Translations under genes and position numbers: made by a program
DNA from: Ichthyobacteriaceae bacterium
GTDB taxonomy: Bacteria > Bacteroidota > Bacteroidia > Flavobacteriales > JADGDT01
Assembly: GCA_016744755.1 (NCBI GenBank)
Contig: JADGDT010000002.1
Coordinates: 12,302-76,301 of the forward strand
Direction: 5' to 3'
DNA: 64,000 nucleotides
Shown here: positions 1 through 64,000 of the stretch, in pieces
Layout: the number at the start of each line of letters is the position of its first letter
Position numbering within the stretch: position 1 is the stretch's first letter
Notes under the pieces: model-generated
What the model saw: only the letters and a program-made list of their open reading frames with translations
Databases searched by the model: none
What the model was told of the DNA's origin: nothing

Positions 1-1
1 T

Positions 2-637
2 AAACAAACTACAGTCAATGAACTTGACGATGTAAGACTTGAAAACCTAAAGGAACAACCATTTGCAAAGGTTCACAATTTTGATGCTTTACAAATCCCT
101 CACACTTACGATAGAAAGTTTGAAGGAGTAGTTACCAATCCCCCTTTTGGAAGTTTAAGCGAGCCAATATTCTTTGGTAAATTCAAGATAAAAGGACTTG
201 AACAAGCAATGAGCCTAAAAGCATTGCAGACTATGAAAGACAGCGGTAAGTGTGCAATTATTATTGGAGGTCACACTGCATGGGATGAGCAAGGAAGAGT
301 AAAGGCAGGAAAGAATAGAATCTTTCTCAACTACCTATATCACTTTTACAATGTTGAAGATATAATTCCTATAAACGGAAGTAAACTTTACTCCAGACAA
401 GGAACATCTTTCGATACAAGATTGATATTAATTAATGGAGCTAAGGAACATCCAGAGGGAGCTTCGCCATTAAAAAATAAACTACATAGTACAGTTGTAA
501 ATACTCATGAAGAGCTTTGGGAACGTGTAGGACTTGAAAGGTCAAAGTTCAAAGCTGAAAGTTCAAAGGATAAAGACAATCTATTAATTCAAGAACTAGA
601 AGCCGAAGCAATAATCATTATACAACTACAAGGGTAA
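2..637 (+). CDS. N6-adenine DNA methyltransferase, C-terminal part (5' end outside window)
   Basis: The frame is open from base 2. Motif IV 'VVTNPPFGS' is present (NPPF at 137-148). The protein ends in the tail SKFKAESSKDKDNLLIQELEAEAIIIIQLQG, which is shared with the next two proteins. Confidence 0.75.
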   Translation, partial: KQTTVNELDDVRLENLKEQPFAKVHNFDALQIPHTYDRKFEGVVTNPPFGSLSEPIFFGKFKIKGLEQAMSLKALQTMKDSGKCAIIIGGHTAWDEQGRVKAGKNRIFLNYLYHFYNVEDIIPINGSKLYSRQGTSFDTRLILINGAKEHPEGASPLKNKLHSTVVNTHEELWERVGLERSKFKAESSKDKDNLLIQELEAEAIIIIQLQG

Positions 638-676
638 ACACCTAAACAAGTTAACAACTAACCGAATAAACATAAT

Positions 677-3600
677 ATGAAATCAAACATAAAATTCTCA
701 AACAACAATCTTACTATCAAGTTTCAGGAAGAACCAAAGGCACACATTTCCTCAAGACTTATCGAGCTAGGATTCAAAGCTACAACCAATAAAACTTTTG
801 TTCGTACAGAAAAATTAGCACAAAACGAACACGATTATTTACAAGGAATGTTTGGAGTTCAAGGTTTGGGAATGGCATACATACCTGCTGCCGAAAAAGG
901 TTTCATATTAGATACAACAGTACCCGATAGTATGGGTTACGAGATGCATATTGCTATTCGTAAGATTAAAAACAAAATAGGAATGTCGTTATTTGATTAT
1001 GTAGCTGAAAAGCTAGATTACGATAGTGATACACTTGTAAAATCTCTTAGTGCAGAGCAAATAGATGCAGTATCACTAGCGATTTATAACATCGAAAAAA
1101 GAAAGCAAGGAGTTATTATTGGCGATCAGACAGGAATAGGAAAAGGACGTACTGCAGGTGCAATGATTCGCTACGGAGTTAAGCAAGGTTTACAACCAAT
1201 ATTTCTATCAGAAAAGCCTAATCTTTTCACAGATTTATACCGTGATTTAGTTGATATTGATAGTAGTGAACTTGTGCCTTTTATAGTAAATGCAAAAGCT
1301 AGTAAGACAAATATAAAAGACAAAGAGGGTACAACAGTTTATACAGCTCCAGAGAAATCAATCCAAGGAAATATTATAAAATCAAAGAAAGTACCAACGA
1401 GTTACAATTTTGTTTGTGCTACATATTCTCAATTCAACAATCCAAAGAAACCTGCAAAGCAGATGTTCTTGCACAAAGTAGCTGAGAACAATATCATCAT
1501 AATGGACGAATCACACAATGCATCGGGCAGTAGTAATACTGGCGAGTTTATGCAAAGTGTTTTACGAGTTTCTAAAGGTGTTGTTTTCCTATCGGCAACA
1601 TTTGCTAAACGACCAGATAATATGCCAATCTATGCTCAAAAAACTTGCATGAGCGATGCTAATATGAGTAAAGAGGATTTAGTTGATGCAATAGCTTATG
1701 GAGGTGTTGCTTTACAAGAAATAATAGCTTCTCAATTAGTTGCAGAGGGTCAAATGATTAGACGTGAACGTTCGTTTGAGGGAATTGAAGTAAACTATAT
1801 AGAGCTTAAAGAAAAAGCCAAAGAACAAGGAGAAGTAGCCGATAAGGTTACAAAGATAATGCGAGATATTATCAAGTTTCAAGAAGACCATATTAACGGA
1901 GAGATTAAGGTTTTAGATAAAATAGCCGCAGGCGAAGGAAAAGAGGTTATAACAAGAAAAGGTACAGAAAAAGCAGGTGTTGACAATGTTCCTTATTTCT
2001 CGAAAGTATTTAATGTTATCAATCAATTATTGTTCTCAATTAACGCTTCTGATGTAGCAGACCATGCAATATCTAGACTAAAAGAAGGTAAGAAACCTAT
2101 CATTGCTTTTGCATCTACAATGGGTAGTTTTTTGGAAGATATAGCAACTCCAGAAGATGTTATAAATGCTGATTTTTCAACGGTACTAGAGAAAGGATTG
2201 GATAGTGTTTTGCGTTATACAGAAAAGGATATTGACGGAGAAAGTGAGAAAAAGATGTTCAATATTTCTGAAATGTCAGACGAAGCAAGGTTTGATTACA
2301 ACAGTATTATAAGCGAGATAGACCAAGTATCAACAGGCATTACAATTAGTCCTATTGATTTAATTGTTCAGAAAATAAACGAAGCAGGTTTCTCAACTGG
2401 AGAAGTTACAGGGCGTAAACTAAACGTTCAGTACAAATCTACTTCATCAAAAAACACTACTGCACTTGTAATGCGTAGAAAGAAACATAATACATCAGAT
2501 TTATTCAGACAATTTAACGATAATGATATTGATTGTTTGCTTATTAATAAGTCGGGTTCTACAGGTGCATCGGCACATGCCATTGTTACACCAAAAGTTA
2601 CTACAGATGAAGTAAAGCAACGAGTAATGATTATTCTACAACCCGAATTAAACATTAGTACAGAAATTCAGAAAAGAGGAAGAATCAACCGTACTGGGCA
2701 GATAAAGAAACCAATTTACGATTATATAATATCGTCAATTCCTGCTCAAAAGCGTTTCATGATGATGCTGAAAAAGAAGCTAAAATCATTGGATGCCAAT
2801 ACTACATCAAATCAAAAAAACAGTAAATCACAATTAAAGTCAGATGATTTCCTTAACAAGTATGGCGACAAGGTTGTAAGGCTTTACATGTTGGAGAATC
2901 CCGAGCTTAACAAGTTACTTGATAATCCTTTGAAGTTTAAAGGAGAAGATAGCGATGATAAAGCAAACGAGGGCGATGCATCAAAAGTAAGCGGACGTGT
3001 TGCAGTATTGCCAGTAAAAGAGCAAGAAAAGTTTTACACTGATATTATTGAGCTTTACAACGATTATGTTGATTACTTGGTGCAAGCAGATGAGTATGAT
3101 TTAGAAGTTACTGTATTAGACCTAAAAGCCGAAACAAAAGATACTCAAGTTGTAATTGCAGGTAAAGGTGGAAAGTCTGTTTTTGGGAATGATACATTCC
3201 TCGAAAAATGTGAGTGTAACGTACTTAAAAAGCCATACAAGAAAGATGAGCTTGAGAAGATAGTTTCTAAAAGTTTGAACGGTAAAAATGCGGATGATAT
3301 ATCTGAAAAAATCGTTGATACTCACGAACAATTTGTAGATAAATATCTAAAAACAAAATTAGACGAAGGACAAAAGAAGTATGCTAAATTATTGGAAAAT
3401 ATAACCAATGAAAAAGCTTATAAACTTATTGGCAATGATGAAAATAATGTAAAAGAAGATTACATAGAAGAACGCACAGAAGCTATTGAAGAAGCTAAGA
3501 TTGAGTTTGCGAATAAACTTTCTTTACAAGTACAAAATCGTAAATCATACTTAAATGGTTTCTTCAAATATTTCAAAGTTGGACACGGTTATAATTATCC

Positions 3601-4645
3601 ATCATTAGGTTACGACCAATCGAGTAATGAGGGTGCAAAATGTATTTTCTTAGGATTTGATATTAAAGAAAAAAGCAAAAACCCTTATGCTCCATCATCG
3701 GTAAAACTAAAGTTTGCAATTTCTGATAGTAGAAAATATATAACATTGGCTTGTAGTGGCGACACTGCAAAAGAAATTGAGCGTATTCAAGGTCGTAGTT
3801 TCAGACTATCCACAGAACAAAAAGAAACGACAATAGACAATTGGGAAGAAGCAACAAAAGGCTTTACAGGAAGCAGGAGAAACAGATATATAGTTAATGG
3901 AAACATACTTCAAGGTTCGGCAGATTTTGCAGGTAAGCTAGTTAGCTACACTACCAAAGGCAGAGGAGTTAAGAAAGGTATTCTAATGGCTGAATCGTGG
4001 TTGCCAACAGAAGAGAACGGTGTAGGTAATTATGTTGTTGCACCAATTGGCAAGCTCGAAAAACAGATTTTAAGTTTACGTTCTGGTGCAACTATGAGTA
4101 CCGAAAACAAAATGACTTTTGCCAAGCATAATTACGAGGATAAGTTTTTGATAATTATGCCAAAAGCAAAAACACATCAATCAATTTTTACTGATAAAGA
4201 TGTGATTAAGCTTTTGGAAAATAGTAGAGATGGTTTTGAGATGATTTCGGGGTCAATGAAAGCAAATGTTTCTATTGAAAAAATGCCAAAGTTTTTAAAG
4301 TTATTGGGCGATAGATTTAGCGTATCAATGAAACTACCTAAGCATTATTTTGATGAACATTTAAACTCAAAATCAAAGAATACAAGTTCATCTGATGCAC
4401 TAACTGATGATGCTATAAAAATGCTTGAAGATGATACAATTTCATTTGAAAAACGACTTAAAAAGCAAAAGCAGAAAAGCCTGTCTGCCGACAAGTCAGG
4501 CTCGAAGCTGAAAGCTGAAAATTCAAAAGAAAGCGATGAAGATATGTTGATGTTGGAACTAGAAGCAGAATCAATAATTATCATGCAGATGCAAGGAAGT
4601 TACAAGCAAGTAGCAGGATTTACTAATCAAAGAAGGATGTTTTAA
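677..4645 (+). CDS. Strawberry-notch (Sbno)-type superfamily-2 helicase, 1322 aa
   Basis: P-loop 'IIGDQTGIGKGRTAG', DExH box 'IIIMDESHNASG', and a C-terminal helicase block 'LLINKSGSTGASAHA ... ELNISTEIQKRGRINRTGQ' typical of Sbno-like helicases. The C-terminus carries SKLKAENSKESDEDMLMLELEAESIIIMQMQG. Confidence 0.8.
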   Translation: MKSNIKFSNNNLTIKFQEEPKAHISSRLIELGFKATTNKTFVRTEKLAQNEHDYLQGMFGVQGLGMAYIPAAEKGFILDTTVPDSMGYEMHIAIRKIKNKIGMSLFDYVAEKLDYDSDTLVKSLSAEQIDAVSLAIYNIEKRKQGVIIGDQTGIGKGRTAGAMIRYGVKQGLQPIFLSEKPNLFTDLYRDLVDIDSSELVPFIVNAKASKTNIKDKEGTTVYTAPEKSIQGNIIKSKKVPTSYNFVCATYSQFNNPKKPAKQMFLHKVAENNIIIMDESHNASGSSNTGEFMQSVLRVSKGVVFLSATFAKRPDNMPIYAQKTCMSDANMSKEDLVDAIAYGGVALQEIIASQLVAEGQMIRRERSFEGIEVNYIELKEKAKEQGEVADKVTKIMRDIIKFQEDHINGEIKVLDKIAAGEGKEVITRKGTEKAGVDNVPYFSKVFNVINQLLFSINASDVADHAISRLKEGKKPIIAFASTMGSFLEDIATPEDVINADFSTVLEKGLDSVLRYTEKDIDGESEKKMFNISEMSDEARFDYNSIISEIDQVSTGITISPIDLIVQKINEAGFSTGEVTGRKLNVQYKSTSSKNTTALVMRRKKHNTSDLFRQFNDNDIDCLLINKSGSTGASAHAIVTPKVTTDEVKQRVMIILQPELNISTEIQKRGRINRTGQIKKPIYDYIISSIPAQKRFMMMLKKKLKSLDANTTSNQKNSKSQLKSDDFLNKYGDKVVRLYMLENPELNKLLDNPLKFKGEDSDDKANEGDASKVSGRVAVLPVKEQEKFYTDIIELYNDYVDYLVQADEYDLEVTVLDLKAETKDTQVVIAGKGGKSVFGNDTFLEKCECNVLKKPYKKDELEKIVSKSLNGKNADDISEKIVDTHEQFVDKYLKTKLDEGQKKYAKLLENITNEKAYKLIGNDENNVKEDYIEERTEAIEEAKIEFANKLSLQVQNRKSYLNGFFKYFKVGHGYNYPSLGYDQSSNEGAKCIFLGFDIKEKSKNPYAPSSVKLKFAISDSRKYITLACSGDTAKEIERIQGRSFRLSTEQKETTIDNWEEATKGFTGSRRNRYIVNGNILQGSADFAGKLVSYTTKGRGVKKGILMAESWLPTEENGVGNYVVAPIGKLEKQILSLRSGATMSTENKMTFAKHNYEDKFLIIMPKAKTHQSIFTDKDVIKLLENSRDGFEMISGSMKANVSIEKMPKFLKLLGDRFSVSMKLPKHYFDEHLNSKSKNTSSSDALTDDAIKMLEDDTISFEKRLKKQKQKSLSADKSGSKLKAENSKESDEDMLMLELEAESIIIMQMQGSYKQVAGFTNQRRMF

Positions 4646-5781
4646 TGAGTATAGGAACTATAAATTTTGGAAACTCAGGGACTAAGTTCGATAGAGCTTG
4701 GGATAATACTGTTTGGGATGAGAAAGCAAAGGATTATTTAATGCTTGCCAATATCAATACTGAAAATGGAGATATATCTTGGTGGGTTAAGAAGCCAAAC
4801 TCAGAACAGAAAAAGGCGGTAGAAAAATATGCTTCTCAATTTGTTGATGATGATTTGTTGTTATTGGAACTCGAAGCTGAAGCTGTACTTGTGTTACAAA
4901 AACAAGTAGTTACTACAAGTAATAAAATTGACCAGGGAAAAGGTAAAAACAAACATGATTTAATTTATGAAAAGGCAATATCTGAACTCAAATACAATCA
5001 AGAAGATAGCTTTTGTAAAATTATTGAGAATGATTTGAAAACTTCATTATCGGAAGATGAAAAACAGAAGTATGTAGCTATGCTAGTGAATGATACTAGC
5101 AATAAAGTAAAGTTTAAAGCAGGAAATAAGATTCTAAAAGATGAATATAAATTTCAACCAGTTTTTCCTCAATCAATTAAAGTTGCAGAACCAAAGGATT
5201 TAAGTTTAAGAGGAAAAGTTGTTGCTATGGCTAAATATTCAGCCACTAGAAAGGATGAATATCATGATATTTATGGATATGTGTATCATGACATGAGATA
5301 CTTGGTAGCAACAGATGCTCATCAGCTTGTAGTTGTTCATGTAAAAGAAATGAGAGATGATAAATACTATGCTTTTGATGGTGGAATGTCTTTTCCAAAA
5401 GGAACATTTCCAAAATACCGAAGTGTAATACCAAAGAGAATAAAAAACAACAATGTATTAGACTTGAAACAATTGATAGAACAGGTAAAAGGAGTTGAGA
5501 AAGCAAATTCATACTTCAATAAGAAGACTAACATATTACCCGCTGTAAAACTACTATTCAAAGAGAATAGTAAAATGATATTTACAAGTCCACAAATTAC
5601 ACTTAAAGCTTTAATGTCCTTATGGATGACAGGTGTTACAAAGGTTGACATATCAGTTTCAGAAAATCAAAGTATTGTTTTTTATGATGCTGAGAACGAT
5701 AAAACACTAGCAGTTGTAATGGCTTTGATGTCGGGTACAGACACTCTTTTTACACCAATATTAGGAAACGGAATAAACTAA
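4645..5781 (+). CDS. Hypothetical protein with a DnaN (beta sliding clamp)-like C-terminal region
   Basis: The ATG overlaps the helicase stop (TAATG at 4643-4647). The N-terminal ~90 aa end in DDDLLLLELEAEAVLVLQKQ. Later segments 'RYLVATDAHQLVVVH', 'GTFPKYRSVIPK' and 'LAVVMALM' parallel the DnaN signatures VATDGHRLAV, FPDYRRVLPK and YVVMPMRL, which I recalled from E. coli DnaN and did not compute. Confidence 0.5.
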   Translation: MSIGTINFGNSGTKFDRAWDNTVWDEKAKDYLMLANINTENGDISWWVKKPNSEQKKAVEKYASQFVDDDLLLLELEAEAVLVLQKQVVTTSNKIDQGKGKNKHDLIYEKAISELKYNQEDSFCKIIENDLKTSLSEDEKQKYVAMLVNDTSNKVKFKAGNKILKDEYKFQPVFPQSIKVAEPKDLSLRGKVVAMAKYSATRKDEYHDIYGYVYHDMRYLVATDAHQLVVVHVKEMRDDKYYAFDGGMSFPKGTFPKYRSVIPKRIKNNNVLDLKQLIEQVKGVEKANSYFNKKTNILPAVKLLFKENSKMIFTSPQITLKALMSLWMTGVTKVDISVSENQSIVFYDAENDKTLAVVMALMSGTDTLFTPILGNGIN

Positions 5782-5798
5782 CTATAAAAATATATAAG

Positions 5799-6674
5799 AT
5801 GAACTTAACAGTAAATAATTACGAAAGTGCAGTAGAAAATATAGATTTTTCAAAGCTACCAGAAGCTATACGAATGGTTGATGATAAGTGGGGACAATTC
5901 TACAAGTTCTACGGAAAAAGTGATAAGATTACAGAGATGGTTGACAATCATCTAAAAAGTCTAAAACCTTACATCAAGGGAGATAAGAAGGTAATTCTTA
6001 AAAAGACAGTCACTAAACCAAGCAAACCTAAAACGGTTAAAGTTACACCTCATAAAAAGGCAGTAAGCAAAGCTGTGAAATCAAAAATTATAGTAAAGAC
6101 GCAACGCATTGCGTCTCAACGAAAACAAGCTGTCAGAAAGCAAAATGAAGTAGAACTAATGCCTTTGGAAGTACGTTTCATAAAACGATACTTAACACTG
6201 CACGATAAGAGAGTAACAGAAAAACAAGTATCAACTTTCTATAAGGCAATTCAGAAAGCATCGGTTGAAAAAACAATTAGAAAAAGTGGAAAGTATGCTA
6301 ATGAGATAATGAAAATCAGCAAGGATTTATCTCAAACTTATAAAGAGATGAACAACTCATGCAAGTTTGAAATACCAAGTTCGTTACATGTTAAACTTAA
6401 AAATATAACAGATAGTTATGGTGTTACTCCTGCAATTGCATTGATAAAAAGATTCATCAGTTTATATGGTAGAATTACTAAAGAGAAAGCTTCAAGGCTT
6501 CTTAAAAGTATAGAAAACTCAAAGGAAAATGGCAAAGTAAAAAGTTCTGACAATGCTTATAGCAGAGTTGTTGAAATAGAAAATCATCTTGAAAAATATT
6601 TAGATAGTGATAAGTTATTTATAACGGATGTTCAGCTTAACGGATTAAGAGGAATAGCAGGCTTGGGAAAGTAG
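5799..6674 (+). CDS. Lys-rich hypothetical protein (possible DNA-binding)
   Basis: 291-aa ORF with a basic tract KKTVTKPSKPKTVKVTPHKKAVSKAVKSK and two similar helical modules (VRFIKRYLTLHDKRVTEKQVSTFYKAIQKA / IALIKRFISLYGRITKEKASRLLKSIENS). No recognisable family. Confidence 0.4.
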   Translation: MNLTVNNYESAVENIDFSKLPEAIRMVDDKWGQFYKFYGKSDKITEMVDNHLKSLKPYIKGDKKVILKKTVTKPSKPKTVKVTPHKKAVSKAVKSKIIVKTQRIASQRKQAVRKQNEVELMPLEVRFIKRYLTLHDKRVTEKQVSTFYKAIQKASVEKTIRKSGKYANEIMKISKDLSQTYKEMNNSCKFEIPSSLHVKLKNITDSYGVTPAIALIKRFISLYGRITKEKASRLLKSIENSKENGKVKSSDNAYSRVVEIENHLEKYLDSDKLFITDVQLNGLRGIAGLGK

Positions 6675-6712
6675 AAGCCATTACTTCCAACAAACCTAAA
6701 GGACGTAGTGGC

Positions 6713-7444
6713 ATGACTAAAACTAATCAAAATAGCTTTGATAATTTTGAACTTAAACCAACTAATCAATCTAAAGGAAGCGAGTTGCTTAATGGTATTT
6801 CAAATTTATACGATGCTATAAATCAGAAACAAGTTAATCCAAAAATGAAAACACAAAACCATTCTGAAAGGTCTATTTTAACTGATAGTAATGTTGTGTC
6901 AACTTCTCAATTGGCTAAAGCAAATTTTGATACAGTTAAGATTGGAGGAAAGTTCGGTCAATTATTAGGAGAGCCATACAATCCATTTTATATGATGATA
7001 TATGGCGATAGGTTTAACGGTAAAAGTTCTGTAGCAATGTTGCTTGCAGGCACATTGTCAAAGAAGAGAAACAAGGTGCTGTATATCTCAAACGAAGAGG
7101 GAGTAAAAGCTTCACTACAAGAAAAATTAGTAAGGTTAAACATTACAAATCCTATTGATTTTGTGGAAGATTATAACTCTGAAATGTTTGCTAGGTATGA
7201 CGCTGTTTTCATGGATAGCGTGCAAACAATAGGGTTAAAGTCAGAAGATTTTAAACTACTAAAAAGGCAATACCCCCAAACATCTTTTGTGATGGTATTT
7301 AAAGCCAATAGAGATGGAACGAGCAAAGGAGGTACAGATTGGGAACATGATGTTGATGCAATTATGCACATAGAAAAAGGCTCGGCTACAATGGAGAAAA
7401 ACCGTTTTCCGAATGGTAGTAATGGAACTATAAAGATTTTTTAA
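6713..7444 (+). CDS. RecA-superfamily P-loop ATPase (RadA/Sak4/KaiC-like)
   Basis: Walker A 'YGDRFNGKSS', Walker B-like 'AVFMDSV', and 'VMVFKANRDGTSKGGTDWEHDVDAIMHIEKG', which resembles the RadA/DnaB-type C-terminal core. Confidence 0.55.
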   Translation: MTKTNQNSFDNFELKPTNQSKGSELLNGISNLYDAINQKQVNPKMKTQNHSERSILTDSNVVSTSQLAKANFDTVKIGGKFGQLLGEPYNPFYMMIYGDRFNGKSSVAMLLAGTLSKKRNKVLYISNEEGVKASLQEKLVRLNITNPIDFVEDYNSEMFARYDAVFMDSVQTIGLKSEDFKLLKRQYPQTSFVMVFKANRDGTSKGGTDWEHDVDAIMHIEKGSATMEKNRFPNGSNGTIKIF

Positions 7445-7446
7445 TA

Positions 7447-7794
7447 ATGATAGCAAATACAAGTGTAGAATTATTCACAGTAATTATTGGAGGTCTTGGT
7501 ACAATTGGTGTAGGCACAATATCTTATGTTATTAAACGGTCAATTACTACCAATGCGACCAAAGAGAATGTTTTAAATCAAGCTCGTTTATTAGAGAAAG
7601 ATATTCAACATCACGATAAAGAGATATTGGCTTGTAAGTTGAACCAATCGCTAATAGAATCAAGATTTATAGAGTTAAAAGACTCGTTTAAAGACAAGTA
7701 CGTGACAAAGCAAGAATTAAAGGATCAAATGAAATTGATAGATAGCAAGTTAGAAGTAATATTAAAATTCGTAAAGCATGAGCATATTCAGTAA
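7447..7794 (+). CDS. N-terminally membrane-anchored coiled-coil protein (i-spanin-like topology)
   Basis: One N-terminal TM segment (LFTVIIGGLGTIGVGTISYVI) followed by a charged heptad-like helix. It sits immediately upstream of, and overlaps, the holin-like gene. Confidence 0.4.
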   Translation: MIANTSVELFTVIIGGLGTIGVGTISYVIKRSITTNATKENVLNQARLLEKDIQHHDKEILACKLNQSLIESRFIELKDSFKDKYVTKQELKDQMKLIDSKLEVILKFVKHEHIQ

Positions 7795-8173
7795 GCTAAT
7801 AGGAAAAGGAACATCAGAAATTTTAAAAGAAGGAACAAAACTTATAGATGAAATTTTCACTACCAAAGAGGAAAAACTAGAAGCCAAAAAAGAATTGTTC
7901 AGACTAGCAATTACCGACAAAGACAGTGCAAGGAAAATGTATTCTCTAGACAGTACTTTACAGAAAGTATTTGCCATATTTTTCCTTGTATCGTGGGTAT
8001 TTCTTACTGTTTTAATTCTCAACTATTTTGTATTCGAAAAAGTAGATTTATTAGACTGGCAAATTGCATTTGTCAGCACCATTTACGGAGGTATATCTAC
8101 TAAGTTAGGCACAATAGTAGATTTCTTGTTTGGTGGTTCGTCAGCAAGTGAAAAAGTTAACCTTAAAGGATAA
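7778..8173 (+). CDS. Holin-like membrane protein (DUF3154 / 'holin of 3TMs' type)
   Basis: The N-terminus 'MSIFSKLIGKG...LIDEIFTTKEEKLEAKKELFRL' resembles the DUF3154 family N-terminus, and two C-terminal TM segments follow. It overlaps the previous ORF by 17 nt. Confidence 0.5.
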   Translation: MSIFSKLIGKGTSEILKEGTKLIDEIFTTKEEKLEAKKELFRLAITDKDSARKMYSLDSTLQKVFAIFFLVSWVFLTVLILNYFVFEKVDLLDWQIAFVSTIYGGISTKLGTIVDFLFGGSSASEKVNLKG

Positions 8174-8176
8174 ATT

Positions 8177-8629
8177 ATGGAGTTAGTTAATACTAGAATA
8201 GCAAGCGATAATGAAAGTACGTTAGGACTTCTTACAGTAAATGGCAAGAAGTTCTCATTTGTGATTGAAGATGAAGAACGAGAGGTAAAAGTAAAAGGAG
8301 AAACTAGAATACCTGCAGGTAAATATCAAGTTAAATTTAGAAAAGAACTTTCTCCATTAACTGAAAAGTATAGGGCTAAATATCCTTGGTTTACTTATCA
8401 CTTGGAACTGACTAATGTTCCTAACTTTAAATATGTGTATATCCATATCGGAAATTTTGAGAGTAGTACAGATGCTTGTCAAGTTGTTGGGAATAAAGCA
8501 GGGTTTGATGGTAATAACCACTTTAGAAACTTTGAGAGTGTGGATAATTTTAAGCGGTTGTATTTGGTGGTTTCTGAGTCTATTGAACGTGGGGGAGATG
8601 TTTGGTATGAGATTGTTGATACGAATTGA
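8177..8629 (+). CDS. DUF5675-like protein (possible His/Cys cell-wall enzyme, endolysin candidate)
   Basis: 150 aa. 'STLGLLTVNGKKFSFVIEDEER...RIPAGKYQVKF...YIHIGNFESSTDACQVVG' matches my recollection of the DUF5675 pattern (TLG..., IPaGtY, iH.GN....GC). It lies directly after the holin-like gene. Confidence 0.5.
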   Translation: MELVNTRIASDNESTLGLLTVNGKKFSFVIEDEEREVKVKGETRIPAGKYQVKFRKELSPLTEKYRAKYPWFTYHLELTNVPNFKYVYIHIGNFESSTDACQVVGNKAGFDGNNHFRNFESVDNFKRLYLVVSESIERGGDVWYEIVDTN

Positions 8630-8691
8630 TAAATAATGTGTTTAGAATTGAAAAATCCCATTATCAAGGTTAGTTTGATGATGGGATTTTT
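8327..8691 (+). repeat. Direct repeat copy A (3' two-thirds of the DUF5675 gene plus terminator)
   Basis: Aligns by eye with 12333-12686 at roughly four-fifths nucleotide identity, including the stop codon context 'gattgataaata' and the terminator hairpin 'aaatcccattatcaag'. Confidence 0.85.
8653..8691 (+). terminator. Rho-independent terminator of the DUF5675 gene
   Basis: Hairpin aaatcccattatcaa / ttgatgatgggattt followed by a T-run. Confidence 0.7.
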
Positions 8692-8807
8692 GGTGTAATA
8701 ACTTAAATATATTTTTACCAAAAAAAATGAGTTTTCATCTTGATTATATACAATCAAGTCATTACATATGATAAAGAAAGTACTATATTAAGAAAAACTA
8801 ATTACTA

Positions 8808-11800
8808 TTATTCTTTTGACTTATTCGATTTTATGCTTTCAATAAACCTTCCCTTATCTTGTTTTTTTATTTGTCCAATATCATGCTTTATTTCGGACAT
8901 AAGCGTTAAATAAAATTTATCTAGTGAAGGATCATTATTACGTAAATGATAGTAGGACATTATTTTAAGATAACTCAAATCTTTGATATATCTTGATTTA
9001 GCTGTTTTTACAAAACTTTTTATTTTTTCAGGATATTCGCTACCTTTTATGTCTGAGTAAATAAATATGGTCATGAATTTTTCAAACTCTGAGATGTTAA
9101 CTGAATCAATATCTCTTTCCATTTTATCTAGAAGAATTGTTCTTATTTTTTTTGAACCTAACCAATTATACACTACAACCTGATGAATAAGTGGTAGAAT
9201 TTTTATGAATAATGGGAAATCAATATTCTTAGGAAAATGATCTGGCTCTTTTTTATAGTTTTGATAATATTTCAGTAAGGAGTCTCTATATAGCATTAAA
9301 AATGAAATAGAACTAGTAATAACATTACTATAGGAGCTGTTTTTTAATTCAAAACTATCAACATCTTCACTATTCTTAAGAACATTAGCGGAAAGTTTAA
9401 GAACTTTATCTATATGGCTCTGTGTTTTTAAATCTGAAATATCTTTATTTTGAATAGTCTGTTTAACTTGAGTATTTGTTAATGCTTCATCATAAATATC
9501 ATTTTCTTGTTCTGAGGTTAGTTTTGTTGAAGCTCTTTTTACATCAATATTAAACGAAATAGTATCTTTATTATTCTTAGATTCAAGAACAGTATCAATT
9601 TTACTCCAATTATTAATGATATCAGAATTAAACCTTTCAAATGCAATGTTTAATTTTTTTTGAGTAAATTTTAAAATATCTGCATCATCACCTTTTAACC
9701 CAGTATAATAGTTTATTTCTTCTAGATAGTTTAAGTAATTATCATCTTTAAAAACATTTGATTTAAAATCTTTATCGTAATCAAAAAGTAAAGCCAAAAA
9801 GAAATGGAAATAGAAGGCTGATTTAAATTTGATAGTATTATCATCATGATGGAATAATATTCCTCTTTTGATAAAATCTTCTAAAATCATATGTGGTTTT
9901 CCTGTAAACCTCGTTTTCAGATATTGTGTCACATACTCTAATAATTTAGAATACTCAACAGAATAACTCATATCAGGATTTCCATTATCATGCATGAATT
10001 TGGAAATATATGAGAGGAGACGTTTTTTATTTTTGAAACCAAATGTTTCACTGTAGATATTTTCAATTTTAGTCTTTTCGAGTAAATTTTCAATAAATAA
10101 TTCTACAAGGATTGAGTTATTTATTGGTTTTTTTTCTTGTTTTTCAAAAATCCATAAAAATAGAGTTATTGATAGCGGAGTTTTAGGTAATCCAAAGTCT
10201 CCAAAGCTTTTAATCAACTTTTGCATATTATCTTGGAGGTCTACTTCACTGCCAACAAACCATTTTTTTATTAATTGTTTTATTTCATTTGAACCAAAAC
10301 TTTGAATAAAGGCCAATTTAAAATCGAAAATAGGATTATAATCTAAATGCTTAATAGGAATTACATCTTCTAGGGTTTGTGTTGAAGTTGTAATCAGTTG
10401 AATTGTTTGGTTTTGTTTTAAAAAATTATTTAATTTATTAATCTCGTTTGAAATTGTTCCATTGTAATAGAGATCATCAACCAATAATAGTAACTCATTT
10501 GAAGAAATAAAACTATCAATTTCACTACTTGGGATACCTAGGAATTCTTTAACTAACTTTTTAGGATCACTCTTTTTTAGTTCTCCAAATTTTATAAGGA
10601 TAGGTATTTTATTATATTTATTATAATTTTTTGTTAATTCAAGGAACATTTTATCAAGTAGAATTGTTTTGCCAGATTCTTTCATTCCATAAATGAGAAA
10701 ATTAGAATTGTCAATAATAATATCTGTAATAGAATATTTCACTGTACTTTCTTCTTTCAAAGAACCTTGCGGTGTATTCAATATTATTGGATGGACAAAC
10801 AGGTTTTCAATCGTACATTCAATTGATGTATTAGCATCAGACATCAAAATATGGTCATTTAGTCTATCACTGTATCTATTTCCTATATTTATAATTAGTT
10901 CTTGATTAAAATTGAACTTTGTTAAGGATTCATCCCTTGGAATTATAAATTTTCTAATACCATCTTCTGTCCCAACTTCTGTATTAGGAACAAACTTTTT
11001 GTGTTTATCTAGGTATTTTCTAGATACTACTTTGAAGTATTCTTTTGGCTCAAATTCAACTATCGAATAACCATTTTGATGCTTTATATCTGTAGGATTA
11101 TCTGCAATTGTTGATGTAGCAATAGATACAAATAGACTTCCAAATAAATCTTTAATATAATTTGCATCTAATTCATGAACGTGTCCATTTAGAAGTATAT
11201 CATAGTTTCTAGATAATAGAGGTTTTATTGCTTCTCTATCAAAATCTTGTAGAAATTCAATAGGATGATGCGATAATGCAATTTTTATATCACAGTTCTC
11301 AATACTACGTAAAGAATTATCTATCTGTCTTCTACCAATCAGTAATTTTCCTTTATCATTATCATCTTTAGATAACCAAGAACTATTTAAACACGTAACA
11401 CCTATATTATATGATTTTGTTTTAAGAGTGAAACTATTTTCAAAATTTGAAATTTCACCAGAGTAGTTTTCATTCTTATAAAAATCTTTTTGCCAATTTA
11501 GATAATTTTCAATACGACTTAGATGTAAGGATTTCTGGTGATTATTTTTTATAAACTCATCAAGAGAATTTTCATCTTTTAGGTTTGCATTTAGTCCAGC
11601 TTCTGTAACTGCATCAATTTCTTTCCTATTTATATCATGATTACCTGGTACAACAAATATTCTTCCTTTTAAAATTGGATTTAACTCAATTAACTTGTCA
11701 AAAAAAACTGTTTCAAGAATGATGTAAGCTTCCTCTTCATTTTTGAAGCTAGATGCTCCTTTATTTATTAAATCACCAGTAATACATACTACTGTATCAT

Positions 11801-11912
11801 CATTTACTTTTGATTGTAAATCCTTAGCTAGTGCTGAAATTAATTGTTCTTTGTTAAGTGAGATATCTTCATTTTCTAAATGGAAATCTGAGATGTGTAT
11901 TATTTTTAACAT
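8808..11912 (-). CDS. Calcineurin-like metallophosphoesterase fused to a NACHT/STAND NTPase (1034 aa); candidate defence protein
   Basis: The N-terminal MPE motifs occur in order: IHISDFH, ITGDLINKG, VPGNHD, ALSHHP, LNGHVHE. They are followed by Walker A 'LIYGMKESGKTILL', Walker B 'LLLLVDDLYY' and the NACHT-like segments 'FIQSFGSNEIKQLIKKWF' and 'TPLSITLFLWIF'. The C-terminus is helical and repeat-free. Confidence 0.75.
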   Translation of the reverse strand: MLKIIHISDFHLENEDISLNKEQLISALAKDLQSKVNDDTVVCITGDLINKGASSFKNEEEAYIILETVFFDKLIELNPILKGRIFVVPGNHDINRKEIDAVTEAGLNANLKDENSLDEFIKNNHQKSLHLSRIENYLNWQKDFYKNENYSGEISNFENSFTLKTKSYNIGVTCLNSSWLSKDDNDKGKLLIGRRQIDNSLRSIENCDIKIALSHHPIEFLQDFDREAIKPLLSRNYDILLNGHVHELDANYIKDLFGSLFVSIATSTIADNPTDIKHQNGYSIVEFEPKEYFKVVSRKYLDKHKKFVPNTEVGTEDGIRKFIIPRDESLTKFNFNQELIINIGNRYSDRLNDHILMSDANTSIECTIENLFVHPIILNTPQGSLKEESTVKYSITDIIIDNSNFLIYGMKESGKTILLDKMFLELTKNYNKYNKIPILIKFGELKKSDPKKLVKEFLGIPSSEIDSFISSNELLLLVDDLYYNGTISNEINKLNNFLKQNQTIQLITTSTQTLEDVIPIKHLDYNPIFDFKLAFIQSFGSNEIKQLIKKWFVGSEVDLQDNMQKLIKSFGDFGLPKTPLSITLFLWIFEKQEKKPINNSILVELFIENLLEKTKIENIYSETFGFKNKKRLLSYISKFMHDNGNPDMSYSVEYSKLLEYVTQYLKTRFTGKPHMILEDFIKRGILFHHDDNTIKFKSAFYFHFFLALLFDYDKDFKSNVFKDDNYLNYLEEINYYTGLKGDDADILKFTQKKLNIAFERFNSDIINNWSKIDTVLESKNNKDTISFNIDVKRASTKLTSEQENDIYDEALTNTQVKQTIQNKDISDLKTQSHIDKVLKLSANVLKNSEDVDSFELKNSSYSNVITSSISFLMLYRDSLLKYYQNYKKEPDHFPKNIDFPLFIKILPLIHQVVVYNWLGSKKIRTILLDKMERDIDSVNISEFEKFMTIFIYSDIKGSEYPEKIKSFVKTAKSRYIKDLSYLKIMSYYHLRNNDPSLDKFYLTLMSEIKHDIGQIKKQDKGRFIESIKSNKSKE

Positions 11913-12183
11913 GTCATTTTTTTGGGTTTATTATTTTTTAGTTATTGTTAGCTATATTACAGTTAATATGTTATAATTTTTAATAAAGCTCTATACAGTT
12001 ATCAACAAAAAGCAGTTAAACTTTAGAGTTATTATAATTTGGGGGTATCGTTAAATACTCAATAGGGGCAATTCCCCAAAAAAAATGTATTATGAAAGAG
12101 TAATTTAGATAAAAAAAACTTAAATATTATTAACAATTGTTTTTCTATTTATTACGTTATATTGACATAAAAAGTATGGAAAC

Positions 12184-12215
12184 ATGTATGTATGTATGTA
12201 TGTATGTATGTATGC
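12184..12215. repeat. Tetranucleotide microsatellite (ATGT)7 + ATGC
   Basis: Counted by hand: seven perfect ATGT units at 12184-12211, then ATGC. Confidence 0.95.
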
Positions 12216-12332
12216 ACTCTAGTTTGAAAAAAGGAATTGAAAAAGCACTTGTATATACTGTGTTGTAGGCCTATAGGTATTTGTCAAAAATCACTAACAC
12301 AGACTTTATAATAATAGTTGTAAAGACCAAGT

Positions 12333-12622
12333 CAAGTTTAGAAAAGATATAATACCATTGACTGAGAAGTATAGAAAAAACATTCTTGGTTTACTTGGAA
12401 CTGACTGATGTACCTTATTTCTCCTATGTGTATATTCATATTGGTAATTTTGAGAGTAGCACAGATGCTTGTCAGCTTGTTGGTAATAAGGCAGGATTTG
12501 ATGGTAATAACCACTTTAGGAACTTTGAGAGTGTGGATAATTTTAGGCGTTTGTATTTGGTGGTTTGTGAAGCCATTGAGAATGGAGAGAGTGTTTGGTA
12601 TGAGGTTGTGGATGCAGATTGA
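12333..12622 (+). pseudogene. 5'-truncated, frameshifted second copy of the DUF5675-like gene (direct repeat copy B)
   Basis: It encodes ...LELTDVPYFSYVYIHIGNFESSTDACQLVGNKAGFDGNNHFRNFESVDNFRRLYLVVCEAIENGESVWYEVVDAD, homologous to residues ~50-150 of the 8177-8629 product. The first ~50 codons are missing, and a 7-nt deletion (atcactt) relative to copy A breaks the frame near 12385. Confidence 0.8.
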
Positions 12623-12642
12623 TAAATAGTATCTAAAATTGA

Positions 12643-12686
12643 AAATCCCATTATCAAGTATCAACTTGATAATGGGATTATTTTTG
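12643..12686 (+). terminator. Terminator hairpin, second copy
   Basis: aatcccattatcaagt / acttgataatgggatt followed by atttttg. Homologous to the hairpin at 8653-8691. Confidence 0.65.
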
Positions 12687-12731
12687 CCATATAAATAGGA
12701 GTTATATTATACTTGTCTTATTTTATCAATG

Positions 12732-13964
12732 TTAAAAAACAGGGTTGACATCTGATTCTCTTAATTTTTGAGAAAGCATGAGCATATCAGAGCTGATTTT
12801 TTCATTTGTAATACGTGCATAAATTTGAGTGGTTTTTATATTGGTATGACCAAGCATCTTACTAACTGTTTCAATCGGTACACCTTTGGATAAGGTAATG
12901 GTAGTAGCAAACGTATGCCGAGCTAAATGAAAAGTGATATTTTTATCAATGCCGCATACATCTGCAATTTCTTTCAAATAAGCATTTGTCTTCTGGTTGG
13001 TAGGTATTGGTAATAATACTCCATTAGGTAAACCTTTATATTTTTCAAGAATCATCAGTGGAATGTCTAATAAGGGTATAACTGCTTTTACATTTGTTTT
13101 TTGACGTTTGGTAGTTATCCAAGAGTTATTATCGAAGCCTTTACTAATATTTGTTTTCTTGAGTTTTTTAATGTCGATATATGCTAATCCAGTATAACAG
13201 GAAAAAATAAATATATCACGTATTCTTTCTAACCGTTCAGTGTTAAATTCTTTCTCCATTATACGTTGCAGCTCATCATCTGTCAAGTATCCACGATCAA
13301 CTTTTTCCAAAGTAATTTTGTAATTCGCAAATGGGTCAGATATTAGTTTACCATCTTTTTGAGCTGATATAACAACACTTTTAAATTTTTGAATGAATTT
13401 AGCAGATGTATTATAATTGCATCGGCATTGAATACTAAGGTGATTTTCAAACCCAACAATAAAAGAGTGATTAATTTCCCTTAAATCAATATCTGATAAA
13501 TTATGTTCTTCTTTAATATATGAAGCTAAGTGTTTTCTACATACTTCAGCTTTCTGATAAGTAGCTTTTGATTTAGTTATACCTACCAGTTTTTTTAGAT
13601 TGTTATTACTTTCTTCAAAAAGCTCCAATAATAAAAATTGTTCTTGCCCAATTCCTAAGAACGTATTTTTTACTTTTTCTGCAGTAACAACTGTTTCTCT
13701 AACAATAAGGTTGTTGTATGTTTTATGGATAGAGGTCTTTATTTCTTCTAAAAGCGAATTTATTGATTTCGCTTGGGTGCTTCTTCCTTTTGCTTTCCCT
13801 AAATCAACACTCCAATCAGCAGATTTGATAAATTGCTTTGTACTGAACTGAGATAATTTTCCATTAACAGTGATTCTTGCAATAATAGGTGTAGTTCCAT
13901 CTTTTTTGGTGGCGCTCTTTTTAATGTAAAAAAGAACTTTAAATGTACTTCTCATAAACTTCAT
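12732..13964 (-). CDS. int: Tyrosine-type site-specific integrase (Bacteroidota phage/CTn integrase type)
   Basis: The N-terminus 'MRSTFKVLFYIKKSATKKDGTTPIIARITVNG' is typical of Bacteroidota integrases. The catalytic region reads 'HLARHTFAT...LGHTNIKTTQIYAR'. The true start may be the ATG at 13955. Confidence 0.9.
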   Translation of the reverse strand: MKFMRSTFKVLFYIKKSATKKDGTTPIIARITVNGKLSQFSTKQFIKSADWSVDLGKAKGRSTQAKSINSLLEEIKTSIHKTYNNLIVRETVVTAEKVKNTFLGIGQEQFLLLELFEESNNNLKKLVGITKSKATYQKAEVCRKHLASYIKEEHNLSDIDLREINHSFIVGFENHLSIQCRCNYNTSAKFIQKFKSVVISAQKDGKLISDPFANYKITLEKVDRGYLTDDELQRIMEKEFNTERLERIRDIFIFSCYTGLAYIDIKKLKKTNISKGFDNNSWITTKRQKTNVKAVIPLLDIPLMILEKYKGLPNGVLLPIPTNQKTNAYLKEIADVCGIDKNITFHLARHTFATTITLSKGVPIETVSKMLGHTNIKTTQIYARITNEKISSDMLMLSQKLRESDVNPVF

Positions 13965-14156
13965 TTTTTGAATTGTAAAACTATTTTATTATTCTGAAAA
14001 TGAAATATTTAAGGGGCAGACAAATGAAGCCAAGACTAAGCCATTTGAAGACAATTTGTGACCTATTTTACGATATTAATAATAGGGTACGATTTAGCCA
14101 CAAAACTCTGTCTTTTTTTGGCGTTTTAAGAATACACATCAATACAATAAAGACGT

Positions 14157-14192
14157 AAAAAAGCCCCACAATACTAAGTATCGTAGGGCTTT
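14157..14192 (-). terminator. Rho-independent terminator downstream of tRNA-Ser
   Basis: On the minus strand: AAGCCCUACGAUAC-UUAG-GUAUUGUGGGGCUU (14-bp stem with two G-U pairs) followed by UUUUUU. Confidence 0.8.
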
Positions 14193-14227
14193 GTCTTATT
14201 CCTGTCTTTTATTGACATTTTGTTGAG

Positions 14228-14312
14228 CGGAGAAAGAGGGATTCGAACCCCCGGAGGTGTGACCCTCGCTAGTTTTCAAGACTAGTGCATTCGACCACTC
14301 TGCCATTTCTCC
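14228..14312 (-). tRNA. tRNA-Ser (anticodon UGA)
   Basis: The reverse complement reads GGAGAAATGGCAGAGTGGTCGAATGCACTAGTCTTGAAAACTAGCGAGGGTCACACCTCCGGGGGTTCGAATCCCTCTTTCTCCG. It has a 7-bp acceptor stem, anticodon loop CTTGAAA, a long variable arm and T-loop GGTTCGAATCC. Confidence 0.9.
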
Positions 14313-14556
14313 AGTGTTTAGTCTATCAGTTGTTATATTTCCTGATTGCGAGTGCAAATATAATAGCTTTTATTTAATACAAAAGCTTTTTATCAATAAA
14401 AATACATGATACTTTGTAACCTATTTTATTTGAACATTTTACAATAAATATTTTATTCAAACTCATTATTTTGATGCCACAGTGCTTTGTTGATATTCTA
14501 AAAACAAAAATTAATCTACACTACTATATATAAATCCTAATACTTATTTTCGTGAA

Positions 14557-17489
<2,933 letters not shown>

Positions 17490-17669
17490 AATAATATTGG
17501 CGTGTCCCTGCGGGTCAGGTTTTCGGCTATATCTTTTTTTGAATTAAAAAAAGGATGTCGCCTCTACCCTTCACGCTATTGGATAGTTACAAATTAAACT
17601 TTCAAGAGAAAAACAAAGGGATGTAAATAACCTCATCCTAAAAAAACAACTTTACGAATACTCAAAATA

Positions 17670-18902
17670 ATGAAACTAAAACATTTGCTCTTAGCAGTAA
17701 CACTCAACCTGCTTTCAATAACAGGTTTTGCACAAGTTAAAACCGGACTTGAAGTTTTAAAACAACAAAACTTCGAATTACTAAAAGGGAAACGTGTTGG
17801 TTTAATTACCAATCCAACTGGTGTTGATGCCAATTTAAAATCTACTATCGACATTATGTACGAATCGCCTAACGTAAACTTAGTAGGTCTATTTGGACCA
17901 GAGCACGGTGTACGTGGAAACTTTTCGGCAGGCGATCACATAACAGATCAAAAAGATCCTAAAACAGGAATTCAGGTTTTTTCACTGTATGGTAGCAATA
18001 GGAAGCCATCAAAAGAAATGTTAAAAGGGATTGATGTAATGGTTTATGATATTCAGGATGTTGGAGTTAGATCTTACACTTACATAAGCACACTGGGAAT
18101 GGTAATGGAAGCTTGTGCCGAAAACAACGTAGAAGTAATAGTTTTAGACAGACCAAACCCTATTGGCGGTAACAAGGTTGAAGGTGGTTTGGTTGGAGAT
18201 AAATACATTTCTTTTGTTAGCCAATATCCTATCCCTTACGTTTATGGACTTACACCTGGAGAGTTTGCAGTCTACATCAACGAAACTGGATTATTGAAAA
18301 ACAAAGTAAAATGCAATCTTAAAGTTGTAGAAATGAAAGGTTGGAAACGAAATATGCTTTTTAAAGATACAGGTCTTTATTGGGTTCCAACATCACCACA
18401 CATCCCTCGATGGAATTCATCGTTATACTATGCCATGACAGGTATTTTTGGAGAGATAAATCCTAGTATGGTTGGTATAGGATACACTTTACCTTTCGAA
18501 GTTTACATGACTACTTTTACCGATGCCGATAAACTTACCGATGCAATGAATACTGAAAACCTCAAAGGTGTAATTTTTCGTCCGCTTCACTACAAGCCAT
18601 ACTACTCAAACAACAAAGGGAACGAACTTTCTGGGATGCAAATTTACATTACCGATTACGAGAAAGTTAATCTTACAAAAATTCAGTTTAAGTTAATTGA
18701 GATTGCTCATAAACTCTACCCTGATCACGAAATATTCAAATTCAACTCCAAGCGACACAACATGTTCGACAAGGTTATAGGAAGTAATAAAATCCGAATA
18801 GAATTTAGCAAAAACTATCTTTACTCCGACATTAAAAAGTTGTGGGAAGAACCAGCTGAGGAGTTTAAAGAGGAATCTAAAAAATATTATTTGTACAAGT
18901 AG
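17670..18902 (+). CDS. DUF1343 family protein (NamZ-like exo-beta-N-acetylmuramidase)
   Basis: Signal peptide, then 'GKRVGLITNPTGVD...LFGPEHG', typical of DUF1343. Confidence 0.7.
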   Translation: MKLKHLLLAVTLNLLSITGFAQVKTGLEVLKQQNFELLKGKRVGLITNPTGVDANLKSTIDIMYESPNVNLVGLFGPEHGVRGNFSAGDHITDQKDPKTGIQVFSLYGSNRKPSKEMLKGIDVMVYDIQDVGVRSYTYISTLGMVMEACAENNVEVIVLDRPNPIGGNKVEGGLVGDKYISFVSQYPIPYVYGLTPGEFAVYINETGLLKNKVKCNLKVVEMKGWKRNMLFKDTGLYWVPTSPHIPRWNSSLYYAMTGIFGEINPSMVGIGYTLPFEVYMTTFTDADKLTDAMNTENLKGVIFRPLHYKPYYSNNKGNELSGMQIYITDYEKVNLTKIQFKLIEIAHKLYPDHEIFKFNSKRHNMFDKVIGSNKIRIEFSKNYLYSDIKKLWEEPAEEFKEESKKYYLYK

Positions 18903-18916
18903 ATTTCAAAAAAAAC

Positions 18917-18974
18917 AACCATTAAGAAATTATCGTACATTAAGTAAACTTAACAACTCTATTTCTTAATGGTT
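18917..18974. terminator. Perfect 14-bp inverted repeat between convergent genes (possible bidirectional terminator)
   Basis: aaccattaagaaat (18917-18930) and atttcttaatggtt (18961-18974), flanked by A-runs. The loop is long (30 nt), so the call is tentative. Confidence 0.4.
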
Positions 18975-18986
18975 AAAACAAAACTA

Positions 18987-20444
18987 CTACTTATCCTCTT
19001 CTGGCTTATCAACATTCTGGTAAGCACCCAAGTCGGGCGAAGTGGTTCTGCTAACTCCTAATACGTCGTTTGGTACATCATTAGCAATATCAATAGCCCC
19101 TTTACCTACAACTGGCGATTCGGAAGTTATCCTAAGATCGTTGTTGTATTCATCCCAAAACAATGGTTCTTCGTTAATTATCGTATTTTCGAATAAAGGA
19201 TTATCCTCAATATCATATTCTAATTCTCCTTTTCTGTTGGTATATTTTATCAGATTATTCTCGAATTTATAATTGAAATCAGCACCACTGTTACTAGAAA
19301 GAACAAGCTCGTCTTCGTTATTTCCATAAATAATACAGTTGCCAAAAAATGCTTCTTCTAAATCTCTTGCAATAATTTGTCCACTTTCAGCTTCATACCA
19401 ATTATTTACCAAAACAGAAGGCGTTTGTCGTGGTTCATTGTTCCAATAATTTACAAAAGTAGAATGCTTAAAATTGTACTTCCCTCCTATCTGTAATGCC
19501 AAAGAGACCTCTCCACAATTATTTATTACTAAATTTTCTCCTTCCACATAACTACCTCTAGCCATTAATCCTACAGAACTGTGATTTAAAATTTGAGTGT
19601 TTCTAATGGTTAACGTCGGGTTTGTTGAATTACCAATTGTGTCAACTACAATACCTACCGTACCATTTTTAATAATTGCATAATCAATAATATTATCTTT
19701 TGATGTAGGATAAAACCAAATTGAACTCCACTGACCTGGAATATCGGCATAATCGGGTTCTAATCTATCTCCCTCAAAAATTACTTCGTTTTCGAACTCA
19801 CCATGAACACGCAAACTAGCATCTTTGTAAACTATAAGACTGGAGTTGTTATGAAAATGAATTCTTGCACCTGCCTGAATATCCAATGTCTTTGCCGAAT
19901 CTATTACAGCTACCCCATAAATTACGTAAGGCTTATCATTAGTCCATAAATCATCACCAATTAAAAACACATTTTCTCCTTTTGGAGGATATAAAAAATG
20001 GGCATCTTCTACAAGTGTCACAAGTTTTACATCTTGCTTAAAAGTGCTAGTTTCGAAAATAATAGAGTCTACATACAAAGGATTTCCAGATACATTGTTG
20101 AAATCAATAGTAGTTTCAATAAAAATAAAAATACTATCCTTAGGGGCTATCTCAATATCTTTCTGAGTATTTCCAGTATTGCCATCAACATTAATTCTGT
20201 AATAAGAATTATCTCCATTCCCCAATTTAATTTCAGGTATCTTAACCCACTCATCTTCTTGATTGTACACTTTAAGCATACGTGTAGACGATCCTATGTT
20301 TGTAAAAATAGTATCCAAAAAAATAGTATCTGCCGAAAATTTTAGATTTGTTGTTGCCACAGATGCACTAAAATCCTTTCTACAGGAAGAAAATACAACA
20401 ACGGTTAGCAACAATAATATGTAGTGATATTTATTAGAATTCAT
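18987..20444 (-). CDS. Lipoprotein, probable right-handed beta-helix repeat protein
   Basis: Lipobox 'VVFSSC'. The repetitive N/G/I-rich segments are consistent with parallel beta-helix repeats. No family was recognised with certainty. Confidence 0.4.
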   Translation of the reverse strand: MNSNKYHYILLLLTVVVFSSCRKDFSASVATTNLKFSADTIFLDTIFTNIGSSTRMLKVYNQEDEWVKIPEIKLGNGDNSYYRINVDGNTGNTQKDIEIAPKDSIFIFIETTIDFNNVSGNPLYVDSIIFETSTFKQDVKLVTLVEDAHFLYPPKGENVFLIGDDLWTNDKPYVIYGVAVIDSAKTLDIQAGARIHFHNNSSLIVYKDASLRVHGEFENEVIFEGDRLEPDYADIPGQWSSIWFYPTSKDNIIDYAIIKNGTVGIVVDTIGNSTNPTLTIRNTQILNHSSVGLMARGSYVEGENLVINNCGEVSLALQIGGKYNFKHSTFVNYWNNEPRQTPSVLVNNWYEAESGQIIARDLEEAFFGNCIIYGNNEDELVLSSNSGADFNYKFENNLIKYTNRKGELEYDIEDNPLFENTIINEEPLFWDEYNNDLRITSESPVVGKGAIDIANDVPNDVLGVSRTTSPDLGAYQNVDKPEEDK

Positions 20445-20692
20445 ATTTATAATAACGTAAACTTTTGAGGCGAAGATATACTTTTTAGAATAAAAAAAAT
20501 TAAATTGCTAAATAATTGAGAAGGCAAAAGAATTTAAAATAAATAATTGCAAATTTGTTTATATTCGATGAATTTTTCCCAGCACTAGAGGTATATTCAT
20601 TGAGAAAACACCTTTTAATCCCTTCAGAATTTTTGGAGAAAATAAAAAGTTAAATGATTTTGTCATACTATAATTGATTACCTAAATAAAAC

Positions 20693-21220
20693 ATGAAAAA
20701 AACTATTATCTACATTGGCGGGTACAAATCTGGAGGATATAAAATATCTATACTCAAAGATAGACTAGGCTACGAAATAATAAATATTTCACCTGATTAC
20801 GATACTGAAAATCCAGAAGATATTCAGAAAAGATTAAAAAAAACAATTGAAAGTGCAAAGTTAAAAGGTAATAGTGTACAAATTATAGGCTCTTCTACAG
20901 GAGGAATGACAGCTTTATTACTTTCTCAAAAGTTCAACTTACCAATGTATCTAATTAATCCTCTAATAGCAAAAGCTCAATTTTTCGATCAGAGTCATCC
21001 TGTTGGACCAATGCTTAAACCAATTTCAGAAATACTTTTATCAAACTCTTATCCCAACAATAAAATAATTATTTACCTAGGTTTGAACGATGAACTTCTA
21101 AACCCTGAATTCACCAAAAAATTTGCTAGTTCTAAAGATATTAATGTAATAACTTTCGATGGAGACCACGCAGGCAGTGAAAGTTTAGAGATGATTATAG
21201 AAAACATAAAAAACACTTAA
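20693..21220 (+). CDS. YqiA-like (UPF0227) alpha/beta-hydrolase esterase
   Basis: Nucleophile elbow 'IIGSSTGG' and C-terminal 'FDGDHAG'. Overall colinear with E. coli YqiA as I recall it. Confidence 0.6.
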   Translation: MKKTIIYIGGYKSGGYKISILKDRLGYEIINISPDYDTENPEDIQKRLKKTIESAKLKGNSVQIIGSSTGGMTALLLSQKFNLPMYLINPLIAKAQFFDQSHPVGPMLKPISEILLSNSYPNNKIIIYLGLNDELLNPEFTKKFASSKDINVITFDGDHAGSESLEMIIENIKNT

Positions 21221-21270
21221 TAAGTGTAATCAAAACACTTCATTTAGTTTATATTTGCCGATTCAATTTT

Positions 21271-22506
21271 TTGAACGATATGATAAAATTAGAAGGTAAA
21301 AAATTAAATATTAAGGGAGATATACAAATTGGTGGATCTAAAAGCGAATCTAATAGATTACTGATTCTTCAGGCTCTTGCAGACGAAAAATTCACAATAG
21401 AAAATCTTTCAAATTCTAAGGATACATCTTTAATGCTAAAAGCGTTGAGTAACGATAGCAATACTATAAATATTGGATTGGCTGGTACTGCAATGCGTTT
21501 TCTTACGGCATACTTATCTGTTCAAGAAGGTAGAGAAGTTACTCTAACAGGCGAAGGCAGAATGTTGCAACGCCCTATTGGCGAGCTAGTAGAAGCCCTA
21601 AAAACTCTTGGTGCTGATATTACTTATACCGAAAATGAAGGTTATCCTCCTTTGTTGATAAAAGGGAAGAAACTAGACGGTGGAGAAATTAGCTTGAACT
21701 CAGGTATAAGCTCTCAGTTTATTACTGCGTTAATGCTTACTGCTCCAACCATGGAAAAGGGCATTAAAATAAATCTAAAAGGGAAAGTAGTTTCTTTGCC
21801 TTATATAAATATGAGTATTCAATTACTAAGTAAAGTTGGTGTTGATGCAAATATTGATAAAAAAACAATAACGGTAAAGAAGGGTAAAATATTTTCAGAT
21901 ACTCCTATGGCTGTTGAGTCTGATTGGAGTTCGGCATCTTACCATTACAGTTTGGTTGCAAGTGCCGATGAAGCTGATGTTATTCTAGGAACGTATCGTA
22001 GAGAGAGTTTTCAAGGAGATAGTGCCTTGGCTGAACTTTACAAGAAAATGGGAGTTGAGACTTTATATCTTCAAGATAAAATACGTCTTCAAAAGTCTTC
22101 TATTTTCGAAAAAAGTGAATTAATTGAATTTGACCTAAACCAACAACCTGATATTGCACAAACAATTGCTGTTACATGTTTGAATTTAGGAATAGATTGT
22201 AAACTTACAGGTTTAGAAACTCTGCGAATTAAAGAGACCGACAGACTTTACGCTTTAAAAACTGAACTTGAAAAGTTGGGTGCTTCTGTTACTATTACCA
22301 ATAGCAGTCTTGATATGGTTGCTACCGAGAGTATCACTCCTAATGTAGAAATCTATACCTATGATGATCATAGAATGGCTATGGCCTTTGCTCCTATTGC
22401 TTTAAAAGAAGATGTTTATATCGAAGATCCCGATGTTGTTGTAAAATCTTATCCTGATTTTTGGGAGCACTTGAATAAGTTGGGGATTAAGACTAGTACT
22501 CAATAA
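21271..22506 (+). CDS. aroA: 3-phosphoshikimate 1-carboxyvinyltransferase (EPSP synthase)
   Basis: 'GGSKSESNRLLIL', 'LAGTAMRFLTA', 'DHRMAMAFA'. The start may be the ATG at 21280. Confidence 0.9.
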   Translation: MNDMIKLEGKKLNIKGDIQIGGSKSESNRLLILQALADEKFTIENLSNSKDTSLMLKALSNDSNTINIGLAGTAMRFLTAYLSVQEGREVTLTGEGRMLQRPIGELVEALKTLGADITYTENEGYPPLLIKGKKLDGGEISLNSGISSQFITALMLTAPTMEKGIKINLKGKVVSLPYINMSIQLLSKVGVDANIDKKTITVKKGKIFSDTPMAVESDWSSASYHYSLVASADEADVILGTYRRESFQGDSALAELYKKMGVETLYLQDKIRLQKSSIFEKSELIEFDLNQQPDIAQTIAVTCLNLGIDCKLTGLETLRIKETDRLYALKTELEKLGASVTITNSSLDMVATESITPNVEIYTYDDHRMAMAFAPIALKEDVYIEDPDVVVKSYPDFWEHLNKLGIKTSTQ

Positions 22507-22565
22507 AATGTATGCTACTAATTTTGGTTAAGTTCTAATAATCACCACTTTTTAAATAATTTTAT

Positions 22566-22708
22566 GACCCTACCTAAACAGGGTCAAAATATCTATAACA
22601 ACAGTGATAACATAGTATTTAGTTCTCCTAGTAGATATTTCGACTTCGCAAAAGCTCCGCTCAATATGACAATTTTTCCATAACTTTCGTGGTAAACTTA
22701 ATAAAATA
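22566..22708. repeat. Dispersed intergenic repeat, copy R1
   Basis: Shares 'aaatatctata[ag]caacagtgataacata' and the downstream 'tcg[ag]cttcgc ... cgctcaa.atgac ... ttcgtggta' blocks with 24933-25145. Confidence 0.7.
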
Positions 22709-22833
22709 GAAGGTTAAAATAATTACATCACTGCTTTATCTATTAGATTTAATCTTCTCTTACATTAATCTAATTTCACTCTTCTAATTAATTGTATCAT
22801 ACAATTAATTAGAGAGTAAAAAATGAAGAAGAA

Positions 22834-23397
22834 CTACTCCTCTCCCATCATATCTTCTTTCAAACTATTTTGTGCTGGATCATCTCCAAGCCAAATTCCG
22901 AATAGAGCTTTCTTAAATTTAGGGTTATCAATAGTAGTAGCAAGCTTATCATTTTTGTAAACTTCCAATCCTTTACTAGGTACATAAACCATATTGAAGG
23001 TATCTCCATCTTTAATTTCTTTCTTGAAAATTTCGATAAACATTTCAATTTCCCCTTTCAGAGCATCAGTATTTCCTCCCATAGAATTCTCGAAACCTTC
23101 ACGGGTAGAATCTTCCATTTTCTCGCTAGTTATCATAGACGAAATTATGTGAAGTCTAATAGCCATAGGTTCATCAGAATCCAAAACTTTTTTAGCGTCC
23201 TTTGTTTTAGATTTAAGATAAAGTCCTCCTACATATAACTTAATAAAGTATTTTGACCTTATTCCTGCTCCATTAAGTTCCAAGGTAGCTTCTCCTGCCT
23301 TTAGAGCTTCAGGCATATTTATACCTCCAATTTCTTTATCCCCCAAACTAAACGACATCATTAAAAATGACACAAATATTAGTACTAATTTTTTCAT
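22834..23397 (-). CDS. Chalcone-isomerase-like family protein (secreted)
   Basis: Signal peptide, then 'LELNGAGIRSKYFIKLYVGGLYL', typical of the chalcone isomerase-like fold family. Confidence 0.6.
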   Translation of the reverse strand: MKKLVLIFVSFLMMSFSLGDKEIGGINMPEALKAGEATLELNGAGIRSKYFIKLYVGGLYLKSKTKDAKKVLDSDEPMAIRLHIISSMITSEKMEDSTREGFENSMGGNTDALKGEIEMFIEIFKKEIKDGDTFNMVYVPSKGLEVYKNDKLATTIDNPKFKKALFGIWLGDDPAQNSLKEDMMGEE

Positions 23398-23521
23398 CTG
23401 TTTTAATATTTAAATTTTAAAATTAACCCTCCTCTAAACTATGAGCCGAAAGCTAATTTACCAGCTTCAACTTTGATTAGTGAATTTAGCAATTTAAAAC
23501 TCAATACACTAACTTTGCCGA

Positions 23522-24847
23522 ATGCAAAAACAATCAATCTCAACAGAAAGCATATTAAAGAGACTAAAAATTACTTCTTTAAACGAAATGCAAAACAGTG
23601 TAATCACTGCATTTAACAAAGAAGAAAACTTAGTAGTTCTTTCGCCTACAGGCTCAGGAAAAACTCTAGCTTTCTTACTACCAATAATTCAATCATTAAA
23701 CAACGATATAGAAGGTGTTCAGGCTTTAATTTTAGCACCTTCACGAGAATTAGCTCTACAGATAGAAAATGTGTTCCGCGATATGGGTACAGGTATTAAA
23801 GTAAGTTGCTTTTACGGTGGACACCCTTTTCCTGTGGAAAGGAAGAGTTTGAAACATCCACCATCGGTTATTATTGGAACTCCTGGTAGAATTGCCGATC
23901 ATATTGATAGAGATACTTTTTCTACAGAAAACATTACTACAATAGTTTTAGATGAATTTGATAAAGCTCTAGAATTCGGATTTCACGATGACATGAAATT
24001 CATTATTCACGAGCTACCAAACATAAATAAACGTGTACTTACATCGGCCACAAAAACTGATGAAATTCCAGAATTTACGGGTATTAAAGAACATGCTGAA
24101 TTAAACTACCTTCCACAAGGTAAACAAGTAAAAGGTTTATCTATAAAGAAAGTTATTTCTGAAGAAAAAGATAAACTACCAACTTTGTTAGATCTACTTT
24201 GTGATCTTGGTAACGAATCTACACTTGTATTTTGTAACCACCGCGAGGCTGTAGAACGCACAAATAGTTACTTGAATAAAAATAAAATCACTTCTACATT
24301 TTTCCACGGAGGAATGGAGCAACAAGACAGAGAGCGTACTCTTACAAAATTCCGAAATGGTAGTTCTAAAATTTTGGTCACTTCCGATTTGGCTTCACGT
24401 GGTTTAGATATTCCAGAAATCAAACATATTATTCACTATCACTTACCTTCTAAAGAAGATGCCTTCACACACCGTAATGGTAGAACTGCCAGAATGAAAG
24501 CAGAAGGATCGGCATACGTGATTCTTTCTAAAGATGAGAATCAGCCAGATTATATTTCTAATTCTATTGACACATACTACATCTCCAAAAATATTGAATT
24601 ACCTAAAGCTCCTGAATGGGAAACTCTGTTTATAGGAAAAGGTAAAAAAGATAAAGTAAATAAGATTGATATTGTTGGTTTTCTATCTAAAAAAGGACAA
24701 CTAGAAAAAGGAGATATAGGATTAATTGATGTCAAAGATTTCTTCTCTTATGTTGCAATTAACAGAGAAAAAACTCAAGCAACTTTAAAGCTAGTTGCTA
24801 ATGAGAAAATCAAAAATAAGAAAGCTAAAATTGAGGTTGCTAAGTAA
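23522..24847 (+). CDS. DEAD-box RNA helicase with a DbpA-type C-terminal RNA-binding domain
   Basis: Motif I 'SPTGSGKT', motif II variant 'LDEFD', 'SAT', 'TSDLASRGLDI', 'HRNGRTAR'. The C-terminal segment 'IDIVGFLSKKGQLEKGDIGLIDV' is DbpA-like. Confidence 0.85.
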   Translation: MQKQSISTESILKRLKITSLNEMQNSVITAFNKEENLVVLSPTGSGKTLAFLLPIIQSLNNDIEGVQALILAPSRELALQIENVFRDMGTGIKVSCFYGGHPFPVERKSLKHPPSVIIGTPGRIADHIDRDTFSTENITTIVLDEFDKALEFGFHDDMKFIIHELPNINKRVLTSATKTDEIPEFTGIKEHAELNYLPQGKQVKGLSIKKVISEEKDKLPTLLDLLCDLGNESTLVFCNHREAVERTNSYLNKNKITSTFFHGGMEQQDRERTLTKFRNGSSKILVTSDLASRGLDIPEIKHIIHYHLPSKEDAFTHRNGRTARMKAEGSAYVILSKDENQPDYISNSIDTYYISKNIELPKAPEWETLFIGKGKKDKVNKIDIVGFLSKKGQLEKGDIGLIDVKDFFSYVAINREKTQATLKLVANEKIKNKKAKIEVAK

Positions 24848-24932
24848 TGTGTGGAGCGATAAATGGGTATAGGTTACAAGGTTAAAAAAAGCAGTTCATA
24901 TTCTATTTTTGGTTCTACTGTTAATTTAATGG

Positions 24933-25145
24933 ATTTTCTAATTTAGAAAAAGCGTCATATTGAACGAAATTCCCTTAATGCAATTAAGGGAGTGTAGCTG
25001 AAATATCTATAGCAACAGTGATAACATAATGTGAGCTATTTTGTAATAGACCTTTCGGCTTCGCTTTGGCTCTAGTTCGGCTACGCTCACCAACCACGCT
25101 CAAGGTGACTATTGTTCCACTAAATTCGTGGTACTAATAAATTAA
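24933..25145 (+). repeat. Dispersed intergenic repeat, copy R2 (longest copy)
   Basis: The left part 'attttctaatttagaa...gaaatatctatagcaacagtgataacataatgtgagctattt' matches the reverse complement of 26559-26716. The right part matches R1. Confidence 0.75.
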
Positions 25146-26238
25146 TAGAACAACTTAATTCCAATATTGATTATCAATTTTTCTGCGATATAAATTTAGG
25201 TTTTAATCGTCTTACTAATCATAAAATAGTAAGTCAAATACGGTGTGAGTTAGCTGAGAATTTAAATATAGCGGAACAAGAGCTATTACTCTCACATCAT
25301 TGGTCTGCATACATTAAATAAGGATAAAATAACTATGGATGCTACAGCTTATGAAAGCGAAGTCAGGTATCCAACAGATCAGAAGTTATTATGGGAATCG
25401 GTTGATTGGAGTTATAGTCAAATGCGCAAAATTTGTAATAATCTTAATATAAAAATACCAAGGACAAAATATTTGAAGTGGAAAAGAAGGAATTTGGATT
25501 ATAGCAAAATGCGTAGAAAGACTAAAAGCAAAAGAAAATCCTTAACAAGAGCCTTACTTCACTTACTAAACAAAATCAATACTGAGCTAGATAAAATAGA
25601 GCTTCAATATAGCTTTGAAATGCCCGAACTCTATGATGTAAGACGAGAAACTATATCTAAAATCTATGAACAACAGAAACACCTTTTTACAACCGGAGAA
25701 TATCCAAAGAACAGAATAGTAAGTATCTCCAAAAATTATCTTCGTCCGATAGTAAGAGGAAATAAAAAAAGTAGAATTTGGTGCAAAAGTAAACAAACTT
25801 CAAATAGATGGAATAAACTTTATCCAGCGTATAAGTTTTGATGCATTTAATGAAGGTATAGAACTTGAAAACACAGTTTATAAGGCTCAACAGTTGACTA
25901 AAATCAAAGTGAAGACTTTAGGGGCAGATGCTATATATGCAAATAATAACAATCGGAATTTTGTCAGTAAGGAAAAGATAAATACAGATTTTAGACCAAA
26001 AGGTAAAAGGCCAAAAGATTATAAAGAACAGCAAAAAAATAGAGCAATAATCTCAAAGGAAAGAGCAACAAGACTAGAAGGGAATTTTGGAAAAGACAAG
26101 GAACATTATCATTTAAAGAAGATAAAAGCAAAAACGCCACAGACCGAAAAATTATGGATTTTCTTTGGAATACATGTTGCTAATGCTTTAGAGATAGGTC
26201 GGAGAATTACAGAAAGTCATTTACAAAAAATAGCATAA
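25146..26238 (+). pseudogene. IS4/IS5-superfamily DDE transposase, 5'-truncated and split into three reading frames
   Basis: The InsH-type N-terminal fragment 'LIEQLNSNIDYQFFCDINLGFNRLTNHKIVSQIRCEL' (25142-25320) lies in one frame. 'MDATAYESEVRYPTDQKLL' (first D) lies in a second frame. '...VEFGAKVNKLQIDG...LGADAIYANNNNRNF...RATRLEGNFGK' (second D and E) lies in a third frame, with the switch at an A7 run near 25764. Confidence 0.75.
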
Positions 26239-26381
26239 AAAAATAATAAATATTATTATCATAGGACAGCTATGTCTTGACGGTAAAAAATATGCGTTCT
26301 GAATCCGGTTTTTAACAAAGTGAATAATAAAATATCCCAAAACTAAAAAACAGCCTTGGGATACTATGTATTTGAGTATAG

Positions 26382-26563
26382 AAATGGCTTACTCCTGAAA
26401 GTGCCTATATAATTGATGCAGAAAAAGATGCTGAGCTAATTACAGGATTCAATAGTGATATTGATAAGGAAATATACCTTGACAAACTCAATAATAATAA
26501 AACACAAGATATTCTTAATTCAGAAAAAGCAAAAGCTGGCGATGTGTTTTTTATTCCAAAATA
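26382..26563 (+). pseudogene. Internal fragment of a second class I mannose-6-phosphate isomerase gene
   Basis: It translates to ...PESAYIIDAEKDAELITGFNSDIDKEIYLDKLNNNKTQDILNSEKAKAGDVFFIPK*. This is colinear with 'WYVIDADEGAELISGFDRTIDKKTYLSKLKNKQITEIINTEKARSGDVFYIPEG' of the intact manA at 60651-61640. Both ends are cut off. Confidence 0.8.
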
Positions 26564-26716
26564 GCTCACATTATATTATCACTATATCTATAGATATTTC
26601 TACCTGCTTCTACAGCTTGCCTCGATCATCGGAGCGGATCAAGGCGGACTCCATTTTCTTTTATTGCACAAAGTAAATTACGCTCAAGATGTCGGATATT
26701 CTAAATTAGAAAATTA
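26559..26716 (-). repeat. Dispersed intergenic repeat, copy R3 (partial, inverted relative to R2)
   Basis: The reverse complement reads 'attttctaatttagaa...gaaatatctatagatatagtgataatataatgtgagctattt'. Confidence 0.75.
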
Positions 26717-26743
26717 ATATAAACGAGAGTATAAATATTAAAA

Positions 26744-26799
26744 CTGCATTACTACATCACCGTTTTACTGCATTACAGCATCACTGCATTACTATATCT
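26744..26799. repeat. Octamer array, 7 units (CTGCATTA / CWRCATCA)
   Basis: Hand-parsed units: ctgcatta ctacatca ccgtttta ctgcatta cagcatca ctgcatta ctatatct. The next unit overlaps the stop codon of the gene at 26804. Confidence 0.85.
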
Positions 26800-26803
26800 C
26801 TAA

Positions 26804-27667
26804 TTACTGATTACCCAAAATAATAGGCAATCCTCCTTCTCCTCCTCCAATAATAATAACTTTTGAGTTTGGAGATTCTGACAATTTAATTGTTGCCTCA
26901 ATACCTTTATCTTGAAGGATCTTATCAGTAAGCGATGAGTTTAATATATCATTCGCTTTAGCTTTACCTTCAGCATCAATCCTAATCTTCTGAGCTTCTT
27001 GAGTAGCTTTCTGTAAACGGAATTTGTACTCCAATGCTTCCTGCTCTTGCTTTAGCTTAGATTCAATAGCATTTTTTATTGTTGGAGGTAAAATTATATC
27101 TCTTACAAGGATTTCGTTTACCGTTACATACTGCTCTTTAAGTATTTCTTTAGTCTCGTGGAAAATTTCATCTTGAATAACATCTCTTTTAGAAGAATAA
27201 ATTTGCTCTGGCTCATAACGACCAATTACACTACGAGTAGCCGAACGCAAAGCTGGTCGTACCACCCTATTCAAATACCCTTGACCAATTTTACGGTGTA
27301 AATTTCCAAGATTTACTTGCTCTGGCATAAACCAAGCCGATAGCTCTACAGAGATATCTAATCCATTCGATGAAAGAACCTTCATTTTTTCACCTGCTTC
27401 TTGTTGTCTAACTTCGTAAACAAACATCTTGTTCCAAGGTGCTAAAAAATGGAATCCCTCTGAGTAAGTATTCTCTACATCAACACCTGATCCGAAAGTA
27501 CGGAATAAAACTCCTGCCTCACCCGAGCCAATAGTCACGGTCATTCGCGACCAAAAAAGTATCAATACTAGCAATCCTGCCCCTATTAACACTATCATAA
27601 ACGAAAACTTGTTACCTAGGTTTAATTGTGGCCCCTGGTTTTCTTGTTGTCCAAAATTTGCACTCAT
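26804..27667 (-). CDS. SPFH/band-7 (prohibitin/HflC-like) membrane protein
   Basis: N-terminal TM segment, then an SPFH core ('GEAGVLFRTFGSGV...') and a C-terminal coiled coil. Confidence 0.8.
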   Translation of the reverse strand: MSANFGQQENQGPQLNLGNKFSFMIVLIGAGLLVLILFWSRMTVTIGSGEAGVLFRTFGSGVDVENTYSEGFHFLAPWNKMFVYEVRQQEAGEKMKVLSSNGLDISVELSAWFMPEQVNLGNLHRKIGQGYLNRVVRPALRSATRSVIGRYEPEQIYSSKRDVIQDEIFHETKEILKEQYVTVNEILVRDIILPPTIKNAIESKLKQEQEALEYKFRLQKATQEAQKIRIDAEGKAKANDILNSSLTDKILQDKGIEATIKLSESPNSKVIIIGGGEGGLPIILGNQ

Positions 27668-27694
27668 ATTTTTGTTTTTTATTTAATTATAATT

Positions 27695-27897
27695 CAATGT
27701 TCAATGTTCAATGTTCAATTTGCAATGTTCAATGTTCAATTTGCAATGTTCAATTTGCAATGTTCAATTAGCAATGTTTAATTTACAATGTTCAATGTTC
27801 AATTAGCAATGTTTAATTTGCAATGTTCAATTAGCAATGTTTAATTTACAATGTTCAATGTTCAATTTGCAATGTTCAATTAGCAATGCTCATTGTA
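27695..27897. repeat. Heptamer array, 29 units (CAATGTT alternating with CAATTWG / TAATTTR)
   Basis: Hand-parsed with no phase break over 203 bp. It starts 27 nt upstream of the start codon at 27667. Confidence 0.95.
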
Positions 27898-27904
27898 GAC
27901 TAAA

Positions 27905-27953
27905 AAATTGTTAACTGCTAATTGATAACTGTAAATTGTTAACTGTAAATTGT
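27905..27953. repeat. Heptamer array, 7 units (AAATTGT / TAACTGY)
   Basis: Units: aaattgt taactgc taattga taactgt aaattgt taactgt aaattgt. A further degenerate unit runs into the stop codon at 27959-27961. Confidence 0.9.
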
Positions 27954-27958
27954 ATTTG

Positions 27959-29761
27959 CTAATATAATCCATTTCTCTTTCTAAGTAACCATTCTACACC
28001 TAAAATTATTGGTAATAAAAACAAAATCCACCACTGCTCTACAATATTTTTATATTGAGTTTTTAAAATAGATGTTCTACTAGCTTTCAATATTAAACTA
28101 TCAATTAAATCTGAATAATTTTCTAAGTTATAAAGTCTTGTTTCTTTACTTGATACAATACTATTTAAAAAATTAATATTCTTATAATTCCCCAAAAGCT
28201 CCATGTTTATATCTTTAACAATAAAAGTAATTGTTTCTATCTTTTTACCATTTACACTAATTTTACTTGTGTAAGTTTTAGATTCAAGATTTCCGATATT
28301 AAGTGAATAGCTACCTTTTTCTTCAATAAAATCAAATATTTGTTTACGCCCATTAATTTCTATCTCTGCCTTTGCCTTTGCATTAACATTAACAGGTTTC
28401 ATTTTAGAATACTCGTTTACAAGTTTTATAACAACATTTTCTGATGAAGAGTAAACATCCTTAAAAACCACGTTATATTTATCTGAATATTTAAGTAGTT
28501 CTATCTCTTTAAGTAATGAATGGAAAAATAGGTTTAAATTGTTATCTCCTCGTTTTGCTTCTTTCAAATTTAATTTCCACAGATTATTTATATCTAAAAA
28601 TATTCTTTTTGATTTTGAATCAACAAAAAATGATTTTAAAAACTTTTTATCTAAAGTTGACTCTACTCTCTCCTGATTATTATCTAATTCTTTGAAAGAT
28701 GAGTTGATTAAAACTACGGGCAGATTTAGATTTTTATTATACGAATCGTTAAAGTCAACAATGAAATCAAATTTTGAAATTTCTTTTTTACTGAAAGCAT
28801 TTTTGGTAACAATAACTTTGTAATTTTTTTGCGAAAATTTCCTTTTTAGCAACGAAACATCAGGATTTAACTGACTGTATTTTATTAGTATAACGCCTTT
28901 ATTTTTTACAAAATTAACCGTTATAAGCTTTTCATCAACTAGAGACTTATCTTGTTTAGAAAATAATTTCACTTTAAAAACATGTGTTCCATCAGAAAAT
29001 GACTTTAATAAAATTGAATGTCTCTTCTTCTGTTTAGCATTAATGTTTGGCAGTATTAACACCCTTTCTGTTAATACATTTTTTTCTTTTTCTGATACTT
29101 CTAATTGTACTTCACCAGAAAAGTTTGAAGACTCAATAAATATCTCTAGCGGAAAACTATTTCCTACAACAACCTCTTTGTTGTAGTTAATTGCAAGAAT
29201 TGAAATTCTAGGAATACTAATAGTATCCCCAACTCCAATTACATCTAAACTATAACTACTATTCTTAGTAAATACAGAAGAACTTCCCTTGTTAATATTT
29301 CCATCACTCACCAAAATAACTCTATCTCCTTGGGTGAGTAAAAAATCTAGACTTTTCTCTAATTCATTAAAATTTGTTCTAGAATTATTAAATTTTAGAG
29401 TATCTATTTCCGAAACACTTTCTCCAAAACCAATATTTTTAATTTGATATTTAGTTGATAGATCCGAATTATTAACATCCTTAAACACTGATTCTAATTC
29501 CTCAAAACTAGTATTCAATAACATAGAAGAAGATTGATCGAAGGCTAAAACTAATTTTGGTTTAACTGTAGTTTTTACTTGTGTTGGCAGCATTAATGTA
29601 CCTATTGCAATAAAAACTATCAGTAGAGATAGAAAACGCAAAAACGCCATGAAAATAAATTTCCACGACGTTTTTATATTTTTTTTATACATAAAAAACG
29701 ACAGTAAACCCGATATCAAAAACGATAGAAATATATACCAAATTGGATAATCGTATGTCAT
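27959..29761 (-). CDS. Membrane protein with a vWA-like MIDAS motif
   Basis: Two N-terminal TM segments and one C-terminal TM segment, plus a 'LVLAFDQSSSM' DxSxS motif. No closer family assignment. Confidence 0.5.
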   Translation of the reverse strand: MTYDYPIWYIFLSFLISGLLSFFMYKKNIKTSWKFIFMAFLRFLSLLIVFIAIGTLMLPTQVKTTVKPKLVLAFDQSSSMLLNTSFEELESVFKDVNNSDLSTKYQIKNIGFGESVSEIDTLKFNNSRTNFNELEKSLDFLLTQGDRVILVSDGNINKGSSSVFTKNSSYSLDVIGVGDTISIPRISILAINYNKEVVVGNSFPLEIFIESSNFSGEVQLEVSEKEKNVLTERVLILPNINAKQKKRHSILLKSFSDGTHVFKVKLFSKQDKSLVDEKLITVNFVKNKGVILIKYSQLNPDVSLLKRKFSQKNYKVIVTKNAFSKKEISKFDFIVDFNDSYNKNLNLPVVLINSSFKELDNNQERVESTLDKKFLKSFFVDSKSKRIFLDINNLWKLNLKEAKRGDNNLNLFFHSLLKEIELLKYSDKYNVVFKDVYSSSENVVIKLVNEYSKMKPVNVNAKAKAEIEINGRKQIFDFIEEKGSYSLNIGNLESKTYTSKISVNGKKIETITFIVKDINMELLGNYKNINFLNSIVSSKETRLYNLENYSDLIDSLILKASRTSILKTQYKNIVEQWWILFLLPIILGVEWLLRKRNGLY

Positions 29762-29812
29762 TTATTTACTGTTTTTCGTTTAGTTGTATTTTGTTTAGCT
29801 GATTTCTATTTA

Positions 29813-29854
29813 CTTTTCACTTTTCACTTTAAACTTTTCACTTTTCACTTTTTT
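29813..29854. repeat. Heptamer array, 6 units (CTTTTCA)
   Basis: Units: cttttca cttttca ctttaaa cttttca cttttca ctttttt. Confidence 0.9.
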
Positions 29855-29860
29855 GTTTAT

Positions 29861-30007
29861 GCCCCCAATTGTAGTGTTAGCCCGGAAATGGGAATACTAA
29901 TGAACAACACGCTAGACTGGCTTTTGCTTTTGGGCAAAAGACCCGACTAGTGTGTTTGTGAATTGTATTGCCATTGAGGACTACAAATGGAAAGTGGGAA
30001 TTGGCAC
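29861..30007. repeat. Imperfect ~145-nt palindrome (structured RNA or MITE-like element)
   Basis: The arms pair by eye: ccaattgtagt/actacaaatgg, aatgggaatac/gtattgccatt, acacgctagactgg/cccgactagtgtgt. The central hairpin is cttttgc-ttttgg-gcaaaag. The element is GC-richer than its flanks. Confidence 0.6.
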
Positions 30008-30015
30008 ATAATATC

Positions 30016-30120
30016 AATTATCAATGTGCAATTATCAATGTGCAATTATCAATGTGCAATTATCAGTTTTCAGTTATCAATGTGCAATTAACAGTTTTCA
30101 ATTATCAGTTATCAATTGAC
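30016..30120. repeat. Heptamer array, 15 units (AATTATC/AATGTGC with AGTTTTC, AGTTATC variants)
   Basis: Hand-parsed over 105 bp with no phase break. The last base is the first base of the fabG stop codon triplet (30120-30122). Confidence 0.95.
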
Positions 30121-30866
30121 TAAGTAAGCATTCCACCATCAACGTTAATTACTTGCCCAGTGATGTAAGTTGACATATCAGAAGCTAAGAATACTGTAAG
30201 ATTTGCAACATCTTCGGCAGTACCTCCTCTTTTTAAAGGAATAGCATTTCGCCATTCTTTAACCATTTTCTCATCAAGGGCATCGGTCATTTCAGTTTCT
30301 ATAAAGCCTGGAGCAATAGCGTTTGAGCGAATATTACGAGAGCCTAGTTCAAGTGCAATAGATTTTGTAAATCCAATGATACCAGCTTTTGAAGCAGAGT
30401 AGTTTGCCTGACCAGCATTTCCTTTAACTCCAACAACAGAACTCATGTTTATTATAGAGCCACTGCGTTGTTTAAGCATTGTACGCTGACAAGCTTTTGT
30501 AAGATTGAAAACAGATTTCAAATTGATTCTAATAACTTCATCCCACTGCTCTTCGCTCATACGCATTAAAAGATTATCGCGTGTAACTCCTGCATTATTA
30601 ACCAATATATCTATTCTTCCGAATTCTGCAACAACATCTTTTGCCAATTGATCGGCAGAAGCAAAGTCAGATGCATCAGAACGAAAACCTTTAATCTTTG
30701 TTCCGTATTGTTCTAATTCCTTCTCCAAAGCTTCTCCTTTTTCTACAGACGAAAGGTAAGTGAAAGCAATATCTGCTCCATTTTTTGCAAAAACTTCTGC
30801 TATCTCTCTACCAATACCTCTTGAAGCACCTGTTATAATTGCTGTTTTCCCTTTTAATAATTGCAT
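30120..30866 (-). CDS. fabG: 3-oxoacyl-[acyl-carrier-protein] reductase
   Basis: 'TGASRGIGREIA', 'NNAG', 'YSASKAG'; 248 aa. Confidence 0.9.
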   Translation of the reverse strand: MQLLKGKTAIITGASRGIGREIAEVFAKNGADIAFTYLSSVEKGEALEKELEQYGTKIKGFRSDASDFASADQLAKDVVAEFGRIDILVNNAGVTRDNLLMRMSEEQWDEVIRINLKSVFNLTKACQRTMLKQRSGSIINMSSVVGVKGNAGQANYSASKAGIIGFTKSIALELGSRNIRSNAIAPGFIETEMTDALDEKMVKEWRNAIPLKRGGTAEDVANLTVFLASDMSTYITGQVINVDGGMLT

Positions 30867-30970
30867 AATAATTTATTTAATACTTGTTTGTTTCTAATTC
30901 AAGTTTGTAAATATATTAAAAGTGAAAAAAGTTAGAAGTATTTATTTGTGTTTTTTGTAAAAGAGTAATT

Positions 30971-31066
30971 CAGTAATACAGTAATACGGTAATACAGTAA
31001 TACAGTAATACAGTGATGCAGTGATGCAGTGATGCAGTGATGCAGTGATGCAGTGATGCAGTGATA
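30971..31066. repeat. Octamer array, 12 units: 5 x CAGTAATA-type then 7 x CAGTGATG-type
   Basis: Hand-parsed units: cagtaata x2, cggtaata, cagtaata x2, cagtgatg x6, cagtgata. Confidence 0.95.
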
Positions 31067-31262
31067 CAGATCTACGAGTATCGCAGGCATTGTAATGTCT
31101 AATATCTTATAAAAAATTGAAATGTAGGTTTTGATTTAATCCGACTCTCGTAGGTCTGTGGCACTACGAGGTCTAACATTATTCAAATATTTTATCTGCG
31201 TTAATCTGCAAAATCTGCGGGCTATTAACTAAATTTGCCCTTCAACATTCAGAATACACAAC

Positions 31263-33377
31263 ATGGATAATCACATAATTTCACTTATGTCTAAATCTCT
31301 AAACATTAGAGATAAACAAGTAAAAAACACCATAGAACTTTTTGATGGAGGAGCTACCATCCCTTTTGTGGCACGATACCGAAAAGAAAGAACAAATAAT
31401 TTAGATGAAGTTGCACTAGCCGATATTCAGAAATTAAATCAGTATTACATAGATTTAGAAAAAAGGAAGAAATACATTATTGATAAAATTGATTCCGAAG
31501 AAAAACTAACTTCCGAATTGAAATCTAAAATTGAAAATACTTTTGATTCTACAGTTCTAGAAGATATTTACCTTCCTTTTAAATCTAAAAGAAAAACTAA
31601 AGCTGTTGTGGCTCGTGATAATGGACTTGAGCCTCTAGCTAAAATAATTATGTCGCAAAAAAGCTACGACTTAAATAGTAGTGCTATAAAATTTGTAATT
31701 AAAAATATAAATAATACTGATGAGGCTCTAGAAGGTGCAAGACATATAATTGCCGAGTGGATAAACGAAAATATTGGAGTTAGGGAATTACTTAGGAGTG
31801 ATTTTGAGAAATCAAGCAAGCTAAAATCAAAGGTAGTAAAAAGCAAAATTGAGGAGGCTGATAAATATTCTGATTATTTTGATTATGAGCAAACAATATC
31901 TAGAATTCCATCTCATAGATTTTTGGCAATTACTAGAGCTGTAAATCTTGGTTTACTGAAAATGTCTGTTGCTGTTGACGAAGAATATATCCTAAATAAA
32001 ATTTACAGAAAATTTATTAGAGGCAATAGCGAATCTGCAGAACAGATAGAATTAGCGATTAACGATGCTTACAAAAGATTGCTGAAACCATCGATAGAAA
32101 ACGAGCTTTTAAACAAAATTAAAGAGAAATCGGATGTTGACGCAATTAAGGTTTTTGAGAAAAATCTTTCTCAACTTCTACTTGCTTCACCTCTTGGACA
32201 GAAAAACATATTGGCAATTGATCCTGGTTTCAAATCGGGATGTAAGGTAGTTTGCATCAATAAAAATGGCGATTTACAGCACAACGAAAACATTTACCCT
32301 CACCCTCCACAAAAACAGCATAAGCTAGCATCGAGTAAGATTTTTAACCTTACAAAAGCATATAAAATAGAAGCTATTGCCATTGGTAACGGAACGGCTG
32401 GTAGAGAAACTGAGAGGTTTGTAAAAGGGCTAAAACTAAAACTTCCAATATTCTTGATTTCAGAAGATGGAGCATCTGTTTACTCGGCATCAAAAATAGC
32501 ACGTGAAGAATTTGGCAACTACGATGTTACCGTTAGGGGAGCCGTTTCTATAGGACGTAGATTGATGGATCCTTTGGCTGAGTTGGTAAAGATTGATGCT
32601 AAATCTATTGGAGTTGGACAATATCAGCACGAGGTAAATCAGACTAAATTACAGGAATCACTAGACAATGCAACTCTATCTGCAGTAAATAAAGTTGGCG
32701 TAAATTTGAACACAGCAGGAAAACATTTATTAGCTTACGTATCGGGCTTAGGTCCTGCACTAGCCCAAAATATTGTTGACTACCGTAGCGAAAATGGTTC
32801 TTTTGGTACTAGAAAAGAATTGCTAAAAGTAGCACGATTAGGAAATAAAGCATTTGAACAAAGTGCGGGTTTCTTGAGAATTAAAAATGCTAAAAATCCC
32901 CTCGACAACAGCGGTATTCATCCCGAGAGTTACGAATTGGTAAACAAAATTGCAAAATCAAAAAAAATAAAAATATCAGATTTAATTGGAAATACAGAAT
33001 TGATTAATTCTATAAATTTCTCTGAATATTCTACAAACGAGATTGGTGATTTGACTCTAACCGACATCAAAAATGAACTTTTAAAACCAGGTTTAGACCC
33101 TCGAAGCATTTTAGCAGAAATTAGTTTCGACGATAATATTAGAACAATAAACGACCTTAACGAAGGAATGGAACTTACAGGTAAGGTAGTAAATATTACC
33201 AATTTCGGAGCATTTGTTGATTTGGGAATTAAAGAATCGGGGTTGATACATCTATCAAATATGGCTGATAGGTACATTAACAATCCTAACGAAATTGTTA
33301 GTTTGCAACAAGCTGTAGATGTTAGAATTATTTCTTTGGAAGTTGATAAAAAGAGAATTGGCTTAAAATTAATTTGA
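31263..33377 (+). CDS. tex: Tex-like transcription accessory protein (S1 RNA-binding domain protein)
   Basis: N-terminal 'GATIPFVARYRKE', a YqgF-like 'ILAIDPGFKSGCK', HhH motifs, and a C-terminal S1 domain 'GKVVNITNFGAFVDLG'. Confidence 0.9.
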   Translation: MDNHIISLMSKSLNIRDKQVKNTIELFDGGATIPFVARYRKERTNNLDEVALADIQKLNQYYIDLEKRKKYIIDKIDSEEKLTSELKSKIENTFDSTVLEDIYLPFKSKRKTKAVVARDNGLEPLAKIIMSQKSYDLNSSAIKFVIKNINNTDEALEGARHIIAEWINENIGVRELLRSDFEKSSKLKSKVVKSKIEEADKYSDYFDYEQTISRIPSHRFLAITRAVNLGLLKMSVAVDEEYILNKIYRKFIRGNSESAEQIELAINDAYKRLLKPSIENELLNKIKEKSDVDAIKVFEKNLSQLLLASPLGQKNILAIDPGFKSGCKVVCINKNGDLQHNENIYPHPPQKQHKLASSKIFNLTKAYKIEAIAIGNGTAGRETERFVKGLKLKLPIFLISEDGASVYSASKIAREEFGNYDVTVRGAVSIGRRLMDPLAELVKIDAKSIGVGQYQHEVNQTKLQESLDNATLSAVNKVGVNLNTAGKHLLAYVSGLGPALAQNIVDYRSENGSFGTRKELLKVARLGNKAFEQSAGFLRIKNAKNPLDNSGIHPESYELVNKIAKSKKIKISDLIGNTELINSINFSEYSTNEIGDLTLTDIKNELLKPGLDPRSILAEISFDDNIRTINDLNEGMELTGKVVNITNFGAFVDLGIKESGLIHLSNMADRYINNPNEIVSLQQAVDVRIISLEVDKKRIGLKLI

Positions 33378-33426
33378 TGATTTTAATATATGTTAGCATT
33401 AAAACGTGAATATTTATAAAAATAAA

Positions 33427-33472
33427 AGTCCGAAGCAATAAGTAAACCTTAATTACTTCGGACTTTTTTTTT
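33427..33472 (+). terminator. Rho-independent terminator of tex
   Basis: agtccgaag ... cttcggact followed by a T9 run. Confidence 0.8.
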
Positions 33473-33521
33473 GCAATCAGCTTTTATCTTCAGTCTTAGA
33501 ATTTTTACCTTTAAACTTAAT

Positions 33522-34595
33522 CTATAACTCCCAGCCAAGACCTGTATTCATAACATAATCATATTCCGATCCTTCTACTGCTGGTTGGTTATCATAATTA
33601 ACTGTTGTTCCAGCTTTTATGTACAAATCATATGGCAAATCATATTTTGCTTCAAACTTAAAATCTGTACGAATACGACCATCTTCTGTAAAACTCGGAA
33701 AAACAACAATATTTGTCATCAAATTCAAATCTCCAATATCAAATAAGTTTAACTCTGATCCTATATATCCCTCTCCACTTGTTCGTGGGTTGGGATCAAC
33801 AGGATCAACATCGGTAGCAAAATACTTTTCATTAGTATACGCTGCTCCACCTTCAATCTTCAAATACAAATGGTTTGTTCTTAAGATAAAAAAACCAAGA
33901 CCGACTTTATAAGTAGATCTTAAATCTAACTGCATTTCATCATTTTCTAAGAATGTAGCAGATGTAGCCAAATATAAGTTCTTTGGAAGATACCAGTTAA
34001 AACCAGCATTAGCATCAAGCCTGTGAACTCTAGCCACACTATCCTGCTCACTATTTACAATATTTAATCCAGCATCTGCACCCCATTTATCGGCTAAATA
34101 CCCCAGAGTACTACCTATGTTCAATTGCGAAAGGTTATTAGCTTTTGCTATATTAAAACCAACATCAATAGTAGCATTTAATCTACTTAAAAATGATTCG
34201 TTAAAAGACTTCAAGTATACTATCTGGCTATACTTAACAGTCTTATCTCCTCTATAAGTATGCAAAATTATCATATCAGGATTAGTAGGGTGCGACTCTA
34301 AAGTTGCATTAATTCTATCTCCAATACTATCACTTTCTGCCATGAAACTTTTCATGCCTTCAATACTTTCCTTGCTAAGAGATACTATATATTTCGAACC
34401 TGTTTTTATATAGCTAAGTTTATCCCATTCTACCTTAAAATCAGAATCACTATAGTCCGTTTCAATGGTAAGAACTCCTCTATCCATTGACTTAATCTCT
34501 CCATTTAACTCATTCCCATTTTTTAATTTTATCACATCCTGTGCGTTAACAGAAATTCCTGTAATAATAAGTAGTAATAGTGATATCCTTTTCAT
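33522..34595 (-). CDS. DUF481-like outer-membrane beta-barrel protein
   Basis: Signal peptide, an N-terminal 'IKLKNGNELNGEIKSMDRGVLTIET' module, and an alternating beta-strand pattern ending in an aromatic-rich C-terminus. Confidence 0.55.
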   Translation of the reverse strand: MKRISLLLLIITGISVNAQDVIKLKNGNELNGEIKSMDRGVLTIETDYSDSDFKVEWDKLSYIKTGSKYIVSLSKESIEGMKSFMAESDSIGDRINATLESHPTNPDMIILHTYRGDKTVKYSQIVYLKSFNESFLSRLNATIDVGFNIAKANNLSQLNIGSTLGYLADKWGADAGLNIVNSEQDSVARVHRLDANAGFNWYLPKNLYLATSATFLENDEMQLDLRSTYKVGLGFFILRTNHLYLKIEGGAAYTNEKYFATDVDPVDPNPRTSGEGYIGSELNLFDIGDLNLMTNIVVFPSFTEDGRIRTDFKFEAKYDLPYDLYIKAGTTVNYDNQPAVEGSEYDYVMNTGLGWEL

Positions 34596-35068
34596 AGTTC
34601 TAAAATTATATTTGGTGAAATATATTAATTAAAAGTACAAACAAATCTATAATATTAATAATTAAATTAATATTTATGCGCCTTGTCTGTCTATACACTT
34701 ATAATTTTACATGTATAAACTGTTCGCAATTACTTACTGGTGGTCTCTATCAAAAACTAGAGCCACCATTAAGCTTTGCTCACTAGTTTCTACAAACAAA
34801 AGCTATCGTTGCTATACAGGGCGAAATAAATCTAAAACTATAAATTCAGAAGTAATTCAAACAACTTACACCCTAATTATGTCATCAAATATCAGTAGTA
34901 CAAATAACTATACCAAATTACGTCAGTAAAAAACATGTTATATAAATTTTCCTTATCAAAAGATAATCAAAGAGTATAAAGTTTTGTAAATTCGTAACTC
35001 GATAAAAGGCATATTTGCAGTGTTAAAAAGAACAAAATATTAAATTATATAAATAAAAATAAATTATC

Positions 35069-35701
35069 ATGGGTGTATTAGTTGGAAGAAAAGCTCCACA
35101 ATTCAAAGCAGCAGCAGTTCTTAATGGAACTGAAATAGTTGAAGATTTTTCATTAGATCAGTATTTAGGCAAAAAACATGTTGTATTATTCTTTTACCCA
35201 AAAGATTTTACCTTTGTTTGTCCATCTGAACTACATGCTTTCCAAGAAGCAACAGCAGAGTTTGAAAGCAGAAATGTTGCTGTTGTTGCAGTTTCTACCG
35301 ATACAGAACAATCTCACTGGGGATGGTTACAAATGGAGAAAAATGATGGTGGTATAAAAGGAGTAAAATATCCTGTTGTAGCTGATACAAACAAGACCAT
35401 CTCTAAAAACTATGATGTACTTACTGGTGATTATTTCTACAACGACAACGATGAGTTGGAGGCTACTGGAGAATTAATAGCTTACCGTGGATTATTCTTA
35501 ATAGATAAAGAAGGTACAGTACGTCACCAATTAGTTAACGATTTACCACTAGGAAGAAACGTTGACGAAGCTTTACGTATGGTTGATGCTTTACAATTCT
35601 TCGAAGAAAATGGAGAAGTTTGTCCTGCTAACTGGAGTAAAGGTAAAGAAGGTATGGTTGCAACTCACGAAGGTGTTGCTAAGTTTTTAGCTTCTCACTA
35701 A
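35069..35701 (+). CDS. ahpC: Typical 2-Cys peroxiredoxin (AhpC/Tsa family)
   Basis: Peroxidatic 'FTFVCPSE' and resolving 'EVCPANW' motifs. Confidence 0.9.
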   Translation: MGVLVGRKAPQFKAAAVLNGTEIVEDFSLDQYLGKKHVVLFFYPKDFTFVCPSELHAFQEATAEFESRNVAVVAVSTDTEQSHWGWLQMEKNDGGIKGVKYPVVADTNKTISKNYDVLTGDYFYNDNDELEATGELIAYRGLFLIDKEGTVRHQLVNDLPLGRNVDEALRMVDALQFFEENGEVCPANWSKGKEGMVATHEGVAKFLASH

Positions 35702-35768
35702 ACCTGGCTAATAGCTAACAAAATTAAAAAATAACGGTGCGTATTGCATCACAACAAAAAATAATAAA

Positions 35769-36263
35769 ATGGCAAAAATAACATTAAAAGGAGGAGAATT
35801 TAACACATGTGGTACTCTTCCAACAGTAGGATCAAAAGGAGCTGACTTTAACTTGGTAGCTGCAGATTTATCAGAAAAAACTTTAGGTGATTACAAAGGA
35901 AAGAAGGTAGTAATGAACATTTTTCCTAGTTTAGATACTGGCACTTGTGCTGCATCTGTACGTCACTTCAACAAAGCTGCAGGAGATTTAGAAAACACTG
36001 TTGTACTTTGTATTTCTAAAGATTTACCTTTTGCTCAAGCACGTTTTTGTGGAGCTGAAGGATTAGAAAGTGTAATTACCCTTTCTGACTTCCGTTCAAA
36101 CTTTGGAGAGACTTACGGTTTACAAATCGTTGATGGTCCTCTAGCAGGTCTTGAGTCTAGAGCTATCGTTATTCTTGACGAAACAGGAAATGTAACTTAC
36201 ACTCAACAAGTTCCTGAGATTGTTGACGAACCAAACTACGATGAGGCACTTGCTGCACTGTAA
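35769..36263 (+). CDS. tpx: Thiol peroxidase
   Basis: '[10 protein letters not shown]' and a second Cys in 'FCGAEG'; 164 aa. Confidence 0.9.
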
Positions 36264-36288
36264 TTTTTAGTTTAGTATAAAAAACACA

Positions 36289-36321
36289 AAAGCTCTACGA
36301 TAACTCGTAGAGCTTTTTTTG
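36289..36321. terminator. Bidirectional rho-independent terminator (tpx / fadD-like convergent pair)
   Basis: Perfect hairpin agctctacga-taac-tcgtagagct, with an A-rich run before it and a T7 run after it. Confidence 0.85.
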
Positions 36322-36383
36322 TTCTTTATTCAATAAAATAGTAATTAGTAAAACTGTAATCAGTAATGTTGTTATAAAGTATT

Positions 36384-36463
36384 CTGTTAAACAAATAACC
36401 GAATAAACAGTTAAACAACTCAACAGTTAAACAATTAAACAACTCAACGATTAAACAGTTAAA
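36384..36463. repeat. Octamer array, 10 units (CAGTTAAA / CAACTCAA / CAATTAAA ...)
   Basis: Units: ctgttaaa caaataac cgaataaa cagttaaa caactcaa cagttaaa caattaaa caactcaa cgattaaa cagttaaa. The array ends one base before the stop codon at 36464-36466. Confidence 0.9.
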
Positions 36464-38275
36464 CTACACTTTATCGTAAATTTTATCAAACAAATCTTTG
36501 TACATCTGTTTAATTACTTTACGTTTTAGTTTCATTGTTGGAGTAAGTTGTCCATCGGTAATAGACCAAACATCTGGTACTATTTCAAATTTCTTAATCA
36601 TTTCCCACTTACCGAAATTTTTGTTCTGCTCATCTATTTCTTGTTGAATTCTACTAATAACTTGAGGGTTTTCAATTACCATTTCATCATTTGTACATTC
36701 TATTTTCTTACGTTTACACCATTCTCTAACAAAAACAAAATCAAGTTGAATTAATGCTGCTGGCATTCTTTTTCCTTCACCAATAACCATTATTTGCTCT
36801 ATAAACCTCGATTCTTTAAATGCATTTTCTAAAACTGCAGGCGCAATGTATTTTCCGCCCGATGTTTTAAACATTTCTTTTTTCCTATCAGTAATTTTAA
36901 GGAAACCATCGTCGTCAATTTCTCCAATATCTCCAGTATGGAAGTAGCCTTCAGCATTCATTACTTCTTTAGTTTTTTCTTCATCTTTATAATACCCCAA
37001 CATAACATTAGGTCCTTTTATAAGAATCTCTCCATCTTCGGCTATTTTAACATCTACACCATCAATAGCTCTACCAACAGTTCCTACTTTCCATCCTTTA
37101 TTCTCCCATTGATTAACATTAGTTACAGGCGAAGTTTCACTCAAGCCATATCCTTCTGCAACCAACATTCCAGCTGCTGTAAATACTTTTTGTAATCTGT
37201 GCTGAAGAGGTGCGCTACCTGTAATAATTAATCCTAATTCACCTCCTAAAGCTTCTTTCCATTTAGAAAAAATAAGTTTCCTAGCTATTGCTAATTTAAA
37301 ATCATATAATACTCCTTTTACTCCATAAGGCTCATATTCCATACCTAAATCTACTGCCCAAAAGAACAAACTTTTCTTTATTCCTGTTAAATCAGCACCT
37401 TTAGAATAAATTTTATCAAATACCTTTTCTAGCAATCTAGGTACTGCTACCATCATTTGAGGTTTAACCTCCATAAGATTTTTAGATATTAAATCTATTG
37501 ATTCTGCAAAATAAATAGACACTCCAATATACTGATACATATAAAGTATCATTCGTTCAAAAACATGGCACACAGGCAGAAAACTCAGAGCTTTTTGTCC
37601 GTGTACAGATGCAGGTAAAAATTTACTGGAAGAGATTGCATTAGACAATAAGTTGTTATGACTTAGCATTACACCCTTTGGACGTCCTGTAGTTCCAGAT
37701 GTATAGATAATTGTAACTAAATCATTTGTACCTATATTAGACTTAATATTTTCAACCTCTTGCTGATTACTCTCATCAGAACCGAGCCTTAATAGCGATT
37801 TCCAATTTACAGCCTCAGGTATAAGATTGAAAGAAAACACTTCTTTAAGAGTAGGCACATCTTCTCGTATTGCCTTAACTTTTAAGTAAATTTCCTCACA
37901 AGAAACAAAGCAATATTTAATCTCTGAATGATTAAAAATATACCTGTAATCATCTTGGCTAATGGTTGGATAAACAGGAACTCCTATTGCCCCTACTTGC
38001 ATTATTCCAATATCCATCATATTCCACTCATGACGGTTATTGGAAATCAAAGCAATTTTATCTCCAGGCTTTACACCTAGCCTGAGCAAGCCTCGACTTA
38101 CTATATTTATATGGTCAACATATTGTTGAGTAGAGAAGGTATCCCAAGTACCATGCATATAACTTTTAGATGCTAAGGCTACTTCTTGAGGGTTATTCTC
38201 TAACTGGTAATAAGGAAGGTCAAAAAGACGTGTTAATGAAACTGACATAGATTTTTGATTATTAGTTTGTTCCAA
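36464..38275 (-). CDS. Long-chain fatty acid-CoA ligase (AMP-dependent synthetase)
   Basis: AMP-binding motif 'IIYTSGTTGRPKGVML', plus 'GYGLSET' and 'TGDIGEIDDDGFLKITDRKK'. Confidence 0.85.
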   Translation of the reverse strand: MEQTNNQKSMSVSLTRLFDLPYYQLENNPQEVALASKSYMHGTWDTFSTQQYVDHINIVSRGLLRLGVKPGDKIALISNNRHEWNMMDIGIMQVGAIGVPVYPTISQDDYRYIFNHSEIKYCFVSCEEIYLKVKAIREDVPTLKEVFSFNLIPEAVNWKSLLRLGSDESNQQEVENIKSNIGTNDLVTIIYTSGTTGRPKGVMLSHNNLLSNAISSSKFLPASVHGQKALSFLPVCHVFERMILYMYQYIGVSIYFAESIDLISKNLMEVKPQMMVAVPRLLEKVFDKIYSKGADLTGIKKSLFFWAVDLGMEYEPYGVKGVLYDFKLAIARKLIFSKWKEALGGELGLIITGSAPLQHRLQKVFTAAGMLVAEGYGLSETSPVTNVNQWENKGWKVGTVGRAIDGVDVKIAEDGEILIKGPNVMLGYYKDEEKTKEVMNAEGYFHTGDIGEIDDDGFLKITDRKKEMFKTSGGKYIAPAVLENAFKESRFIEQIMVIGEGKRMPAALIQLDFVFVREWCKRKKIECTNDEMVIENPQVISRIQQEIDEQNKNFGKWEMIKKFEIVPDVWSITDGQLTPTMKLKRKVIKQMYKDLFDKIYDKV

Positions 38276-38779
38276 TTTAAAAATAAAAATTCAATTATCA
38301 TATTCATAAACATTTATATATTTAGATATGTAATTCACAGCATAAACTATCACAATCAACTACAATCAGCAAGTATTTAATACATTTTATCACATAATAG
38401 CAGTTATTAAATTACGATATTTTAGATTTTACAGTGTTAAAATTACTATGCATGAATAGTGATTTATATCAGTTTTACATAATTTCATATTATTTCATGG
38501 AATATATGCCAACATTATCTTATAAAGTGTACACCTAAAATATTTTATTTATACTCATTAATAAAAAAATTAATCATTCTTAAAAAATGAATGAAAACTA
38601 AAAGACACACTTAACAAAAATGTATATTAGCATATTATTTAATCTGTCTTTAATTTTATATTTTGGTCAGATATTGTCTATCTAACGATAGGCAGGTTTG
38701 CATGAGATTCTAATCATTCCTTTGTTTAAGAATAGATTGACTTATGTTAGTTTCATTACATATTATTATTAAAAAGTAC

Positions 38780-39343
38780 ATGGCAGATTTACAGAAAACA
38801 TCACGTCAATTTCAGGCAATACTAGATAAATGCTCAAACTTATTCGAAAAGAAATTAAAAGACTACGGTCCTGCTTGGCGAATCTTAAGATTGCCATCTT
38901 TAACCGACCAAATTTTTATTAAAGCAAACCGTACTCGTAGCATACAAAACAATGCAATTCAGAAAATTGACGAATCGGAAGAAGGAGAATTTATTGCAAT
39001 TGTTAATTACTCAGCCATAGCCCTAATTCAAATAAATGAAGGTGTTGCAGACCAGATAGATATGGATGTAAAAAAAGCATTCGAACTTTACAAAGAAGGA
39101 CTTCAGACTGGAAAAAGACTAATGGAAGATAAAAACCACGATTATGGTGAAGCTTGGCGCGATATGCGTGTAAGTTCACTTACTGATCTTATTCTTCAAA
39201 AAATATTACGTGTAAAACAAATTGAAGACAATATGGGAATAACGCAAGTATCGGAAGGAATTGATGCTAACTATCTCGACATGCTAAACTATGCAGTTTT
39301 CGCTTTAATACACATGGAAGAAGATAGAAACTCTGATTTTTAA
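38780..39343 (+). CDS. DUF1599 domain protein (two tandem repeats)
   Basis: 'DYGPAWRILRLPSLTDQIFIKANR' and a second copy 'DYGEAWRDMRVSSLTDLILQKILR'. The ATG at 38780 is preferred over the upstream ATG at 38744. Confidence 0.7.
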   Translation: MADLQKTSRQFQAILDKCSNLFEKKLKDYGPAWRILRLPSLTDQIFIKANRTRSIQNNAIQKIDESEEGEFIAIVNYSAIALIQINEGVADQIDMDVKKAFELYKEGLQTGKRLMEDKNHDYGEAWRDMRVSSLTDLILQKILRVKQIEDNMGITQVSEGIDANYLDMLNYAVFALIHMEEDRNSDF

Positions 39344-39456
39344 AAATTATGGGGGTGCCTAGAGTTAAAAAGTACTTAAAAGTTAATCCGACTCTTACTA
39401 AAAGCACCCATTAACTTTATAACTCTAAGTACTCTTAACTATTTAACTAAAAAGAT

Positions 39457-40497
39457 ATGACTAAGGCACTACAATATACACTTGGTACCATCCTTATAAT
39501 TTCGGGAATGATTAAGCTTAACGATCCTTTGGGATTTGCTTATAAGCTAGAAGAATACTATTCTGCTGATGTTTTGGATATTCCGTTTATGATAAGATTT
39601 GCTTTTGCAAATGGCTTCATAGTTTCTTTAGCCGAAGTAGTTTTAGGTATGGCAATTATTGTTGGTTGGAAAATTAGAGAAACTTTAATATTATCTATAT
39701 TAATGTTTGTTTTCTTCGGATTTCTTACTTTCTATTCGGCATATTTCAATAAGGTAAATGACTGTGGTTGTTTTGGTGATGCCATACATTTTACTCCTTG
39801 GCAATCTTTTACAAAAGATATGTTTCTGATGTTGTTAACTGTAATTTTATGGTTGAAACGAGAAGAAATAAAACCAAAGCGTTTTGCTATCATATTTGTT
39901 TCTACAATAATAATTGTTGGAAGTTCAGTAGCATTATATGCTGTAACTAATTTGCCAATTATTGATTTTCGTCCTTACAATGTTGGTACAGATATTACCG
40001 AAGCGATGAGTATTCCAGAAGGAGCAAAACAAGATATCTACACCGATAAATGGTTTTACAAAGTTAATGACGAAATAAAAGAATACACTACAGAAGAAAA
40101 GCCTTGGGATATAAAAGGTGCTGAATTTGTAAATAGAGAAACTGAATTAGTAAGTAGAGGTTACATTCCTCCTATTCACGATTTTGAATTAATTAAAAAC
40201 AATGAAAATTACACCCAAGAAATTTTAGCAAGAGAACATGTACTTTGCATAGTTTCATTAGACCTTAATTTAGATGATGACGAAATTTCTAAAATAAAAA
40301 GAATAATATCTAAACAAAAAGATGTAATAATTATTTCTCCTTCACCTAGTAAAATTGTTTCTGAATTTAGAAAAAAAATAGGTATTGAAGTAGATGTTTA
40401 CAGTATTGATGACACTACTTGCAAAACAATAATTAGAACTAACCCTGGATTTGTTAGATTGAAAAAAGGAGTTATTGTTGAGAAGTTTGCACTGTAA
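39457..40497 (+). CDS. DoxX/MauE-like membrane domain fused to a thioredoxin-fold-like domain (BT_3928-like)
   Basis: Four N-terminal TM segments with a 'NDCGCFGD' motif, followed by a soluble C-terminal half. Confidence 0.5.
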   Translation: MTKALQYTLGTILIISGMIKLNDPLGFAYKLEEYYSADVLDIPFMIRFAFANGFIVSLAEVVLGMAIIVGWKIRETLILSILMFVFFGFLTFYSAYFNKVNDCGCFGDAIHFTPWQSFTKDMFLMLLTVILWLKREEIKPKRFAIIFVSTIIIVGSSVALYAVTNLPIIDFRPYNVGTDITEAMSIPEGAKQDIYTDKWFYKVNDEIKEYTTEEKPWDIKGAEFVNRETELVSRGYIPPIHDFELIKNNENYTQEILAREHVLCIVSLDLNLDDDEISKIKRIISKQKDVIIISPSPSKIVSEFRKKIGIEVDVYSIDDTTCKTIIRTNPGFVRLKKGVIVEKFAL

Positions 40498-40506
40498 GAA
40501 ACTACC

Positions 40507-40602
40507 CTTAACTGCTTAATGGTAAAATAAACATTAAGGAATTAAGTTTCATTAAGTCTCAAATATAACTTGTTTTTTCTTAATGGCTTAATGGTAAAAT
40601 AA
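40507..40602. repeat. Degenerate octamer-phased array (CTTAATGG / TAAAATAA words)
   Basis: 'cttaatgg taaaataa' occurs at 40515 and again at 40587, a distance that is a multiple of 8. The intervening sequence parses into 8-mers such as acattaag and gaattaag. Confidence 0.5.
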
Positions 40603-40604
40603 AA

Positions 40605-40634
40605 GACCCCAAGCTTAAAAGAAACTCGGGGTTT
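40605..40634 (-). terminator. Terminator hairpin downstream of dsbD
   Basis: accccaag / ctcggggt stem. The minus-strand transcript continues with a T-rich tract. Confidence 0.5.
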
Positions 40635-40652
40635 AACATTCTAATTTAAAAA

Positions 40653-42653
40653 TTAGTTATAGCTAGGTAAACCATAAGTGATAGATTTTCCTTTCGCCAT
40701 TTCTATTCCGCTGTGTAGCCAATCTAAATAACCTTGTACATCTGTATCATAAACCTTAGGTTCTCCAAAAACTGCACCATCAGAATTTAATATTACATAG
40801 TAAGGTTGAGCATTGGTATTGAACATTTTTATTTGAAAATCGCTCCATTTATTACCAATAGTTCTAATCTTCTTACCTGTATTTTCAGAAATATATTGTT
40901 CTGATTCTGGCAACATTCTTTTATCATCGACATAAAGAGATATCAAAACCATATCATCACTAAGTACAGTTTTTACACTTGGATCACTCCAAACATTATC
41001 TTCCATTTTTCTACAGTTCACACATCCGTATCCTGTAAAATCAAGTAAAACAGGTTTATTTACTTCTTTAGCATATTTCAATCCTTCTTCATAATCATGA
41101 AAAGAAATAATATTTTGTGCTCCATAATGTGCATGCTCTGGCAACTCACCTTGAGAAGAACTTCCTCCTGCGCTACCTCCTACTCCAAATGGAGATTCAG
41201 CGTAATTTTTTGGAGGCGGAAAACCACTAATTAATTTTGTTGGTGCTCCCCATAAACCAGGAATCATATAAACTGTAAACGAAAGTACTGTTAAACCTAA
41301 AATCAATCTTGTAACCGATATATGATCTGTTGGTGAATCGTGTGGCAATTTCAATTTCCCTAATAAATAAAATCCTAAAGCTCCAAAGATCACAATCCAA
41401 ATTGCTAAGAACAATTCACGTTCTAGCAAGTGTAGTTGTAAAACCATATCAGCAATAGAAAGGAATTTGAAAGCAAAAGCTAATTCTAAGAAACCTAAAA
41501 CAACTTTTACTGAGTTCAACCATCCTCCAGATTTTGGTAAAGAATTCATCCACCCTGGGAAAGCAGCAAACAATCCGAATGGTAAAGCTAAAGCCATAGA
41601 AAAACCAAGCATTCCAACTATCGGCCCGACATAACCTCCGTTTACAGCAGCATCAACAAGTAAAGTCCCTACAATTGGTCCTGTACAAGAAAAAGAAACC
41701 AAGGCTAAAGTAAATGCCATAAAGAATATACCTATATATCCTCCTTTATCCGATTGTTTATCGGCAGCATTAAGCCATTTATTTGGCAATACAATTTCGA
41801 AAGCACCAAAGAAAGACATTGCAAAAACAACTAGCAACACAAAGAAAGCAAGGTTAAACCAAACATTGGTAGATAGAGCATTTAGGGCATCAGCACCAAA
41901 CATGGCTGATACTCCTACCCCTAGAATCACATAAATTCCAATTATCGATAACCCGTAAATTATTGCGTTTGAAATACCTTTAGCTTTTGTTTTACTTTGT
42001 TTAGTAAAATAACTAACCGTCATAGGAATCATTGGGAATACACAAGGTGTAAGCAATGCAGCAAATCCTCCTAAAAATGCTAAAAAGAATATTGAAATTA
42101 AACCCTTATTAGAACTAGATTTTTCTTTTTTATCAACCTTAGATACTTCTGTCTTTGTTTCTTCCTTGGTAGTGTTTTCAGAAGCTACAGCTTTACCCTC
42201 ACCTACTGTATAAGTGTTTTCTAAATAATCTGGAGGCAAACACTGAGTATCATCACAAGCCATCCATTCAACTTCGGCAACTATATCTAGCTTTCCACCA
42301 TTCAGTAATTTTATACGTTGAACAAAATCAACATCCTTACCAAAATATTTCAAGACCATATCGAAGTTTTTATCGTACTCCTCGTGAGGTTCGATAGAAG
42401 AAACTGGCTTACCTACTAATTCAAAACTAGTGCCTGCTCCTTTTATTGCAAATGTTGTAGAATTTGGACCTCCTTCAGGTAAATCCTGATCATACAAATG
42501 CCAACTCTGTTCTACTTTTGCATGGAATACCAAGTCATACTCAGTATCGCTAATTTTTTTTGTGGAAAAATCCCATTCTATTGGGTTAAATACTTGTGCA
42601 TATGAACTAATGGATAATAAGAGTCCAATTACTAAATTTAATAATACTTTCAT
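40653..42653 (-). CDS. dsbD: Thiol:disulfide interchange protein DsbD-like
   Basis: Membrane core with 'LTPCVFPMIP' and 'FSCTGPIVG', and a C-terminal thioredoxin domain 'GYGCVNCRKME'. Confidence 0.85.
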   Translation of the reverse strand: MKVLLNLVIGLLLSISSYAQVFNPIEWDFSTKKISDTEYDLVFHAKVEQSWHLYDQDLPEGGPNSTTFAIKGAGTSFELVGKPVSSIEPHEEYDKNFDMVLKYFGKDVDFVQRIKLLNGGKLDIVAEVEWMACDDTQCLPPDYLENTYTVGEGKAVASENTTKEETKTEVSKVDKKEKSSSNKGLISIFFLAFLGGFAALLTPCVFPMIPMTVSYFTKQSKTKAKGISNAIIYGLSIIGIYVILGVGVSAMFGADALNALSTNVWFNLAFFVLLVVFAMSFFGAFEIVLPNKWLNAADKQSDKGGYIGIFFMAFTLALVSFSCTGPIVGTLLVDAAVNGGYVGPIVGMLGFSMALALPFGLFAAFPGWMNSLPKSGGWLNSVKVVLGFLELAFAFKFLSIADMVLQLHLLERELFLAIWIVIFGALGFYLLGKLKLPHDSPTDHISVTRLILGLTVLSFTVYMIPGLWGAPTKLISGFPPPKNYAESPFGVGGSAGGSSSQGELPEHAHYGAQNIISFHDYEEGLKYAKEVNKPVLLDFTGYGCVNCRKMEDNVWSDPSVKTVLSDDMVLISLYVDDKRMLPESEQYISENTGKKIRTIGNKWSDFQIKMFNTNAQPYYVILNSDGAVFGEPKVYDTDVQGYLDWLHSGIEMAKGKSITYGLPSYN

Positions 42654-42926
42654 TTTATATAATTAATTTGTGTTTTTATATACTATTCAAGTCATACAAA
42701 GTCAAGAAACTGTAGAATAGTAGAACAATAGTTTGTGATAAAATTAATTAGTCGCAAATAAAAAGAAATAATTACAAATTACATCTTAATAAAGTATTAA
42801 ATATCATGCGATAGGTATCGTTCATCATTATTTTAACATTGCTTTTTATCAAAAAAAAACTATTAATCACTATAAAAGTTTGATGCAAAATCTTTATTTG
42901 TATTTTTGCTTTCACAAACAAAATTT

Positions 42927-45341
42927 ATGGCCAAAAAGAAAGCTCCCAAAAAAAAGAAAATCTCATTAAAAGATAGATTTTCTTCATATAAAAATTTCCA
43001 TCTAATTATAGGTATCTCACTGATACTCATATCTATTTCATTACTAATTTCATTTTCATCTTACCTTTGGAATTGGCAATCAGATCAATCGGTGCTTTCT
43101 GATTTTTGGAATAAAGACATCAAAGTTAATAACCTCCTTGGGAAAGTTGGTGCAAACTTGGGGCATATTTTCCTTTACAAGTGGTTTGGTATTGCATCTT
43201 TTATATTTGTTTATCTAGTAGGAAAAGCTGGATTAATAATTTCTCTAAAATTAGATTCTACAAATTATATAAAAAATCTTTTCAAAAACCTTATTCTTGT
43301 TTTGTGGTTATCTATAGCTTTAGGGTTTTTCTTTGATGCATTGCCTATTTTAGGAGGTATTTTCGGATACGAAATAAATGACTTTTCTACTATTTACATT
43401 GGAAACATTGGTGTAGCAATAATATTATTTTTCTCATTAGTAGCTTGGCTTGTTGTCCGATTCAATATTACACCTCACACAATTAACGAAAAGCTATTCA
43501 ATGCTAAAGATTCTTTAGATAGTTGGAAATCAAAAAAAGAAGTTGAAACTCATGATTCTTTTGGAACAGGAATAAACAACAATAGCTTAATTGATGATGA
43601 TTTTGACATTGTTGTTAATAATAAGGAATCCAAAGTTGAAACTAGTGATGAATTAATTATTGAGACTAAAGAAATAGACGCTTTTGACGAAATTCCGAAA
43701 TGTCCGATTAAAGAAGATATTGATGTTGAAACTGGCGATTTAGAAATTGAAGCTCCACAAGAAGAAGAAGTTGTTGAAGAAATTAAACACAATGAACTAA
43801 GTGATAAAGAGCTTGCAGAGCAACTAGTAGATGAGTTTGGAGAATATGACCCTGGATTAGAATTATCTCATTATCAATATCCAGAGCTTCAGCATTTAGT
43901 TGAATACGACAACGAAAACATAAGTATAGATAGAGCGGAACTTGAACTTAATAAAAATAGAATTGTAGAAACCCTAAACAATTACAAAATTGAGATTGCT
44001 AAGATTAAAGCAACCATAGGCCCAACAGTTACTCTTTACGAAATTATACCTGCTCCAGGTGTTAGAATTTCTAAAATTAAAAACCTAGAGGATGATATTG
44101 CTTTAAGTCTATCAGCTCTAGGTATTCGTATAATTGCTCCAATTCCTGGCAAAGGAACAATTGGTATTGAAGTTCCAAATAAGAAACCCACAATAGTTTC
44201 TATGAAATCTGTTTTGGCTTCTAACAACTTCCAAACCTCAGAAATGGATCTTCCTTTGGCTTTAGGGAAAACAATATCTAACACTACTTTTGTTGTTGAC
44301 CTAGCAAAAATGCCTCACCTACTTGTTGCTGGTGCTACCGGACAAGGTAAGTCTGTTGGACTAAATGCCATCATGACTTCATTGCTTTACAAAAAACATC
44401 CATCGGAATTGAAGTTTGTTTTGGTAGATCCTAAAAAAGTAGAGCTTACTTTATTCAACAAGGTAGAAAGACATTATTTAGCTAAACTCCCTGATTCTGA
44501 TGAGGCAATTATTACTGATACTCACAAAGTAATTAACACCCTTAACTCACTGTGTATAGAGATGGACGATAGGTATGAATTATTGAAAAATGCCTACGTT
44601 AGAAATATAAAAGAATACAACACAAAATTCAAACAAAGGAAACTTAATCCTAATGATGGTCATAAATTCTTACCATACATAGTTTTAATTATTGATGAAT
44701 TTGCCGATTTGATAATGACAGCTGGTAAAGAAGTAGAAACACCTATTGCCCGTCTAGCTCAGCTTGCTCGTGCCATTGGAATTCACTTAGTAGTTGCAAC
44801 TCAACGACCATCGGTAAATGTGATTACTGGTATTATTAAAGCCAATTTCCCTGCGAGACTTGCATTCAGAGTTTCATCTAAAATTGACTCTCGTACTATA
44901 CTAGATGCAGGTGGTGCCGATCAACTTATTGGTAAAGGAGATATGCTTTTCACTAGTGGTAACGAAATGGTAAGATTGCAATGTGCCTTTGTTGATACAC
45001 CTGAAGTAGAAAGTATTACTAACTACATTGGAGATCAAAAAGGATATGCCGAAGCATATATGTTGCCAGAATATGTAGGCGATGAAAACACAGGAACTAC
45101 TGACATTGATATTAATGATAGAGATGCTAAATTTGAAGAGGCTGCTAGGCTGATAGTAAATGCTCAACAGGGTTCGGCATCATTATTGCAAAGAAAATTA
45201 AAATTGGGATACAACCGTGCAGGTAGAATTGTTGATCAATTAGAAGCTGCCGGAATCATAGGCCCTTTCGAGGGTTCTAAAGCAAGACAGGTACTTGTAC
45301 CAGACGAGGCATCTCTTCAAAATTTATTAAACAACGAATAG
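42927..45341 (+). CDS. ftsK: DNA translocase FtsK/SpoIIIE
   Basis: N-terminal TM segments, Walker A 'GATGQGKSV', Walker B 'LIIDEFADL', and a gamma domain 'SASLLQRKLKLGYNRAGRIVDQLE'. The ATG at 42927 is preferred. Confidence 0.9.
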   Translation: MAKKKAPKKKKISLKDRFSSYKNFHLIIGISLILISISLLISFSSYLWNWQSDQSVLSDFWNKDIKVNNLLGKVGANLGHIFLYKWFGIASFIFVYLVGKAGLIISLKLDSTNYIKNLFKNLILVLWLSIALGFFFDALPILGGIFGYEINDFSTIYIGNIGVAIILFFSLVAWLVVRFNITPHTINEKLFNAKDSLDSWKSKKEVETHDSFGTGINNNSLIDDDFDIVVNNKESKVETSDELIIETKEIDAFDEIPKCPIKEDIDVETGDLEIEAPQEEEVVEEIKHNELSDKELAEQLVDEFGEYDPGLELSHYQYPELQHLVEYDNENISIDRAELELNKNRIVETLNNYKIEIAKIKATIGPTVTLYEIIPAPGVRISKIKNLEDDIALSLSALGIRIIAPIPGKGTIGIEVPNKKPTIVSMKSVLASNNFQTSEMDLPLALGKTISNTTFVVDLAKMPHLLVAGATGQGKSVGLNAIMTSLLYKKHPSELKFVLVDPKKVELTLFNKVERHYLAKLPDSDEAIITDTHKVINTLNSLCIEMDDRYELLKNAYVRNIKEYNTKFKQRKLNPNDGHKFLPYIVLIIDEFADLIMTAGKEVETPIARLAQLARAIGIHLVVATQRPSVNVITGIIKANFPARLAFRVSSKIDSRTILDAGGADQLIGKGDMLFTSGNEMVRLQCAFVDTPEVESITNYIGDQKGYAEAYMLPEYVGDENTGTTDIDINDRDAKFEEAARLIVNAQQGSASLLQRKLKLGYNRAGRIVDQLEAAGIIGPFEGSKARQVLVPDEASLQNLLNNE

Positions 45342-45386
45342 TATTATTTCTTAATTTTGGAAATAGTAAATCAAAAATGAAACAAC

Positions 45387-46025
45387 ATGAAAAAAATAAG
45401 TTTTATAATCGCATTAGTAAGTTTCACTACAACAATATTTGCTCAGGATAAAGGTGCTGAACTTTTAAACAAAGTGAGTGCTAAGACTAACGGCTACAAC
45501 GATATTGAAATTGCATTCAGTTACAATATGGATAACAATGTAGAAGATATTCATCAATCAAAAAAAGGAAATGCTCTTATTCAAAAAGATAAATTCCAGA
45601 TAAGTTTAGATGGACTTGTTATTATTTTTGATGGTGCAAAAAGATATACTATACTAGAAGATGAAGTTACTATTTCTAGTGATGACGATGAATCTGGCAT
45701 AAGTAATCCTACACAAATTCTAAATATGTACAAGGATGGATACGTAATAAAATGGGATATAGAACAAAAAGTCCCTGGTAAAACTATTCAGTATGTTAGG
45801 TTGATTCCTATTGATTCCGATTCCGAATATCAATATATTCTTATTGGAAGCGATATTGTTACCAACGATTTGTACAATGTTATTTATACAGATAAACAAG
45901 GGACTCAGTTTAAGCTACAAATTAATAGTCTTAAAGGAAATGGAAATTTACCTGATTCACTATTTATGTTTGATAAGAGTAAATATCCAGAACCAGAGTA
46001 CTTATACACAGATTTAGATGAATAA
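45387..46025 (+). CDS. lolA: LolA-like outer-membrane lipoprotein carrier protein
   Basis: Signal peptide, ~210 aa, and the conserved ftsK-lolA gene order of Bacteroidota. The sequence pattern is weak, so context supplies part of the support. Confidence 0.6.
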   Translation: MKKISFIIALVSFTTTIFAQDKGAELLNKVSAKTNGYNDIEIAFSYNMDNNVEDIHQSKKGNALIQKDKFQISLDGLVIIFDGAKRYTILEDEVTISSDDDESGISNPTQILNMYKDGYVIKWDIEQKVPGKTIQYVRLIPIDSDSEYQYILIGSDIVTNDLYNVIYTDKQGTQFKLQINSLKGNGNLPDSLFMFDKSKYPEPEYLYTDLDE

Positions 46026-46138
46026 TGTTTAAGTAATAAACATTAGCTTTGCCGATGAATATTATTGATATAGTATACTCAATTTCACATAACAAAATTC
46101 AAAAGGAGTTTTAGTTTTTCCACTTGTAATTATAGTAA

Positions 46139-47689
46139 ATGAAAAAATTAAACAGTTACATTCTAAAATCGTATGCATCTCCATTTGTTGCTACGTTTTT
46201 TTTAGTATTATTTTTTCTAATAATGCAGTTCTTTTGGCTGTATGTTGATGATTTAATTGGTAAAGGTTTGAGTTTTTGGGTAATAATAAAATTACTCTAC
46301 TACATTTCTTTCTCTTTAGTTCCAATGGCTCTTCCTCTTGCAATTCTGCTTTCGAGTATAATGACATTTGGTAATTTATCTGAAAACTACGAGTTGGCTG
46401 CAATGAAATCAGCTGGTGTATCTCTATATCGAATTATGAGGCCTCTTATAGTTTTGATGATGATAATGGCTGTTCTTACTTTTTATTTTTCGAATTATGC
46501 CGTGCCATACGCAAATTTTAAAAGTAAAAATTTACTGTACAACATCACAAAACAAAAACCTTCTCTTAATCTTAAAGAAGGAATTTTCAATACAAGTATT
46601 CCTGGTTTTAGTATTAGAATAAAGGAAAAAAATGGAGAAGATGATCAATTTATAAAAGATGTAATTATCTACGACCACAATTCGGGCAAAGGAAATAGCA
46701 AAAGTATTACAGCCAAAAAAGGGGAAATGGATTTAGCAGGCGGTGGTAAATATCTTAAACTTACCCTTTTTGATGGATACATGTTTGAAGAAGCTTCAAA
46801 TATGAAAAAGAAAAAAGATAAGAAACGTCAACCTTTCACCAAAACACAGTTTAGTAAAGACATAGTTTATATTGATTTATCGTCATTCAACATGGATAAT
46901 ATTAATGATGAGAATTTCTCAAACAACTATGCCATGATGAATATAAACCAGTTGGATGTAGCGATAGATTCTTTACAGATAAAGTACAACGAAACAAAAA
47001 CTAATTACGACAAAAAAGTAAGGTCTAAGCTTAGATTTAGTGCATTAGAAATTGACTCTACTAACGAAGAAATAGCAAAAACTAATTTTGCAAAAAACAT
47101 TAAATTACTTGAAATAGATACTTTAACTGAAGATGAAAAATTACTTTCTACAAATATAATTTTATCTCATTTCAACGATAATAAACGTAAGAAAGAAGAC
47201 GTAATAAGCGCATCTATAAATCAAGCAAGAAAGATGTCGGATTACCTAGGAGAGGTTAAAAAAACACAGAATTACAGAAGAGAAAATATTGCAAAACACA
47301 TAATGGAAATACATAGAAAATACGCTTTTTCTTATGTGTGTATAGTTATGTTTTTCATTGGAGCACCACTTGGGGCTATTATCCGTAAAGGTGGATTAGG
47401 AATGCCTGTGGTTGTAGCAATTGTAATATTTATTTTCTACCACGTAATGTCTTTATCTGCCGAAAAACTAGGTAGGGCTGGTGAGTTATCCCCTTTCTGG
47501 TCTAGGTGGGGGCCGGCATTTATACTTACTCCTTTTGGCCTTTTACTTACTAGAAAAGCAACAACCGATTCTGCAATTTTCAATTCTGAACTCTACTTTA
47601 AACCGCTTTACAAATTCCTTGGCTTATTGAAAAGGAAGAAAGAGGAAAAGAAAAAAGCAAAAGAGAATAATGAAAGCAACCAACAATAA
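46139..47689 (+). CDS. LptF/LptG family LPS export permease
   Basis: YjgP/YjgQ-type topology: three N-terminal TM segments, a large periplasmic insert, and three C-terminal TM segments. Confidence 0.7.
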   Translation: MKKLNSYILKSYASPFVATFFLVLFFLIMQFFWLYVDDLIGKGLSFWVIIKLLYYISFSLVPMALPLAILLSSIMTFGNLSENYELAAMKSAGVSLYRIMRPLIVLMMIMAVLTFYFSNYAVPYANFKSKNLLYNITKQKPSLNLKEGIFNTSIPGFSIRIKEKNGEDDQFIKDVIIYDHNSGKGNSKSITAKKGEMDLAGGGKYLKLTLFDGYMFEEASNMKKKKDKKRQPFTKTQFSKDIVYIDLSSFNMDNINDENFSNNYAMMNINQLDVAIDSLQIKYNETKTNYDKKVRSKLRFSALEIDSTNEEIAKTNFAKNIKLLEIDTLTEDEKLLSTNIILSHFNDNKRKKEDVISASINQARKMSDYLGEVKKTQNYRRENIAKHIMEIHRKYAFSYVCIVMFFIGAPLGAIIRKGGLGMPVVVAIVIFIFYHVMSLSAEKLGRAGELSPFWSRWGPAFILTPFGLLLTRKATTDSAIFNSELYFKPLYKFLGLLKRKKEEKKKAKENNESNQQ

Positions 47690-47704
47690 TAAGTTTTGAT
47701 AACT

Positions 47705-48847
47705 ATGTCAACAGAACAAAATAAAAAAAGGAAGCTCAATACAATCGCTGAGGCTATAGAAGATATAAAAGCTGGAAAAGTTATAATTGTAGTTGATGAT
47801 GAGGACAGAGAAAATGAAGGAGATTTTGTAGCCGCAGCTGAAAATATTTCTCCAGAAATAATAAATTTTATGGCTACTCATGGTCGTGGACTTATCTGTA
47901 TGCCATTAACAGAACAAAGAGCGACTGAGCTTGATCTAAACATGATGGTTGGAAATAATACCGATCCTAAAGAAACGGCTTTTACTGTTTCTGTTGATCT
48001 CCTTGGACATGGTGTTACAACAGGTATTTCTGCTGGAGACAGAGCTTTAACTGTACAAGCAATGGTTGATGAAAAGACAAAACCATCAGATCTAAGCCGT
48101 CCAGGGCATATATTTCCTTTAAAAGCTAAAAGTGGTGGTGTATTACGTAGAACAGGTCATACCGAAGCAGCTATAGATTTTGCACGTTTGGCTGGTCTAA
48201 AACCCGCTGGTGTTATTTGCGAAATAATGAATGAAGATGGTTCTATGGCAAGAGTACCTCAACTACTGGATGTAGCCGAAAAATTTGATCTTAAAATGGT
48301 TTCTATCGAAGATTTAGTCGCTTACCGTATGCGCCACGATTCGTTGATAGAGAAAGTTGAAGAGTACGATTTAAAAACTCTTTTAGGTGATTTCCACCTT
48401 AGAGCTTACCGCCAAACAAACAATGGACAGGTACACATTGCACTTACAAAAGGTACTTGGGAATTAGGAGATACGGTAACTGTTAGAGTTAACCCTAGCT
48501 CAATCAACAACGATTTACTTGGTTACCTTACCAACGATTGTGAATCGCAACTAAATAAGGTTCTTAATCTTATAAATTCTGAGGAAAAATCAGCTATTGT
48601 TTTTGTTAATCAAGACAATAAACCTAATAACTTACTCTCTAGAATTTCTGAACTTAAGAGTATTCAGGGAAATGGAGAAATGGGTGCTCCAAGTTTAAAA
48701 TTCGATGATAAAGATTATGGAATTGGTGCCCAAATTTTACACGATTTAGATATAAATAAAATTAAACTTATTTCTAATAATATTCCTCTAAAACGTGTTG
48801 GTATGATTGGGTACGGATTGGAAATTGTTGAAAATATTGAATACTAG
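47705..48847 (+). CDS. ribBA: 3,4-dihydroxy-2-butanone-4-phosphate synthase with a degenerate GTP cyclohydrolase II-like C-terminal domain
   Basis: 'DDEDRENEGDFV', 'RTGHTEAA'. The C-terminal half aligns to RibA but lacks most of the zinc cysteines. Confidence 0.85.
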   Translation: MSTEQNKKRKLNTIAEAIEDIKAGKVIIVVDDEDRENEGDFVAAAENISPEIINFMATHGRGLICMPLTEQRATELDLNMMVGNNTDPKETAFTVSVDLLGHGVTTGISAGDRALTVQAMVDEKTKPSDLSRPGHIFPLKAKSGGVLRRTGHTEAAIDFARLAGLKPAGVICEIMNEDGSMARVPQLLDVAEKFDLKMVSIEDLVAYRMRHDSLIEKVEEYDLKTLLGDFHLRAYRQTNNGQVHIALTKGTWELGDTVTVRVNPSSINNDLLGYLTNDCESQLNKVLNLINSEEKSAIVFVNQDNKPNNLLSRISELKSIQGNGEMGAPSLKFDDKDYGIGAQILHDLDINKIKLISNNIPLKRVGMIGYGLEIVENIEY

Positions 48848-48895
48848 TTGCAGGTTGCAGGTTGCAGGTTGCAGGTTGCAGGTTGCAGGTTGCAG
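48847..48895. repeat. Perfect heptamer array (GTTGCAG)7
   Basis: 49 bp counted by hand. The first G is the last base of the ribBA TAG stop codon. Confidence 0.98.
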
Positions 48896-48903
48896 GCAAA
48901 ATT

Positions 48904-48945
48904 AAAAACTTGACTTGAACAAATTGTTTATGTCAAGTTTTTTTG
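48904..48945 (+). terminator. Rho-independent terminator of ribBA
   Basis: aaaaacttgac ... gtcaagttttttt. Confidence 0.75.
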
Positions 48946-49212
48946 TGGGAAAATTAAAATTAACTGAGAGTAAATTTATTTTCCACACAGATAAGGGTGG
49001 GATTTTAATAGTATGGCGTAATTAATAATATACCCTTGACGGTTAGCTTTGCTAATTTAGTATGTTTTTTAAGCAACTAGTCAGTACAATCGTAATACCT
49101 CACACTATTTGAAATGAAATTTAAAGAGAGTTTTTATAAAAATGTGGCATAATTAATTTGTATCGTTTTTATTAGGTAGTCCACTTTTTTCATTTTGATT
49201 TAGTTTTATTTA

Positions 49213-51783
49213 TTAAAATGAATATTTTACGGATACCATAACTTGGTTTGGACGTATTATATAATAACTTTCAATCAAAGCATATGAACTTATTGAGTAG
49301 TTCTTGAATGTTTTATAATTGAATATATTTATCCATTTTAATTCAAGTTTGAATTCTTTACTGAGTTTATACTTGTATGAAAGATCGAAAAAATAACTTG
49401 TATATCCATCTCTAAAATATAAATCGTTCACAAATGTTATACTGTGATTTTTAGAAGGATATATATTTACATTTGAAGTTATACTTTCTTGCGAAAAACT
49501 ACCTGAGGTGTTACTACTAGTTGTTTTTCCAAACATATAAGTTCCTTCTAAAAACACATCGAAATACTCATTTACTAAGCTAGATGCCTTTAATTTGAAT
49601 ATAGTACTTTGAGAAGTAACATCACTAATAGTATTATTTATATACATTTCATTGTTTGATAAATTGGCTTGAGCATCAAATTTTAAACTTGTATTAATAT
49701 TGCTAAAGTATTTGTTTACACTGTATGAAATATTGTGATTTATACCTGAATTCTCATTATTAATAGCTCCAATTAATGAATTTCCTGAGTTGTCAATACT
49801 TGATGTTTCAATGGTATTTCTCATTATAGCAGAGTAATTATAGTATAAATGACTAAATACGGAATATAAGGGGTTATTATAAATTAAACCCGCACTATAA
49901 GTCTTTCTATTTTTAATTGGTATATCGGTAGAATATTTAGCTAAGGTTCTATAATCCTTTAAAATCGGATTGAAAAATAGTTTGTCAATATTACCTATAA
50001 CATTATTATTTCTATAGCTTAAAGTTGATTTAAGTTTTCCTGTTAGTTGATATTTAAAATATATTCTAGGCTCAAAAAATATTTTACTTAAATTCTTATT
50101 TACACTTTCTTTATTTTCCTCAATATTATAATTTCTATAGTTTATTGGAATATTTACTTCTAGTTTAAACCTTCCCTTTTCATATATTACTGATGTCTCT
50201 ATATAACTATTATAATCAAACCAAGTAATATTATTTTCTATTGGCAATGTAGCATTGGTGAGATTTGAAATCAGATTATTATAAGTAGTTGAGACTCCAA
50301 TCTCATAAGAGAGTATTAATCTTTTATAACTATTGGTGTAACCAAGCTTAGTCATAGAGTAAAGAGTATTTAAATCTATTAACTGTGAACTATAAAGGTT
50401 ATTATTTACTTTTGAAACATTTAAAGTTTGAGGTGTTTGAATATAGCTTATAAAAGAATTAAACTTTATAAAGTCATTATTTATTGGTTTTAATATCCTG
50501 AGATTATTACTTATAGATAAATGTTTAATATCTACTTTTTGTTTTATTGTATCACCCTCATTTTCAAGCAAACCATTTTTATTTTCTTGTGATACATTAA
50601 TGTTTAATTTGTTTTTTAAGAAAATATCATCGGTATTCTTTTCTAATACAAATTCTGTTTTCAGGTAGTTAGAATTCACCTTGTTAATGAATATTTCTTC
50701 TACATAAATTGTATCATTAGGTGTAAAATAAGAAGTATTCTTTCCTCCTTTATTCTCACTAAAATCATTTAAAAGAGAAGCATTAAATTTAAATTCTACA
50801 TCATTTCCAAGCTTAGTAATAAAGTTAGTAGATAATATGTTCGAATTATTAAACAAGAAGCGATTAGTGTTGAATTGAGGTAATGAAATATTTTGTAATG
50901 ATACCCAATCTTTTTTTTCGGTATTGTAATCTAACTTATTAACTAGTTCATCAATAGTTAATACCTCTACCTGTTTTGATATGTCATCTCCGATATTATT
51001 ACTCATTAACGAAACTAAAAATTGCTTATTCTTAGCAATTATAATTGGAGTAAAATTCATATCATGTATCAATGGACTAACACCTAACCCTAAATTTGCT
51101 GTACCAGTAGTTGTAACAGAATTTTTTAACTTAATATTAATTGATGCTTTATCGCTACCATAATTTTTTAATACTTTTAATGGCTGATGATTTTCTAATA
51201 CTTGCACTGTAGCAACAGAATTTGCAGATAGATTTGCATTCGCCAAATTGTACCTACCTTCAAGCATATCTAACCCCTCGATGTAGTATTTTTCTATGGC
51301 TTTACCTTCGTATAGGATTTTACCATTGTTCAGCACTTCTATCCCTGGCATTTTAGAAAGTACATCAATTAATTTTACGTCATTTTTACCTTTAAAAGAA
51401 GATACCGAATAATTAAGTGTATCACCTTTTCTAACAATTGGTTTCGCTTTTAATACAACTTCTTTTAATTTATTGATTTTTGGAGTAAGATAGAAATTGT
51501 AACTTACTGTAGATAGAGGTAAAACAATTTTCTCTTTCGAATAATTAATACTATAAGCCTGTAGAGTAATAGAATCGGAATCAGATTTTATTGAGATACT
51601 ATAATCCCCATTTGAATCGCTAATACAATATGCAAGAATATTGTCATTATTTAGGGCAACTATATTTACACCTTCAATATAACTTCCGTTTTCAGTAAAC
51701 ACTCTTCCTGTTATTTTGGTTTGTGAATTTACTAAAAACGGTAAAATAAATAAAACCGTAAAAATTATATTTGACTTTGTCAA
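49213..51783 (-). CDS. Outer-membrane beta-barrel protein with an N-terminal CarboxypepD_reg domain (TonB-dependent-receptor-like)
   Basis: Signal peptide, 'KITGRVFTENGSYIEGVNIVAL...SDSNGDYSI', a plug-like region, and a long beta-strand-patterned C-terminus ending '...VSVKYSF'. Confidence 0.7.
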   Translation of the reverse strand: MTKSNIIFTVLFILPFLVNSQTKITGRVFTENGSYIEGVNIVALNNDNILAYCISDSNGDYSISIKSDSDSITLQAYSINYSKEKIVLPLSTVSYNFYLTPKINKLKEVVLKAKPIVRKGDTLNYSVSSFKGKNDVKLIDVLSKMPGIEVLNNGKILYEGKAIEKYYIEGLDMLEGRYNLANANLSANSVATVQVLENHQPLKVLKNYGSDKASINIKLKNSVTTTGTANLGLGVSPLIHDMNFTPIIIAKNKQFLVSLMSNNIGDDISKQVEVLTIDELVNKLDYNTEKKDWVSLQNISLPQFNTNRFLFNNSNILSTNFITKLGNDVEFKFNASLLNDFSENKGGKNTSYFTPNDTIYVEEIFINKVNSNYLKTEFVLEKNTDDIFLKNKLNINVSQENKNGLLENEGDTIKQKVDIKHLSISNNLRILKPINNDFIKFNSFISYIQTPQTLNVSKVNNNLYSSQLIDLNTLYSMTKLGYTNSYKRLILSYEIGVSTTYNNLISNLTNATLPIENNITWFDYNSYIETSVIYEKGRFKLEVNIPINYRNYNIEENKESVNKNLSKIFFEPRIYFKYQLTGKLKSTLSYRNNNVIGNIDKLFFNPILKDYRTLAKYSTDIPIKNRKTYSAGLIYNNPLYSVFSHLYYNYSAIMRNTIETSSIDNSGNSLIGAINNENSGINHNISYSVNKYFSNINTSLKFDAQANLSNNEMYINNTISDVTSQSTIFKLKASSLVNEYFDVFLEGTYMFGKTTSSNTSGSFSQESITSNVNIYPSKNHSITFVNDLYFRDGYTSYFFDLSYKYKLSKEFKLELKWINIFNYKTFKNYSISSYALIESYYIIRPNQVMVSVKYSF

Positions 51784-51800
51784 TGTATTGCTATGGATTA

Positions 51801-52604
51801 TTATTTAAGTTCTATTGGGTTGTTATTCTTTTTCAACTGCTTTTTTACATGTAATTTATCATCAGCAGAATGGGATTGCATAGCATAGTCACTTGCTATT
51901 TTTTTCAACGCTATTCTTTGAATTGCACAATAGTTTTCTCTACTTGTATTACTGTAAAATATCTTATTCTCTGGATACAAAATCTCAGTTTCTTTTATTG
52001 TTTTTTCAAAGCTATTCAATTCAAAAGTATAATGATTTTTTGTGTCATAAATTTTAATAATTAAACCAGGTAGTCCCGAAAATTTGTAAGGGCCATCTCT
52101 AAAAGGTATTTCGGTTGTAAACCAAGCTTCGTATTCTCTACCTCCATAGTTGCATGTAGCTAGTTGACATTTATATCCACTTATTACTTTGTTATCTCTC
52201 TTTAAAGTCCAATTAAAATCATTGATTTTTTCATTGATACAAAACTTGCCACCCGAAAAAGTCTTATCATAATAATTTATTTCATTCTTATTATAATCCT
52301 TTATTATGTTGTAATTAAATTTTGTTGTGGGCATATCTGATGGTATTACAAGCTTACCTGTTTTCTTGTAACTAGCTATAATTAATTGATCAAGTGAATC
52401 CTTAAATGTTGATATTTTACTATAAAAAATAGAATTATCACTACCTATATTAAGTATCATAACTTCAGTATTCATATTATCTATAACTGTAGAATCTCGA
52501 GTATATGTAATACTGTACTCTGCCACATACTTTGTTGTATCAATAGTTTGTGCAGAAATATTTATTGCAAAAAATGTAACTAGAATTAATGTGTATTTCA
52601 TCAT
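51801..52604 (-). CDS. GLPGLI family protein
   Basis: Signal peptide and the family signature 'FSGLPGLIIKIYD'. Start taken at the MMKYTL methionines. Confidence 0.8.
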   Translation of the reverse strand: MMKYTLILVTFFAINISAQTIDTTKYVAEYSITYTRDSTVIDNMNTEVMILNIGSDNSIFYSKISTFKDSLDQLIIASYKKTGKLVIPSDMPTTKFNYNIIKDYNKNEINYYDKTFSGGKFCINEKINDFNWTLKRDNKVISGYKCQLATCNYGGREYEAWFTTEIPFRDGPYKFSGLPGLIIKIYDTKNHYTFELNSFEKTIKETEILYPENKIFYSNTSRENYCAIQRIALKKIASDYAMQSHSADDKLHVKKQLKKNNNPIELK

Positions 52605-52671
52605 TATGTTATATATATTAAAAAATTCAACAAGCATACATTATTATATGCTTGTTGATTACTTAAATTAG

Positions 52672-52878
52672 TTAGCAAACTGCATCTTGAAATCCTCTGA
52701 GATTATCTAGTTGTTCCTGAACAGTATTCCCACATGCATGGTAAGGCACACCGCATTTGGTTGTAGCACTAGCACACCCCCACTTACTTGTTGAAACCGA
52801 AGCCTCTACATTATTTGGCATAAAACTAAAAGCACCCAATCCAAGAGCAAATGCTCCAATTAAAAATTTCTTTTTCAT
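52672..52878 (-). CDS. Small secreted four-cysteine peptide precursor (68 aa)
   Basis: Sequence: MKKKFLIGAFALGLGAFSFMPNNVEA|SVSTSKWGCASATTKCGVPYHACGNTVQEQLDNLRGFQDAVC. It has a Sec-type signal peptide with an AxA-like site. The internal ATG at 52878 is preferred over the 108-aa ORF-track start. Confidence 0.6.
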   Translation of the reverse strand: MKKKFLIGAFALGLGAFSFMPNNVEASVSTSKWGCASATTKCGVPYHACGNTVQEQLDNLRGFQDAVC

Positions 52879-52988
52879 TTTAAAAGATTTTTGAATTAAT
52901 AAAAATAGTTTTAATCTCAATTGAGTGAGTTGCAACTCATTGTTAACAGAGGCTAAACTATATAATTCAAAAACAACTGGGGTTATGA

Positions 52989-53012
52989 TTAACCTCAAAA
53001 GAATTACGGTTT
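52989..53012 (-). promoter_or_regulatory. Operator-like motif upstream of the peptide gene
   Basis: TTAACCTCAAAAGAATTACGGTTT (plus-strand reading) matches 56005-56028 at 20 of 24 positions. It lies 111-134 nt upstream of the ATG at 52878. Confidence 0.45.
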
Positions 53013-53057
53013 TTCATTACTTATAATTGGATTATTTTTCGTAAGGATAATATATAT

Positions 53058-53720
53058 TTATAAAAAACCTCTATTTTTAGCTTCTTCTATTAGTGCAAAA
53101 TCAGATTCTTTCTCTACTCCAAATAATATTTTAATTCTTCTTTTCCTTTTTTCTATTGTACTTATTGAAAGGTTTACTACATCTTTAAGGTTCTTGGTAG
53201 TTTTTCCCTTTGAAATATAATATAATATAGCTTGGTCAGTTTTGTCTATACTAGATTTTAGACTAAAGGTTCTTTTTGTTTTTGATAATATTGAAGAACT
53301 ATAACATGGAGGAGACGTTACTATTTCGATAAATGACGATATTAATGTATTAGGACTAATATCATTTTTTACAAGTATCCCTTCGGGGTTAATATCATTT
53401 ATAATATTATCAATCTGAAACTGGTCGTTAATCATTGTCAGAAATACAGTTTTTGGATGCTGTATTTTCTTCTTGACCTCAATTGCCAATTGGATACCAT
53501 TTTTTATATTGTACTCTACAGATTCAGGCATACTAATATCATAAAAAATTACATCGAATTTATCTGTAGGGTTATCCTCTATAATATAACGATAAGCATC
53601 GTCAATACTTGTTTTTATATGTACATTAACTTTGTACTTATCACATCTTTCGAGTGTAGTTTTATATCCTTCCAATATCATTGGATGGTCATCAATAAAT
53701 AATACTTCAAGTGTTTTCAT
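53058..53720 (-). CDS. LuxR/NarL-family response regulator
   Basis: Receiver domain 'VLFIDDHPMILEGY ... DVIFYDISMP' and a C-terminal HTH 'DQAILYYISKGKTTKNLKDVVNLSISTIEKRKRRI'. Confidence 0.85.
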   Translation of the reverse strand: MKTLEVLFIDDHPMILEGYKTTLERCDKYKVNVHIKTSIDDAYRYIIEDNPTDKFDVIFYDISMPESVEYNIKNGIQLAIEVKKKIQHPKTVFLTMINDQFQIDNIINDINPEGILVKNDISPNTLISSFIEIVTSPPCYSSSILSKTKRTFSLKSSIDKTDQAILYYISKGKTTKNLKDVVNLSISTIEKRKRRIKILFGVEKESDFALIEEAKNRGFL

Positions 53721-53721
53721 A

Positions 53722-55719
53722 TTAATTCACGTTTATTGGGATTTTTAAAAATATTTTAGTTCCATTATTTGGCGAGCTGATAATTTCTAATAAAGCATCT
53801 ATTTCTTTTGCTCTTTCTTTGATGTTTATTAGTCCTATGCCTTTGTTTTTAGAATCAGTTACAAATCCAATACCATCATCTATTATTTCTAAAATAAGAT
53901 TATTTTCAGATGAATAATACTTAACAACAACGTTACGGGATTTAGCATGTTTAATAATATTCATCAATGACTCCTGAATAATCCTATAAATATTTATCTT
54001 GATTTTATCGTTTACTATATTCCAGTATTCAAAATCATCATAATGGTTGGAGTTAATTCTATATGAGGATAGCATTTCATCTAATAAGGTTTTGGTCGCT
54101 TTCGATATGTCTGAGTCAATCCTCTTTTTCATTTCGTGAGAAATATCTCTTATTTCTAACTCAATTTCTTTAAGTGTGTTAATATATTTGATACTCTTAT
54201 CGTTGCTATATAATTCTAAATTATATCTTACACCAAAAATTTTAGATAAAATATTATCATGAAGTTCCTTTGATATATTATCGTTAACAGACTTTCTAGC
54301 TTTGTTGATATTAATTTTTTCCTTTGCTAGCAAATTCTGTATTTTTTCATTTAACTCATTCTCTTTTAATATCCTATCAAGTATAATGCGTTGTTTAGAA
54401 TATAGATATATCGCTCCTATTAAAACAAAAAGAGTAGCCACTGCAAAAATTAACCAATAATTTTTCTTCTCCAATACTTCTGACTTTGAAATATATTGGT
54501 CGGTTTCCATTCTAATTCTACCTAACTTATTTCTAACCTTTCTATCGTTTATATCTATTGAATCTTTTAGAGATAAATACATATTAGAATACATCTTTGC
54601 ATTTAAAGTATCTACATCAATTAATTGTTTCAAGCTCTTTAGCCTTAGAATATTATTATTCGACTTAGTCGATAATAATAGAGCATTTTTTGCTTTATCT
54701 GTTGCTTCAGTATGGTTCTTTTTATCTTCAAATATTTCTGATAGATATAGCCTATTTGCTATTACTCCAGCTGTATCATTTATATTTTGCTTAAATAAAT
54801 AATTCTCTTTTATGTCTTCTATTGAGTTATTTTTAATGTTAGCTTTAAATTTAGCAAAAGCTAAATTGTCTGAAAGTTTAATATATAATTTGGGATTTGA
54901 ATTTACTAGACCTACATAATTTAGAGCATCTTTAAAATTAATAATTGCTTTTAAGTATTCATTTTTAGATGAATAAACAACTCCAATGTTGTTATTTATC
55001 GTAGAGAGATGTAATGAATCTAATTCATTAATATATTCCTTTGACTGATTATAATACTTTATTGCTATGTCATGATTTTTTATATCATGATTGATACTTC
55101 CTAATAAAGTATAACAATTAGCTGTTTTTTTCTTTTCATGAAAATCATCGAATATTGTTAAAGCTTCGTAAGAATCATTCTCAGCTTCATTATATTGGTG
55201 TAAATCCAACTGTACTAAAGATAACCTATATAATATTTTTGCAGAGTTTAATAAATCATTTTTTTTCTCATATAGTTTATACGACTTACTAAAGTTAATA
55301 AAGGATTCAAGTTTTAAACCAACATCATCATACAGGTACCCTTTATATTTATATGCTTTGGCGAGTGTCAAAGTGTCACTTAATCTTATTGAATGTTGTA
55401 TTGAATTTTCAATAAGATTGTTGAAACTATTAATATCCTTTAGGAGGTATGCAGAATAGGATAACTTTATAATATAAAAACTTCGGATAGAATCGTTCAG
55501 CCTTTTATTATCTAAATAATTTATTCCTTGATATAGGGCAAATTGGCGATTTTTATTATCAATTGATGGGTTTCTTGATTGCTTTAGGAAAAATGATAAA
55601 CTATCTGAATGCTCTAAATCATTTGAATTAATATATCTACTTTCATTAGTACAAGAAATATTCAAAATTTCAAATACTATGAATATTATTGTAATATATA
55701 ATATTGGAGTTCTTTTCAT
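53722..55719 (-). CDS. TPR-repeat sensor histidine kinase (HisKA_3 type)
   Basis: Signal/TM segment, ~400 aa of TPR-like repeats, TM 'YWLIFAVATLFVLIGAIYLY', H-box 'SKELHDNILSKIF', and ATPase motifs 'IIDDGIGF' and 'GIGLINIKERA'. Its stop lies 1 nt from the regulator start. Confidence 0.85.
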   Translation of the reverse strand: MKRTPILYITIIFIVFEILNISCTNESRYINSNDLEHSDSLSFFLKQSRNPSIDNKNRQFALYQGINYLDNKRLNDSIRSFYIIKLSYSAYLLKDINSFNNLIENSIQHSIRLSDTLTLAKAYKYKGYLYDDVGLKLESFINFSKSYKLYEKKNDLLNSAKILYRLSLVQLDLHQYNEAENDSYEALTIFDDFHEKKKTANCYTLLGSINHDIKNHDIAIKYYNQSKEYINELDSLHLSTINNNIGVVYSSKNEYLKAIINFKDALNYVGLVNSNPKLYIKLSDNLAFAKFKANIKNNSIEDIKENYLFKQNINDTAGVIANRLYLSEIFEDKKNHTEATDKAKNALLLSTKSNNNILRLKSLKQLIDVDTLNAKMYSNMYLSLKDSIDINDRKVRNKLGRIRMETDQYISKSEVLEKKNYWLIFAVATLFVLIGAIYLYSKQRIILDRILKENELNEKIQNLLAKEKININKARKSVNDNISKELHDNILSKIFGVRYNLELYSNDKSIKYINTLKEIELEIRDISHEMKKRIDSDISKATKTLLDEMLSSYRINSNHYDDFEYWNIVNDKIKINIYRIIQESLMNIIKHAKSRNVVVKYYSSENNLILEIIDDGIGFVTDSKNKGIGLINIKERAKEIDALLEIISSPNNGTKIFLKIPINVN

Positions 55720-55775
55720 TTTGTTTGATTTGTGGTTCTAAAAGTAAAAGATAAAAACCACAAATCAAACCTATT

Positions 55776-55940
55776 TTATTCTTCACTATCTTTTGGATTC
55801 TCTTTCATACCATCATCAGCAGTTTGCCTACTTAACATGATTTCTTCTTTATTGGGTAATGTTTTAATATCTTCTTTAGTACATGAAGAAATACTTATTG
55901 ATAATAGAGTAAGTGCAATAATAATTTTGAATATTTTCAT
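55776..55940 (-). CDS. Small lipoprotein (54 aa), not in the ORF track
   Basis: The reverse strand reads MKIFKIIIALTLLSISISSC|TKEDIKTLPNKEEIMLSRQTADDGMKENPKDSEE*, with lipobox ISSC. It ends 56 nt upstream of the kinase start. Confidence 0.5.
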   Translation of the reverse strand: MKIFKIIIALTLLSISISSCTKEDIKTLPNKEEIMLSRQTADDGMKENPKDSEE

Positions 55941-56004
55941 GGTTAAATAATTTGATAATTAATTTGACCAAATCTATATTCTTATTAAGAAACACCTTTA
56001 CGGT

Positions 56005-56028
56005 TTAACCTCATAATTATTACGGTTA
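56005..56028 (-). promoter_or_regulatory. Operator-like motif upstream of the lipoprotein/kinase operon
   Basis: TTAACCTCATAATTATTACGGTTA contains the inverted repeat TTAACC-N13-GGTTAA. TTACGGTT recurs at 55998 and 56020, 22 nt apart. The motif lies 65-88 nt upstream of the ATG at 55940. Confidence 0.45.
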
Positions 56029-56201
56029 AACGGAATTTTTTGATAGATATATTTCATATACAAGTCCTTTTATTATAAAAAATACTCTCCACAAACACAA
56101 CACCTATATTACTGAACTTTCGTTACTAATATTACTTGTACAAATACACATTAAAATAACTCTCAATATATATTTGAATTAAGTGAGAATATCTCAAAAA
56201 A

Positions 56202-57512
56202 CTAAACTTTAACTTCTACTCTAAGAATATCTTTTGTAGAACTCGTGACTTTAAACCTTTCGTCTAGCCTCTTCCCTATTATCCAAACTATTTTATTGTC
56301 AGAAACTAGCAACCACTGATTATCCTTATCTACAAGTGAATATTTTTCATCTTTAAAATATTTACTCAATTTCTTTTTCCCCTTCATCCCTTGTGGATAA
56401 AAAAAATCTCCTTCCTCCCACTTTCGCAATTTTAGAGGAAATTTAAGTTTTAACCTATCTAGTTGTGCTATTGTAGAATTTGTATTCTCTTCAAAATTTT
56501 GAGTTTGTTTTAATTGAAGATGAATCGGATAAATTAATTCAACCGTTTTTCCTTTTATGTAAAAAACGTCTTCCTTATGCTCTCTTATTTCTTCCAAAAT
56601 AAGTTTATTTCTATCTTTCACAATTCTGTGAGTAGCCGAAAAATATTCTTTTCCCGATTCTAAATCAAAACTATTAATTACATCCTCTATATTATTAAAG
56701 CCATAGGGTTTTAACTTTTCTCTTAAAACTGTTTCGAAAGCTACAATCTCTTTTAGCTTAAGAATATCAATCTCAACAACCTCTTCTTTCTCTTTCCAGA
56801 AATCGTAATTTAAATTTTCTAAATATGCATTTTGAATTAATTCTGTCTGCCTTAAATTTGATATAGTTTTTGTGAACGATTCTAAAAAAGAAGGATTCAA
56901 TTGTTCGAAAACAGGAACTAATTTATGCCTAATTTTATTTCTCTTATAAACAATATCAGCATTAGATAAATCATCTCTCCAATCTAAACCTACATCTGTT
57001 GCAAATTCTTCAATTTCATTTCTAGAAATCTGTAACAATGGTCTAATTATTTTCCCATTAACATCTTCCATCCCCGTTAAACCCGTAATTCCAGTGCCTC
57101 TAGAAAGGTTCATCAATACAGTTTCTATATTATCGTTTAGGTGATGGGCAACTGCTATAAAATCAAAATTGTAATCCTCTGTTAATTTATTAAACCAATC
57201 GTATCTCAAATCTCTAGCTGCCATTTCTATAGAAATTTTTCTTTCTTTAGCTATAGAATTAGTATCAAAAGAAGTTTTAAAAAGTGGTAGATTATTCTCC
57301 TGAGCCCATTGTGTTACAAAACTTTCATCTTCATCGGAATGCTTACCTCTTAGATTAAAATTAACATGGGCAAGGGTAAGGTTGTATCCTAACTCTTTAA
57401 GAAGATACCCCAACCCCATACTGTCGAGACCACCGCTTATTCCTAGTAATATTTTCTTTCCTTTAATAAATGGAAATATAGAATCTATATGTTTTTCAAG
57501 TTTCTTAATCAT
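56202..57512 (-). CDS. tilS: tRNA(Ile)-lysidine synthetase
   Basis: PP-loop 'LLGISGGLDSMG'; 436 aa. It overlaps pabB by 8 nt. Confidence 0.9.
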   Translation of the reverse strand: MIKKLEKHIDSIFPFIKGKKILLGISGGLDSMGLGYLLKELGYNLTLAHVNFNLRGKHSDEDESFVTQWAQENNLPLFKTSFDTNSIAKERKISIEMAARDLRYDWFNKLTEDYNFDFIAVAHHLNDNIETVLMNLSRGTGITGLTGMEDVNGKIIRPLLQISRNEIEEFATDVGLDWRDDLSNADIVYKRNKIRHKLVPVFEQLNPSFLESFTKTISNLRQTELIQNAYLENLNYDFWKEKEEVVEIDILKLKEIVAFETVLREKLKPYGFNNIEDVINSFDLESGKEYFSATHRIVKDRNKLILEEIREHKEDVFYIKGKTVELIYPIHLQLKQTQNFEENTNSTIAQLDRLKLKFPLKLRKWEEGDFFYPQGMKGKKKLSKYFKDEKYSLVDKDNQWLLVSDNKIVWIIGKRLDERFKVTSSTKDILRVEVKV

Positions 57513-58809
57513 GTTTCAATATCTTAAACATAGCATCTGCTTTAAGCATAGTTTCTTCAAATTCTTTTTCAGGATCAGATTTTGAAGTAATTGCACCACC
57601 AACGGTAAACGAAAGATAGTGCTTATCTGCGTTATATAAAATTGATCGGATAATTACATTAAAATCAAAATCACCACTAGGAGAAAAATAACCAACAGAG
57701 CCCGAATACAGTCCACGTTTGGTACTTTCGTAAGTTTCTATCAACTGCATCGCTCTAATTTTAGGAGCACCCGTCATAGACCCCATAGGAAAAGCACTCC
57801 TTATAATTTCTACAGGCGATGTATTTTTATCTACAGTAGAAGTAACAGTGGAAATCATTTGATGTACCTGTTGAAAAGAATAGACTTTACACAATTCTTC
57901 CACTTCAACAGAACCTTCTATAGCTGTCTTTGATAAATCGTTTCTTACCAAGTCTACTATCATAACATTCTCTGCTCTCTCCTTAATATCTTTTTCAAGA
58001 TCCGAAATTATTTTAAAGTCCTCCTCTGAAGTCAACCCCCTTTTAGCTGTTCCTTTTATTGGTTGAGAAATAATTTTAGTCCCTGTTTTTTGTACAAATC
58101 TTTCAGGTGAAGCCGATATCAAAAAATGATTGTCTAGTTTATAGAATGAAGCAAAAGGAGGTGTTGATATTTTATTTAGCATAAAATATTTACTCACAGG
58201 ATCTATAACAGCATTTTCGGAAAAGAACTCTTGACAAAAATTTGCTTCGTATATATCCCCTCTTCTAATGTGTTTTTTCAAGCTATTTACATTTCTGACA
58301 TAAGTCTCTTTTGGAATCCTATTATGAATACGTAGCCTACTTTCTTCCACCTCTACATCAATTTCAGTATTTAAAACCTCTTCTAGGATTTCATTTATTT
58401 TCGACTCATTAGTACTTTCAAGATAAAATACCTCAAGCTTATTCCCATTCAGTAAGAAAACAACCTCAGGTTGAAAAAAATGTAATACAGGGAACTTAAT
58501 CCCGTCGTAATTTGATGATTTTAATTTTTCAACATCATTTTTAAGGTCATATGTTAGATAACCAAATATCCAATCATTAGCCTTTATCCTAAAATTCTCT
58601 AATTCATTAAAAGCCCCCTTCTCGTCATACAATTTAATTTCAGAAACAGGAAGTGTTGCACATACAAAGTCATACTTCGAGTATTTTTCTCTGTAGTTGC
58701 TAGAATCCAAAAGAACAAAAGCATCAAATTGTTGCCCCCATCTTAATAATTGCTTCTTAACATGCTGAGCATCCTTCAAACACATCTCTATTTTCTTCCT
58801 TTCTGTCAT
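57505..58809 (-). CDS. pabB: Aminodeoxychorismate synthase component I (chorismate-binding enzyme)
   Basis: 'FPMGSMTGAPKIRAM', 'RGLYSGSVGY', 'GGAIT..SDPEKE'. Confidence 0.8.
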   Translation of the reverse strand: MTERKKIEMCLKDAQHVKKQLLRWGQQFDAFVLLDSSNYREKYSKYDFVCATLPVSEIKLYDEKGAFNELENFRIKANDWIFGYLTYDLKNDVEKLKSSNYDGIKFPVLHFFQPEVVFLLNGNKLEVFYLESTNESKINEILEEVLNTEIDVEVEESRLRIHNRIPKETYVRNVNSLKKHIRRGDIYEANFCQEFFSENAVIDPVSKYFMLNKISTPPFASFYKLDNHFLISASPERFVQKTGTKIISQPIKGTAKRGLTSEEDFKIISDLEKDIKERAENVMIVDLVRNDLSKTAIEGSVEVEELCKVYSFQQVHQMISTVTSTVDKNTSPVEIIRSAFPMGSMTGAPKIRAMQLIETYESTKRGLYSGSVGYFSPSGDFDFNVIIRSILYNADKHYLSFTVGGAITSKSDPEKEFEETMLKADAMFKILKHD

Positions 58810-58982
58810 TTCTTTACCAAAATATTTACTGGCAAATCTACAAAAAGAACTTTGCTATTCTTATAAGAATTAATACTACTGTTAGGAGTTGATAAAATTA
58901 TGTACTAACTTGAAATACAGATACGTGATTTATAATAATTTGAATCTCACTAAATCGTAACAAACCTTAATTCATCTATTAC

Positions 58983-60518
58983 ATGTTAGAAAAAGTATAC
59001 GGAGGAGCAGTTTTTGGAGTTTCATCTACAACAATTACAATTGAAGTTAATGTAGCAAAAGGAGCTGGATATCATTTAGTGGGATTACCAGATTCTGCGA
59101 TAAAAGAAAGTAGCTATAGAATAAGTGCAGCATTAAAGAATAACTCTTACAAAATGCCTCGCAAAAAAATCACTATCAACATGGCACCTGCCGACATGCG
59201 AAAAGAAGGTAGTGCCTACGACTTAGGGATAGCAATTGGCATTTTGGCTGCATCGTCTCAAATTAGTATTTCCAATTTGTCGGAATATATAATTATGGGT
59301 GAATTATCGTTGGATGGAAGTTTACAACCAATAAAAGGGAGTTTGCCAATTGCTATAAAAGCTAGAGAAGAGGGTTTTAAAGGTTTGATAGTACCCATAC
59401 AAAATGTTAAAGAAGCTGGAGTAGTTAATAATTTGAATGTTTACGGAGTAGAAAATATAAAACAAGCAATTGATCACCTCGAAGGCAAAGAGTTAATAAA
59501 AGCTGAAGAGATTAACACTAGAGAGTTTTTCTACGATAGCCTTAATAATTTTGACTTTGACTTTGCCGAGGTTAAAGGTCAGGAAAACATAAAACGCTGT
59601 TTAGAAATTGCAGCTGCAGGCGGACACAACGTAATTATGGTAGGACCTCCTGGTTCTGGAAAAACAATGCTTGCCAAACGCATCCCTTCTATCCTACCTC
59701 CAATGAGTTTGCAAGAGGCGCTAGAAACTACTAAAATACACTCGGTAGCAGGAAAGAACACTCAAAACGGATTAGTAACAACTAGACCATTTCGCTCGCC
59801 ACACCATACAATTTCAGATGTAGCTTTAGTCGGGGGTGGATCTTATCCACAGCCTGGTGAAATATCACTATCGCACAACGGAGTTTTATTTTTAGATGAA
59901 TTACCTGAGTTTAAAAAAAATGTGCTCGAAGTAATGCGACAACCTTTGGAAGACAGAGAAGTTACAATCTCTAGAGCTAAATTTACAATTACCTACCCCG
60001 CTAGTTTTATGCTTGTTGCATCTATGAATCCATCTCCTAGCGGATATTTTAACGATCCTGACAAAGCTTTAGTTTCTAGCCCTTTCGAAATGCAAAGGTA
60101 TTTGAGCAAGGTTTCTGGACCATTGCTAGACAGGATTGACATTCATATTGAAGTTACTCCTGTGCCTTTCGAAAAACTTTCGGAGGAACGTAAAGGTGAA
60201 TCTAGCAAGCTTATTAGAGAAAGAGTAATTAAAGCTAGACAGGTACAAGTAAAACGATTTATAGAAAACGATAACGTTCATTACAATGCTCAAATGGGAC
60301 CTAAACAAATTTCTGAACATTGTAGTTTATCTGACGAAGGGAAAAGTCTTATTAAAACTGCTATGGACAAACTTGGACTTTCGGCCAGAGCATACGACAG
60401 AATACTGAAAGTATCTAAAACTATTTCAGACTTGGAGGGAAAACCAACTATTGAAAATCAACATATTGCTGAGGCTATACAATACAGAAGTCTGGATAGA
60501 GAAGGATGGTTGGGGTAG
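58983..60518 (+). CDS. comM: YifB/ComM family Mg-chelatase-like ATPase
   Basis: N-terminal Lon-protease-like domain, Walker A 'GPPGSGKTMLA', 'LFLDELPEF', and a C-terminal 'RAYDRILKVSKTISDLEG'. Confidence 0.9.
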   Translation: MLEKVYGGAVFGVSSTTITIEVNVAKGAGYHLVGLPDSAIKESSYRISAALKNNSYKMPRKKITINMAPADMRKEGSAYDLGIAIGILAASSQISISNLSEYIIMGELSLDGSLQPIKGSLPIAIKAREEGFKGLIVPIQNVKEAGVVNNLNVYGVENIKQAIDHLEGKELIKAEEINTREFFYDSLNNFDFDFAEVKGQENIKRCLEIAAAGGHNVIMVGPPGSGKTMLAKRIPSILPPMSLQEALETTKIHSVAGKNTQNGLVTTRPFRSPHHTISDVALVGGGSYPQPGEISLSHNGVLFLDELPEFKKNVLEVMRQPLEDREVTISRAKFTITYPASFMLVASMNPSPSGYFNDPDKALVSSPFEMQRYLSKVSGPLLDRIDIHIEVTPVPFEKLSEERKGESSKLIRERVIKARQVQVKRFIENDNVHYNAQMGPKQISEHCSLSDEGKSLIKTAMDKLGLSARAYDRILKVSKTISDLEGKPTIENQHIAEAIQYRSLDREGWLG

Positions 60519-60650
60519 TTTCAGTTATTCTATGAATTAATCATTTAGAAACCTCTGTCTAGTATAAAATTTAGGCATTAAATATGGTATTACACATTCT
60601 ATAATTAAGATAAATAGAGTAGATTTGCTTTTCGAAAAACGTAATAATTT

Positions 60651-61640
60651 ATGAGTAAGTCAAATCTATATCCCTTAAAATTCCAACCAATTTTGAAAAA
60701 TAAAATTTGGGGAGGGACTAAACTTAAATCAGTTTTAAATAAAGACTTAAAAGATGACAAAACTGGTGAGTCGTGGGAGATTAGTGGGGTAAAAGGTTAC
60801 ATCTCAGTTATTGCAAACGGATATCTAAAAGGAAAGAACTTACAAGAAATATTATCGGAATACAAAGAAAAACTAGTTGGAAAAAGAGTATTCTCTACTT
60901 ACAAAGAAGAATTTCCTCTTCTAATAAAATTCATCGATGCTCAGGACGACTTGTCTATTCAAGTTCACCCTGACGATAAGCTTGCTAAAAAGAGACATAA
61001 CTCTTTCGGCAAATCGGAAATGTGGTATGTAATTGATGCCGATGAAGGAGCTGAACTTATCTCCGGTTTTGACCGAACTATAGATAAAAAAACATATTTA
61101 TCTAAGTTAAAAAACAAACAAATTACAGAAATTATAAATACTGAAAAAGCTAGATCTGGTGATGTATTCTATATTCCTGAAGGTAGAGTTCACGCAATTA
61201 AATCTGGTATTTTGTTAGCTGAAATTCAACAAACATCAGACATAACTTATCGTATTTACGACTGGGATAGAGTTGATGATAATGGAAACGGAAGAGAGCT
61301 TCATACAGAATATGCGCTAGATGCATTAGATTTCAAGAAATACGACAACTATAAAACTGACTACACTGTTATAAAAAACGAAAGAGTATTACTTGACAAA
61401 AGCCCCTATTTTGAAACTAATCTTTTTGATCTTAACACTAACAAAACTATAACTTACACCTATTTAGATTCTTTTGTTATTTATATGATAATGGAAGGGG
61501 AAGTAAACATCAACTTCAACAATTTTTCTATTAATGCTAAGAAAGGAGAAACCGTACTTATTCCAGCTTTAATAACCAAAATTGAATTAAAAATAGTTAA
61601 AGAAACTAAGCTTCTTGAAGTTTATATTCCTACTACATAA
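60651..61640 (+). CDS. manA: Class I mannose-6-phosphate isomerase
   Basis: 'ESWEISG', 'LSIQVHPDD', 'GKSEMWYV', 'VHAI' cupin motifs; 329 aa. Confidence 0.85.
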   Translation: MSKSNLYPLKFQPILKNKIWGGTKLKSVLNKDLKDDKTGESWEISGVKGYISVIANGYLKGKNLQEILSEYKEKLVGKRVFSTYKEEFPLLIKFIDAQDDLSIQVHPDDKLAKKRHNSFGKSEMWYVIDADEGAELISGFDRTIDKKTYLSKLKNKQITEIINTEKARSGDVFYIPEGRVHAIKSGILLAEIQQTSDITYRIYDWDRVDDNGNGRELHTEYALDALDFKKYDNYKTDYTVIKNERVLLDKSPYFETNLFDLNTNKTITYTYLDSFVIYMIMEGEVNINFNNFSINAKKGETVLIPALITKIELKIVKETKLLEVYIPTT

Positions 61641-61723
61641 ATTTAGTTTAACATATTAATACTTTGAAGTAATTTGCTTCTTTGATGTTAATCAAATTTC
61701 ATTATTTTTAAATAAAAATTCTC

Positions 61724-64000
61724 ATGATTGATTTTATTAAAATTAAATGGCTAAAAACTATTTCTGTTAGTCTTATATTTTTCATTTTAACACCTTCTTT
61801 AATATTTGCACAAAATGATAGCTTGGCTGTTTTAAATATTTCTGAAATCAATTACAAAATTTCAAAAGCAAAAAGAATCATCTCAAAAATTAATTTTGTT
61901 GACAACGACAAAAACGAAATTGCTAGAGTTGATAGCATCTTAGATTATCAAAAAATATTTCTCGAAAAACAAGCCGACGAGTTTTATTCCTTTAAAGCTA
62001 GCTCACTATCAAAAGTTTTCCTTGCAAATACATCTAGGATATGGAATGAGTACGGAAATAGTTTAAAAAAATTAAATAAAAACAATACTCATAGATTTGA
62101 ACAAACAGATGAAGATTCTAGAGTGTTAAGCTCGTTGAGTTCAGAATTTACATCTTTAAAAAAACAGATTGATGGAAAACAAGGCTTCAAAATAATTATT
62201 CAACGTGTAGATCAATTACTGGTAGAAATTGAAACAAAAAAAGTAGAACATTACACTTTCCTGAAAAAAACCATTGTTGTTGAAGATAAACTTGATAGTT
62301 TAATAAAATATGTAGATCAGACTCTAAACTACACTCAAGATCTTTTAAATCTAAAAAAAATAAACACCTTTAAATTAACCGACCCTTGGATATGGAATAC
62401 CGAATTTGAAGATGGGAAATATCCAAATTTCTCATCTAGAATATATAAAGCGTGGTACGAAAACCAGAAACTTGTTGTAAACCAAGTAGTTTTAGTAAAG
62501 AATCAAATACCTTTATATATTTTTTACTCTCTACTTATTATTGCTTTTGTGTTCTTCAGCAGAAAGACTTATTTAAATATGAATTTTACAGAGGGAAACG
62601 ACGGATATATTCCTATAAGCAGAATTCTAATTAATAATCATATCCCACTATCAATAGCACTAGTCATTGCTCTATTGTTGGTTATGTTTCCATCTGCCCC
62701 CATATTACTTTCAAATTTTTCGGCCTCAATAGTATTAATACTAACTACGTTTATTCTAAGAAATTCTATCTCTAAAAATGATATAACACTGATAGTAAAT
62801 TACTTTATAATTATTACTATTTACAATCTAGAAATTTTAGCTTGGTATTTTGGAGGTTATTCTCGTCTATATTTTTTAGCCGAAATAGGTACAGCCCTTT
62901 TTCTACTGATTAGTTATTATTTTGCTTTCTTAAAAAACACAAGTATCAATTCTGAGTTTACTACTTACTCAAAAAAGTACCTGCCAATAATAATTTATGC
63001 ATATATAATTTCAGCAATTGCACAAATTGTTGGGTTCCTAAACCTATCTATTTTACTCAACAAAATACTAGCAATTATTCCTATAATTACCATAATAATA
63101 TTTATGGTATTCAAAGTTCTAAATGTTTTTGCAATGACATTATCCCAGTTATTGTTAGCTAAATTTCCTGTGTTTGGAGAGGTATTTCCTAAACACCTAA
63201 AAAGAATGTTTACCATCAATAAAATAGTATTGATAATTGTATGGATAAAACTTATAGCTAATGCTTTTCAGCTTGATAGGACACTTAATCAATTATATCT
63301 CGATTTTCTTGATTATACGTTTACCGAAAGTTCGTATAGTATAACAGTTGGAGATATTTTAGCATTTTTTATTATTGTATTTACAACTTATTACCTATCA
63401 AGTATTACATCTAAATTACTTAGCAACGAAAAAGTTAAGAGTGGAAGAAAAACTCCTAGAGGATTCTTTTCTGCAACATCACTATCTCTTAGAATGATAT
63501 TTGTGATTTTTGGTGGATCATTAGCAATGGCAAAAATTGGATTAGACCTTAGTAAATTTACAATTATTGCAGGTGCTTTAGGAGTTGGTATTGGTTTTGG
63601 GTTACAAGACTTAGTAAACAATTTTATATCAGGTCTGATCTTAATTTTTGGAAGACCTATACAAACTGGCGATACAGTAGAAGTAGATAATTTGCTAGGA
63701 AGAGTTAAAGAAATAGGAATTAGAAGTAGTGTACTTGTTACCTACGATGGAGCTGAAATACTTGTTCCTAATTCTTTATTAATCTCAAACAAACTTACCA
63801 ATTGGACTTTATCTGACAATCAGAAAAGAGTTGAAATTTTAATTGGAGTTGAATATGGATCTGACCTAGAACAAGTATTAGAAGTATTAGAAACATCGGC
63901 AAGTAGAGTTGACTCCATTATGAAGACACCACAACCAAAAGCATTATTCATGGACTTTGGAGATAGCTCACTTAATTTCAGATTGCGTTTCTGGGTTTCT
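61724..64000 (+). CDS. Mechanosensitive ion channel (MscS family), 3' end outside window
   Basis: I translated this frame by hand from the ATG at 61724 to the window end and found no stop. It is absent from the track because it has no stop in the window. It shows a signal/periplasmic coiled-coil region, multiple TM segments, and the MscS core 'NFISGLILIFGRPIQTGDTVEVDNLLGRVKEIGIRSSVLVTYDGAEILVPN'. Confidence 0.85.
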   Translation, partial: MIDFIKIKWLKTISVSLIFFILTPSLIFAQNDSLAVLNISEINYKISKAKRIISKINFVDNDKNEIARVDSILDYQKIFLEKQADEFYSFKASSLSKVFLANTSRIWNEYGNSLKKLNKNNTHRFEQTDEDSRVLSSLSSEFTSLKKQIDGKQGFKIIIQRVDQLLVEIETKKVEHYTFLKKTIVVEDKLDSLIKYVDQTLNYTQDLLNLKKINTFKLTDPWIWNTEFEDGKYPNFSSRIYKAWYENQKLVVNQVVLVKNQIPLYIFYSLLIIAFVFFSRKTYLNMNFTEGNDGYIPISRILINNHIPLSIALVIALLLVMFPSAPILLSNFSASIVLILTTFILRNSISKNDITLIVNYFIIITIYNLEILAWYFGGYSRLYFLAEIGTALFLLISYYFAFLKNTSINSEFTTYSKKYLPIIIYAYIISAIAQIVGFLNLSILLNKILAIIPIITIIIFMVFKVLNVFAMTLSQLLLAKFPVFGEVFPKHLKRMFTINKIVLIIVWIKLIANAFQLDRTLNQLYLDFLDYTFTESSYSITVGDILAFFIIVFTTYYLSSITSKLLSNEKVKSGRKTPRGFFSATSLSLRMIFVIFGGSLAMAKIGLDLSKFTIIAGALGVGIGFGLQDLVNNFISGLILIFGRPIQTGDTVEVDNLLGRVKEIGIRSSVLVTYDGAEILVPNSLLISNKLTNWTLSDNQKRVEILIGVEYGSDLEQVLEVLETSASRVDSIMKTPQPKALFMDFGDSSLNFRLRFWVS

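Follow-up and report, generated by a model that had tools for sequence, protein, structure and literature searches.

The window (the whole 64 kb stretch of DNA analysed) opens within the gene of an N6-adenine-type DNA methyltransferase, followed by genes for a strawberry-notch-type (Sno) helicase, a 378-aa accessory protein, a protein that we call X, and a RecA-superfamily ATPase (Table 1). The full methyltransferase, 343 aa long, is encoded by an ORF at 8930-9961 of an identical metagenome contig (L001). Its score against Pfam N6_Mtase, 15.8-16.9 bits, is under the cut-off of 20.4; the NPPF motif is seen in its sequence, and PADLOC MTase_II was matched at 4.7e-5. The methyltransferase also matched positions 1047-1139 of the polyvalent-protein profile phrog_14770 (E 1.3e-9), colinear with the match of the helicase to positions 1468-2008 of the same profile (E 6.5e-50). 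The element works like a polyvalent protein without being one, as in the window the methyltransferase, the helicase, and the 378-aa protein each have their own ORF instead of forming one multi-effector polypeptide.

The 378-aa protein, which a first-pass annotation of this DNA labelled clamp-like, reached 15.3 bits over 44 residues against DnaN TIGR00663, for which the cut-off is 137.65, and had no clamp match in Pfam. Its AF2 model has a mean pLDDT of 43, too low for a fold search, and no counterpart was found in two relatives, L003 and L004, whose tails are of the basic type described below. No match to protein X was found in family libraries, including Pfam and NCBIfam, or in the PDB. Virtually all loci that reach far enough downstream encode X after the helicase, and in most other lineages the ATPase is joined to its C-terminus as a fusion.

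Table 1. Coordinates of the genes, tail copies, and predicted socket in the window.
Feature	Position	Strand	Remarks
N6-adenine-type DNA methyltransferase, C-terminal 211 codons	2..637	+	Gene start upstream of the window
Tail copy 1, QELEAEAIIIIQLQ	590..631	+	Methyltransferase C-terminus; profile score 31.9 bits
Strawberry-notch-type (Sno) helicase, 1322 aa	677..4645	+	AAA_34 (4e-22), Helicase_C_4 (3.2e-20), ResIII (3.7e-8)
Tail copy 2, LELEAESIIIMQMQ	4553..4594	+	Helicase C-terminal region; profile score 35.8 bits
378-aa accessory protein	4645..5781	+	N-terminal module, tag, variable linker, conserved C-terminal domain
Tail copy 3, LELEAEAVLVLQKQ	4864..4905	+	Internal in the 378-aa protein, residues 74-87; profile score 35.1 bits
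Protein X, 291 aa	5799..6674	+	N-terminal domain, basic K/P/S/T linker, conserved helical domain
Predicted socket, X residues ~11-60 (core VDDKWGQFYKFYGKSDKITEM)	5829..5978	+	Net charge changes in the opposite direction to that of the tails
RecA-superfamily ATPase, 243 aa	6713..7444	+	phrog_6891 (1.9e-23); AAA_24 and RadA/KaiC, weak

A peptide common to three consecutive proteins

The first-pass annotation of this DNA had pointed out one peptide motif on three consecutive proteins, and the translations at 542-637, 4502-4645, and 4840-4905 agree with it exactly. The motif LELEAE[AS]-hhhh-Q-x-Q has three occurrences in the six frames of the 64 kb window, and a six-frame regular expression for ELE[AS]E[AS] plus hhhh-Q-x-Q, run over the whole window, matched solely at 593-631, 4556-4594, and 4864-4905. 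Copy 1 follows a K/S/D-rich linker (542-589) and is itself followed by a G and the stop codon, while 16 helicase residues remain after copy 2. Copy 3 is identical in 4/4 homologues of the 378-aa protein, and its flanks are variable. When a profile of the motif was run against all stop-to-stop ORFs of at least 40 aa in six frames of ~155 kb (the window plus L001, L003, L004, and L005), true copies scored 24-36 bits and all else scored below 4 bits, except for one degenerate, genuine copy at 13 bits.

In pairwise BLASTP comparisons, the tails were the top HSP for each pair: methyltransferase 313-343 with helicase 1276-1307 (62.5% identity over 32 aa, E 3.6e-7), methyltransferase 324-342 with residues 69-87 of the 378-aa protein, and helicase 1287-1306 with residues 68-87 of the latter. 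The annotation's claim that nothing else links the three proteins holds, as the tail is the only significant similarity among them. The same annotation had described about 30 aa of similarity between methyltransferase and helicase that extends to the nucleotide level; on direct comparison, the two tails have 18/32 aa and 60/93 nt in common. Since 8 of the 21 differing codons differ synonymously, the nucleotide similarity is real but secondary to that of the peptides.

The tag is predicted to be a helix of ~20 residues with a 7-residue repeat, (h-c-h-c-A-c-A)(h...), and flexible linkers on both sides. AF2 modelled the C-terminus of the helicase as a disordered linker (pLDDT 37) that leads to an isolated alpha-helix at 1285-1312 (pLDDT up to 80); the linkers that precede tails are of low complexity and rich in K, S, D, and N. 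A strong 7/3 harmonic, with a hydrophobic-moment maximum near 154 degrees, characterises the tails of other dialects, and the 100-degree moment is weak in all tails tested, including the three in the window. Together, these two properties indicate two hydrophobic seams plus charged stripes.

Tail dialects and the charge of protein X

The tag is conserved in more than 100 homologues and, to take up the first-pass annotation's question of which families and termini carry it, is found on several kinds of protein, in C-terminal, internal, and N-terminal positions. Nearly all of ~120 helicase homologues terminate in this kind of tail. Of the related Bacteroidota loci examined, 84 in all (80 genome loci together with L003, L004, L011, and L012), ~75 have it at the end, the exceptions being truncated genes or contig ends, and the motif is retained across Bacteroidota orders. 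The QxQ dialect alone accounts for 87 copies in 37 loci, of which 67 are C-terminal, 18 are internal between domains, and 2 are N-terminal; the residue following Q-x-Q varies (G, H, L, Y, A, V, or K). Where the methyltransferase and helicase are split, each is tagged (the window, L003, L012, and L095), and fused methyltransferase-helicases carry a single tag (L011 and L057-L094). The tag was not found in gp3 of Bacteroides phage BS-TP4, a fully fused polyvalent protein of 5391 aa. Between copies of the same genome, codons differ synonymously (Leu TTG/CTC and Arg AGA/CGG are examples), which indicates selection on the peptide. The tag is thus real, conserved, position-independent, and selected as a peptide.

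The tails fall into lineage-specific dialects, of which some are entirely acidic (LELEAEALELELELL) and the others entirely basic (LKLVKLRAKAILIKQKQ). One genome uses one dialect, be it on the N6-methylase, the Sno-type helicase, the zincin/LPD1 protein, the C5-methylase-like protein, or the 378-aa protein, and no mixture of charge signs within a locus was seen among the 37 QxQ-dialect loci. The zincin/LPD1 and C5-methylase-like proteins are additional tagged proteins of relatives; in L004, a tagged protein of 772 aa has the HEWGH motif and matches LPD1 at 3.4e-18.

The charge of the tails and that of the N-terminal segment of X co-vary. Among 17 orthologue sets scanned between the window element and L003/L004, the largest charge change opposed to that of the tails was +8, at X residues ~27-45. 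In five basic-tail lineages outside this discovery scan (L083, L061, L053, L012, and L056), the charge of the X segment is -5 to -9, compared with -1 to +2 in their acidic-tail relatives, and the flip is also seen in the acidic QxQ clade (the window and L095-L097). The raw correlation between tail charge and the net charge of X residues ~11-60 is -0.95 (n=68); it should be noted that raw correlations in helicase control windows reach |0.83| from phylogeny alone. With independent contrasts, r is -0.69 (p ~7e-11). None of the 221 control windows in the helicase gave so strong a value (their minimum was -0.52 and their median 0.02), nor did the remainder of X (-0.12 to +0.17). The independent flips are small in number: parsimony on an NJ tree with midpoint rooting gives 3, and inspection gives 5-6. 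A check set in advance on the loci of two homologues of the 378-aa protein (P0004 and P0003) held, with acidic methyltransferase and helicase tails and an X segment of +1.

The complementarity is lopsided, basic tails being found with a strongly acidic segment and acidic tails with a neutral to slightly basic one. Instead of following each other, the tag and the X segment may both track a third partner, for example the capsid interior or DNA. Of note, the covariation is resolved at the level of net charge, not of residue pairs.

A candidate docking hub and its alternatives

As the N-terminal charge of X flips in the opposite direction whenever the tails flip, X, with the RecA-like ATPase, is the likely common socket. 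Since the tails of a genome all carry like charges, mutual binding is probably not what joins the proteins. The first-pass annotation had suggested a common docking or assembly peptide that replaces a DarB-type fusion; the comparative data strongly support this core idea, and the like charges speak against mutual binding of the tails. We give a probability of roughly 55% to the reading, based on sequence comparison, that a shared docking helix plugs cargo enzymes onto a hub of X and ATPase in a DarB-like non-covalent complex. The tag would be a modular docking helix carried by several enzymes of an integrated virus-like element, presumably a Bacteroidota prophage, and its socket would be the N-terminal ~50-60 residues of X, complementary in charge to the tags. 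X, with its strongly basic linker, would act with the ATPase, or fused to it as in most lineages. Interchangeable DNA-modifying and anti-restriction enzymes could in this way be plugged onto one hub, probably associated with DNA, and the outcome would be a non-covalent counterpart of the fused DarB-type polyvalent protein. Binding of the tag to X, an oligomeric hub, its association with DNA, and a role against restriction are what we infer.

It is rather unlikely that the tag is instead a virion-packaging (capsid-targeting) signal, one of the targeting roles that the annotation had also suggested, along with export or transfer. Its cargo would then be co-injected with the DNA, like the P1 Dar proteins and the T4 internal proteins, with X possibly as a packaging adaptor. 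The methyltransferase and Sno helicase do match phrog_14770 and the polyvalent DarB architecture, which is predicted to be packaged, and their genes stand last in a run of structural-like and lysis-like genes that share one orientation. A targeting signal would also need one tag per polypeptide, the pattern seen here, and a short, sufficient capsid-targeting sequence is present in P1 DarB (PMC9024508). However, the signals of T4 IPIII and P1 DarB are N-terminal, a position held by few copies of the tag, and the Dar proteins are not known to have a signal in common (PMC9024508). The untagged gp3 of BS-TP4 is encoded next to a portal gene, and no structural-protein segment flips as strongly as X in a scan that covered ~10-13 kb upstream and identified no capsid or portal gene. 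Packaging is nonetheless compatible with the hub model, and the two are not mutually exclusive. We find it quite improbable that the tails bind each other, as a hetero-oligomeric coiled coil that zips together the methyltransferase, the helicase, and the 378-aa protein with no receptor. Such a bundle would account for the heptad-like 7-residue periodicity, for the two hydrophobic seams, typical of multi-helix bundles, and for the single dialect used by all partners of a genome. It would not be expected to have the same charge on all copies (all E or all K/R), unlike the E/K complementarity of heterospecific coiled coils, nor to persist as a single tail on fused methyltransferase-helicases, which have no split partner, and it leaves the compensating flip of X unexplained.

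There is little to recommend the view that the motif is an inter-domain linker or a proteolytic site inherited from an ancestral fused polyvalent protein, cleaved by a zincin, for instance, and without a docking function. In relatives, the motif does lie between two domains of 598-657-aa proteins and the zincin/LPD1 protein belongs to the module, and autoprocessing has been proposed for polyvalent proteins (PMC5512222). Nevertheless, the 67 copies at the extreme C-terminus would leave only 0-25 residues to cut off, the residue after Q-x-Q is not conserved, and no zincin gene was found in the part of the window element seen; a cleavage site would not be expected to flip its charge in concert or to co-vary with X. 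The idea that the copies arose by chance as a compositionally driven low-complexity helix, or that they are a repeat at the DNA level (a recombination or gene-conversion tract, for instance), was effectively refuted. The sequence is rich in E, L, A, and I, and the methyltransferase and helicase tails are alike in their DNA, but the profile scores are bimodal and the tail is conserved across Bacteroidota orders, in homologues and loci alike, so that it is not the generic low-complexity helix that the annotation had considered. In addition, the copies differ synonymously and L003 and L004 use other codons, which speaks against a DNA element or recent gene conversion.

Beyond the docking hub at this locus, we propose more tentatively, at somewhat less than even odds, that an undescribed charge-coded plug-and-socket system is widespread in Bacteroidota virus-like elements, with a socket-linker-ATPase hub, a two-seam tag, and dialects that switched repeatedly together with the socket. 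If so, a giant polyvalent anti-restriction protein could be split into genes without losing its integration, and new effector modules could join by gaining a tag, as may have happened with the 378-aa protein and with the zincin and C5-methylase proteins of relatives. Dialect switching would perhaps stop co-resident or competing elements from stealing enzymes. Tails that have repeatedly changed together from E to K, with compensation by the partner, would make an unusually clean natural electrostatic specificity code, and X and the ATPase, two uncharacterised genes that accompany the helicase, would gain a testable role. The short tags might be useful as orthogonal parts for protein assembly; should the hub serve as an adaptor in packaging, they would be natural peptides for loading cargo into the particles.

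Comparison with known systems

The beta-clamp-binding motif QL[SD]LF and the acidic C-terminal tip of SSB are examples of one terminal peptide that connects unrelated DNA enzymes with one oligomeric, DNA-associated hub. The tag is longer than these motifs, helical, and of another sequence, and its socket would be a dedicated element-encoded protein for which oligomerisation and DNA binding are presumed. In the cohesin-dockerin cellulosome, and with the encapsulation peptides of microcompartments and encapsulins, a common tag connects proteins via flexible linkers to a scaffold or shell. The tag is homologous neither to dockerins, which are folded Ca-binding domains, nor to encapsulation peptides, which direct proteins to protein shells.

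Capsid-targeting sequences, such as the T4 IPIII CTS and that of P1 DarB, resemble the tag as short transferable peptides that set the destination of the protein, a DarB-like one in the latter case. The P1 DarB signal consists of the N-terminal 30 residues, and a tag common to several P1 cargo proteins has previously been looked for (PMC9024508). These sequences differ from the tag in being N-terminal and in the absence of a P1 Dar consensus, and neither charge dialects nor a co-varying receptor is on record for them.

The element shares a Sno/SNF2-type helicase and a putative N6-MTase with polyvalent, P1 DarB-type effectors (Iyer et al. 2017, PMC5512222), as well as a zincin peptidase and LPD1, although these last two features are matched only in relatives of the window element. 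The matches to PHROG 14770 and carriage by a phage or prophage are further likenesses; the difference is that the polypeptides are separate here, each with the common tag. The words 'linker' and 'coiled' are absent from that paper, according to a term search.

The docking domains of PKS/NRPS systems are short, mostly helical terminal regions separated by linkers from the catalytic domains (PMC9113145), and their choice of partner depends largely on complementary charges, detectable by co-evolution (PMC1994986). They hold separately encoded multi-enzyme subunits together, as is predicted for the window element, and a C-terminal element pairs with an N-terminal element of the protein often encoded next, as proposed for the tag and X. 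The terminal helix with its flexible linker is alike in the AF2 prediction for the helicase, and the complementary, co-evolving charges are alike on statistical evidence; sequence homology between the tag and these docking domains was neither found nor expected. PKS/NRPS assemblies are linear chains of distinct pairs, whereas the arrangement proposed here is a hub with spokes, in which many cargos use one tag and one socket. Unlike those docking domains, the tag is also found in internal or N-terminal positions, and its context is that of viral anti-restriction and DNA modification.

The tagged proteins and their element

Translation of the window returned exactly the peptides that the first-pass annotation had read at 542-637, 4502-4645 and 4840-4905. 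In a six-frame scan of the 64 kb, the pattern ELE[AS]E[AS], followed by four hydrophobic residues and Q-x-Q, was found only three times, once each in a methyltransferase (MTase), a helicase and a 378-aa protein (see table). The colinear similarity described between the MTase and the helicase was recovered by BLASTP (62.5% identity over 32 aa, E 3.6e-7), as was its nucleotide-level counterpart (60/93 nucleotides; 18/32 residues). When the full proteins were compared pairwise by BLASTP, the tails were the top-scoring similarity in every pair, with the 378-aa protein matching the MTase or the helicase at about 55-58% over 19-20 aa.

A profile built from the copies, including those of two related IMG/VR contigs (L003 and L004), gave 24-36 bits to true copies and 13 bits to one degenerate copy; all remaining ORFs in a six-frame translation of ~155 kb scored below 4 bits. 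Synonymous codons for the tag vary among the copies of one genome (8 of the 21 codons that differ between the MTase and helicase tails are synonymous), and the tags of L003 and L004 are the same peptide written in different codons. Because the copies differ in this way, the conserved object is the peptide and not a DNA repeat. A chance motif or a DNA repeat is therefore excluded, as the codon differences, the profile separation and the conservation in relatives all contradict it; gene conversion is ruled out by the same synonymous differences and by the codons of L003 and L004.

Features of the window element (coordinates are those of the window)
Feature	Position	Strand	Remarks
MTase, N6-type, 343 aa			First ORF is its 3' part; complete form on L001, an identical metagenome contig
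Tag in MTase	593-631		
Helicase, strawberry-notch-type			AAA_34 4e-22, Helicase_C_4 3e-20
Tag in helicase	4556-4594		
Mini-motif after helicase tag	4598-4621		
378-aa protein	4645-5781		
Tag in 378-aa protein	4864-4905		
Protein X, 291 aa	5799-6674		
Mini-motif at end of X	6636-6671		
RecA-like ATPase, 243 aa	6713-7444		
1034-aa protein	8808-11912	-	Calcineurin-like phosphoesterase domain (5.9e-15) and nSTAND NTPase4 domain
Tyrosine integrase	12732-13964	-	Phage_integrase, Arm-DNA-bind_5, SAM_5 domains
tRNA-Ser(TGA)	14227-14312	-	Adjoins integrase

The MTase and the helicase give colinear matches to one 3427-position PHROG of giant polyvalent proteins and, judged from these alignments, constitute a putative split DarB-like module. 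The genes 3' of the helicase encode, in order, the 378-aa protein, X, the RecA-superfamily ATPase, two small proteins without any family match and a DUF5675 protein. The helicase, X and the 378-aa protein are all without a match in PADLOC. The right boundary of the element, and with it the attachment site, probably lies at the integrase and the tRNA gene, so that the three tagged proteins lie near its right end; in loci L095 and L096, the integrase directly follows the DUF5675 gene. The metallophosphoesterase-STAND NTPase of 1034 aa, which sits between the final element gene and the integrase in the window, looks like a defence-type cargo gene.

The element is an integrated, virus-like one in a low-GC (31%) Bacteroidota host. 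On L001, the region upstream is a block of genes in one orientation, most of them unannotatable, which encodes a lysozyme domain of the virion-associated type and fibre-like proteins. Nine of ten presumed structural proteins had no PHROG match (L001 1-8300; L013/L014 6.7-17 kb), the sole match being the lysozyme domain of the virion-protein kind, and a survey of about 25 kb of the IMG/VR relatives recognised no gene for a portal, a terminase or a capsid. Three consecutive proteins of 381, 61 and 129 aa (L001 7158-8921) open with one ~25-residue peptide, ..IK.F.G..PP.LKKGE.A.DG..YLG, which in L003 (5974-8475) and L004 forms the start of an 833-aa protein that contains tandem repeats of ~45 aa. 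This peptide is probably an anchor of alternative fibre or spike proteins.

The sole basis of the "clamp-like" label given to the 378-aa protein is a 15-bit DnaN match, and its AF2 model has a pLDDT of 43. The gene is absent from L003 and L004. The internal tag of its homologues is invariantly acidic, and the MTase and helicase tails at their loci are acidic too. Three of the four homologues (P0001-P0003) have an extra conserved N-terminal domain of ~100 residues (MKDGAISSLFI..KGWHC..PKSQG), which is missing from the window protein and P0004; this leaves the tag and C-terminal domain as they are.

The tag in related loci

The helicases of L003 and L004 are 72% identical to that of the window, and their tails (LKLVKLRAKAILIKQKQ in the helicase, LSLVKLRAKAILLKQKQ in the MTase) repeat the window pattern with inverted charges. 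L004 carries further tags at the C-termini of a zincin (HEWGH)/LPD1 protein and of a C5-methylase-like protein, as well as an internal one in a 603-aa MTase fusion, where it separates the two domains.

Across 120 helicase homologues and 84 related loci (80 genome loci plus L003, L004, L011 and L012), which cover the Marinilabiliales, Cytophagales, Chitinophagales and Flavobacteriales, a tag-type tail closes almost all complete helicases and MTase-helicase fusions. The tails fall into lineage-specific dialects, in which the charged positions are all acidic or all basic: LELEAEALALELELLAA, ELELEALALELELELLNFAA and LELEAEALELELELLSF, each running to the stop codon, and the basic mirror images LKLKAKALKLKLQLLKFAA (L083), LKLKANALKLKLELLSFA (L061) and LKLKLKLQKAKLALLNI (L012), again terminal, and KARLRLLKLKLKL (L056). 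Since such tails are kept on nearly all complete homologues, the motif does not behave as the generic helix, common in unrelated chromosomal proteins, that the first-pass annotation had allowed for. Only one relative, L055, has a complete helicase ORF without the tail (9953-13732, ending in ITVSRNMFE), and the N-terminal segment of its X has a charge of about -2. This locus may be decaying, or it may represent a variant that naturally lacks the tail.

The genome loci were obtained by an alignment-based locus search of genome contigs; a run on IMG/VR, based on poor N-terminal patterns, added none. Genome hits numbered at least 567, and L017, L018 and L027 are carried by cultured Carboxylicivirga, Saccharicrinis or Plebeiibacterium marinum strains. 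A motif search of a 5.8-billion-protein index, made with the whole first sequence, returned only fragments of <100 aa from the same families (tails of the MTase, helicase and zincin protein, and one MTase N-domain fragment). A 22-position profile run against 1.84 billion representatives had only 5 matches at E <= 1e-3, all in the same families; at its length, the motif cannot reach significance across a whole database. A degenerate DNA pattern for the basic motif found only two already known contigs in IMG/VR.

Each polypeptide carries one tag, whether the MTase and helicase are split and tagged singly (the window element, L003, L012, L095) or fused with a single tag (L011, L057-L094). Among 87 copies in 37 loci of the QxQ dialect, 67 lie <=25 residues from the C-terminus, 18 lie between domains and 2 are N-terminal, the last where a two-domain protein is split just before the tag. 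None of these 37 loci mixes acidic and basic copies. In Bacteroides phage BS-TP4 (L005, PQ571277.1), gp3 is a fully fused polyvalent protein in a single 5391-aa ORF (1511-17686) adjoining the portal gene; its helicase region is 32% identical to the window helicase, and it has neither a tag nor an X-like domain.

Single genomes can hold three or four copies of this element family, every one in the basic dialect: OY763044.2 carries L015, L023, L038 and L058, of which L038 and L058 share a stretch of about 23 kb in a nearly head-to-head arrangement, and Saccharicrinis aurantiacus carries L020-L022. Co-resident elements thus make no obvious use of orthogonal dialects.

Predicted helix structure and covariation with protein X

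An AF2 model of the C-terminal 400 residues of the helicase (mean pLDDT 78) shows a folded domain from which a disordered linker (pLDDT 37) leads to an isolated helix over the tag (residues 1285-1312, pLDDT up to 80). Tails of other dialects have a 7-residue repeat whose a, c, e and g positions are hydrophobic, and a hydrophobic moment that is maximal near 154 degrees (the 7/3 harmonic). Every tail tested, the three of the window among them, has a 100-degree moment of only 0.06-0.27, which rules out a classical amphipathic helix or membrane-active peptide and favors a helix with two hydrophobic seams and charged stripes, of the kind that would pack between other helices.

All copies of a genome carry like charges and would be poor partners for one another, so a complementary change was sought elsewhere. 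We compared net charge in 14-residue windows across 17 orthologous proteins between the acidic window element and the basic L003/L004. The tails changed by -8 to -10, and the strongest opposite shift (+8) fell in residues ~27-45 of X (KWGQFYKFYGKSDK in the window, EFDAFADFYSDDKD in L003/L004). The X gene follows the helicase in essentially every sufficiently long locus and has no match in Pfam, NCBIfam, PADLOC or PDB. X and the ATPase are separate genes in the window and in Marinilabiliales relatives; in most other lineages they form one protein of 480-720 aa (e.g., L011 14741-16516 and L012 13758-15911). In L056, X stands behind a JAB/RadC-type domain, and the X of L018 is joined to an N-terminal fragment of the zincin protein.

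Across 68 loci, the net charges of the tail core and the X segment separate the tail classes perfectly (raw r = -0.95), with the X segment at -5 to -9 in all basic-tail loci and at -1 to +2 in all acidic-tail loci. This covariation is limited to X residues ~11-60 and is absent from its conserved domain. The basic linker of X is ruled out as a receptor, as its charge correlates positively with that of the tail. It should be noted that the raw value is inflated by shared ancestry, as phylogeny alone produces |r| of up to 0.83 in control windows from the helicase body; the argument therefore rests on independent contrasts, computed on a helicase-core NJ tree, and on sister-lineage flips. The contrast correlation was -0.69 (n = 67, p about 7e-11), a stronger value than in any of the 221 helicase control windows (minimum -0.52, median 0.02) or in the rest of X (-0.12 to +0.17). 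Tail sign changed at least 3 times by parsimony and in 5-6 separate events by inspection (the acidic QxQ clade containing the window element, and the basic lineages L083, L061, L053, L012 and L056), and the X segment flips every time. The X-segment charge differs widely between sister loci: -7 in L083 vs 0 in L084, -9 in L061 vs -1 in L074, and +1 in the window element vs -6 in L003. Lineages other than the window element, L003 and L004 played no part in finding the segment and thus count as replication.

Proposed docking model and alternatives

The peptide is almost certainly a selected, shared and modular interaction tag. In the best-supported model, to which we give a probability of roughly 0.55, the tag would act as a docking helix, with a socket provided by the N-terminal domain of X. 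The MTase, the helicase and the 378-aa protein would be tethered to one hub, joined elsewhere by the zincin/LPD1 and C5-methylase-like proteins. This hub would comprise the X socket, a strongly basic linker and the RecA-like ATPase, the latter two making it plausibly oligomeric and DNA-associated. A polyvalent DarB-type enzyme would thereby be rebuilt non-covalently, and modules could easily be added or swapped, as exemplified by the 378-aa gene.

The common docking peptide proposed in the first-pass annotation thus survives as a shared modular tag, with X as the predicted socket in place of the other tails. Tail-tail zippering is argued against by the uniform charge of the copies and by the fused proteins, which retain a tail. 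The charge complementarity is asymmetric, as acidic tails face a merely weakly basic segment. The tag and the X segment could also both be tracking a third partner. A virion-packaging signal, the other role suggested earlier, is possible and compatible with X as an adaptor; against it, the known capsid-targeting sequences, in T4 IPIII and P1 DarB, are N-terminal, and the Dar proteins have no known shared signal (PMC9024508). A linker or protease-site remnant does not fit a tag that lies mostly at the extreme C-terminus, is followed by an unconserved residue after Q-x-Q and covaries with X. Prohead proteases cut at L/I-x-E in T4 and S/A/G-x-E in phiKZ, and the tag fits both patterns poorly.

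Clamp-binding motifs and the SSB tail are hub-binding peptides similar in function to the docking helix proposed here, without homology to it. Its closest functional analogues are the docking domains of modular PKS/NRPS subunits, in which short helices at the protein termini choose their partners by an electrostatic code that co-evolution can reveal (PMC9113145, PMC1994986); this likeness, too, is functional and not one of homology. In the tag system, many cargo proteins would converge on one socket. In content, the tagged module falls among the polyvalent/DarB-like effectors described by Iyer et al. 2017, but it lacks the single polypeptide that defines them. A term search found neither "linker" nor "coiled" in that paper, and targeted literature searches found no description of such a tail.

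A second mini-motif follows the tag, as SYKQVAGF in the window helicase vs Q-L-[KR]-A-V-A-G-[LIF](G...) in other helicases, and occurs at the helicase C-termini of L003 and L004. X itself ends in QLNGLRGIAGLGK before its stop codon, a position that becomes the ATPase junction where X and the ATPase are fused. Candidate roles for this mini-motif are a hinge, a processing site or a second contact.

Follow-up and report, generated by a model that had tools for sequence, protein, structure and literature searches.

A complete gene on a temperate phage-like element encodes, with a probability that we put at about three in four, a single-protein anti-phage STAND immune sensor of the PDC-S60 family, carried as accessory cargo by an element located at a tRNA-Ser gene. 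The gene lies in a stretch of 64,000 nucleotides, the whole of which was analysed and is called the window below. As proposed in the preliminary description of this DNA, the protein consists of a metallophosphoesterase (MPE) domain, a STAND P-loop NTPase and a helical C-terminus, in the order expected for an effector, an NTPase and a C-terminal domain. Our reading draws on this architecture, on the intact catalytic and Walker residues, and on the family membership, single-gene mobile distribution and cargo position observed here. It also draws on the work of others on a distant relative, DS-8, where protection is lost when either the catalytic residues of the MPE or the lysine of Walker A are mutated. 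The coordinates of the features are collected in Table 1.

Table 1. Features of the MPE-STAND gene, its product and the surrounding element (window coordinates).
Feature	Position	Strand	Evidence or remarks
Holin-like gene	7778..8173	+	phrog_3427 holin, E 2.7e-7
DUF5675 gene	8177..8629	+	PF18925, E 1.1e-22; with the holin-like gene, the last plus-strand genes of the element
Repeat copy 1: 3' two-thirds of the intact DUF5675 gene and terminator-like hairpin (~8653-8692)	8319..8709	+	Repeat search, alignment
Complete MPE-STAND gene	8808..11912	-	ATG start, 1034 aa + stop; full-length PDC-S60 match; at least 220 same-length homologues
C-terminal all-alpha domain, aa 713-1034, presumed sensor or regulatory	8811..9776	-	Separate AF2 model, family-wide conservation
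Helical domain with GxP-type motif, then winged-helix-like domain, aa 541-712	9777..10292	-	nSTAND_NTPase4, conservation, secondary structure of the model
P-loop nucleotide-binding domain of the STAND NTPase, aa 395-540	10293..10730	-	Weak Pfam NACHT/AAA_14/AAA_29, invariant residues, Foldseek
N-terminal calcineurin-type metallophosphoesterase domain, aa 1-325 (presumed effector)	10938..11912	-	PF00149, invariant motifs, AF2, Foldseek
Upstream non-coding region	11913..12319	.	407 nt, 24% GC; (GTAT)n run at 12174-12213
Repeat copy 2: 5'-truncated DUF5675 fragment and terminator hairpin (12644-12679)	12320..12697	+	Repeat search, alignment
Tyrosine integrase of the element	12732..13964	-	Pfam Phage_integrase, Arm-DNA-bind_5, Phage_int_SAM_5; phrog_1
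tRNA-Ser (TGA)	14227..14312	-	ARAGORN

An intact, AT-rich and isolated gene

Chance falls far short of explaining a 3.1-kb open frame with 26% GC that has hundreds of full-length homologues, and the motifs quoted for it in the preliminary description are each found at the expected place of the translation. The gene is richer in AT than its neighbours, as had been noted: its GC content is 26.2%, compared with 33.4% in the element genes at positions 1-8629 and 31.2% in the whole window, which makes it the third lowest of the 42 large ORFs, about 1.9 standard deviations under the mean. It also stands alone, since no other ORF of at least 60 aa, overlapping frames aside, occurs between the DUF5675 gene and the integrase (8629 to 12732). 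Its presumed antisense orientation to the other genes of the element holds for those at positions 1-8629, which are on the plus strand, but not for the integrase, which is on the same strand as the MPE-STAND gene. The promoter should lie in the upstream non-coding region. A sigma-70 scan of this region, a type of scan that is uninformative for Bacteroidota, gave no assignable promoter, and the motif TAnnTTTG does not occur on the minus strand at 11913-12330.

Metallophosphoesterase domain

The five MPE motifs DxH / GD / GNH[DE] / H / GHxH are all present in the 1034-aa protein, as IHISDFH (residues 4-10), ITGDLINKG (44-52), VPGNHD (88-93), ALSHHP (212-217) and LNGHVHE (241-247). Pfam Metallophos (PF00149) matches residues 2-247 with an E-value of 5.9e-15 and 56.6 bits, well above its cut-off of 21.5, so that both motifs and profile bear out the assignment of this domain. 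Residues D9, H11, G46-D47, G90-N91-H92-D93, H215-H216 and G243-H244-x-H246 are invariant across 21 homologues. When 95 homologues with identities down to 22% are considered, D9, H11, G46, D47, G90, N91, H92, H215, G243, H244 and H246 are still invariant. In the AlphaFold (AF2) model, residues 2-323 form a beta-sandwich, for which Foldseek retrieved YydB (9a6c_B) and purple acid phosphatase, the best non-NTPase structural matches of the protein.

STAND NTPase module

The Walker A motif LIYGMKESGKTILL spans residues 405-418 (with G409-T416 within it) and the Walker B motif LLLLVDDLYY residues 473-482 (with D478/D479). The segment TPLSITLFLWIF, quoted earlier as NACHT-typical, is found at residues 578-589, and a GxP-type motif, GLPKTPL, at residues 574-580, its P576, P579 and L580 being invariant in the 21 homologues. 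E412 and G414 are invariant among the 95 homologues; K415, like D479, is retained by at least 90% of them. Pfam nSTAND_NTPase4 (PF24406), which is found in nearly all homologues, passes its threshold over residues 650-706 (30.4 bits for a cut-off of 27), whereas Pfam NACHT (PF05729) remains below its own (17 bits for a cut-off of 26.7, E 0.0054). Weak matches to Pfam NACHT, AAA_14 and AAA_29 span residues 398-552. Searched with the whole AF2 model (pLDDT 83.5), Foldseek placed NOD2 (5irm, E 3.8e-9) and NLRP3 (8sxn, E 3.1e-6) ahead of Cdc6/ORC for the NTPase part, with Avs4 at E 2.4e-6, and a deep profile run against the PDB reached NLRC4 at E 0.055. The module is thus a STAND NTPase with a NACHT-like fold, but the label 'NACHT' used in the preliminary description is too specific, as nSTAND_NTPase4 is the only one to pass its Pfam threshold. 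A conserved sensor-1 arginine past the strand that follows Walker B is a hallmark of NACHT/STAND proteins. At the level of sequence, neither the 21- nor the 95-homologue alignment contains an invariant arginine between D479 and P519.

The nature of this module bears on a non-immune role, in which the protein would be an SbcCD/Mre11-Rad50-like nuclease-ATPase serving the DNA metabolism or repair of the element, or else a housekeeping phosphatase. The family phrog_100 is indeed annotated as 'SbcD-like subunit of palindrome specific endonuclease'. However, the ATPase is of the STAND type with a winged helix (nSTAND4; NOD2, Avs4 and NLRP3 folds) and not of the ABC/SMC type found in Rad50, and the protein scores far below the SbcD family model (TIGR00619 sbcD, 15 bits for a cut-off of 77.65). 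We rejected a Rad50/Mre11-type fusion on account of the STAND fold and of this sub-threshold score. No SbcC-like neighbour was found among the ORFs of the window.

C-terminal domain

The C-terminus, described earlier as helical over about 300 aa, is all-helical over 320 aa in both AlphaFold models. Modelled separately, it forms 15 helices (pLDDT 86.5, pTM 0.87). The AlphaFold and Foldseek analysis that had been suggested for this region yielded an all-alpha fold, but no relative in the PDB at E<=0.001 for the isolated model. Helical matches of the 14-3-3 type are generic (best E 0.14, TM ~0.2) and were discarded as meaningless. Family-wide conserved residues among the 95 homologues include N847, E849, P907, K922, D954 and K983. 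The domain is strongly conserved across the family, not diversified, which is unusual for a sensor of phage proteins and counts against the immune-sensor reading.

Membership of the PDC-S60 family

Searched against PADLOC-DB v2, the protein matches the PDC-S60 model PDLC05051 from residue 2 to residue 1032 (profile positions 1-1020 of 1027, E 4.4e-138, 460 bits), the only match outside PDC-S60 at E<=1 being a weak one to mad8 (E 0.0066). A catalogued candidate system thus claims the protein over its full length, although no Avs or NLR-like model does, and the term 'undescribed' that had been applied to it must be dropped. Homologues with 33% and 25% identity match PDLC05051 in the same way. 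The family comprises 716 clusters (50% identity, E<=1e-30), nearly all of full-length proteins of ~1030-1060 aa. PDC-S60 is one of 145 phage defence candidates predicted by guilt-by-embedding, the PDC systems being defined via genes located inside BREX, DISARM and type I RM loci. A literature search for the name 'PDC-S60' returned no paper in the library searched.

E. coli DS-8 (WP_032203427.1, 1014 aa), described in the DefensePredictor study, is a metallophosphatase-NACHT single protein that protects against phage, and its mutants D52A and N84A (MPE) and K375A (Walker A) abolish this protection (PMC13092281). The earlier statement that a phosphoesterase effector at this position had only been noted computationally therefore does not hold. 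The NCBIfam model DS8_antiphage (NF053861) matches residues 6-762 (profile positions 1-741 of 994, E 7.9e-55). Its score of 186.1 bits is below the cut-off of 790, which makes the window protein a homologue and not an equivalog of DS-8; the NCBIfam model for the DS9_1 anti-phage phosphoesterase gives E 3.3e-13. The N-terminus of DS-8 (399 published residues used) aligns with window residues 5-428 at 24% identity (E 7e-15), and its essential residues D52, N84 and K375 fall on D47, N91 and K415. Three truncated relatives of DS-8 (81%, 40% and 40% identical to it), two of which carry PF24406, match PDLC05050 at E 3e-45 to 2e-52 and PDLC05051 at E 1.5e-24 to 3.3e-32. In our reading, the window protein belongs to the Bacteroidota branch of PDC-S60 and E. 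coli DS-8 to the sister branch.

Position on the element and contexts of the homologues

The two repeat copies that flank the gene are 83% identical over 376 nt in a local alignment, and copy 2 bounds the cargo segment on its other side. The tRNA-Ser is likely the integration site and the right-hand boundary of the element; a PrmC-like housekeeping gene begins at 14557. In L016, an IMG/VR contig of a related phage, a GH108 lysin comes after the homologue of the holin-like gene (67% identity), and a wholly different gene set, lacking the MPE-STAND gene, lies between this lysin and the integrase. The same slot holding other genes in L016 supports the earlier placement of the gene in a cargo slot between lysis genes and integrase. 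We regard the gene as cargo because of its low GC content, the diverged repeats on either side and the variable content of the slot in the related elements L015 and L016. Searched for defence genes with PADLOC, the remaining low-GC regions of the window (27959-29761 and 49213-55719) gave no match.

A tblastn search with the protein found no homologue in 50,697 GenBank phage genomes. Scanning IMG/VR with single-sequence patterns returned nothing, while patterns derived from the 95-sequence alignment detected homologues on six viral contigs. The settings of the homologues include the vicinity of Peptidase_M78 and DUF4411 genes and transposases, a run of housekeeping genes into which the homologue alone is inserted, the neighbourhood of an IS element and RteC, and the interior of an integrase-bearing element. 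No partner gene is conserved across the contexts examined, save an element backbone in three of them: a Sno-type helicase and an AAA_24-type ATPase accompany the gene in three diverged elements (L007, L018 and the window). The survey of neighbourhoods that had been suggested thus revealed variable, single-gene and mobile contexts, with some homologues nonetheless among housekeeping genes. Together with the PDC-S60 match and the kinship to DS-8, the lack of a conserved partner upholds the gene as a single-gene defence candidate.

The recurring linkage to the helicase and ATPase could mean that the gene takes part in the biology of the element itself and is not pure cargo. This linkage and the homologues among housekeeping genes are what the contexts offer to the non-immune role introduced above. 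We nevertheless hold that role to be very improbable, as the contexts are not conserved, L016, the closer relative of the element, lacks the gene, and DS-8, the relative that has been validated, acts in defence (PMC13092281).

Possible substrates of the effector

The deep profile run against the PDB gave Lmo2642 as best match (E 3.5e-7), followed by SbcD (E 3.5e-5), Mre11 (E 4e-4) and Rv0805 (E 7e-4). Small-molecule phosphodiesterases and nucleases are almost equally distant, and for this reason we rejected any substrate assignment from this search.

The effector might be a nuclease, an Mre11/SbcD-like MPE that degrades phage and host DNA/RNA non-specifically in the manner of the PD-(D/E)xK effectors of Avs3/Avs4. 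The profile matches to SbcD and Mre11 cover motifs I-III, PHROGs names the homologous family phrog_100 'SbcD-like', and the MPE domain of a 25%-identical member (P0259) matches the PADLOC model PDLC00736, 'Effector - Endonuclease', at E 1.4e-20. Destruction of nucleic acid is moreover the commonest output of STAND defence proteins (Avs, bNACHT). However, the SbcD and Mre11 matches are limited to the first ~95 residues, which are common to all MPEs, and the window protein itself does not match PDLC00736 at E<=1. The best match in sequence is Lmo2642, those in structure outside the NTPase are YydB and purple acid phosphatase, and the closest fold to DS-8 is SMPDL3A/B according to its authors (PMC13092281). 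We therefore consider a nuclease possible but rather doubtful.

Alternatively, the phosphodiesterase could remove a cyclic or linear (oligo)nucleotide messenger, and would thereby regulate other immune pathways or, as a counter-defence of the prophage, act against cyclic-nucleotide immunity such as CBASS, Pycsar or type III CRISPR. The nearest PDB sequences include Lmo2642 and Rv0805/Icc, which we take to be cyclic-nucleotide phosphodiesterases, and the gene rides on a phage-like element. On the other hand, no anti-defence phosphodiesterase joined to a STAND switch of 700 residues is known to us, and no cyclase or CBASS-type partner is present in the contexts examined. The authors of DS-8 favour a cyclic nucleotide substrate by analogy with the cGAMP-cleaving SMPDL3A (PMC13092281), and Kibby et al. 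list calcineurin-like phosphoesterases among the 'nucleotide-signal-generating/degrading' N-terminal NACHT effectors of bacteria. Yet removal of a messenger would not itself stop a phage, and DS-8 alone protects E. coli (PMC13092281), which makes this explanation improbable.

Proposed mechanism and significance

We favour the reading as an immune sensor: the gene is probably an abortive-infection or superinfection-exclusion gene on a temperate phage-like element of a Bacteroidota genome. We infer its trigger, oligomerisation, substrate and abortive outcome as follows. The resting monomer would be ADP-bound and autoinhibited. Recognition of a cue from the infecting phage by the C-terminal alpha-helical domain would allow nucleotide exchange and oligomerisation of the STAND module, which would gather the N-terminal metallophosphoesterase domains and switch them on. 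The active phosphodiesterase would destroy an essential phosphoester pool and bring phage replication to a halt, a response that the infected cell would most likely not survive. Our first choice for the substrate would be nucleotides (NTP, dNTP or NAD-type small molecules) and our second choice nucleic acid. For the resident element, the gene would act both as superinfection exclusion and as protection of the host.

Since PDC-S60 is a catalogued family, of which one distant branch (DS-8) has been validated, this is not a new kind of system. It may still hold some novelty, in a form that we judge unlikely. The Bacteroidota branch of PDC-S60 would possess a new kind of sensing module, the conserved 320-residue alpha-domain, which resembles no solved structure and is not recognisable in DS-8, driving a phosphoesterase that depletes a nucleotide pool, and Sno-helicase-bearing temperate elements would have retained the gene over the long term as a standard weapon against competing phages. 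Long-term residence in these elements is suggested by the similar divergence of cargo and backbone (51-62% identity). To our knowledge, no STAND immune protein has so far been shown to deplete a nucleotide pool by means of a phosphoesterase, and almost no defence systems have been tested in Bacteroidota. The value of the gene lies in a clean, intact, prophage-borne example from this phylum, with direct evidence of its placement in a variable cargo slot between lysis genes and integrase. It has two questions in common with DS-8, namely what the MPE effector hydrolyses to stop the phage and what the C-terminal domain senses. The branch of the window protein, a second one that is very divergent but has kept the same catalytic residues, would be a useful comparator for DS-8 on both.

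Comparison with known systems

The best structural match of the whole model is B. subtilis YydB (chain B of 9a6c, an integrative model of YydD-YydB), with E 2.1e-11 and a target-normalised TM-score of 0.48 over 356 columns. YydB, likewise a metallophosphoesterase, has a separate protein, YydD, as its partner, whereas the window protein is a fusion; our literature search on the function of YydB/YydD gave nothing useful. SMPDL3A, purple acid phosphatase and Lmo2642-type enzymes have the calcineurin-like fold and the dimetal site motifs in common with the MPE domain, but none of these enzymes, which act alone or are secreted, has an NTPase switch. As this similarity is at the superfamily level only, no substrate can be inferred from it.

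With Avs and bNACHT proteins (e.g. Avs4, PDB 8dgf; bNACHT01/25), the window protein shares the tripartite logic of an N-terminal enzymatic effector, a central STAND NTPase and a C-terminal domain. It differs by its phosphoesterase effector, where theirs are PD-(D/E)xK nuclease, SIR2, TIR or protease, and by its compact, conserved C-terminal alpha-domain without PDB relative, which is not a repeat sensor of the TPR/LRR type. None of the PADLOC models for Avs/AVAST types 1-5 and bNACHT01/09 matches it at E<=1.

DS-8 and the window protein share domain order and size, and both are single-gene systems. Their hosts differ, Enterobacteria for DS-8 and Bacteroidota for the window protein, and relatives of DS-8 favour PDLC05050 where the window protein matches PDLC05051. 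The ~270 C-terminal residues of the window protein lie outside the alignment to the NCBIfam profile, the sole basis of this comparison, on which C-terminal homology is not demonstrable; since they do not align, the sensing part may differ from that of DS-8. PDC-S60 as defined in PADLOC is the family of the window protein itself, with no structural difference: a single gene coding for a metallophosphoesterase, a STAND NTPase and a helical C-terminus.

Sequence and predicted structure of the MPE-STAND protein

The fusion of a metallophosphoesterase with a STAND NTPase (MPE-STAND) proposed in the preliminary description is real. The open reading frame translated from the window starts with ATG and comprises 1034 codons, and all the peptides that had been quoted are found in its translation, in the order stated. 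In Pfam, residues 2-247 match the calcineurin-like phosphoesterase domain (E 5.9e-15, 56.6 bits for a cut-off of 21.5) and residues 650-706 match nSTAND_NTPase4 (30.4 bits for a cut-off of 27); the matches to NACHT, AAA_14 and AAA_29, over residues 398-552, were all sub-threshold. Across 21 aligned homologues none of the five phosphoesterase motifs varies, and neither do G409, E412, G414-K415-T416 and D479 or the GxP-type residues P576, P579 and L580. In a set of 95 homologues that reaches identities as low as 22%, D9, H11, G46, D47, G90, N91, H92, H215, G243, H244, H246, E412 and G414 stay invariant, and K415 and D479 are kept in at least 90% of the sequences. The gene is also more AT-rich than its neighbours, as had been noticed: its GC content is 26.2%, against 33.4% for the other element DNA within the window and 31.2% for the whole window.

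An AlphaFold2 model of the full protein, built on the 21-sequence alignment (mean pLDDT 83.5, pTM 0.66), shows the domain succession listed in the table. Foldseek comparison of the whole model with the PDB returned as top match the Bacillus subtilis metallophosphoesterase YydB (9a6c_B, E 2.1e-11), followed by NOD2 (E 3.8e-9) and then by Cdc6/ORC proteins; further matches include Avs4 bound to a phage portal (8dgf, E 2.4e-6), NLRP3 and purple acid phosphatase. Given the matches to NOD2, Avs4 and NLRP3, we identify the central module as a STAND NTPase whose fold is NACHT-like. The earlier NACHT/STAND assignment is thus upheld as regards the fold, whereas Pfam thresholds place the module in the nSTAND4 clade and not in NACHT proper. 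YydB in 9a6c_B belongs to an integrative model of YydD-YydB, in which the phosphoesterase is paired with a second protein; this pair may be a split analogue of the MPE-STAND fusion.

The C-terminal 320 residues were modelled separately (pLDDT 86.5, pTM 0.87), and Foldseek found no PDB neighbour of this model at E<=0.001. The best matches, 14-3-3 proteins (E 0.14, TM about 0.2), were considered as noise. This domain is well conserved family-wide and is all-helical and non-repetitive in the models, in agreement with the helical, repeat-free C-terminus of about 300 residues first described.

Features of the window, of the MPE-STAND protein and of the compared loci
Feature	Position	Strand	Remarks
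Small ORF	left of MPE-STAND gene	+
Strawberry-notch (Sno)-type helicase	677-4645	+	1322 aa; AAA_34, Helicase_C_4, ResIII
Two genes without assigned function	left side of element	+
AAA_24-like ATPase	left side of element	+
Small gene		+	weak match to phrog_462, annotated 'lipoprotein'
Holin-like gene	before DUF5675 gene	+
DUF5675 gene	8177-8629	+
Direct repeat, first copy	8319-8709
MPE-STAND gene	8808..11912	-	1034 aa
(GTAT)n microsatellite	12174-12213		about 10 units
Direct repeat, second copy	12320-12697		5'-truncated DUF5675 pseudogene fragment
ORF in second copy	12386..12622		78 aa
Tyrosine integrase	12732..13964	-
tRNA-Ser	14227..14312	-	PrmC-like housekeeping gene beyond
Low-GC stretches	27959-29761; 49213-55719		24-29% GC
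Phosphoesterase domain (model)	aa 2-323		beta-rich; long linker helix next
P-loop domain (model)	strands aa 404-409, 436-441, 474-479, 505-511, 531-536
Helical domain, then small winged-helix-like unit (model)	unit at about aa 626-712
C-terminal region (model)			all-helical
Linked MPE-STAND locus, L007	3613-13111		at element edge
Linked MPE-STAND locus, L018	1621-11105		at element edge
Lysin-integrase interval, L016	1313-7951

The gene lies in a variable cargo slot

The right end of the resident element is at the tRNA-Ser, since a PrmC-like housekeeping gene follows it, and the left end lies beyond the window. The Sno-type helicase has a full-length homologue in Bacteroides phage BS-TP4 (31.6% identity, 94% coverage), with a further match to part of the giant family phrog_14770. 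A 45.8-kb IMG/VR viral contig, L016 (IMGVR_UViG_2917530833_000001), carries an integrase, an ATPase and a holin-like gene that are 74%, 70% and 67% identical to those of the window. Its holin-like gene precedes a GH108 endolysin with a PG_binding_3 domain, and its 6-kb lysin-integrase interval encodes a GT4 glycosyltransferase, a radical-SAM/SPASM enzyme, a tyrosine phosphatase, an O-methyltransferase, a WG-repeat protein and an RtcR/PspF-like AAA regulator. A further related element, L015, whose integrase is 79% identical, has different genes again downstream of it. In this element lineage, therefore, the interval between lysis genes and integrase serves as a cargo slot of variable content, as the preliminary description had supposed. 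The radical-SAM/SPASM enzyme of L016 shows a weak pVip-like PADLOC match (E 6.6e-8). The DUF5675 protein of the window takes the position of the GH108 endolysin in L016, and may therefore be a lysis protein.

On both sides the cargo segment is flanked by a copy of a diverged direct repeat, 83% identical over 376 nt, that contains the 3' two-thirds of the DUF5675 gene and the terminator hairpin of this gene. At 83% identity, the copies are not a recent duplication; the repeat is probably a recombination scar, left when two related elements recombined, for example through module exchange or the collapse of tandem prophages, and the cargo was thereby brought in or retained. Upstream of the MPE-STAND gene, within an AT-rich stretch of 407 nt, lies the (GTAT)n microsatellite, which could be a source of length variation near the promoter. 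Elsewhere in the window, two further low-GC stretches gave no PADLOC match; one holds a 600-aa ORF that matched neither Pfam nor PADLOC, and the other a cluster of a CarboxypepD_reg protein, a Porph_ging protein, a response regulator and a TPR histidine kinase.

Distribution of the family

Among 1.84 billion representatives, scanned exhaustively with HMMER, 5756 proteins reach E<=1e-3 and 716 of them E<=1e-30. Of the 150 best, nearly all aligned full-length and are 1030-1060 residues long; the nearest relative of the window protein is only 66% identical. Named hosts are mainly Bacteroidota (Flavobacterium, Kaistella, Myroides, Mucilaginibacter, Bacteroides, Parapedobacter, Saprospiraceae, Chitinophagales), and a Paenibacillus homologue is found at 33% identity. 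No conserved neighbourhood emerged from the homologue contexts examined: the gene adjoins Peptidase_M78 and DUF4411 genes, transposases and an integrase; stands singly between NUDIX and EPSP synthase genes; adjoins RteC and an IS element; is flanked by ABC-F and DinB genes; or lies in an integrase/HTH_17/DUF5712 element with Fic and a transposase. Further contexts were also variable. Relatives at 23-32% identity occur on 6 IMG/VR viral contigs, and GenBank phage genomes contain no homologue of the window protein. These varying contexts and the six viral contigs are what one expects of a single gene that is mobile and self-sufficient.

Five members of 1206-1250 aa (P0151, P0176, P0184, P0197, P0201) have an additional SMEK_N domain at the N-terminus (PF21941, E about 1e-35 to 1e-38), with no Metallophos match reported by Pfam, which suggests that an effector was gained or swapped within the family.

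A linkage to the Sno-type helicase recurs in L007, a Bacteroidota MAG, and in L018; in both of these genomes the MPE-STAND gene lies directly downstream of homologues of the small ORF, helicase and ATPase, on the same strand, with housekeeping genes beyond it (UppS, BamA, OmpH and FtsZ in L007). Between the window, L007 and L018, helicases are 51-62% and MPE-STAND proteins 51-55% identical. That backbone and cargo have diverged to a comparable degree suggests long residence of the gene in this element lineage, always at the element edge. Yet L016, the closer relative, lacks it in its integrase-proximal 9 kb. We read this pattern, the least well explained of the observations, as consistent with an accessory defence gene.

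Proposed mechanism and substrate

Our model of action is that of the STAND paradigm; it is founded on the analogy to Avs and bNACHT proteins and on mutant data for DS-8, a distantly related E. coli anti-phage protein. The C-terminal domain would sense a phage cue, the NTPase module would oligomerise in a nucleotide-dependent manner, and the N-terminal phosphoesterase would be switched on by proximity and destroy an essential phosphoester pool.

A profile of the 95 sequences matched in the PDB Lmo2642 best (E 3.5e-7), then SbcD (E 3.5e-5), Mre11 (E 4e-4) and Rv0805/Icc (E 7e-4 to 9e-4), all over the shared N-terminal motifs only. We lean towards small-molecule nucleotides as substrate because Lmo2642 is the best sequence match, Foldseek matched purple acid phosphatase, and the authors of DS-8 reported a structural match to SMPDL3A/B (PMC13092281). 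That the effector is a nuclease is nearly as likely: such an output is a general habit of STAND effectors, and the phosphoesterase region (residues 7-252) of P0259, a family member with 25% identity, matches the PADLOC model PDLC00736, 'Effector - Endonuclease' (E 1.4e-20). This match connects the effector domain of the family with a class of effectors catalogued under a different defence system. A phosphoesterase that does no more than degrade a signal seems less likely, since this alone would not stop a phage.

Relationship to PDC-S60 and DS-8

The window protein is covered end to end by PDLC05051 (E 4.4e-138; PADLOC-DB v2), a model of PDC-S60, which is one of 145 'phage defence candidates' predicted from genes lying inside BREX, DISARM and type I RM loci (bioRxiv 10.1101/2024.01.29.577857). 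It also matches the NCBIfam models DS9_1, an anti-phage phosphoesterase, and DS8_antiphage (E 7.9e-55). DS-8, a metallophosphatase-NACHT system made of one protein, comes from an E. coli strain and was found protective against phages in the DefensePredictor study; its defence is lost upon mutation of two catalytic residues of the metallophosphatase (D52A, N84A) or one ATPase residue of the NACHT (K375A) (PMC13092281). The N-terminal 399 residues of DS-8 align with residues 5-428 of the window protein (24% identity, E 7e-15), and D47, N91 and K415 fall at the mutated positions. Three DS-8 relatives (81%, 40% and 40% identity), two of which contain PF24406, match PDLC05050, the other PDC-S60 model, best (E 3e-45 to 2e-52) and PDLC05051 second. 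By these profile matches, the window protein and DS-8 represent two deep branches of one catalogued family.

The gene had been presented as a candidate undescribed system, with a phosphoesterase effector at a position where, as far as known, one had been noted only computationally. The full-length PDC-S60 match and the experimentally validated DS-8 branch contradict the former claim, and the loss of DS-8 protection in catalytic mutants the latter; calcineurin-like phosphoesterases were already among the N-terminal effectors of bacterial NACHT/STAND proteins in earlier comparative-genomic papers. Although homologous to DS-8, the window protein scores below threshold on DS8_antiphage (186 bits for a cut-off of 790), and its residues 6-762 align with profile positions 1-741 of 994. 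The family is thus already catalogued as PDC-S60 and its DS-8 branch validated; what is new is a divergent, prophage-borne member.

Follow-up and report, generated by a model that had tools for sequence, protein, structure and literature searches.

Long simple-sequence repeats (LSSRs) of prokaryotes have units of 5–11 nt, with heptanucleotides the commonest class (Mrazek, Guo & Shah 2007, as cited in PMC4679880 and PMC4692102), and polymerase slippage has been proposed as their origin (Mrazek 2007, as cited in PMC4679880). Direct repeats of the heptamer TAACTGA have been described in Beggiatoaceae, Cyanobacteria and five Bacteroidetes (MacGregor 2015, PMC4679880). In a Beggiatoaceae genome, most TAACTGA sets are just upstream of start codons and in a single orientation, and one Flexibacter set is directly behind a stop codon (PMC4679880). 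Gramella, Aequorivita and Elizabethkingia have arrays of the TAACTGA family at loci where their close relatives are without them; those of Gramella and Aequorivita are long and intermixed with other heptamers (PMC4679880). The GGGAATC and GGGGA(C/T)T heptamers of Xanthomonas and Nostoc strongly tend to lie very near, or to overlap, the stop of the ORF upstream (Rehm 2015, PMC4692102). They are G-rich, form G-quadruplexes and are preferentially found as four units, and no regulatory role was found for them (PMC4692102). The same paper cites three tandem heptanucleotides in Calothrix PCC 7601. The preliminary description of the DNA studied here was correct that such arrays have no described function; nonetheless, both the array class and its proximity to stops have been published (Mrazek 2007; MacGregor 2015, PMC4679880; Rehm 2015, PMC4692102).

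We analysed a 64-kb stretch of DNA (the window) from the genome of an uncultured member of the Flavobacteriales. It was scanned for tandem repeats, using TRF and our own lag-score scan against Markov shuffles, with segment-level shuffles for each candidate. Besides one (ATGT)n, the periods detected were 7, 8 and their multiples only; the Markov shuffles gave an expectation of 0 arrays at any period. The arrays and associated features are as follows.

537–568: heptamer array of AAAGTTC type with about 4.6 units, in the 3ʹ portion of ORF 2–637 (TRF; lag-7 self-match 0.80, P<0.0005 in segment-level shuffles).
635–676, plus strand: octamer array A0, words TAAACACC TAAACAAG TTAACAAC TAACCGAA TAAACATA (P=0.001); it opens with the three bases of the ORF 2–637 stop, TAA, and occupies the whole 39-nt spacer before the ATG at 677.
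26743–26799, minus strand: octamer array A1, 7 units of minus-strand AGTRATGC words; about 10 nt away is an IS5-like element, whose right inverted repeat ends at 26734.
27693–27897, minus strand: heptamer array A2, 29 units of the minus-strand words ACATTGA/AAATTGA/TAATTGA, ending 25 nt upstream of the Band_7 ATG, with a higher-order repeat of 63 nt (9 units) at 91% identity (TRF).
27905–27953, plus strand: heptamer array A3, 7 units of AAATTGT/TAACTGT, in inverted orientation to A2 and A5.
29770–29806: weak repeat, 2.5 copies of 15 nt, close upstream of the 600-aa gene start (TRF score 46).
29812–29854, minus strand: heptamer array A4, 6 units of minus-strand AAAGTGA.
29862–30010: element X, an imperfect palindrome of about 150 nt flanked by A4 and A5.
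30012–30119, minus strand: heptamer array A5, 15 units of the minus-strand words TAACTGA/TAATTGA/ACATTGA/AAACTGA.
30957–31069, plus strand: octamer array A6, AGTAATAC five times, then AGTGATGC six times, in the divergent region between the starts of fabG and Tex.
36288–36317: bidirectional intrinsic terminator common to the Redoxin gene (plus strand) and the AMP-binding gene (minus strand).
36384–36463, minus strand: octamer array A7, TAACTGTT/TAATTGTT/GAGTTGTT on the minus strand, 10 units.
48847–48896, plus strand: heptamer array A8, (GTTGCAG)x7; its position coincides with the junction of a 7.35-kb island missing from a co-occurring haplotype.
48899–48945, plus strand: terminator hairpin and U-run 3ʹ of A8, seen by folding and missed by a simple terminator scan.

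Each of A1 to A8 was supported by TRF and by segment-level shuffles (P<0.0005 for each). Their phase is strict, as had been claimed: base-period indels are at 0% (TRF), and every copy spacing is a multiple of 7 or of 8. The GTTGCAG array at ribBA is indeed a perfect heptamer array of seven units. Ten intergenic arrays had been listed, of which these eight are real and strictly phased, and two are indistinguishable from chance. The supposed degenerate octamer array at 39409–39448 has a lag-8 self-match of 0.41 (P=0.85 over all lags) and TRF reports nothing there; that at 40507–40602 (P=0.24 over all lags) holds nothing beyond two copies of CTTAATGG and a dispersed GCTTAATGGTAAAATAAA duplicate. 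A0 and the array at 537–568 are additions to the earlier list. Element X folds with z-scores of −5.2 and −5.4, one per strand; alignment found it absent from relatives, blastn found no further copy in the window or the fetched loci, and no Rfam family matched it.

Five arrays lie within 0–5 nt of a stop codon, and this can be read directly from the sequence. The gap is 4 nt from the Band_7 TAA to A1, 5 nt from the TAG of the 600-aa gene to A3, and 0 nt from the TAG of fabG to A5 and from that of the AMP-binding gene to A7; A8 overlaps the ribBA TAG by 1 nt, the last base of the stop being the first G of the array. If arrays were placed uniformly within their intergenic regions, the joint probability of the five contacts would be ~4e-7, by arithmetic from the coordinates. 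These stops are native and conserved, since relatives end at the same codon and Pfam domains extend to the C-termini. The “vWA” label given earlier to the 600-aa gene found no Pfam or NCBIfam support. The proposal that arrays lie between the stop and a visible terminator holds for A7 and A8, which should therefore be present in the mRNA. A2, A4 and A6 are not located at stops.

The words recur within the window, in both orientations. A2, A4, A5 and A7 have AYTG-type words on the sense strand; in A0, A1 and A3 such words are antisense. A1 is an inverted copy of A6 (82% complementary), and A3 and A5 are inverted copies of one word family, with the units TAACTGA, TAATTGA, AAACTGA and ACATTGA. A0 and A7, 35.7 kb apart, have in common an exact irregular 14-mer, TAACCGAATAAACA, for which 0.05 matches are expected. 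AYTG/CART cores are present in three of about five independent word families; hence, the common CA[AG]T core proposed earlier stands for these and fails for the remaining families.

Comparison of orthologous loci revealed that the arrays are lineage-specific. They are absent from most relatives with 81–91% identical flanking proteins, where the spacers are 31–44 nt long. Between the 600-aa gene and Band_7, the spacer is ~40 nt and repeat-free in L011 (91% Band_7 identity), L004/L010 (84%) and L008/L009 (81%); L003 (91%) has ~5 units, with words identical to those of the window, which has 29+7. L003 also has a shorter version of A1, again with identical words. The fabG spacer is 31 nt in L004/L010 and 358 nt in the window. 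Thus, arrays differ by graded expansion between relatives, and at one site the word itself has turned over: the ribBA stop is followed by (GTTGCAG)7 in the window, TAG(TTGGCTA)x2 in the co-occurring haplotype L134 and (TAGACTT)x2.9 in the 89% relative L136. In all three, the repeats are between the stop and a homologous terminator, and the terminators of L134 and L136 fold alike. Heptamer repeats are absent from the ribBA stop in relatives at 64–70% identity. The persistence of a heptamer repeat at this stop in three lineages could reflect selection for some array there. Contig L001, which starts inside A6, has only two mismatches to the window over 3.3 kb; both are in one A5 unit and swap it for another existing unit type. 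In A2, an assembly gap makes the comparison with L001 ambiguous as to unit number. In these alignments, variation within the population concentrates in the arrays, and independent assemblies also break within them.

To place the window in a wider context, 185,579 species genomes were scanned for (AYTGNNN)x6, and at least 120 loci matched, from Bacteroidota, Cyanobacteria, Planctomycetota, Acidobacteriota and other phyla among the matches listed. Each locus was chosen for one period-7 array. Among the matches listed, 70/258 stop-facing edges are ≤5 nt from the stop (14.4 expected), as compared to 21/218 start-facing edges (9.8 expected). Heptamer abutment to stops is 2–5x above uniform placement, and the start-facing excess is at most twofold. 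The stop excess persists in loci with GC≤0.5 and for ORFs ≥150 aa, and short repeats of period 5 or 6 in the matches listed have no such excess, ruling out an artefact of ORF calling. Isolated 2–3-unit heptamer duplications in the other genomes listed are already at stops (8/48 at −3 to 5 nt; 1.9 expected), and at several loci the stop codon falls within the first unit. Relative to the gene that they abut, words point either way at random (20 vs 25), and AYTG/CART cores are found in 50/139 co-resident arrays (18.7 expected), both among the matches listed. Among these matches, abutment to stop codons extends across phyla and shows no strand bias.

What process would generate such arrays? Heptamer arrays known from Cyanobacteria, Xanthomonas, Beggiatoaceae and some Bacteroidetes are of the same class as those of the window. 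We consider it probable that they are long simple-sequence repeats, i.e., bacterial micro- or minisatellites with 7- and 8-nt units, produced by DNA-level slippage in spacers. A short spacer has few bases free of constraint, and a 7- or 8-nt tandem duplication would arise among these, the favoured site being right behind the stop codon and ahead of a terminator or the leader of the next gene. The array would then grow and shrink by whole units and multi-unit blocks, through replication slippage or unequal recombination, which would account for the exact phase. Pieces would now and then be copied to other loci, giving rise to a small vocabulary shared across the genome. Independent random slippage does not predict such a vocabulary; hence, copying, sequence-biased mutation or selection is also needed. 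We infer that the arrays are near-neutral and that selection causes their sharp edge, which would mark where insertions can begin and survive rather than a sequence-specific role in the mRNA. A slippage-driven VNTR class with nucleation at gene ends, one of the two readings offered in the preliminary description, fits the lineage specificity, the increase from ~5 to 29 units, the block duplications and the isolated 2–3-unit duplications at stops.

An alternative, which we regard as unlikely, is that gene ends are mutational hotspots, where tolerance alone does not decide placement and a process associated with translation termination or with a nearby hairpin actively nucleates 7–8-nt duplications right after the stop. 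Candidate processes are stalling of replication at the hairpin of a terminator or palindrome, and formation of R-loops after the ribosome's departure from the transcript. Such a hotspot would explain why young 2–3-unit duplications are already at stops, why the first unit can include the stop codon, and why three different words occupy one ribBA stop-to-terminator spacer. Furthermore, hairpins adjoin arrays: A7 and A8 are beside terminators, and A4 and A5 are around element X. However, the picture could be identical if the remainder of a short spacer were under purifying selection, the short arrays may be old ones that have contracted, and A2, A4 and A6 are away from stops.

A function of the arrays as double-stranded DNA, as binding platforms or tuning knobs, is doubtful. 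They could bind a nucleoid or heptad-binding protein, act as variable spacers governing the efficiency of terminators or the polarity of operons, or be substrates for rearrangement. The limited vocabulary that recurs at several loci in either orientation is consistent with such a function, and a preprint reports that contiguous heptamer repeats altered recF/recO expression in Nostoc reporter assays (bioRxiv 10.1101/2022.06.06.494920). A role in rearrangement has been suggested for long arrays (MacGregor 2015, PMC4679880); in the window, A8 is at an island junction and A1 adjoins an IS element. Nonetheless, we found no inversion between inverted arrays in any assembly compared, and no candidate binding protein was identified. 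Words and periods vary from site to site, and at ribBA also between relatives; moreover, the genes flanked are housekeeping genes, and close relatives with the same gene order have no arrays.

The other reading in the preliminary description, that transcribed arrays bind an oligomeric or single-strand RNA-binding protein (TRAP-like, S1, Csp or CsrA-type), is highly improbable. Such a protein, bound in 3ʹ UTRs or inter-cistronic spacers, would control stability, termination or translation. The positions of A7 and A8 between stop and terminator fit this, as does A2, just upstream of Band_7 in the “forward” orientation of the Beggiatoaceae TAACTGA repeats (PMC4679880). However, the window arrays do not agree in orientation relative to the sense strand and the census orientations are random, the words differ among sites and are not conserved at the ribBA site, and A6 is in a divergent promoter region. 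Two periods and several unrelated words would require several binders, and the spacer RNA is no more structured than its shuffles (z=−0.6). A role as backup stops is also unlikely: the stop-free orientation is as common as the orientation with stops in all frames. Lastly, an assembly or sequencing artefact is scarcely credible: assemblies break at arrays and one scaffold has an N-gap inside A2, so unit counts may be wrong, above all for the 203-nt A2, but identical arrays and unit order are present in independent ENA and Logan assemblies, and shorter homologous arrays are present in L003, a different sample.

The omega repressor, a ribbon-helix-helix protein of plasmid pSM19035, binds one conserved heptad, WATCACW, in 7–10 copies at plasmid promoters. 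The window arrays resemble its operators in having contiguous 7-bp units, direct and inverted, but they have many words, an 8-nt period as well, chromosomal gene-end positions and up to 29 units. TRAP sites in Bacillus trp leaders are (G/U)AG triplets at 2–3-nt spacing (period 5–6), strand-specific, conserved and in 5ʹ leaders. They too are short words at regular spacing in a transcribed non-coding region; in contrast, the window arrays have a period of 7–8, occur on either strand, are not conserved in word and are mostly 3ʹ. The STRR heptamers of Calothrix and Anabaena occupy non-coding spacers, including those within operons, with several word families per genome. The window arrays are likewise tandem heptamers in non-coding spacers, but differ in phylum and words.

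As far as LSSRs are characterized in the papers cited above, the window arrays share with them head-to-tail arrangement, length far above chance, intergenic bias and scattered phylogenetic distribution. They differ in an unusually high share of octamers (4/10 arrays) and a very high local density (7 arrays in 4.4 kb); the census, in which every locus was selected for period 7, had 288 array clusters of period 7 and 25 of period 8 among the matches listed. Like the Xanthomonas and Nostoc heptamers, the window arrays are mostly intergenic, form inverted pairs, have housekeeping neighbours and vary in length and sequence between close relatives, but they are AT-rich, cannot form G4 and reach 29 units. 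Unlike the TAACTGA repeats of the Beggiatoaceae genome, the arrays of the window mostly abut stops and occur in either orientation; the window has no exact TAACTGA dimer, the closest match having one mismatch, and octamer kin (TAACTG+TT) are not described in MacGregor 2015 (PMC4679880). Nonetheless, the word family of A3 and A5 (TAACTGA, TAATTGA, AAACTGA, ACATTGA) is identical to that of the TAACTGA repeats.

Tandem repetition in the window is restricted to a narrow set of periods. Tandem Repeats Finder (TRF) and an independent lag-score scan, both covering these 64 kb of the genome, recovered only periods of 7 and 8 nt and their multiples, plus one (ATGT)n tract. Markov shuffles of this AT-rich sequence (GC ~31%) give an expectation of zero arrays at any period. 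Ten arrays had been listed in the preliminary description; eight are well supported, each with P<0.0005, and two, at 39409-39448 (P=0.85) and 40507-40602 (P=0.24), are chance-like. The strict 7- or 8-nt phase stands, with 0% indels at the base period by TRF and all copy spacings being multiples of the unit. The arrays, labelled A0 to A8, are as follows.

Tandem arrays in the window
A0, 635-676: octamer array, beyond the range first reported; the TAA of ORF 2-637 forms array bases 1-3
A1, 26743-26799: octamer array, 4 nt from the TAA of the Band_7 (prohibitin-like) gene
A2, 27693-27897: heptamer array, 29 units
A3, 27905-27953: heptamer array, 5 nt from the TAG of a 600-aa gene located between fabG and Band_7
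A4, 29812-29854: heptamer array
A5, 30012-30119: heptamer array, 15 units, 0 nt from the fabG TAG
A6, 30957-31069: octamer array in the divergent promoter region between fabG and Tex
A7, 36384-36463: octamer array, 0 nt from the TAG of an AMP-binding (fadD-like) gene
A8, 48847-48896: (GTTGCAG)7, overlapping the ribBA TAG by 1 nt

A2 contains a 63-nt block repeat. A2 and A3, and likewise A4 and A5, seem phase-locked across their junctions, but this impression hinges on which register is chosen, and that choice is arbitrary. A further heptamer array (TGAAAGG TCAAAGT TCAAAGC ...) at 537-568 falls in the sequence encoding the C-terminal part of ORF 2-637, 67 nt before the TAA at which A0 begins; this ORF has no Pfam or NCBIfam match. 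The (ATGT)x7.8 tract, perfect and the sole short-unit SSR of the window, is at 12184-12214, between divergent genes separated by 473 nt, and may be phase-variable in the classic manner.

Five arrays had been described as touching stop codons, and the sequence confirms this, with gaps of 4, 5, 0 and 0 nt and one 1-nt overlap. The joint probability of five non-trivial stop contacts is ~4e-7 under uniform placement within each intergenic region. The abutted stops are native, since the 600-aa gene and fabG end at the same codon in relatives, and in RibBA and the AMP-binding protein the Pfam domains extend to the C-termini. TAG is found at 4 of 6 abutted stops and in 13 of 45 window genes, a difference that is not significant (P ~0.06), and all three stop codons occur among abutted stops in census examples from the matches listed. 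A7 is between a stop and a bidirectional terminator, and A8 between a stop and a hairpin followed by a U-run. Since each sits between stop and terminator, it is reasonable to suppose, as originally suggested, that A7 and A8 are transcribed as 3ʹ UTR. More generally, the arrays here adjoin hairpins, namely terminators and a ~150-nt palindrome (element X) between A4 and A5. Rfam at the gathering threshold returned tRNA only, with no RNA family over the arrays or element X. The “vWA” label first given to the 600-aa gene has no Pfam or NCBIfam support.

How old are the arrays? A search of genome contigs with the 600-aa protein found no relative, and orthologous loci were obtained by exact-protein look-ups of Band_7 homologues. 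An identical Band_7 protein is present on metagenome contigs ENA BORC21-1_SAMN14087007 and Logan SRR11072026, and the nearest named relative (84% identity) is labelled “MAG: Flavobacteriales bacterium”. Four contigs (L004, L010, L008 and L009; Band_7 81-84% identical) keep the order fabG, 600-aa gene, Band_7, with ~42-44 nt between the last two genes. The fabG spacer measures 31 nt in two of them (L004 and L010); in the other two (L008 and L009) it consists of ~218 nt of unrelated sequence, and all four are free of arrays at this locus. L011 (91% identity) has a 40-nt spacer, also without arrays. L003 (91% identity) carries ~5 units each, in the window's words, at the A2/A3 site (compared with 29 in A2) and at the A1 site, where its array is likewise between stop and terminator. 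The preliminary description put forward word conservation at orthologous loci as a check; L003 has the window's words, and at ribBA the words differ. The absence of arrays from L011 and the other contigs, together with the short versions in L003, indicates that the arrays are young. By sequence comparison, their inheritance spans short evolutionary distances, and the lineage of the window has seen them expand.

The window has other repeated or mobile elements. Relatives lack element X (29862-30010), an imperfect palindrome of 150 nt (folding z ~-5.3 for each strand) inserted between fabG and the 600-aa gene, where heptamer arrays flank it on each side. A second copy is absent from the window and from all loci retrieved, so that a MITE reading is unsupported. 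An IS5-like element (24913-26734), whose right end is 10 nt from A1, has 75-nt and 49-nt terminal inverted repeats (24913-25048 / 26552-26734), a transposase split into ORFs 25335-25841 and 25894-26238, and a 28-nt copy of its end sequence 2.4 kb upstream (22587-22614). The exact 12-mer TAATCCGACTCT occurs twice, at 31137-31148 and 39384-39395, ~75-125 nt upstream of the plus-strand starts of Tex (31263) and a MauE-domain gene (39457), and may be a shared regulatory or promoter-proximal motif. A 236-nt direct repeat with 84% identity (8400-8635 and 12393-12628) flanks a 1034-aa gene on the minus strand. One copy comprises the 3ʹ end of ORF 8177-8629 and a terminator, and the other a 78-aa ORF (12386-12622) with a similar terminator.

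The ribBA locus provides a second comparison between lineages. Relatives were found by exact protein look-up, with an ATG start at 47705. The stop region reads TA(GTTGCAG)7 in the window, TAG(TTGGCTA)2 in contig L134, and (TAGACTT)2.9 in contig L136 (89% RibBA identity), where the stop codon is part of the unit. All three heptamers share a position, between the stop and a homologous terminator, and none of the relatives at 64-70% identity has a heptamer array at the stop. L134 comes from the window's own sample and matches the window at 99.95% identity through 4,146 nt to TAGTTG, after which it diverges, rejoining the window at 56208. Hence, the window has a 7.35-kb island (48851-56207) that is absent from the L134 haplotype, in which ribBA is directly followed by the terminator and then tilS. 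The left junction of the island is exactly at A8, and the different word of L134 at this site is on a recombinant haplotype. The island has low GC (0.25-0.28) and encodes a CarboxypepD_reg-domain outer-membrane-type protein, a Porph_ging family protein, a response regulator and a TPR histidine kinase. In the RNA of 48845-48950, (GUUGCAG)7 is self-complementary through its UGCA cores and is predicted to fold on itself, forming a separate hairpin just upstream of that of the terminator (-41 kcal/mol in total, z=-5.9).

Assemblies break at the arrays: the first bases of L001 fall within A6 and those of L002 within A2, where L001 carries an N-gap, and L135 ends 3 nt past the ribBA stop. The L001 gap in A2 could reflect at least 8 extra units or an overlap left unmerged, and assembly may have altered the number of units in long arrays. 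Only 2 differences separate L001 from the window in 3.3 kb, and these swap one A5 unit for another existing type. Such arrays interrupt metagenome assemblies and mark junctions between strains, which makes them useful as VNTR markers and calls for caution at MAG contig ends.

The words of the arrays are related to one another in both orientations. A1 is an inverted copy of A6 (82% complementary) and A3 is inverted relative to A5 (85%), with A2 and A5 being direct relatives. An exact irregular 14-mer, TAACCGAATAAACA, is common to A0 and A7, which are 35.7 kb apart, with 0.05 matches expected; this indicates that array sequence has been copied between loci. On a single strand, the majority of the words read as variants of TAACTGA (TAATTGA, ACATTGA, AAACTGA, AAAGTGA), and the octamer words correspond to TAACTG+TT and T[TC]ACTG+CA. 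The TAACTGA-related arrays are mixtures of variants with 1-3 mismatches: exact TAACTGA dimers are absent from the window arrays, and dimers with 1 mismatch occur in A5 and with 2 mismatches in A3. Relative to adjacent genes, the TAACTGA-type orientation is sense in A2, A4, A5 and A7 and antisense in A0, A1 and A3. The units are AT-rich and none contains GGG.

In a scan that took a single genome from each species, the pattern (AYTGNNN)x6, in which six AYTG cores (Y = C/T) are in phase, gave at least 120 loci and 864 kb; loci were thus chosen by a single core pattern, and genes are simple ORFs of at least 100 or 150 aa. The matches listed include Polaribacter, Nonlabens, Salinimicrobium, Flavobacteriaceae, Chitinophagales and Prevotella within Bacteroidota, and Cyanobacteria, Planctomycetota, Acidobacteriota, Chloroflexota, Parabeggiatoa and more outside it. 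In these matches, TRF found 288 period-7 and 25 period-8 array clusters. Selection required one heptamer array per locus, and ~140 more, with different words, are beside the selected ones. In some census loci (for example L103, L111, L119), up to 8 or more additional heptamer arrays built of unrelated words lie within 8 kb. The most over-represented unit tetramers among the matches listed are ACTG (93, 15 expected) and ATTG (73, 23 expected).

Among the matches listed, array edges facing a stop are ≤5 nt from it in 70 of 258 cases (14.4 expected), and edges facing a start are ≤5 nt from it in 21 of 218 (9.8 expected), a contrast that holds in loci with GC≤0.5. Short period-5 or -6 repeats in these matches lack the contrast, which argues against an artefact of ORF calling. 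Isolated heptamer duplications of only 2-3 units already abut stops (8/48, 1.9 expected), in contrast to starts (1/50, 2.2 expected), in the matches listed. With respect to the gene that it abuts, the AYTG core is randomly oriented there (20 versus 25), and the core is enriched in co-resident arrays (50/139, 18.7 expected).

What is the origin of these arrays? The best-supported reading, and probably the correct one, is a DNA-level simple-sequence repeat that expands at gene ends or in short spacers. Behind a stop codon, where a few bases are free of constraint, or at another point in a short spacer, a 7- or 8-nt duplication would arise and would expand by whole units and blocks, with pieces sometimes being copied to other loci. 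MutS-type mismatch repair would presumably miss loops of 7-8 nt. The sharp array edge at the stop would mark a constraint boundary, possibly with a nucleation bias too. A slippage VNTR class nucleated at gene ends was one of two readings first offered, and it fits the lineage specificity, the unit expansion, the block repeat and the stop-abutting duplications of 2-3 units.

An alternative, which we consider unlikely, is a true position-specific hotspot tied to stop codons or hairpins. In its fuller form, a word-independent process would seed 7-8-nt duplications just after stops beside hairpins in at least five phyla, with fragments then spreading by copying; we consider this account equally unlikely. 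If it were true, gene ends would be a previously unrecognised mutational hotspot, one connected with translation ending or with replication stalling at hairpins, and not just a tolerated location. Still less probable is a function as double-stranded DNA or as a tuning knob.

The other reading first offered, RNA-level binding arrays of the TRAP type, is disfavoured. The words are not confined to the transcribed strand, being mixed in the window and split 20 to 25 in the matches listed, and no one word or spacing is conserved: words turn over at orthologous sites and there are two periods, 7 and 8. In addition, A6 lies between divergently transcribed genes, in their promoter region. Pairing between A3 and part of A2 is feasible, but the RNA structure of the whole 600-aa gene/Band_7 spacer is not significant (z=-0.6), and we saw no candidate oligomeric RNA-binding protein among the window proteins scanned. 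The arrays are not CRISPR, as stated from the outset, because their 7-8-nt units are contiguous and lack spacers (CRISPR has ~23-55-nt repeats and unique spacers). A backup-stop function was rejected because the all-frame-stop orientation is no commoner than the stop-free one in the matches listed. So was a phase-variation contingency locus, which would sit in an ORF or among the promoter elements of a surface, restriction-modification or virulence gene, since the arrays follow stops of housekeeping genes (Band_7, fabG, AMP-ligase, ribBA) and A6 alone is in a promoter region, between fabG and Tex. The same applies to an RHH/omega-type heptad operator, given several unrelated words, two periods and mostly 3ʹ-end positions.

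Why 7-nt arrays occur in unrelated phyla, each genome with its own small vocabulary, is a question dating from at least 2007. The window adds a dense AT-rich case with mixed heptamers and octamers in an uncultured Flavobacteriales lineage. Three facts are of use: stop-codon abutment across phyla, already at 2-3 units, and word orientation independent of transcription, both among the matches listed, and one stop-to-terminator spacer with different words in related lineages. Together, these narrow the question to DNA-level origin and tolerance, which is testable in cultured array-rich flavobacteria.

Both the array class and its proximity to stop codons are already published. Heptanucleotides are the most abundant prokaryotic long SSR and possibly result from polymerase slippage, according to the summary of Mrazek et al. 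2007 in PMC4679880. The article ‘Satellites in the prokaryote world’ (PMC6749651) makes no mention of stop codons, terminators, heptanucleotides or Bacteroidetes. In Nostoc, contiguous heptamer repeats affect recF and recO reporter expression, according to a 2022 preprint (10.1101/2022.06.06.494920). Like prokaryotic long simple sequence repeats (VNTR), the window arrays repeat a short unit (1-11 nt in that class) head to tail over a length significantly above that predicted from composition, and they change by whole units. TAACTGA direct repeats have been described in Beggiatoaceae, 15 Cyanobacteria and five Bacteroidetes (MacGregor 2015, PMC4679880), with a role in rearrangement or for RNA-binding proteins proposed without evidence. 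The window arrays differ in having no two tandem exact TAACTGA copies. They nonetheless resemble the Bacteroidetes pattern, that of Gramella forsetii and Aequorivita, where long arrays include other heptamers as well and close relatives lack them in the corresponding spacer (PMC4679880): the window arrays are likewise intergenic, lineage-specific and absent from the same spacer in close relatives. The G-quadruplex heptamers of Rehm et al. 2015 (PMC4692102) vary between close relatives, form inverted pairs and have no identifiable regulatory role. They have G-tracts of at least 3 per unit, in contrast to the GGG-free units of the window, but they adjoin or overlap the stop of the upstream ORF, as do several window arrays and some of those among the matches listed.

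Follow-up and report, generated by a model that had tools for sequence, protein, structure and literature searches.

Heptamer arrays that fill the spacer upstream of an SPFH/Band_7 gene in an Ichthyobacteriaceae bacterium belong to a genome-wide repeat class and appear to have expanded recently

In heterocystous cyanobacteria the STRR heptamers form many intergenic arrays that are dispersed over the genome and belong to several families of units, and in Haemophilus influenzae 7-bp repeats upstream of hmw1A and hmw2A are phase-variable. Intergenic direct repeats of heptamers have been described in Beggiatoaceae, cyanobacteria and five Bacteroidetes (MacGregor, 2015; PMC4679880). Among the latter, Gramella forsetii and Aequorivita sublithincola carry long arrays of mixed heptamers, and their closest relatives have short spacers free of repeats. 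The forward repeats are located just before start codons, a reversed set lies right after a stop codon, and S1, cold-shock or CsrA-like proteins were proposed to bind them (PMC4679880). Among the long simple-sequence repeats of prokaryotes, those with a unit of seven nucleotides are the commonest and might arise by polymerase slippage (Mrazek et al., 2007, as summarised in PMC4679880). Phase-variable AGAT repeats are found in the 5′ UTR of Moraxella catarrhalis uspA2 (as cited in PMC4679880).

The spacer described here is 291 nt long and separates two genes on the minus strand of an Ichthyobacteriaceae genome (positions 27668-27958 of the window, which is the whole 64,000-nt stretch that was analysed). 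It belongs to this already published class of heptamer repeats and shows every defining feature of the class that can be tested. As in the arrays described by MacGregor, tandem 7-nt units of mixed type occupy an intergenic region, they lie forward near a start or after a stop, they occur in Flavobacteriia, and relatives keep the gene order with short, repeat-free spacers. The rapid turnover of the class is seen as well, since arrays are absent or different at the orthologous spacers of congeners. The units themselves differ, being ATTGAAC and its variants and not TAACTGA, and no forward TAACTGA repeat lies a few nucleotides from the start in this spacer. Two units of the stop-proximal array, ACAGTTA and GCAGTTA, are one mismatch away from the reverse complement of TAACTGA. 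Elsewhere in the genome a TAACTGA-type array is present with the units reversed and immediately follows a stop codon (C63, 2210-2417). The genome also resembles those of heterocystous cyanobacteria in its many dispersed intergenic heptamer arrays and its several unit families, but the phylum is another one and the units are AT-rich, and this likeness is limited to the general class.

The gene downstream of the spacer encodes an SPFH/Band_7 protein, which has weak similarity to HflK/HflC as well. The first-pass annotation had placed the stop of the upstream ORF at 27959 and the start of the SPFH gene at 27667, and both positions are correct. Its label for the upstream gene, vWA, found no support: the 600-aa protein gave no match in Pfam or NCBIfam, even at E-values up to 5. 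Its homologues are named hypothetical, and a single distant UniRef match carries the name VWA. The product is described here as a predicted hypothetical membrane-anchored protein, whose gene is a conserved companion of the SPFH gene: about 48 loci of other Flavobacteriaceae have a homologue directly upstream of Band_7 and in the same direction. The nearest named relatives by protein are Flavobacteriaceae and other Bacteroidota. Here, the conserved gene string consists of the genes for an SDR (short-chain dehydrogenase), the 600-aa protein and the SPFH protein. Because of the approximately 48 adjacent pairs and the gene order in the congeners, the gene pair, and probably the triplet, seems to behave as an operon in which this species has enlarged the spacers between the genes.

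Features of the spacer and its flanking genes, listed in the direction of the genes (positions in the window)
Feature	Position	Strand	Description
Upstream ORF	27959-29761	(-)	600 aa; stop TAG at 27961-27959
Array 2, stop-proximal	27905-27957	(-)	about 7 heptamers, beginning 1 nt past the stop codon; TRF and register parse
21-nt junction	27888-27908	(-)	three non-repeat heptamer slots, ATTTTTT AGTCTAC AATGAGC
Array 1, start-proximal	27692-27887	(-)	28 heptamers, ATTGAAC and variants; TRF (27693-27896) and register parse
63-nt (9-unit) block duplication in array 1	27752-27867	(-)	exact repeat of 53 nt, with the second copy shifted by 63 nt
Non-repeat A-rich leader	27668-27691	(-)	24 nt (24-25 nt) before the SPFH ATG
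SPFH/Band_7 (prohibitin-like) gene	26804-27667	(-)	287 aa; Pfam PF01145, E 5e-31

That two heptamer arrays fill the spacer, as the first-pass annotation had claimed, was confirmed. TRF reported a 204-nt array of 29 heptamers with periods of 14, 35 and 63 and a second array at 27905-27953 (49 nt, 7 heptamers, period 14), with scores of 194-333; the period of 63 in array 1 had a match of 91% and a score of 333. The autocorrelation of the spacer was 0.655 at lag 7 and 0.726 at lag 14, while 1000 dinucleotide-shuffled sequences reached at most 0.433, whatever the lag. A single heptamer register of 42 slots covers the entire spacer when it is read in the direction of the genes. Exactly 21 nt lie between array 1 and array 2, which keeps both arrays in phase, and this junction is the site of the only sense-strand ATG of the spacer. 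Array 1 consists of ATTGAAC (13 units), ATTGCAA (5), ATTGCTA (4), ATTAAAC (3), ATTGTAA (2) and ATTGAAT (1), and upstream of it the gene-strand register shows units of the ATTTACA/GTTAACA type. In array 2, ACAATTT alternates with ACAGTTA, and TCAATTA and GCAGTTA are also present. The sole ORF inside the spacer is a 51-aa antisense read-through of the repeats.

The alternation of units that had been noted before, with duplicated blocks of 14 and 21 nt, is real as far as 14 nt are concerned and is seen in the spacer arrays, but the main structure is a block of 63 nt (nine units), and a period of 21 nt gave no signal past that of multiples of 7. Block duplication is therefore confirmed, with 63 nt instead of 21 nt as the second block length. 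The short non-repeat gap before the start codon is likewise present, with the length given in the table in place of the 27 nt claimed. The longest exact repeat inside the spacer is 53 nt long at an offset of 63, and this exact duplicate shows that array 1 has grown recently, by duplication of the nine-unit block. The longest perfect run comprises three heptamers, or two units of 14 nt. The copy number is given as assembled. The assembly is a draft of 242 contigs, and 13 of the repeat loci reach the end of a contig, which speaks for an assembly artefact; the variant units and the exact 53-nt duplicate, embedded in a contig of 82 kb, speak against a simple error of assembly.

The array is one of a genome-wide repeat class and is not specific to the SPFH gene. 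The genome comprises 3.64 Mb with 32% GC; very small genomes of endosymbiont size also occur in its order. Across the whole genome, TRF identified 444 tandem-repeat loci after merging, and 326 of these are intergenic, lying outside long ORFs. The commonest period is 7 (65 loci), followed by 13, 8 (41 loci), 14, 11 and 16, with dozens of different units. This genome-wide nature had been missed by the first-pass annotation. Thirteen intergenic regions of at least 150 nt consist of arrays to at least 70%; 12 of these 13 lie between co-directional genes, and in length the present spacer ranks fourth. An unusually high repeat content of the genome was considered and discarded: the density of 122 loci per Mb is only about 1.4 times that of other Bacteroidota loci (87 tandem-repeat loci per Mb in 928 kb, many with a period of 7 or 8), and samples of three congeners have 40-91 loci per Mb. 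With gene calls that are crude (longest ORFs) for all genome-wide statistics, arrays are carried by 216 of 2570 spacers (approximately 8%). The arrays with periods of 7, 8 and their multiples are found in 129 co-directional, 15 divergent and 14 convergent spacers; the co-directional share of 82% compares with 61% expected by spacer length and 72% expected by spacer number.

ATTGAAC arrays are present at seven loci, all seven in sense orientation and finishing 0-32 nt before an ATG, and at several of these the array itself constitutes the -1 to -20 region. Arrays of the octamer AAACAATT are in sense orientation in a ratio of 16:3 and mostly lie 1-8 nt from start codons. Units of the CAGTTAA/CAATTAA type also follow stop codons at C163, C229, C99 and C44 and in the congener G003. 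The two-part design, with CAGTTAA/CAATTAA-type units after the stop and ATTGAAC, ATTGCTA, ATTGCAA or ATTGATA before the start, recurs at C163, C229, C242, C8, C44 and C157, which hints at copying between loci or at a sequence-specific factor. Otherwise, units vary widely from locus to locus and from species to species. Four congeners lack any run of three consecutive ATTGAAC units, and among 300 genomes of the order only one has such a run. Since the two-part design recurs at seven or more loci and yet (ATTGAAC)3 is missing from the four congeners, pure neutral slippage would not seem to suffice as an explanation. At least 120 metagenome contigs of 29-66% GC contain (ATTGAAC)4 in mixed orientation (30 in sense to the downstream gene vs 20, with 27 in crude ORFs, called by a procedure that is unreliable at this range of GC). 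We dropped these contigs as support for an orientation rule, because the bias is weak and the ORF calls are unreliable.

A comparison with congeners suggests that the array is young. The genomes G002, G003 and G004, whose SPFH protein is 85-90% identical, keep the gene for the 600-aa protein directly upstream of the SPFH gene, and their spacer between the two is 41-46 nt long and has no array. Because three congeners keep the pair with such a short spacer, the array is most readily interpreted as a recent, lineage-specific expansion. The neighbouring spacer, between the SDR gene and the gene for the 600-aa protein, is 358 nt long here, with two arrays and a palindrome, whereas G004 has 89 nt and G003 has 31 nt at this place. 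The short spacer of G002 already has proto-units (ACAATAA ACAATTA AAC TAATT), and the short congener spacers finish in an A-run like that of the 24-nt leader. Since these proto-units are present, growth of the array in place is plausible, although the sequence is of low complexity. A second assembly of the species did not turn up: the protein cluster has the protein of this genome as its only member, and a search of metagenome contigs with exact 30-nt flanks gave no match. At another orthologous spacer (C99, 14512-14602) both array types are shared between this genome and G003, with units that reach right up to the ATG and a copy number of AACCAGT/AACAAGC that differs between the two. Arrays thus seem able to persist between species while changing their length. 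In G004 the orthologous spacer is 420 nt long and contains other units and hairpins.

Promoters of Bacteroidota carry a TAnnTTTG box near position -7. No such box was found on the sense strand of the spacer, even when one mismatch was allowed; the closest candidates are at least 299 nt away in the upstream direction and begin at the final bases of the 600-aa ORF. Where a gene in the window has a promoter of its own, TAnnTTTG stands 5-50 nt before the ATG, for instance at 31230 before tex, and Bacteroidales orthologues of the SPFH gene have it about 20 nt upstream. A scan for promoters of the sigma-70 type performed no better than on shuffles and found nothing in the spacer. A terminator-like hairpin was not found in the spacer either, and a search of 26500-31400 with Rfam gave no matches at E-values up to 1. 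Among co-directional spacers of at least 150 nt, -7 boxes are present in 26% of those with arrays vs 45% of the others (Fisher's test, p=0.004), a deficit that partly reflects the displacement of unique sequence by repeats.

The first-pass annotation had reasoned that a promoter must lie within the repeats unless the two genes are co-transcribed across them; this logic is sound, and the evidence favours the second option. Co-transcription of both genes through the repeats is the likelier of the two because the spacer has neither a -7 box nor a terminator, because the congener spacers are short, and because the genes are adjacent in the Flavobacteriaceae loci. The preference of arrays for co-directional, box-poor spacers also speaks for transcription through the array. 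Co-transcription is what we infer here; an alternative-sigma promoter or a degenerate one might instead lie inside the array.

These data also bear on the reading that the locus is a contingency locus, with the array in or next to an SPFH promoter and slippage that switches or grades expression. Like the repeats of H. influenzae hmw and M. catarrhalis uspA2, the array is a short tandem repeat between an upstream region and a start codon. It is long and immediately upstream of the gene, the recent 63-nt duplication would mark it as dynamic, and the TTG in every unit keeps a -33-like element always on hand. We regard this reading as highly improbable. A -7 box is lacking even with one mismatch, so that a promoter motif as in the phase-variable systems was not found, and a long perfect tract is missing too: the longest perfect run has only three units, and the interrupting variants would damp slippage. 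Moreover, SPFH is a protein of the housekeeping type in a flavobacterium of the free-living type and not a surface antigen, hundreds of like arrays stand beside unrelated genes across the genome, and arrays favour the promoter-poor co-directional spacers.

The RNA that would be transcribed from the sense strand has several distinct properties. The sense strand of the spacer contains 44% A, a single ATG vs 17 on the other strand, and stops in all three frames. The fold z-scores are -0.12 for the sense and -0.74 for the antisense RNA (sense MFE -49.5 kcal/mol, shuffle mean -49.0). A structured RNA or hairpin cassette was accordingly rejected for this spacer, as neither strand is more stable than shuffles. 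The 24-nt leader has A at positions -3, -6, -11, -12 and -13. In Flavobacterium johnsoniae, A at -3, -6, -12 and -13 are positive determinants of initiation, as shown by ribosome profiling and reporters, and low structure and avoidance of AUG around start codons were reported for Bacteroidetes (PMC6847099). We therefore read the 24-nt leader as the predicted translation initiation region of the SPFH gene.

The same strand preference is found across the genome. For arrays with periods of 7, 8 and multiples in co-directional spacers, A exceeds T on the sense strand in a ratio of 95:32 (p=2e-8), and the mean AT skew of these arrays is 0.167 vs 0.042 in array-free spacers. The excess is due to the start-proximal arrays (59:9) and is lacking in the stop-proximal ones (19:15). 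In the start-proximal arrays the density of ATG is 10.2 per kb on the sense strand vs 22.4 per kb on the antisense strand. An A-rich and AUG-poor sense strand of start-proximal arrays suggests constraints at the level of the mRNA. The bias would fit either passive filtering, in which only those orientations persist that are compatible with a leader, or an active role of the repeats as a leader.

An active function could mean that sense (AUUGAAC)n binds a single-strand RNA-binding protein, such as ribosomal protein S1, a cold-shock protein or a similar one, and in this way tunes translation of the downstream gene in Bacteroidota, where no Shine-Dalgarno sequence is used. The hypothesis and the candidate proteins are already found in PMC4679880, for the TAACTGA repeats. 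The sense orientation of all seven ATTGAAC arrays close to their ATG, that of the AAACAATT arrays next to starts, the excess of A in start-proximal arrays and the unstructured tract in this spacer agree with it. Nevertheless, in three congeners this gene is translated behind a spacer of approximately 45 nt that has no array, and here 24 nt of an ordinary A-rich leader stand between the array and the ATG. In addition, the units vary widely across loci and species, and passive selection against AUG and structure near starts predicts the same bias. A functional leader of this kind is, in our estimate, unlikely.

The strand preference also weighs on a role at the level of the DNA, as a determinant of curvature or nucleoid organisation or as an array for a DNA-binding protein. 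Mrazek et al. reportedly discussed structural roles for repeats of 5-11 nt, which would be in favour of such a role. A strand-symmetric structural role is disfavoured because it does not predict the strong pattern on the sense strand; furthermore, a period of 7 bp is out of phase with the helix. To a DNA-level role and the assembly artefact mentioned above we assign, taken together, only a very small probability.

Another reading starts from genes of the PF05635 family (23S-rRNA-IVP, four-helix bundle), for which a search of the genome gave seven matches, all on other contigs. The spacer might be a copy, without a gene, of a dispersed and possibly mobile word-array cassette that spreads by copying and whose full copies carry the PF05635 gene between two arms. 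Several PF05635 genes are indeed inserted between two genes of one direction, and the arrays on their flanks draw on the same heptamer and octamer vocabulary (C140, C84, C88, C121 and C44), and at C84 the arms are inverted (CAGTAATA / TATTACTG). Arrays are present in five of the 14 spacers that flank PF05635 genes, compared with the approximately 8% of all spacers (216/2570). Further points for a cassette are the bipartite design, which is repeated at C163, C229, C242, C8 and C44, and the near confinement of ATTGAAC arrays to this genome within the order. The present spacer, unlike these cassettes, contains no IVP ORF, and its two arrays are direct and not inverted, with pairing no better than that of shuffles (z=-0.12). 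Neither a target-site duplication nor a conserved non-repeat core was found among the loci, the junctions differ, and the proto-units of the congeners are compatible with growth in place. The spacer as an IVP cassette in the strict sense was rejected, since it has no PF05635 ORF and no hairpin, while a common origin of the vocabulary is possible. The broader reading of a gene-less, copied cassette is quite unlikely.

A more far-reaching proposal would combine several of these elements. Instead of random products of slippage, the arrays might be strand-specific word-array modules that are copied genome-wide into the stop-to-start gaps of operons and share their vocabulary with the arms of IVP cassettes. 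Stop-proximal units would be of the CAGTTAA/CAATTAA type, and the start-proximal A-rich, AUG-free units (ATTGAAC, AAACAATT, AACCAGT) would serve as a ribosome-loading leader in Bacteroidota that initiate without a Shine-Dalgarno sequence. We consider this proposal doubtful; if it were true, copy number would set the relative translation of operon genes.

On balance, we consider it probable that the array is a species-specific expansion, by slippage or unequal exchange, of a transcribed operon spacer, and that it is tolerated for the properties of its sense RNA. An ancestral spacer of about 45 nt would have held proto-units of the ACAATNA and ATTAAAC type and would have reached 291 nt as single units, pairs of units (14 nt) and one block of 63 nt were duplicated by strand slippage or unequal exchange. 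The array, in which neither a promoter nor a terminator is recognisable, would then be transcribed within a polycistronic mRNA or a long leader, and the SPFH gene would be translated from its own intact A-rich initiation region of 24 nt, which has no Shine-Dalgarno sequence. The repeat might be tolerated, and its strand fixed, because the sense RNA is A-rich, nearly free of AUG, provided with stops in three frames and no more structured than shuffles; that the SPFH gene retains an intact initiation region would be a further reason. The likely effect would be on the spacing of the two genes and on the uncoupling of their translation, and not a switch. Two observations fit this explanation less well: the sense bias could reflect a positive function of the RNA beyond mere tolerance, and neutral slippage alone does not account for a two-part design at seven or more loci.

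Compared with the description by MacGregor, the present analysis adds genome-wide statistics on orientation, with an A-rich and AUG-poor sense strand, and the operon context. The sense bias near starts ties the repeats to the rules of initiation without a Shine-Dalgarno sequence and narrows the explanations to the level of the RNA. The SPFH spacer provides a natural before/after pair: where three sister species have approximately 45 nt between the two conserved genes, the present genome has 291 nt of repeats. Such a contrast offers a simple system in which the effects of an array on transcription, translational coupling and protein ratios could be tested.

The heptamer spacer between the 600-aa gene and the SPFH/Band_7 gene (window 27668-27958) has a counterpart of nearly identical bipartite design in the genome under study (G000), a 262-nt spacer on contig C163. 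A further stop-to-start spacer, on contig C99, is orthologous in three species, G000 and the congeners G003 and G004, and carries arrays in all three. CAATTAT/CAGTTAA and AACCAGT/AACAAGC units are common to G000 and G003, where they extend to the ATG and differ in copy number between the two genomes. In G004, AAAGATA units alternate with a repeated GC-rich hairpin.

Repeats are also found upstream of the 600-aa gene. Its spacer to the short-chain dehydrogenase (SDR) gene is 358 nt long in G000, and the corresponding spacers measure 89 nt in G004, which has short 14-nt repeats of its own, and 31 nt in G003. Where the SDR gene and tex diverge, the spacer contains two abutting octamer arrays, which are located upstream of a near-canonical -7 box for the SDR gene (TATATTTA).

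On the 3′ side of the SPFH gene, G000 has a region of approximately 2 kb (window 24848-26803) that includes a transposase fragment and an octamer array; in G003, a convergent DEAD-box helicase gene lies only approximately 260 nt downstream of the SPFH gene. Inspection of Bacteroidales loci (L001-L030, around positions 5770-5900 and 6790-6990) showed that the orthologous SPFH gene of gut and rumen MAGs has its own canonical TAnnTTTG promoter approximately 20 nt 5′ of the ATG. Short heptamer arrays flank this orthologue, with ATTGAAA/GTTGAAA after the stop codon of the upstream gene and AATTCCT/TAACTCC downstream. Among closely related MAGs, some carry these arrays and others lack them.

Positions of repeat arrays, associated features and PF05635 matches
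Feature	Position	Detail
Bipartite spacer	C163:2189-2450	~17 CAGTTAA/CAATTAA units, short junction, ~15 ATTGAAC/ATTGCTA units, AAAAAGA, ATG
Orthologous spacer, G000	C99:14512-14602	
Orthologous spacer, G003	L119:3440-3640	
Orthologous spacer, G004	L107:5150-5720	
SDR-gene/600-aa-gene spacer	window 29762-30119	ATTGATA/ATTGCAC array, 15 units, after stop; GC-richer palindrome, ~145 nt; GTGAAAA array before start
SDR-gene/tex octamer arrays	window 30957-31069	CATCACTG x7, then TATTACTG x6 on minus strand
DDE transposase fragment	window 25894-26238	PF13586
ORF	within window 24848-26803	168 aa
Octamer array	window 26743-26793	
PF05635 match	C140:1494-1811	
PF05635 match	C84:9019-9327	
PF05635 match	C88:11714-12028	
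PF05635 match	C57:5503-5817	
PF05635 match	C44:5184-5492	
PF05635 match	C121:10850-11137	
PF05635 match	C4:12914-13153	

The 23S_rRNA_IVP family (PF05635) has seven matches in G000 (loci L253-L259), one of which contains in-frame stops. They are mostly small genes squeezed between co-directional neighbours, and several have heptamer or octamer arrays on their flanks. The arms around the gene on C84 are inverted, the upstream arm being of the CAGTAATA type and the downstream arm of the TATTACTG type.

Two perfect arrays were identified elsewhere in the window: (GTTGCAG)x7 at 48847-48896, the first base of which is the last stop-codon base of the ORF ending at 48847, and the tetranucleotide tract (ATGT)x7.8 at 12184-12214. 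Both are uninterrupted and therefore more prone to slippage than the array in the spacer at 27668-27958.
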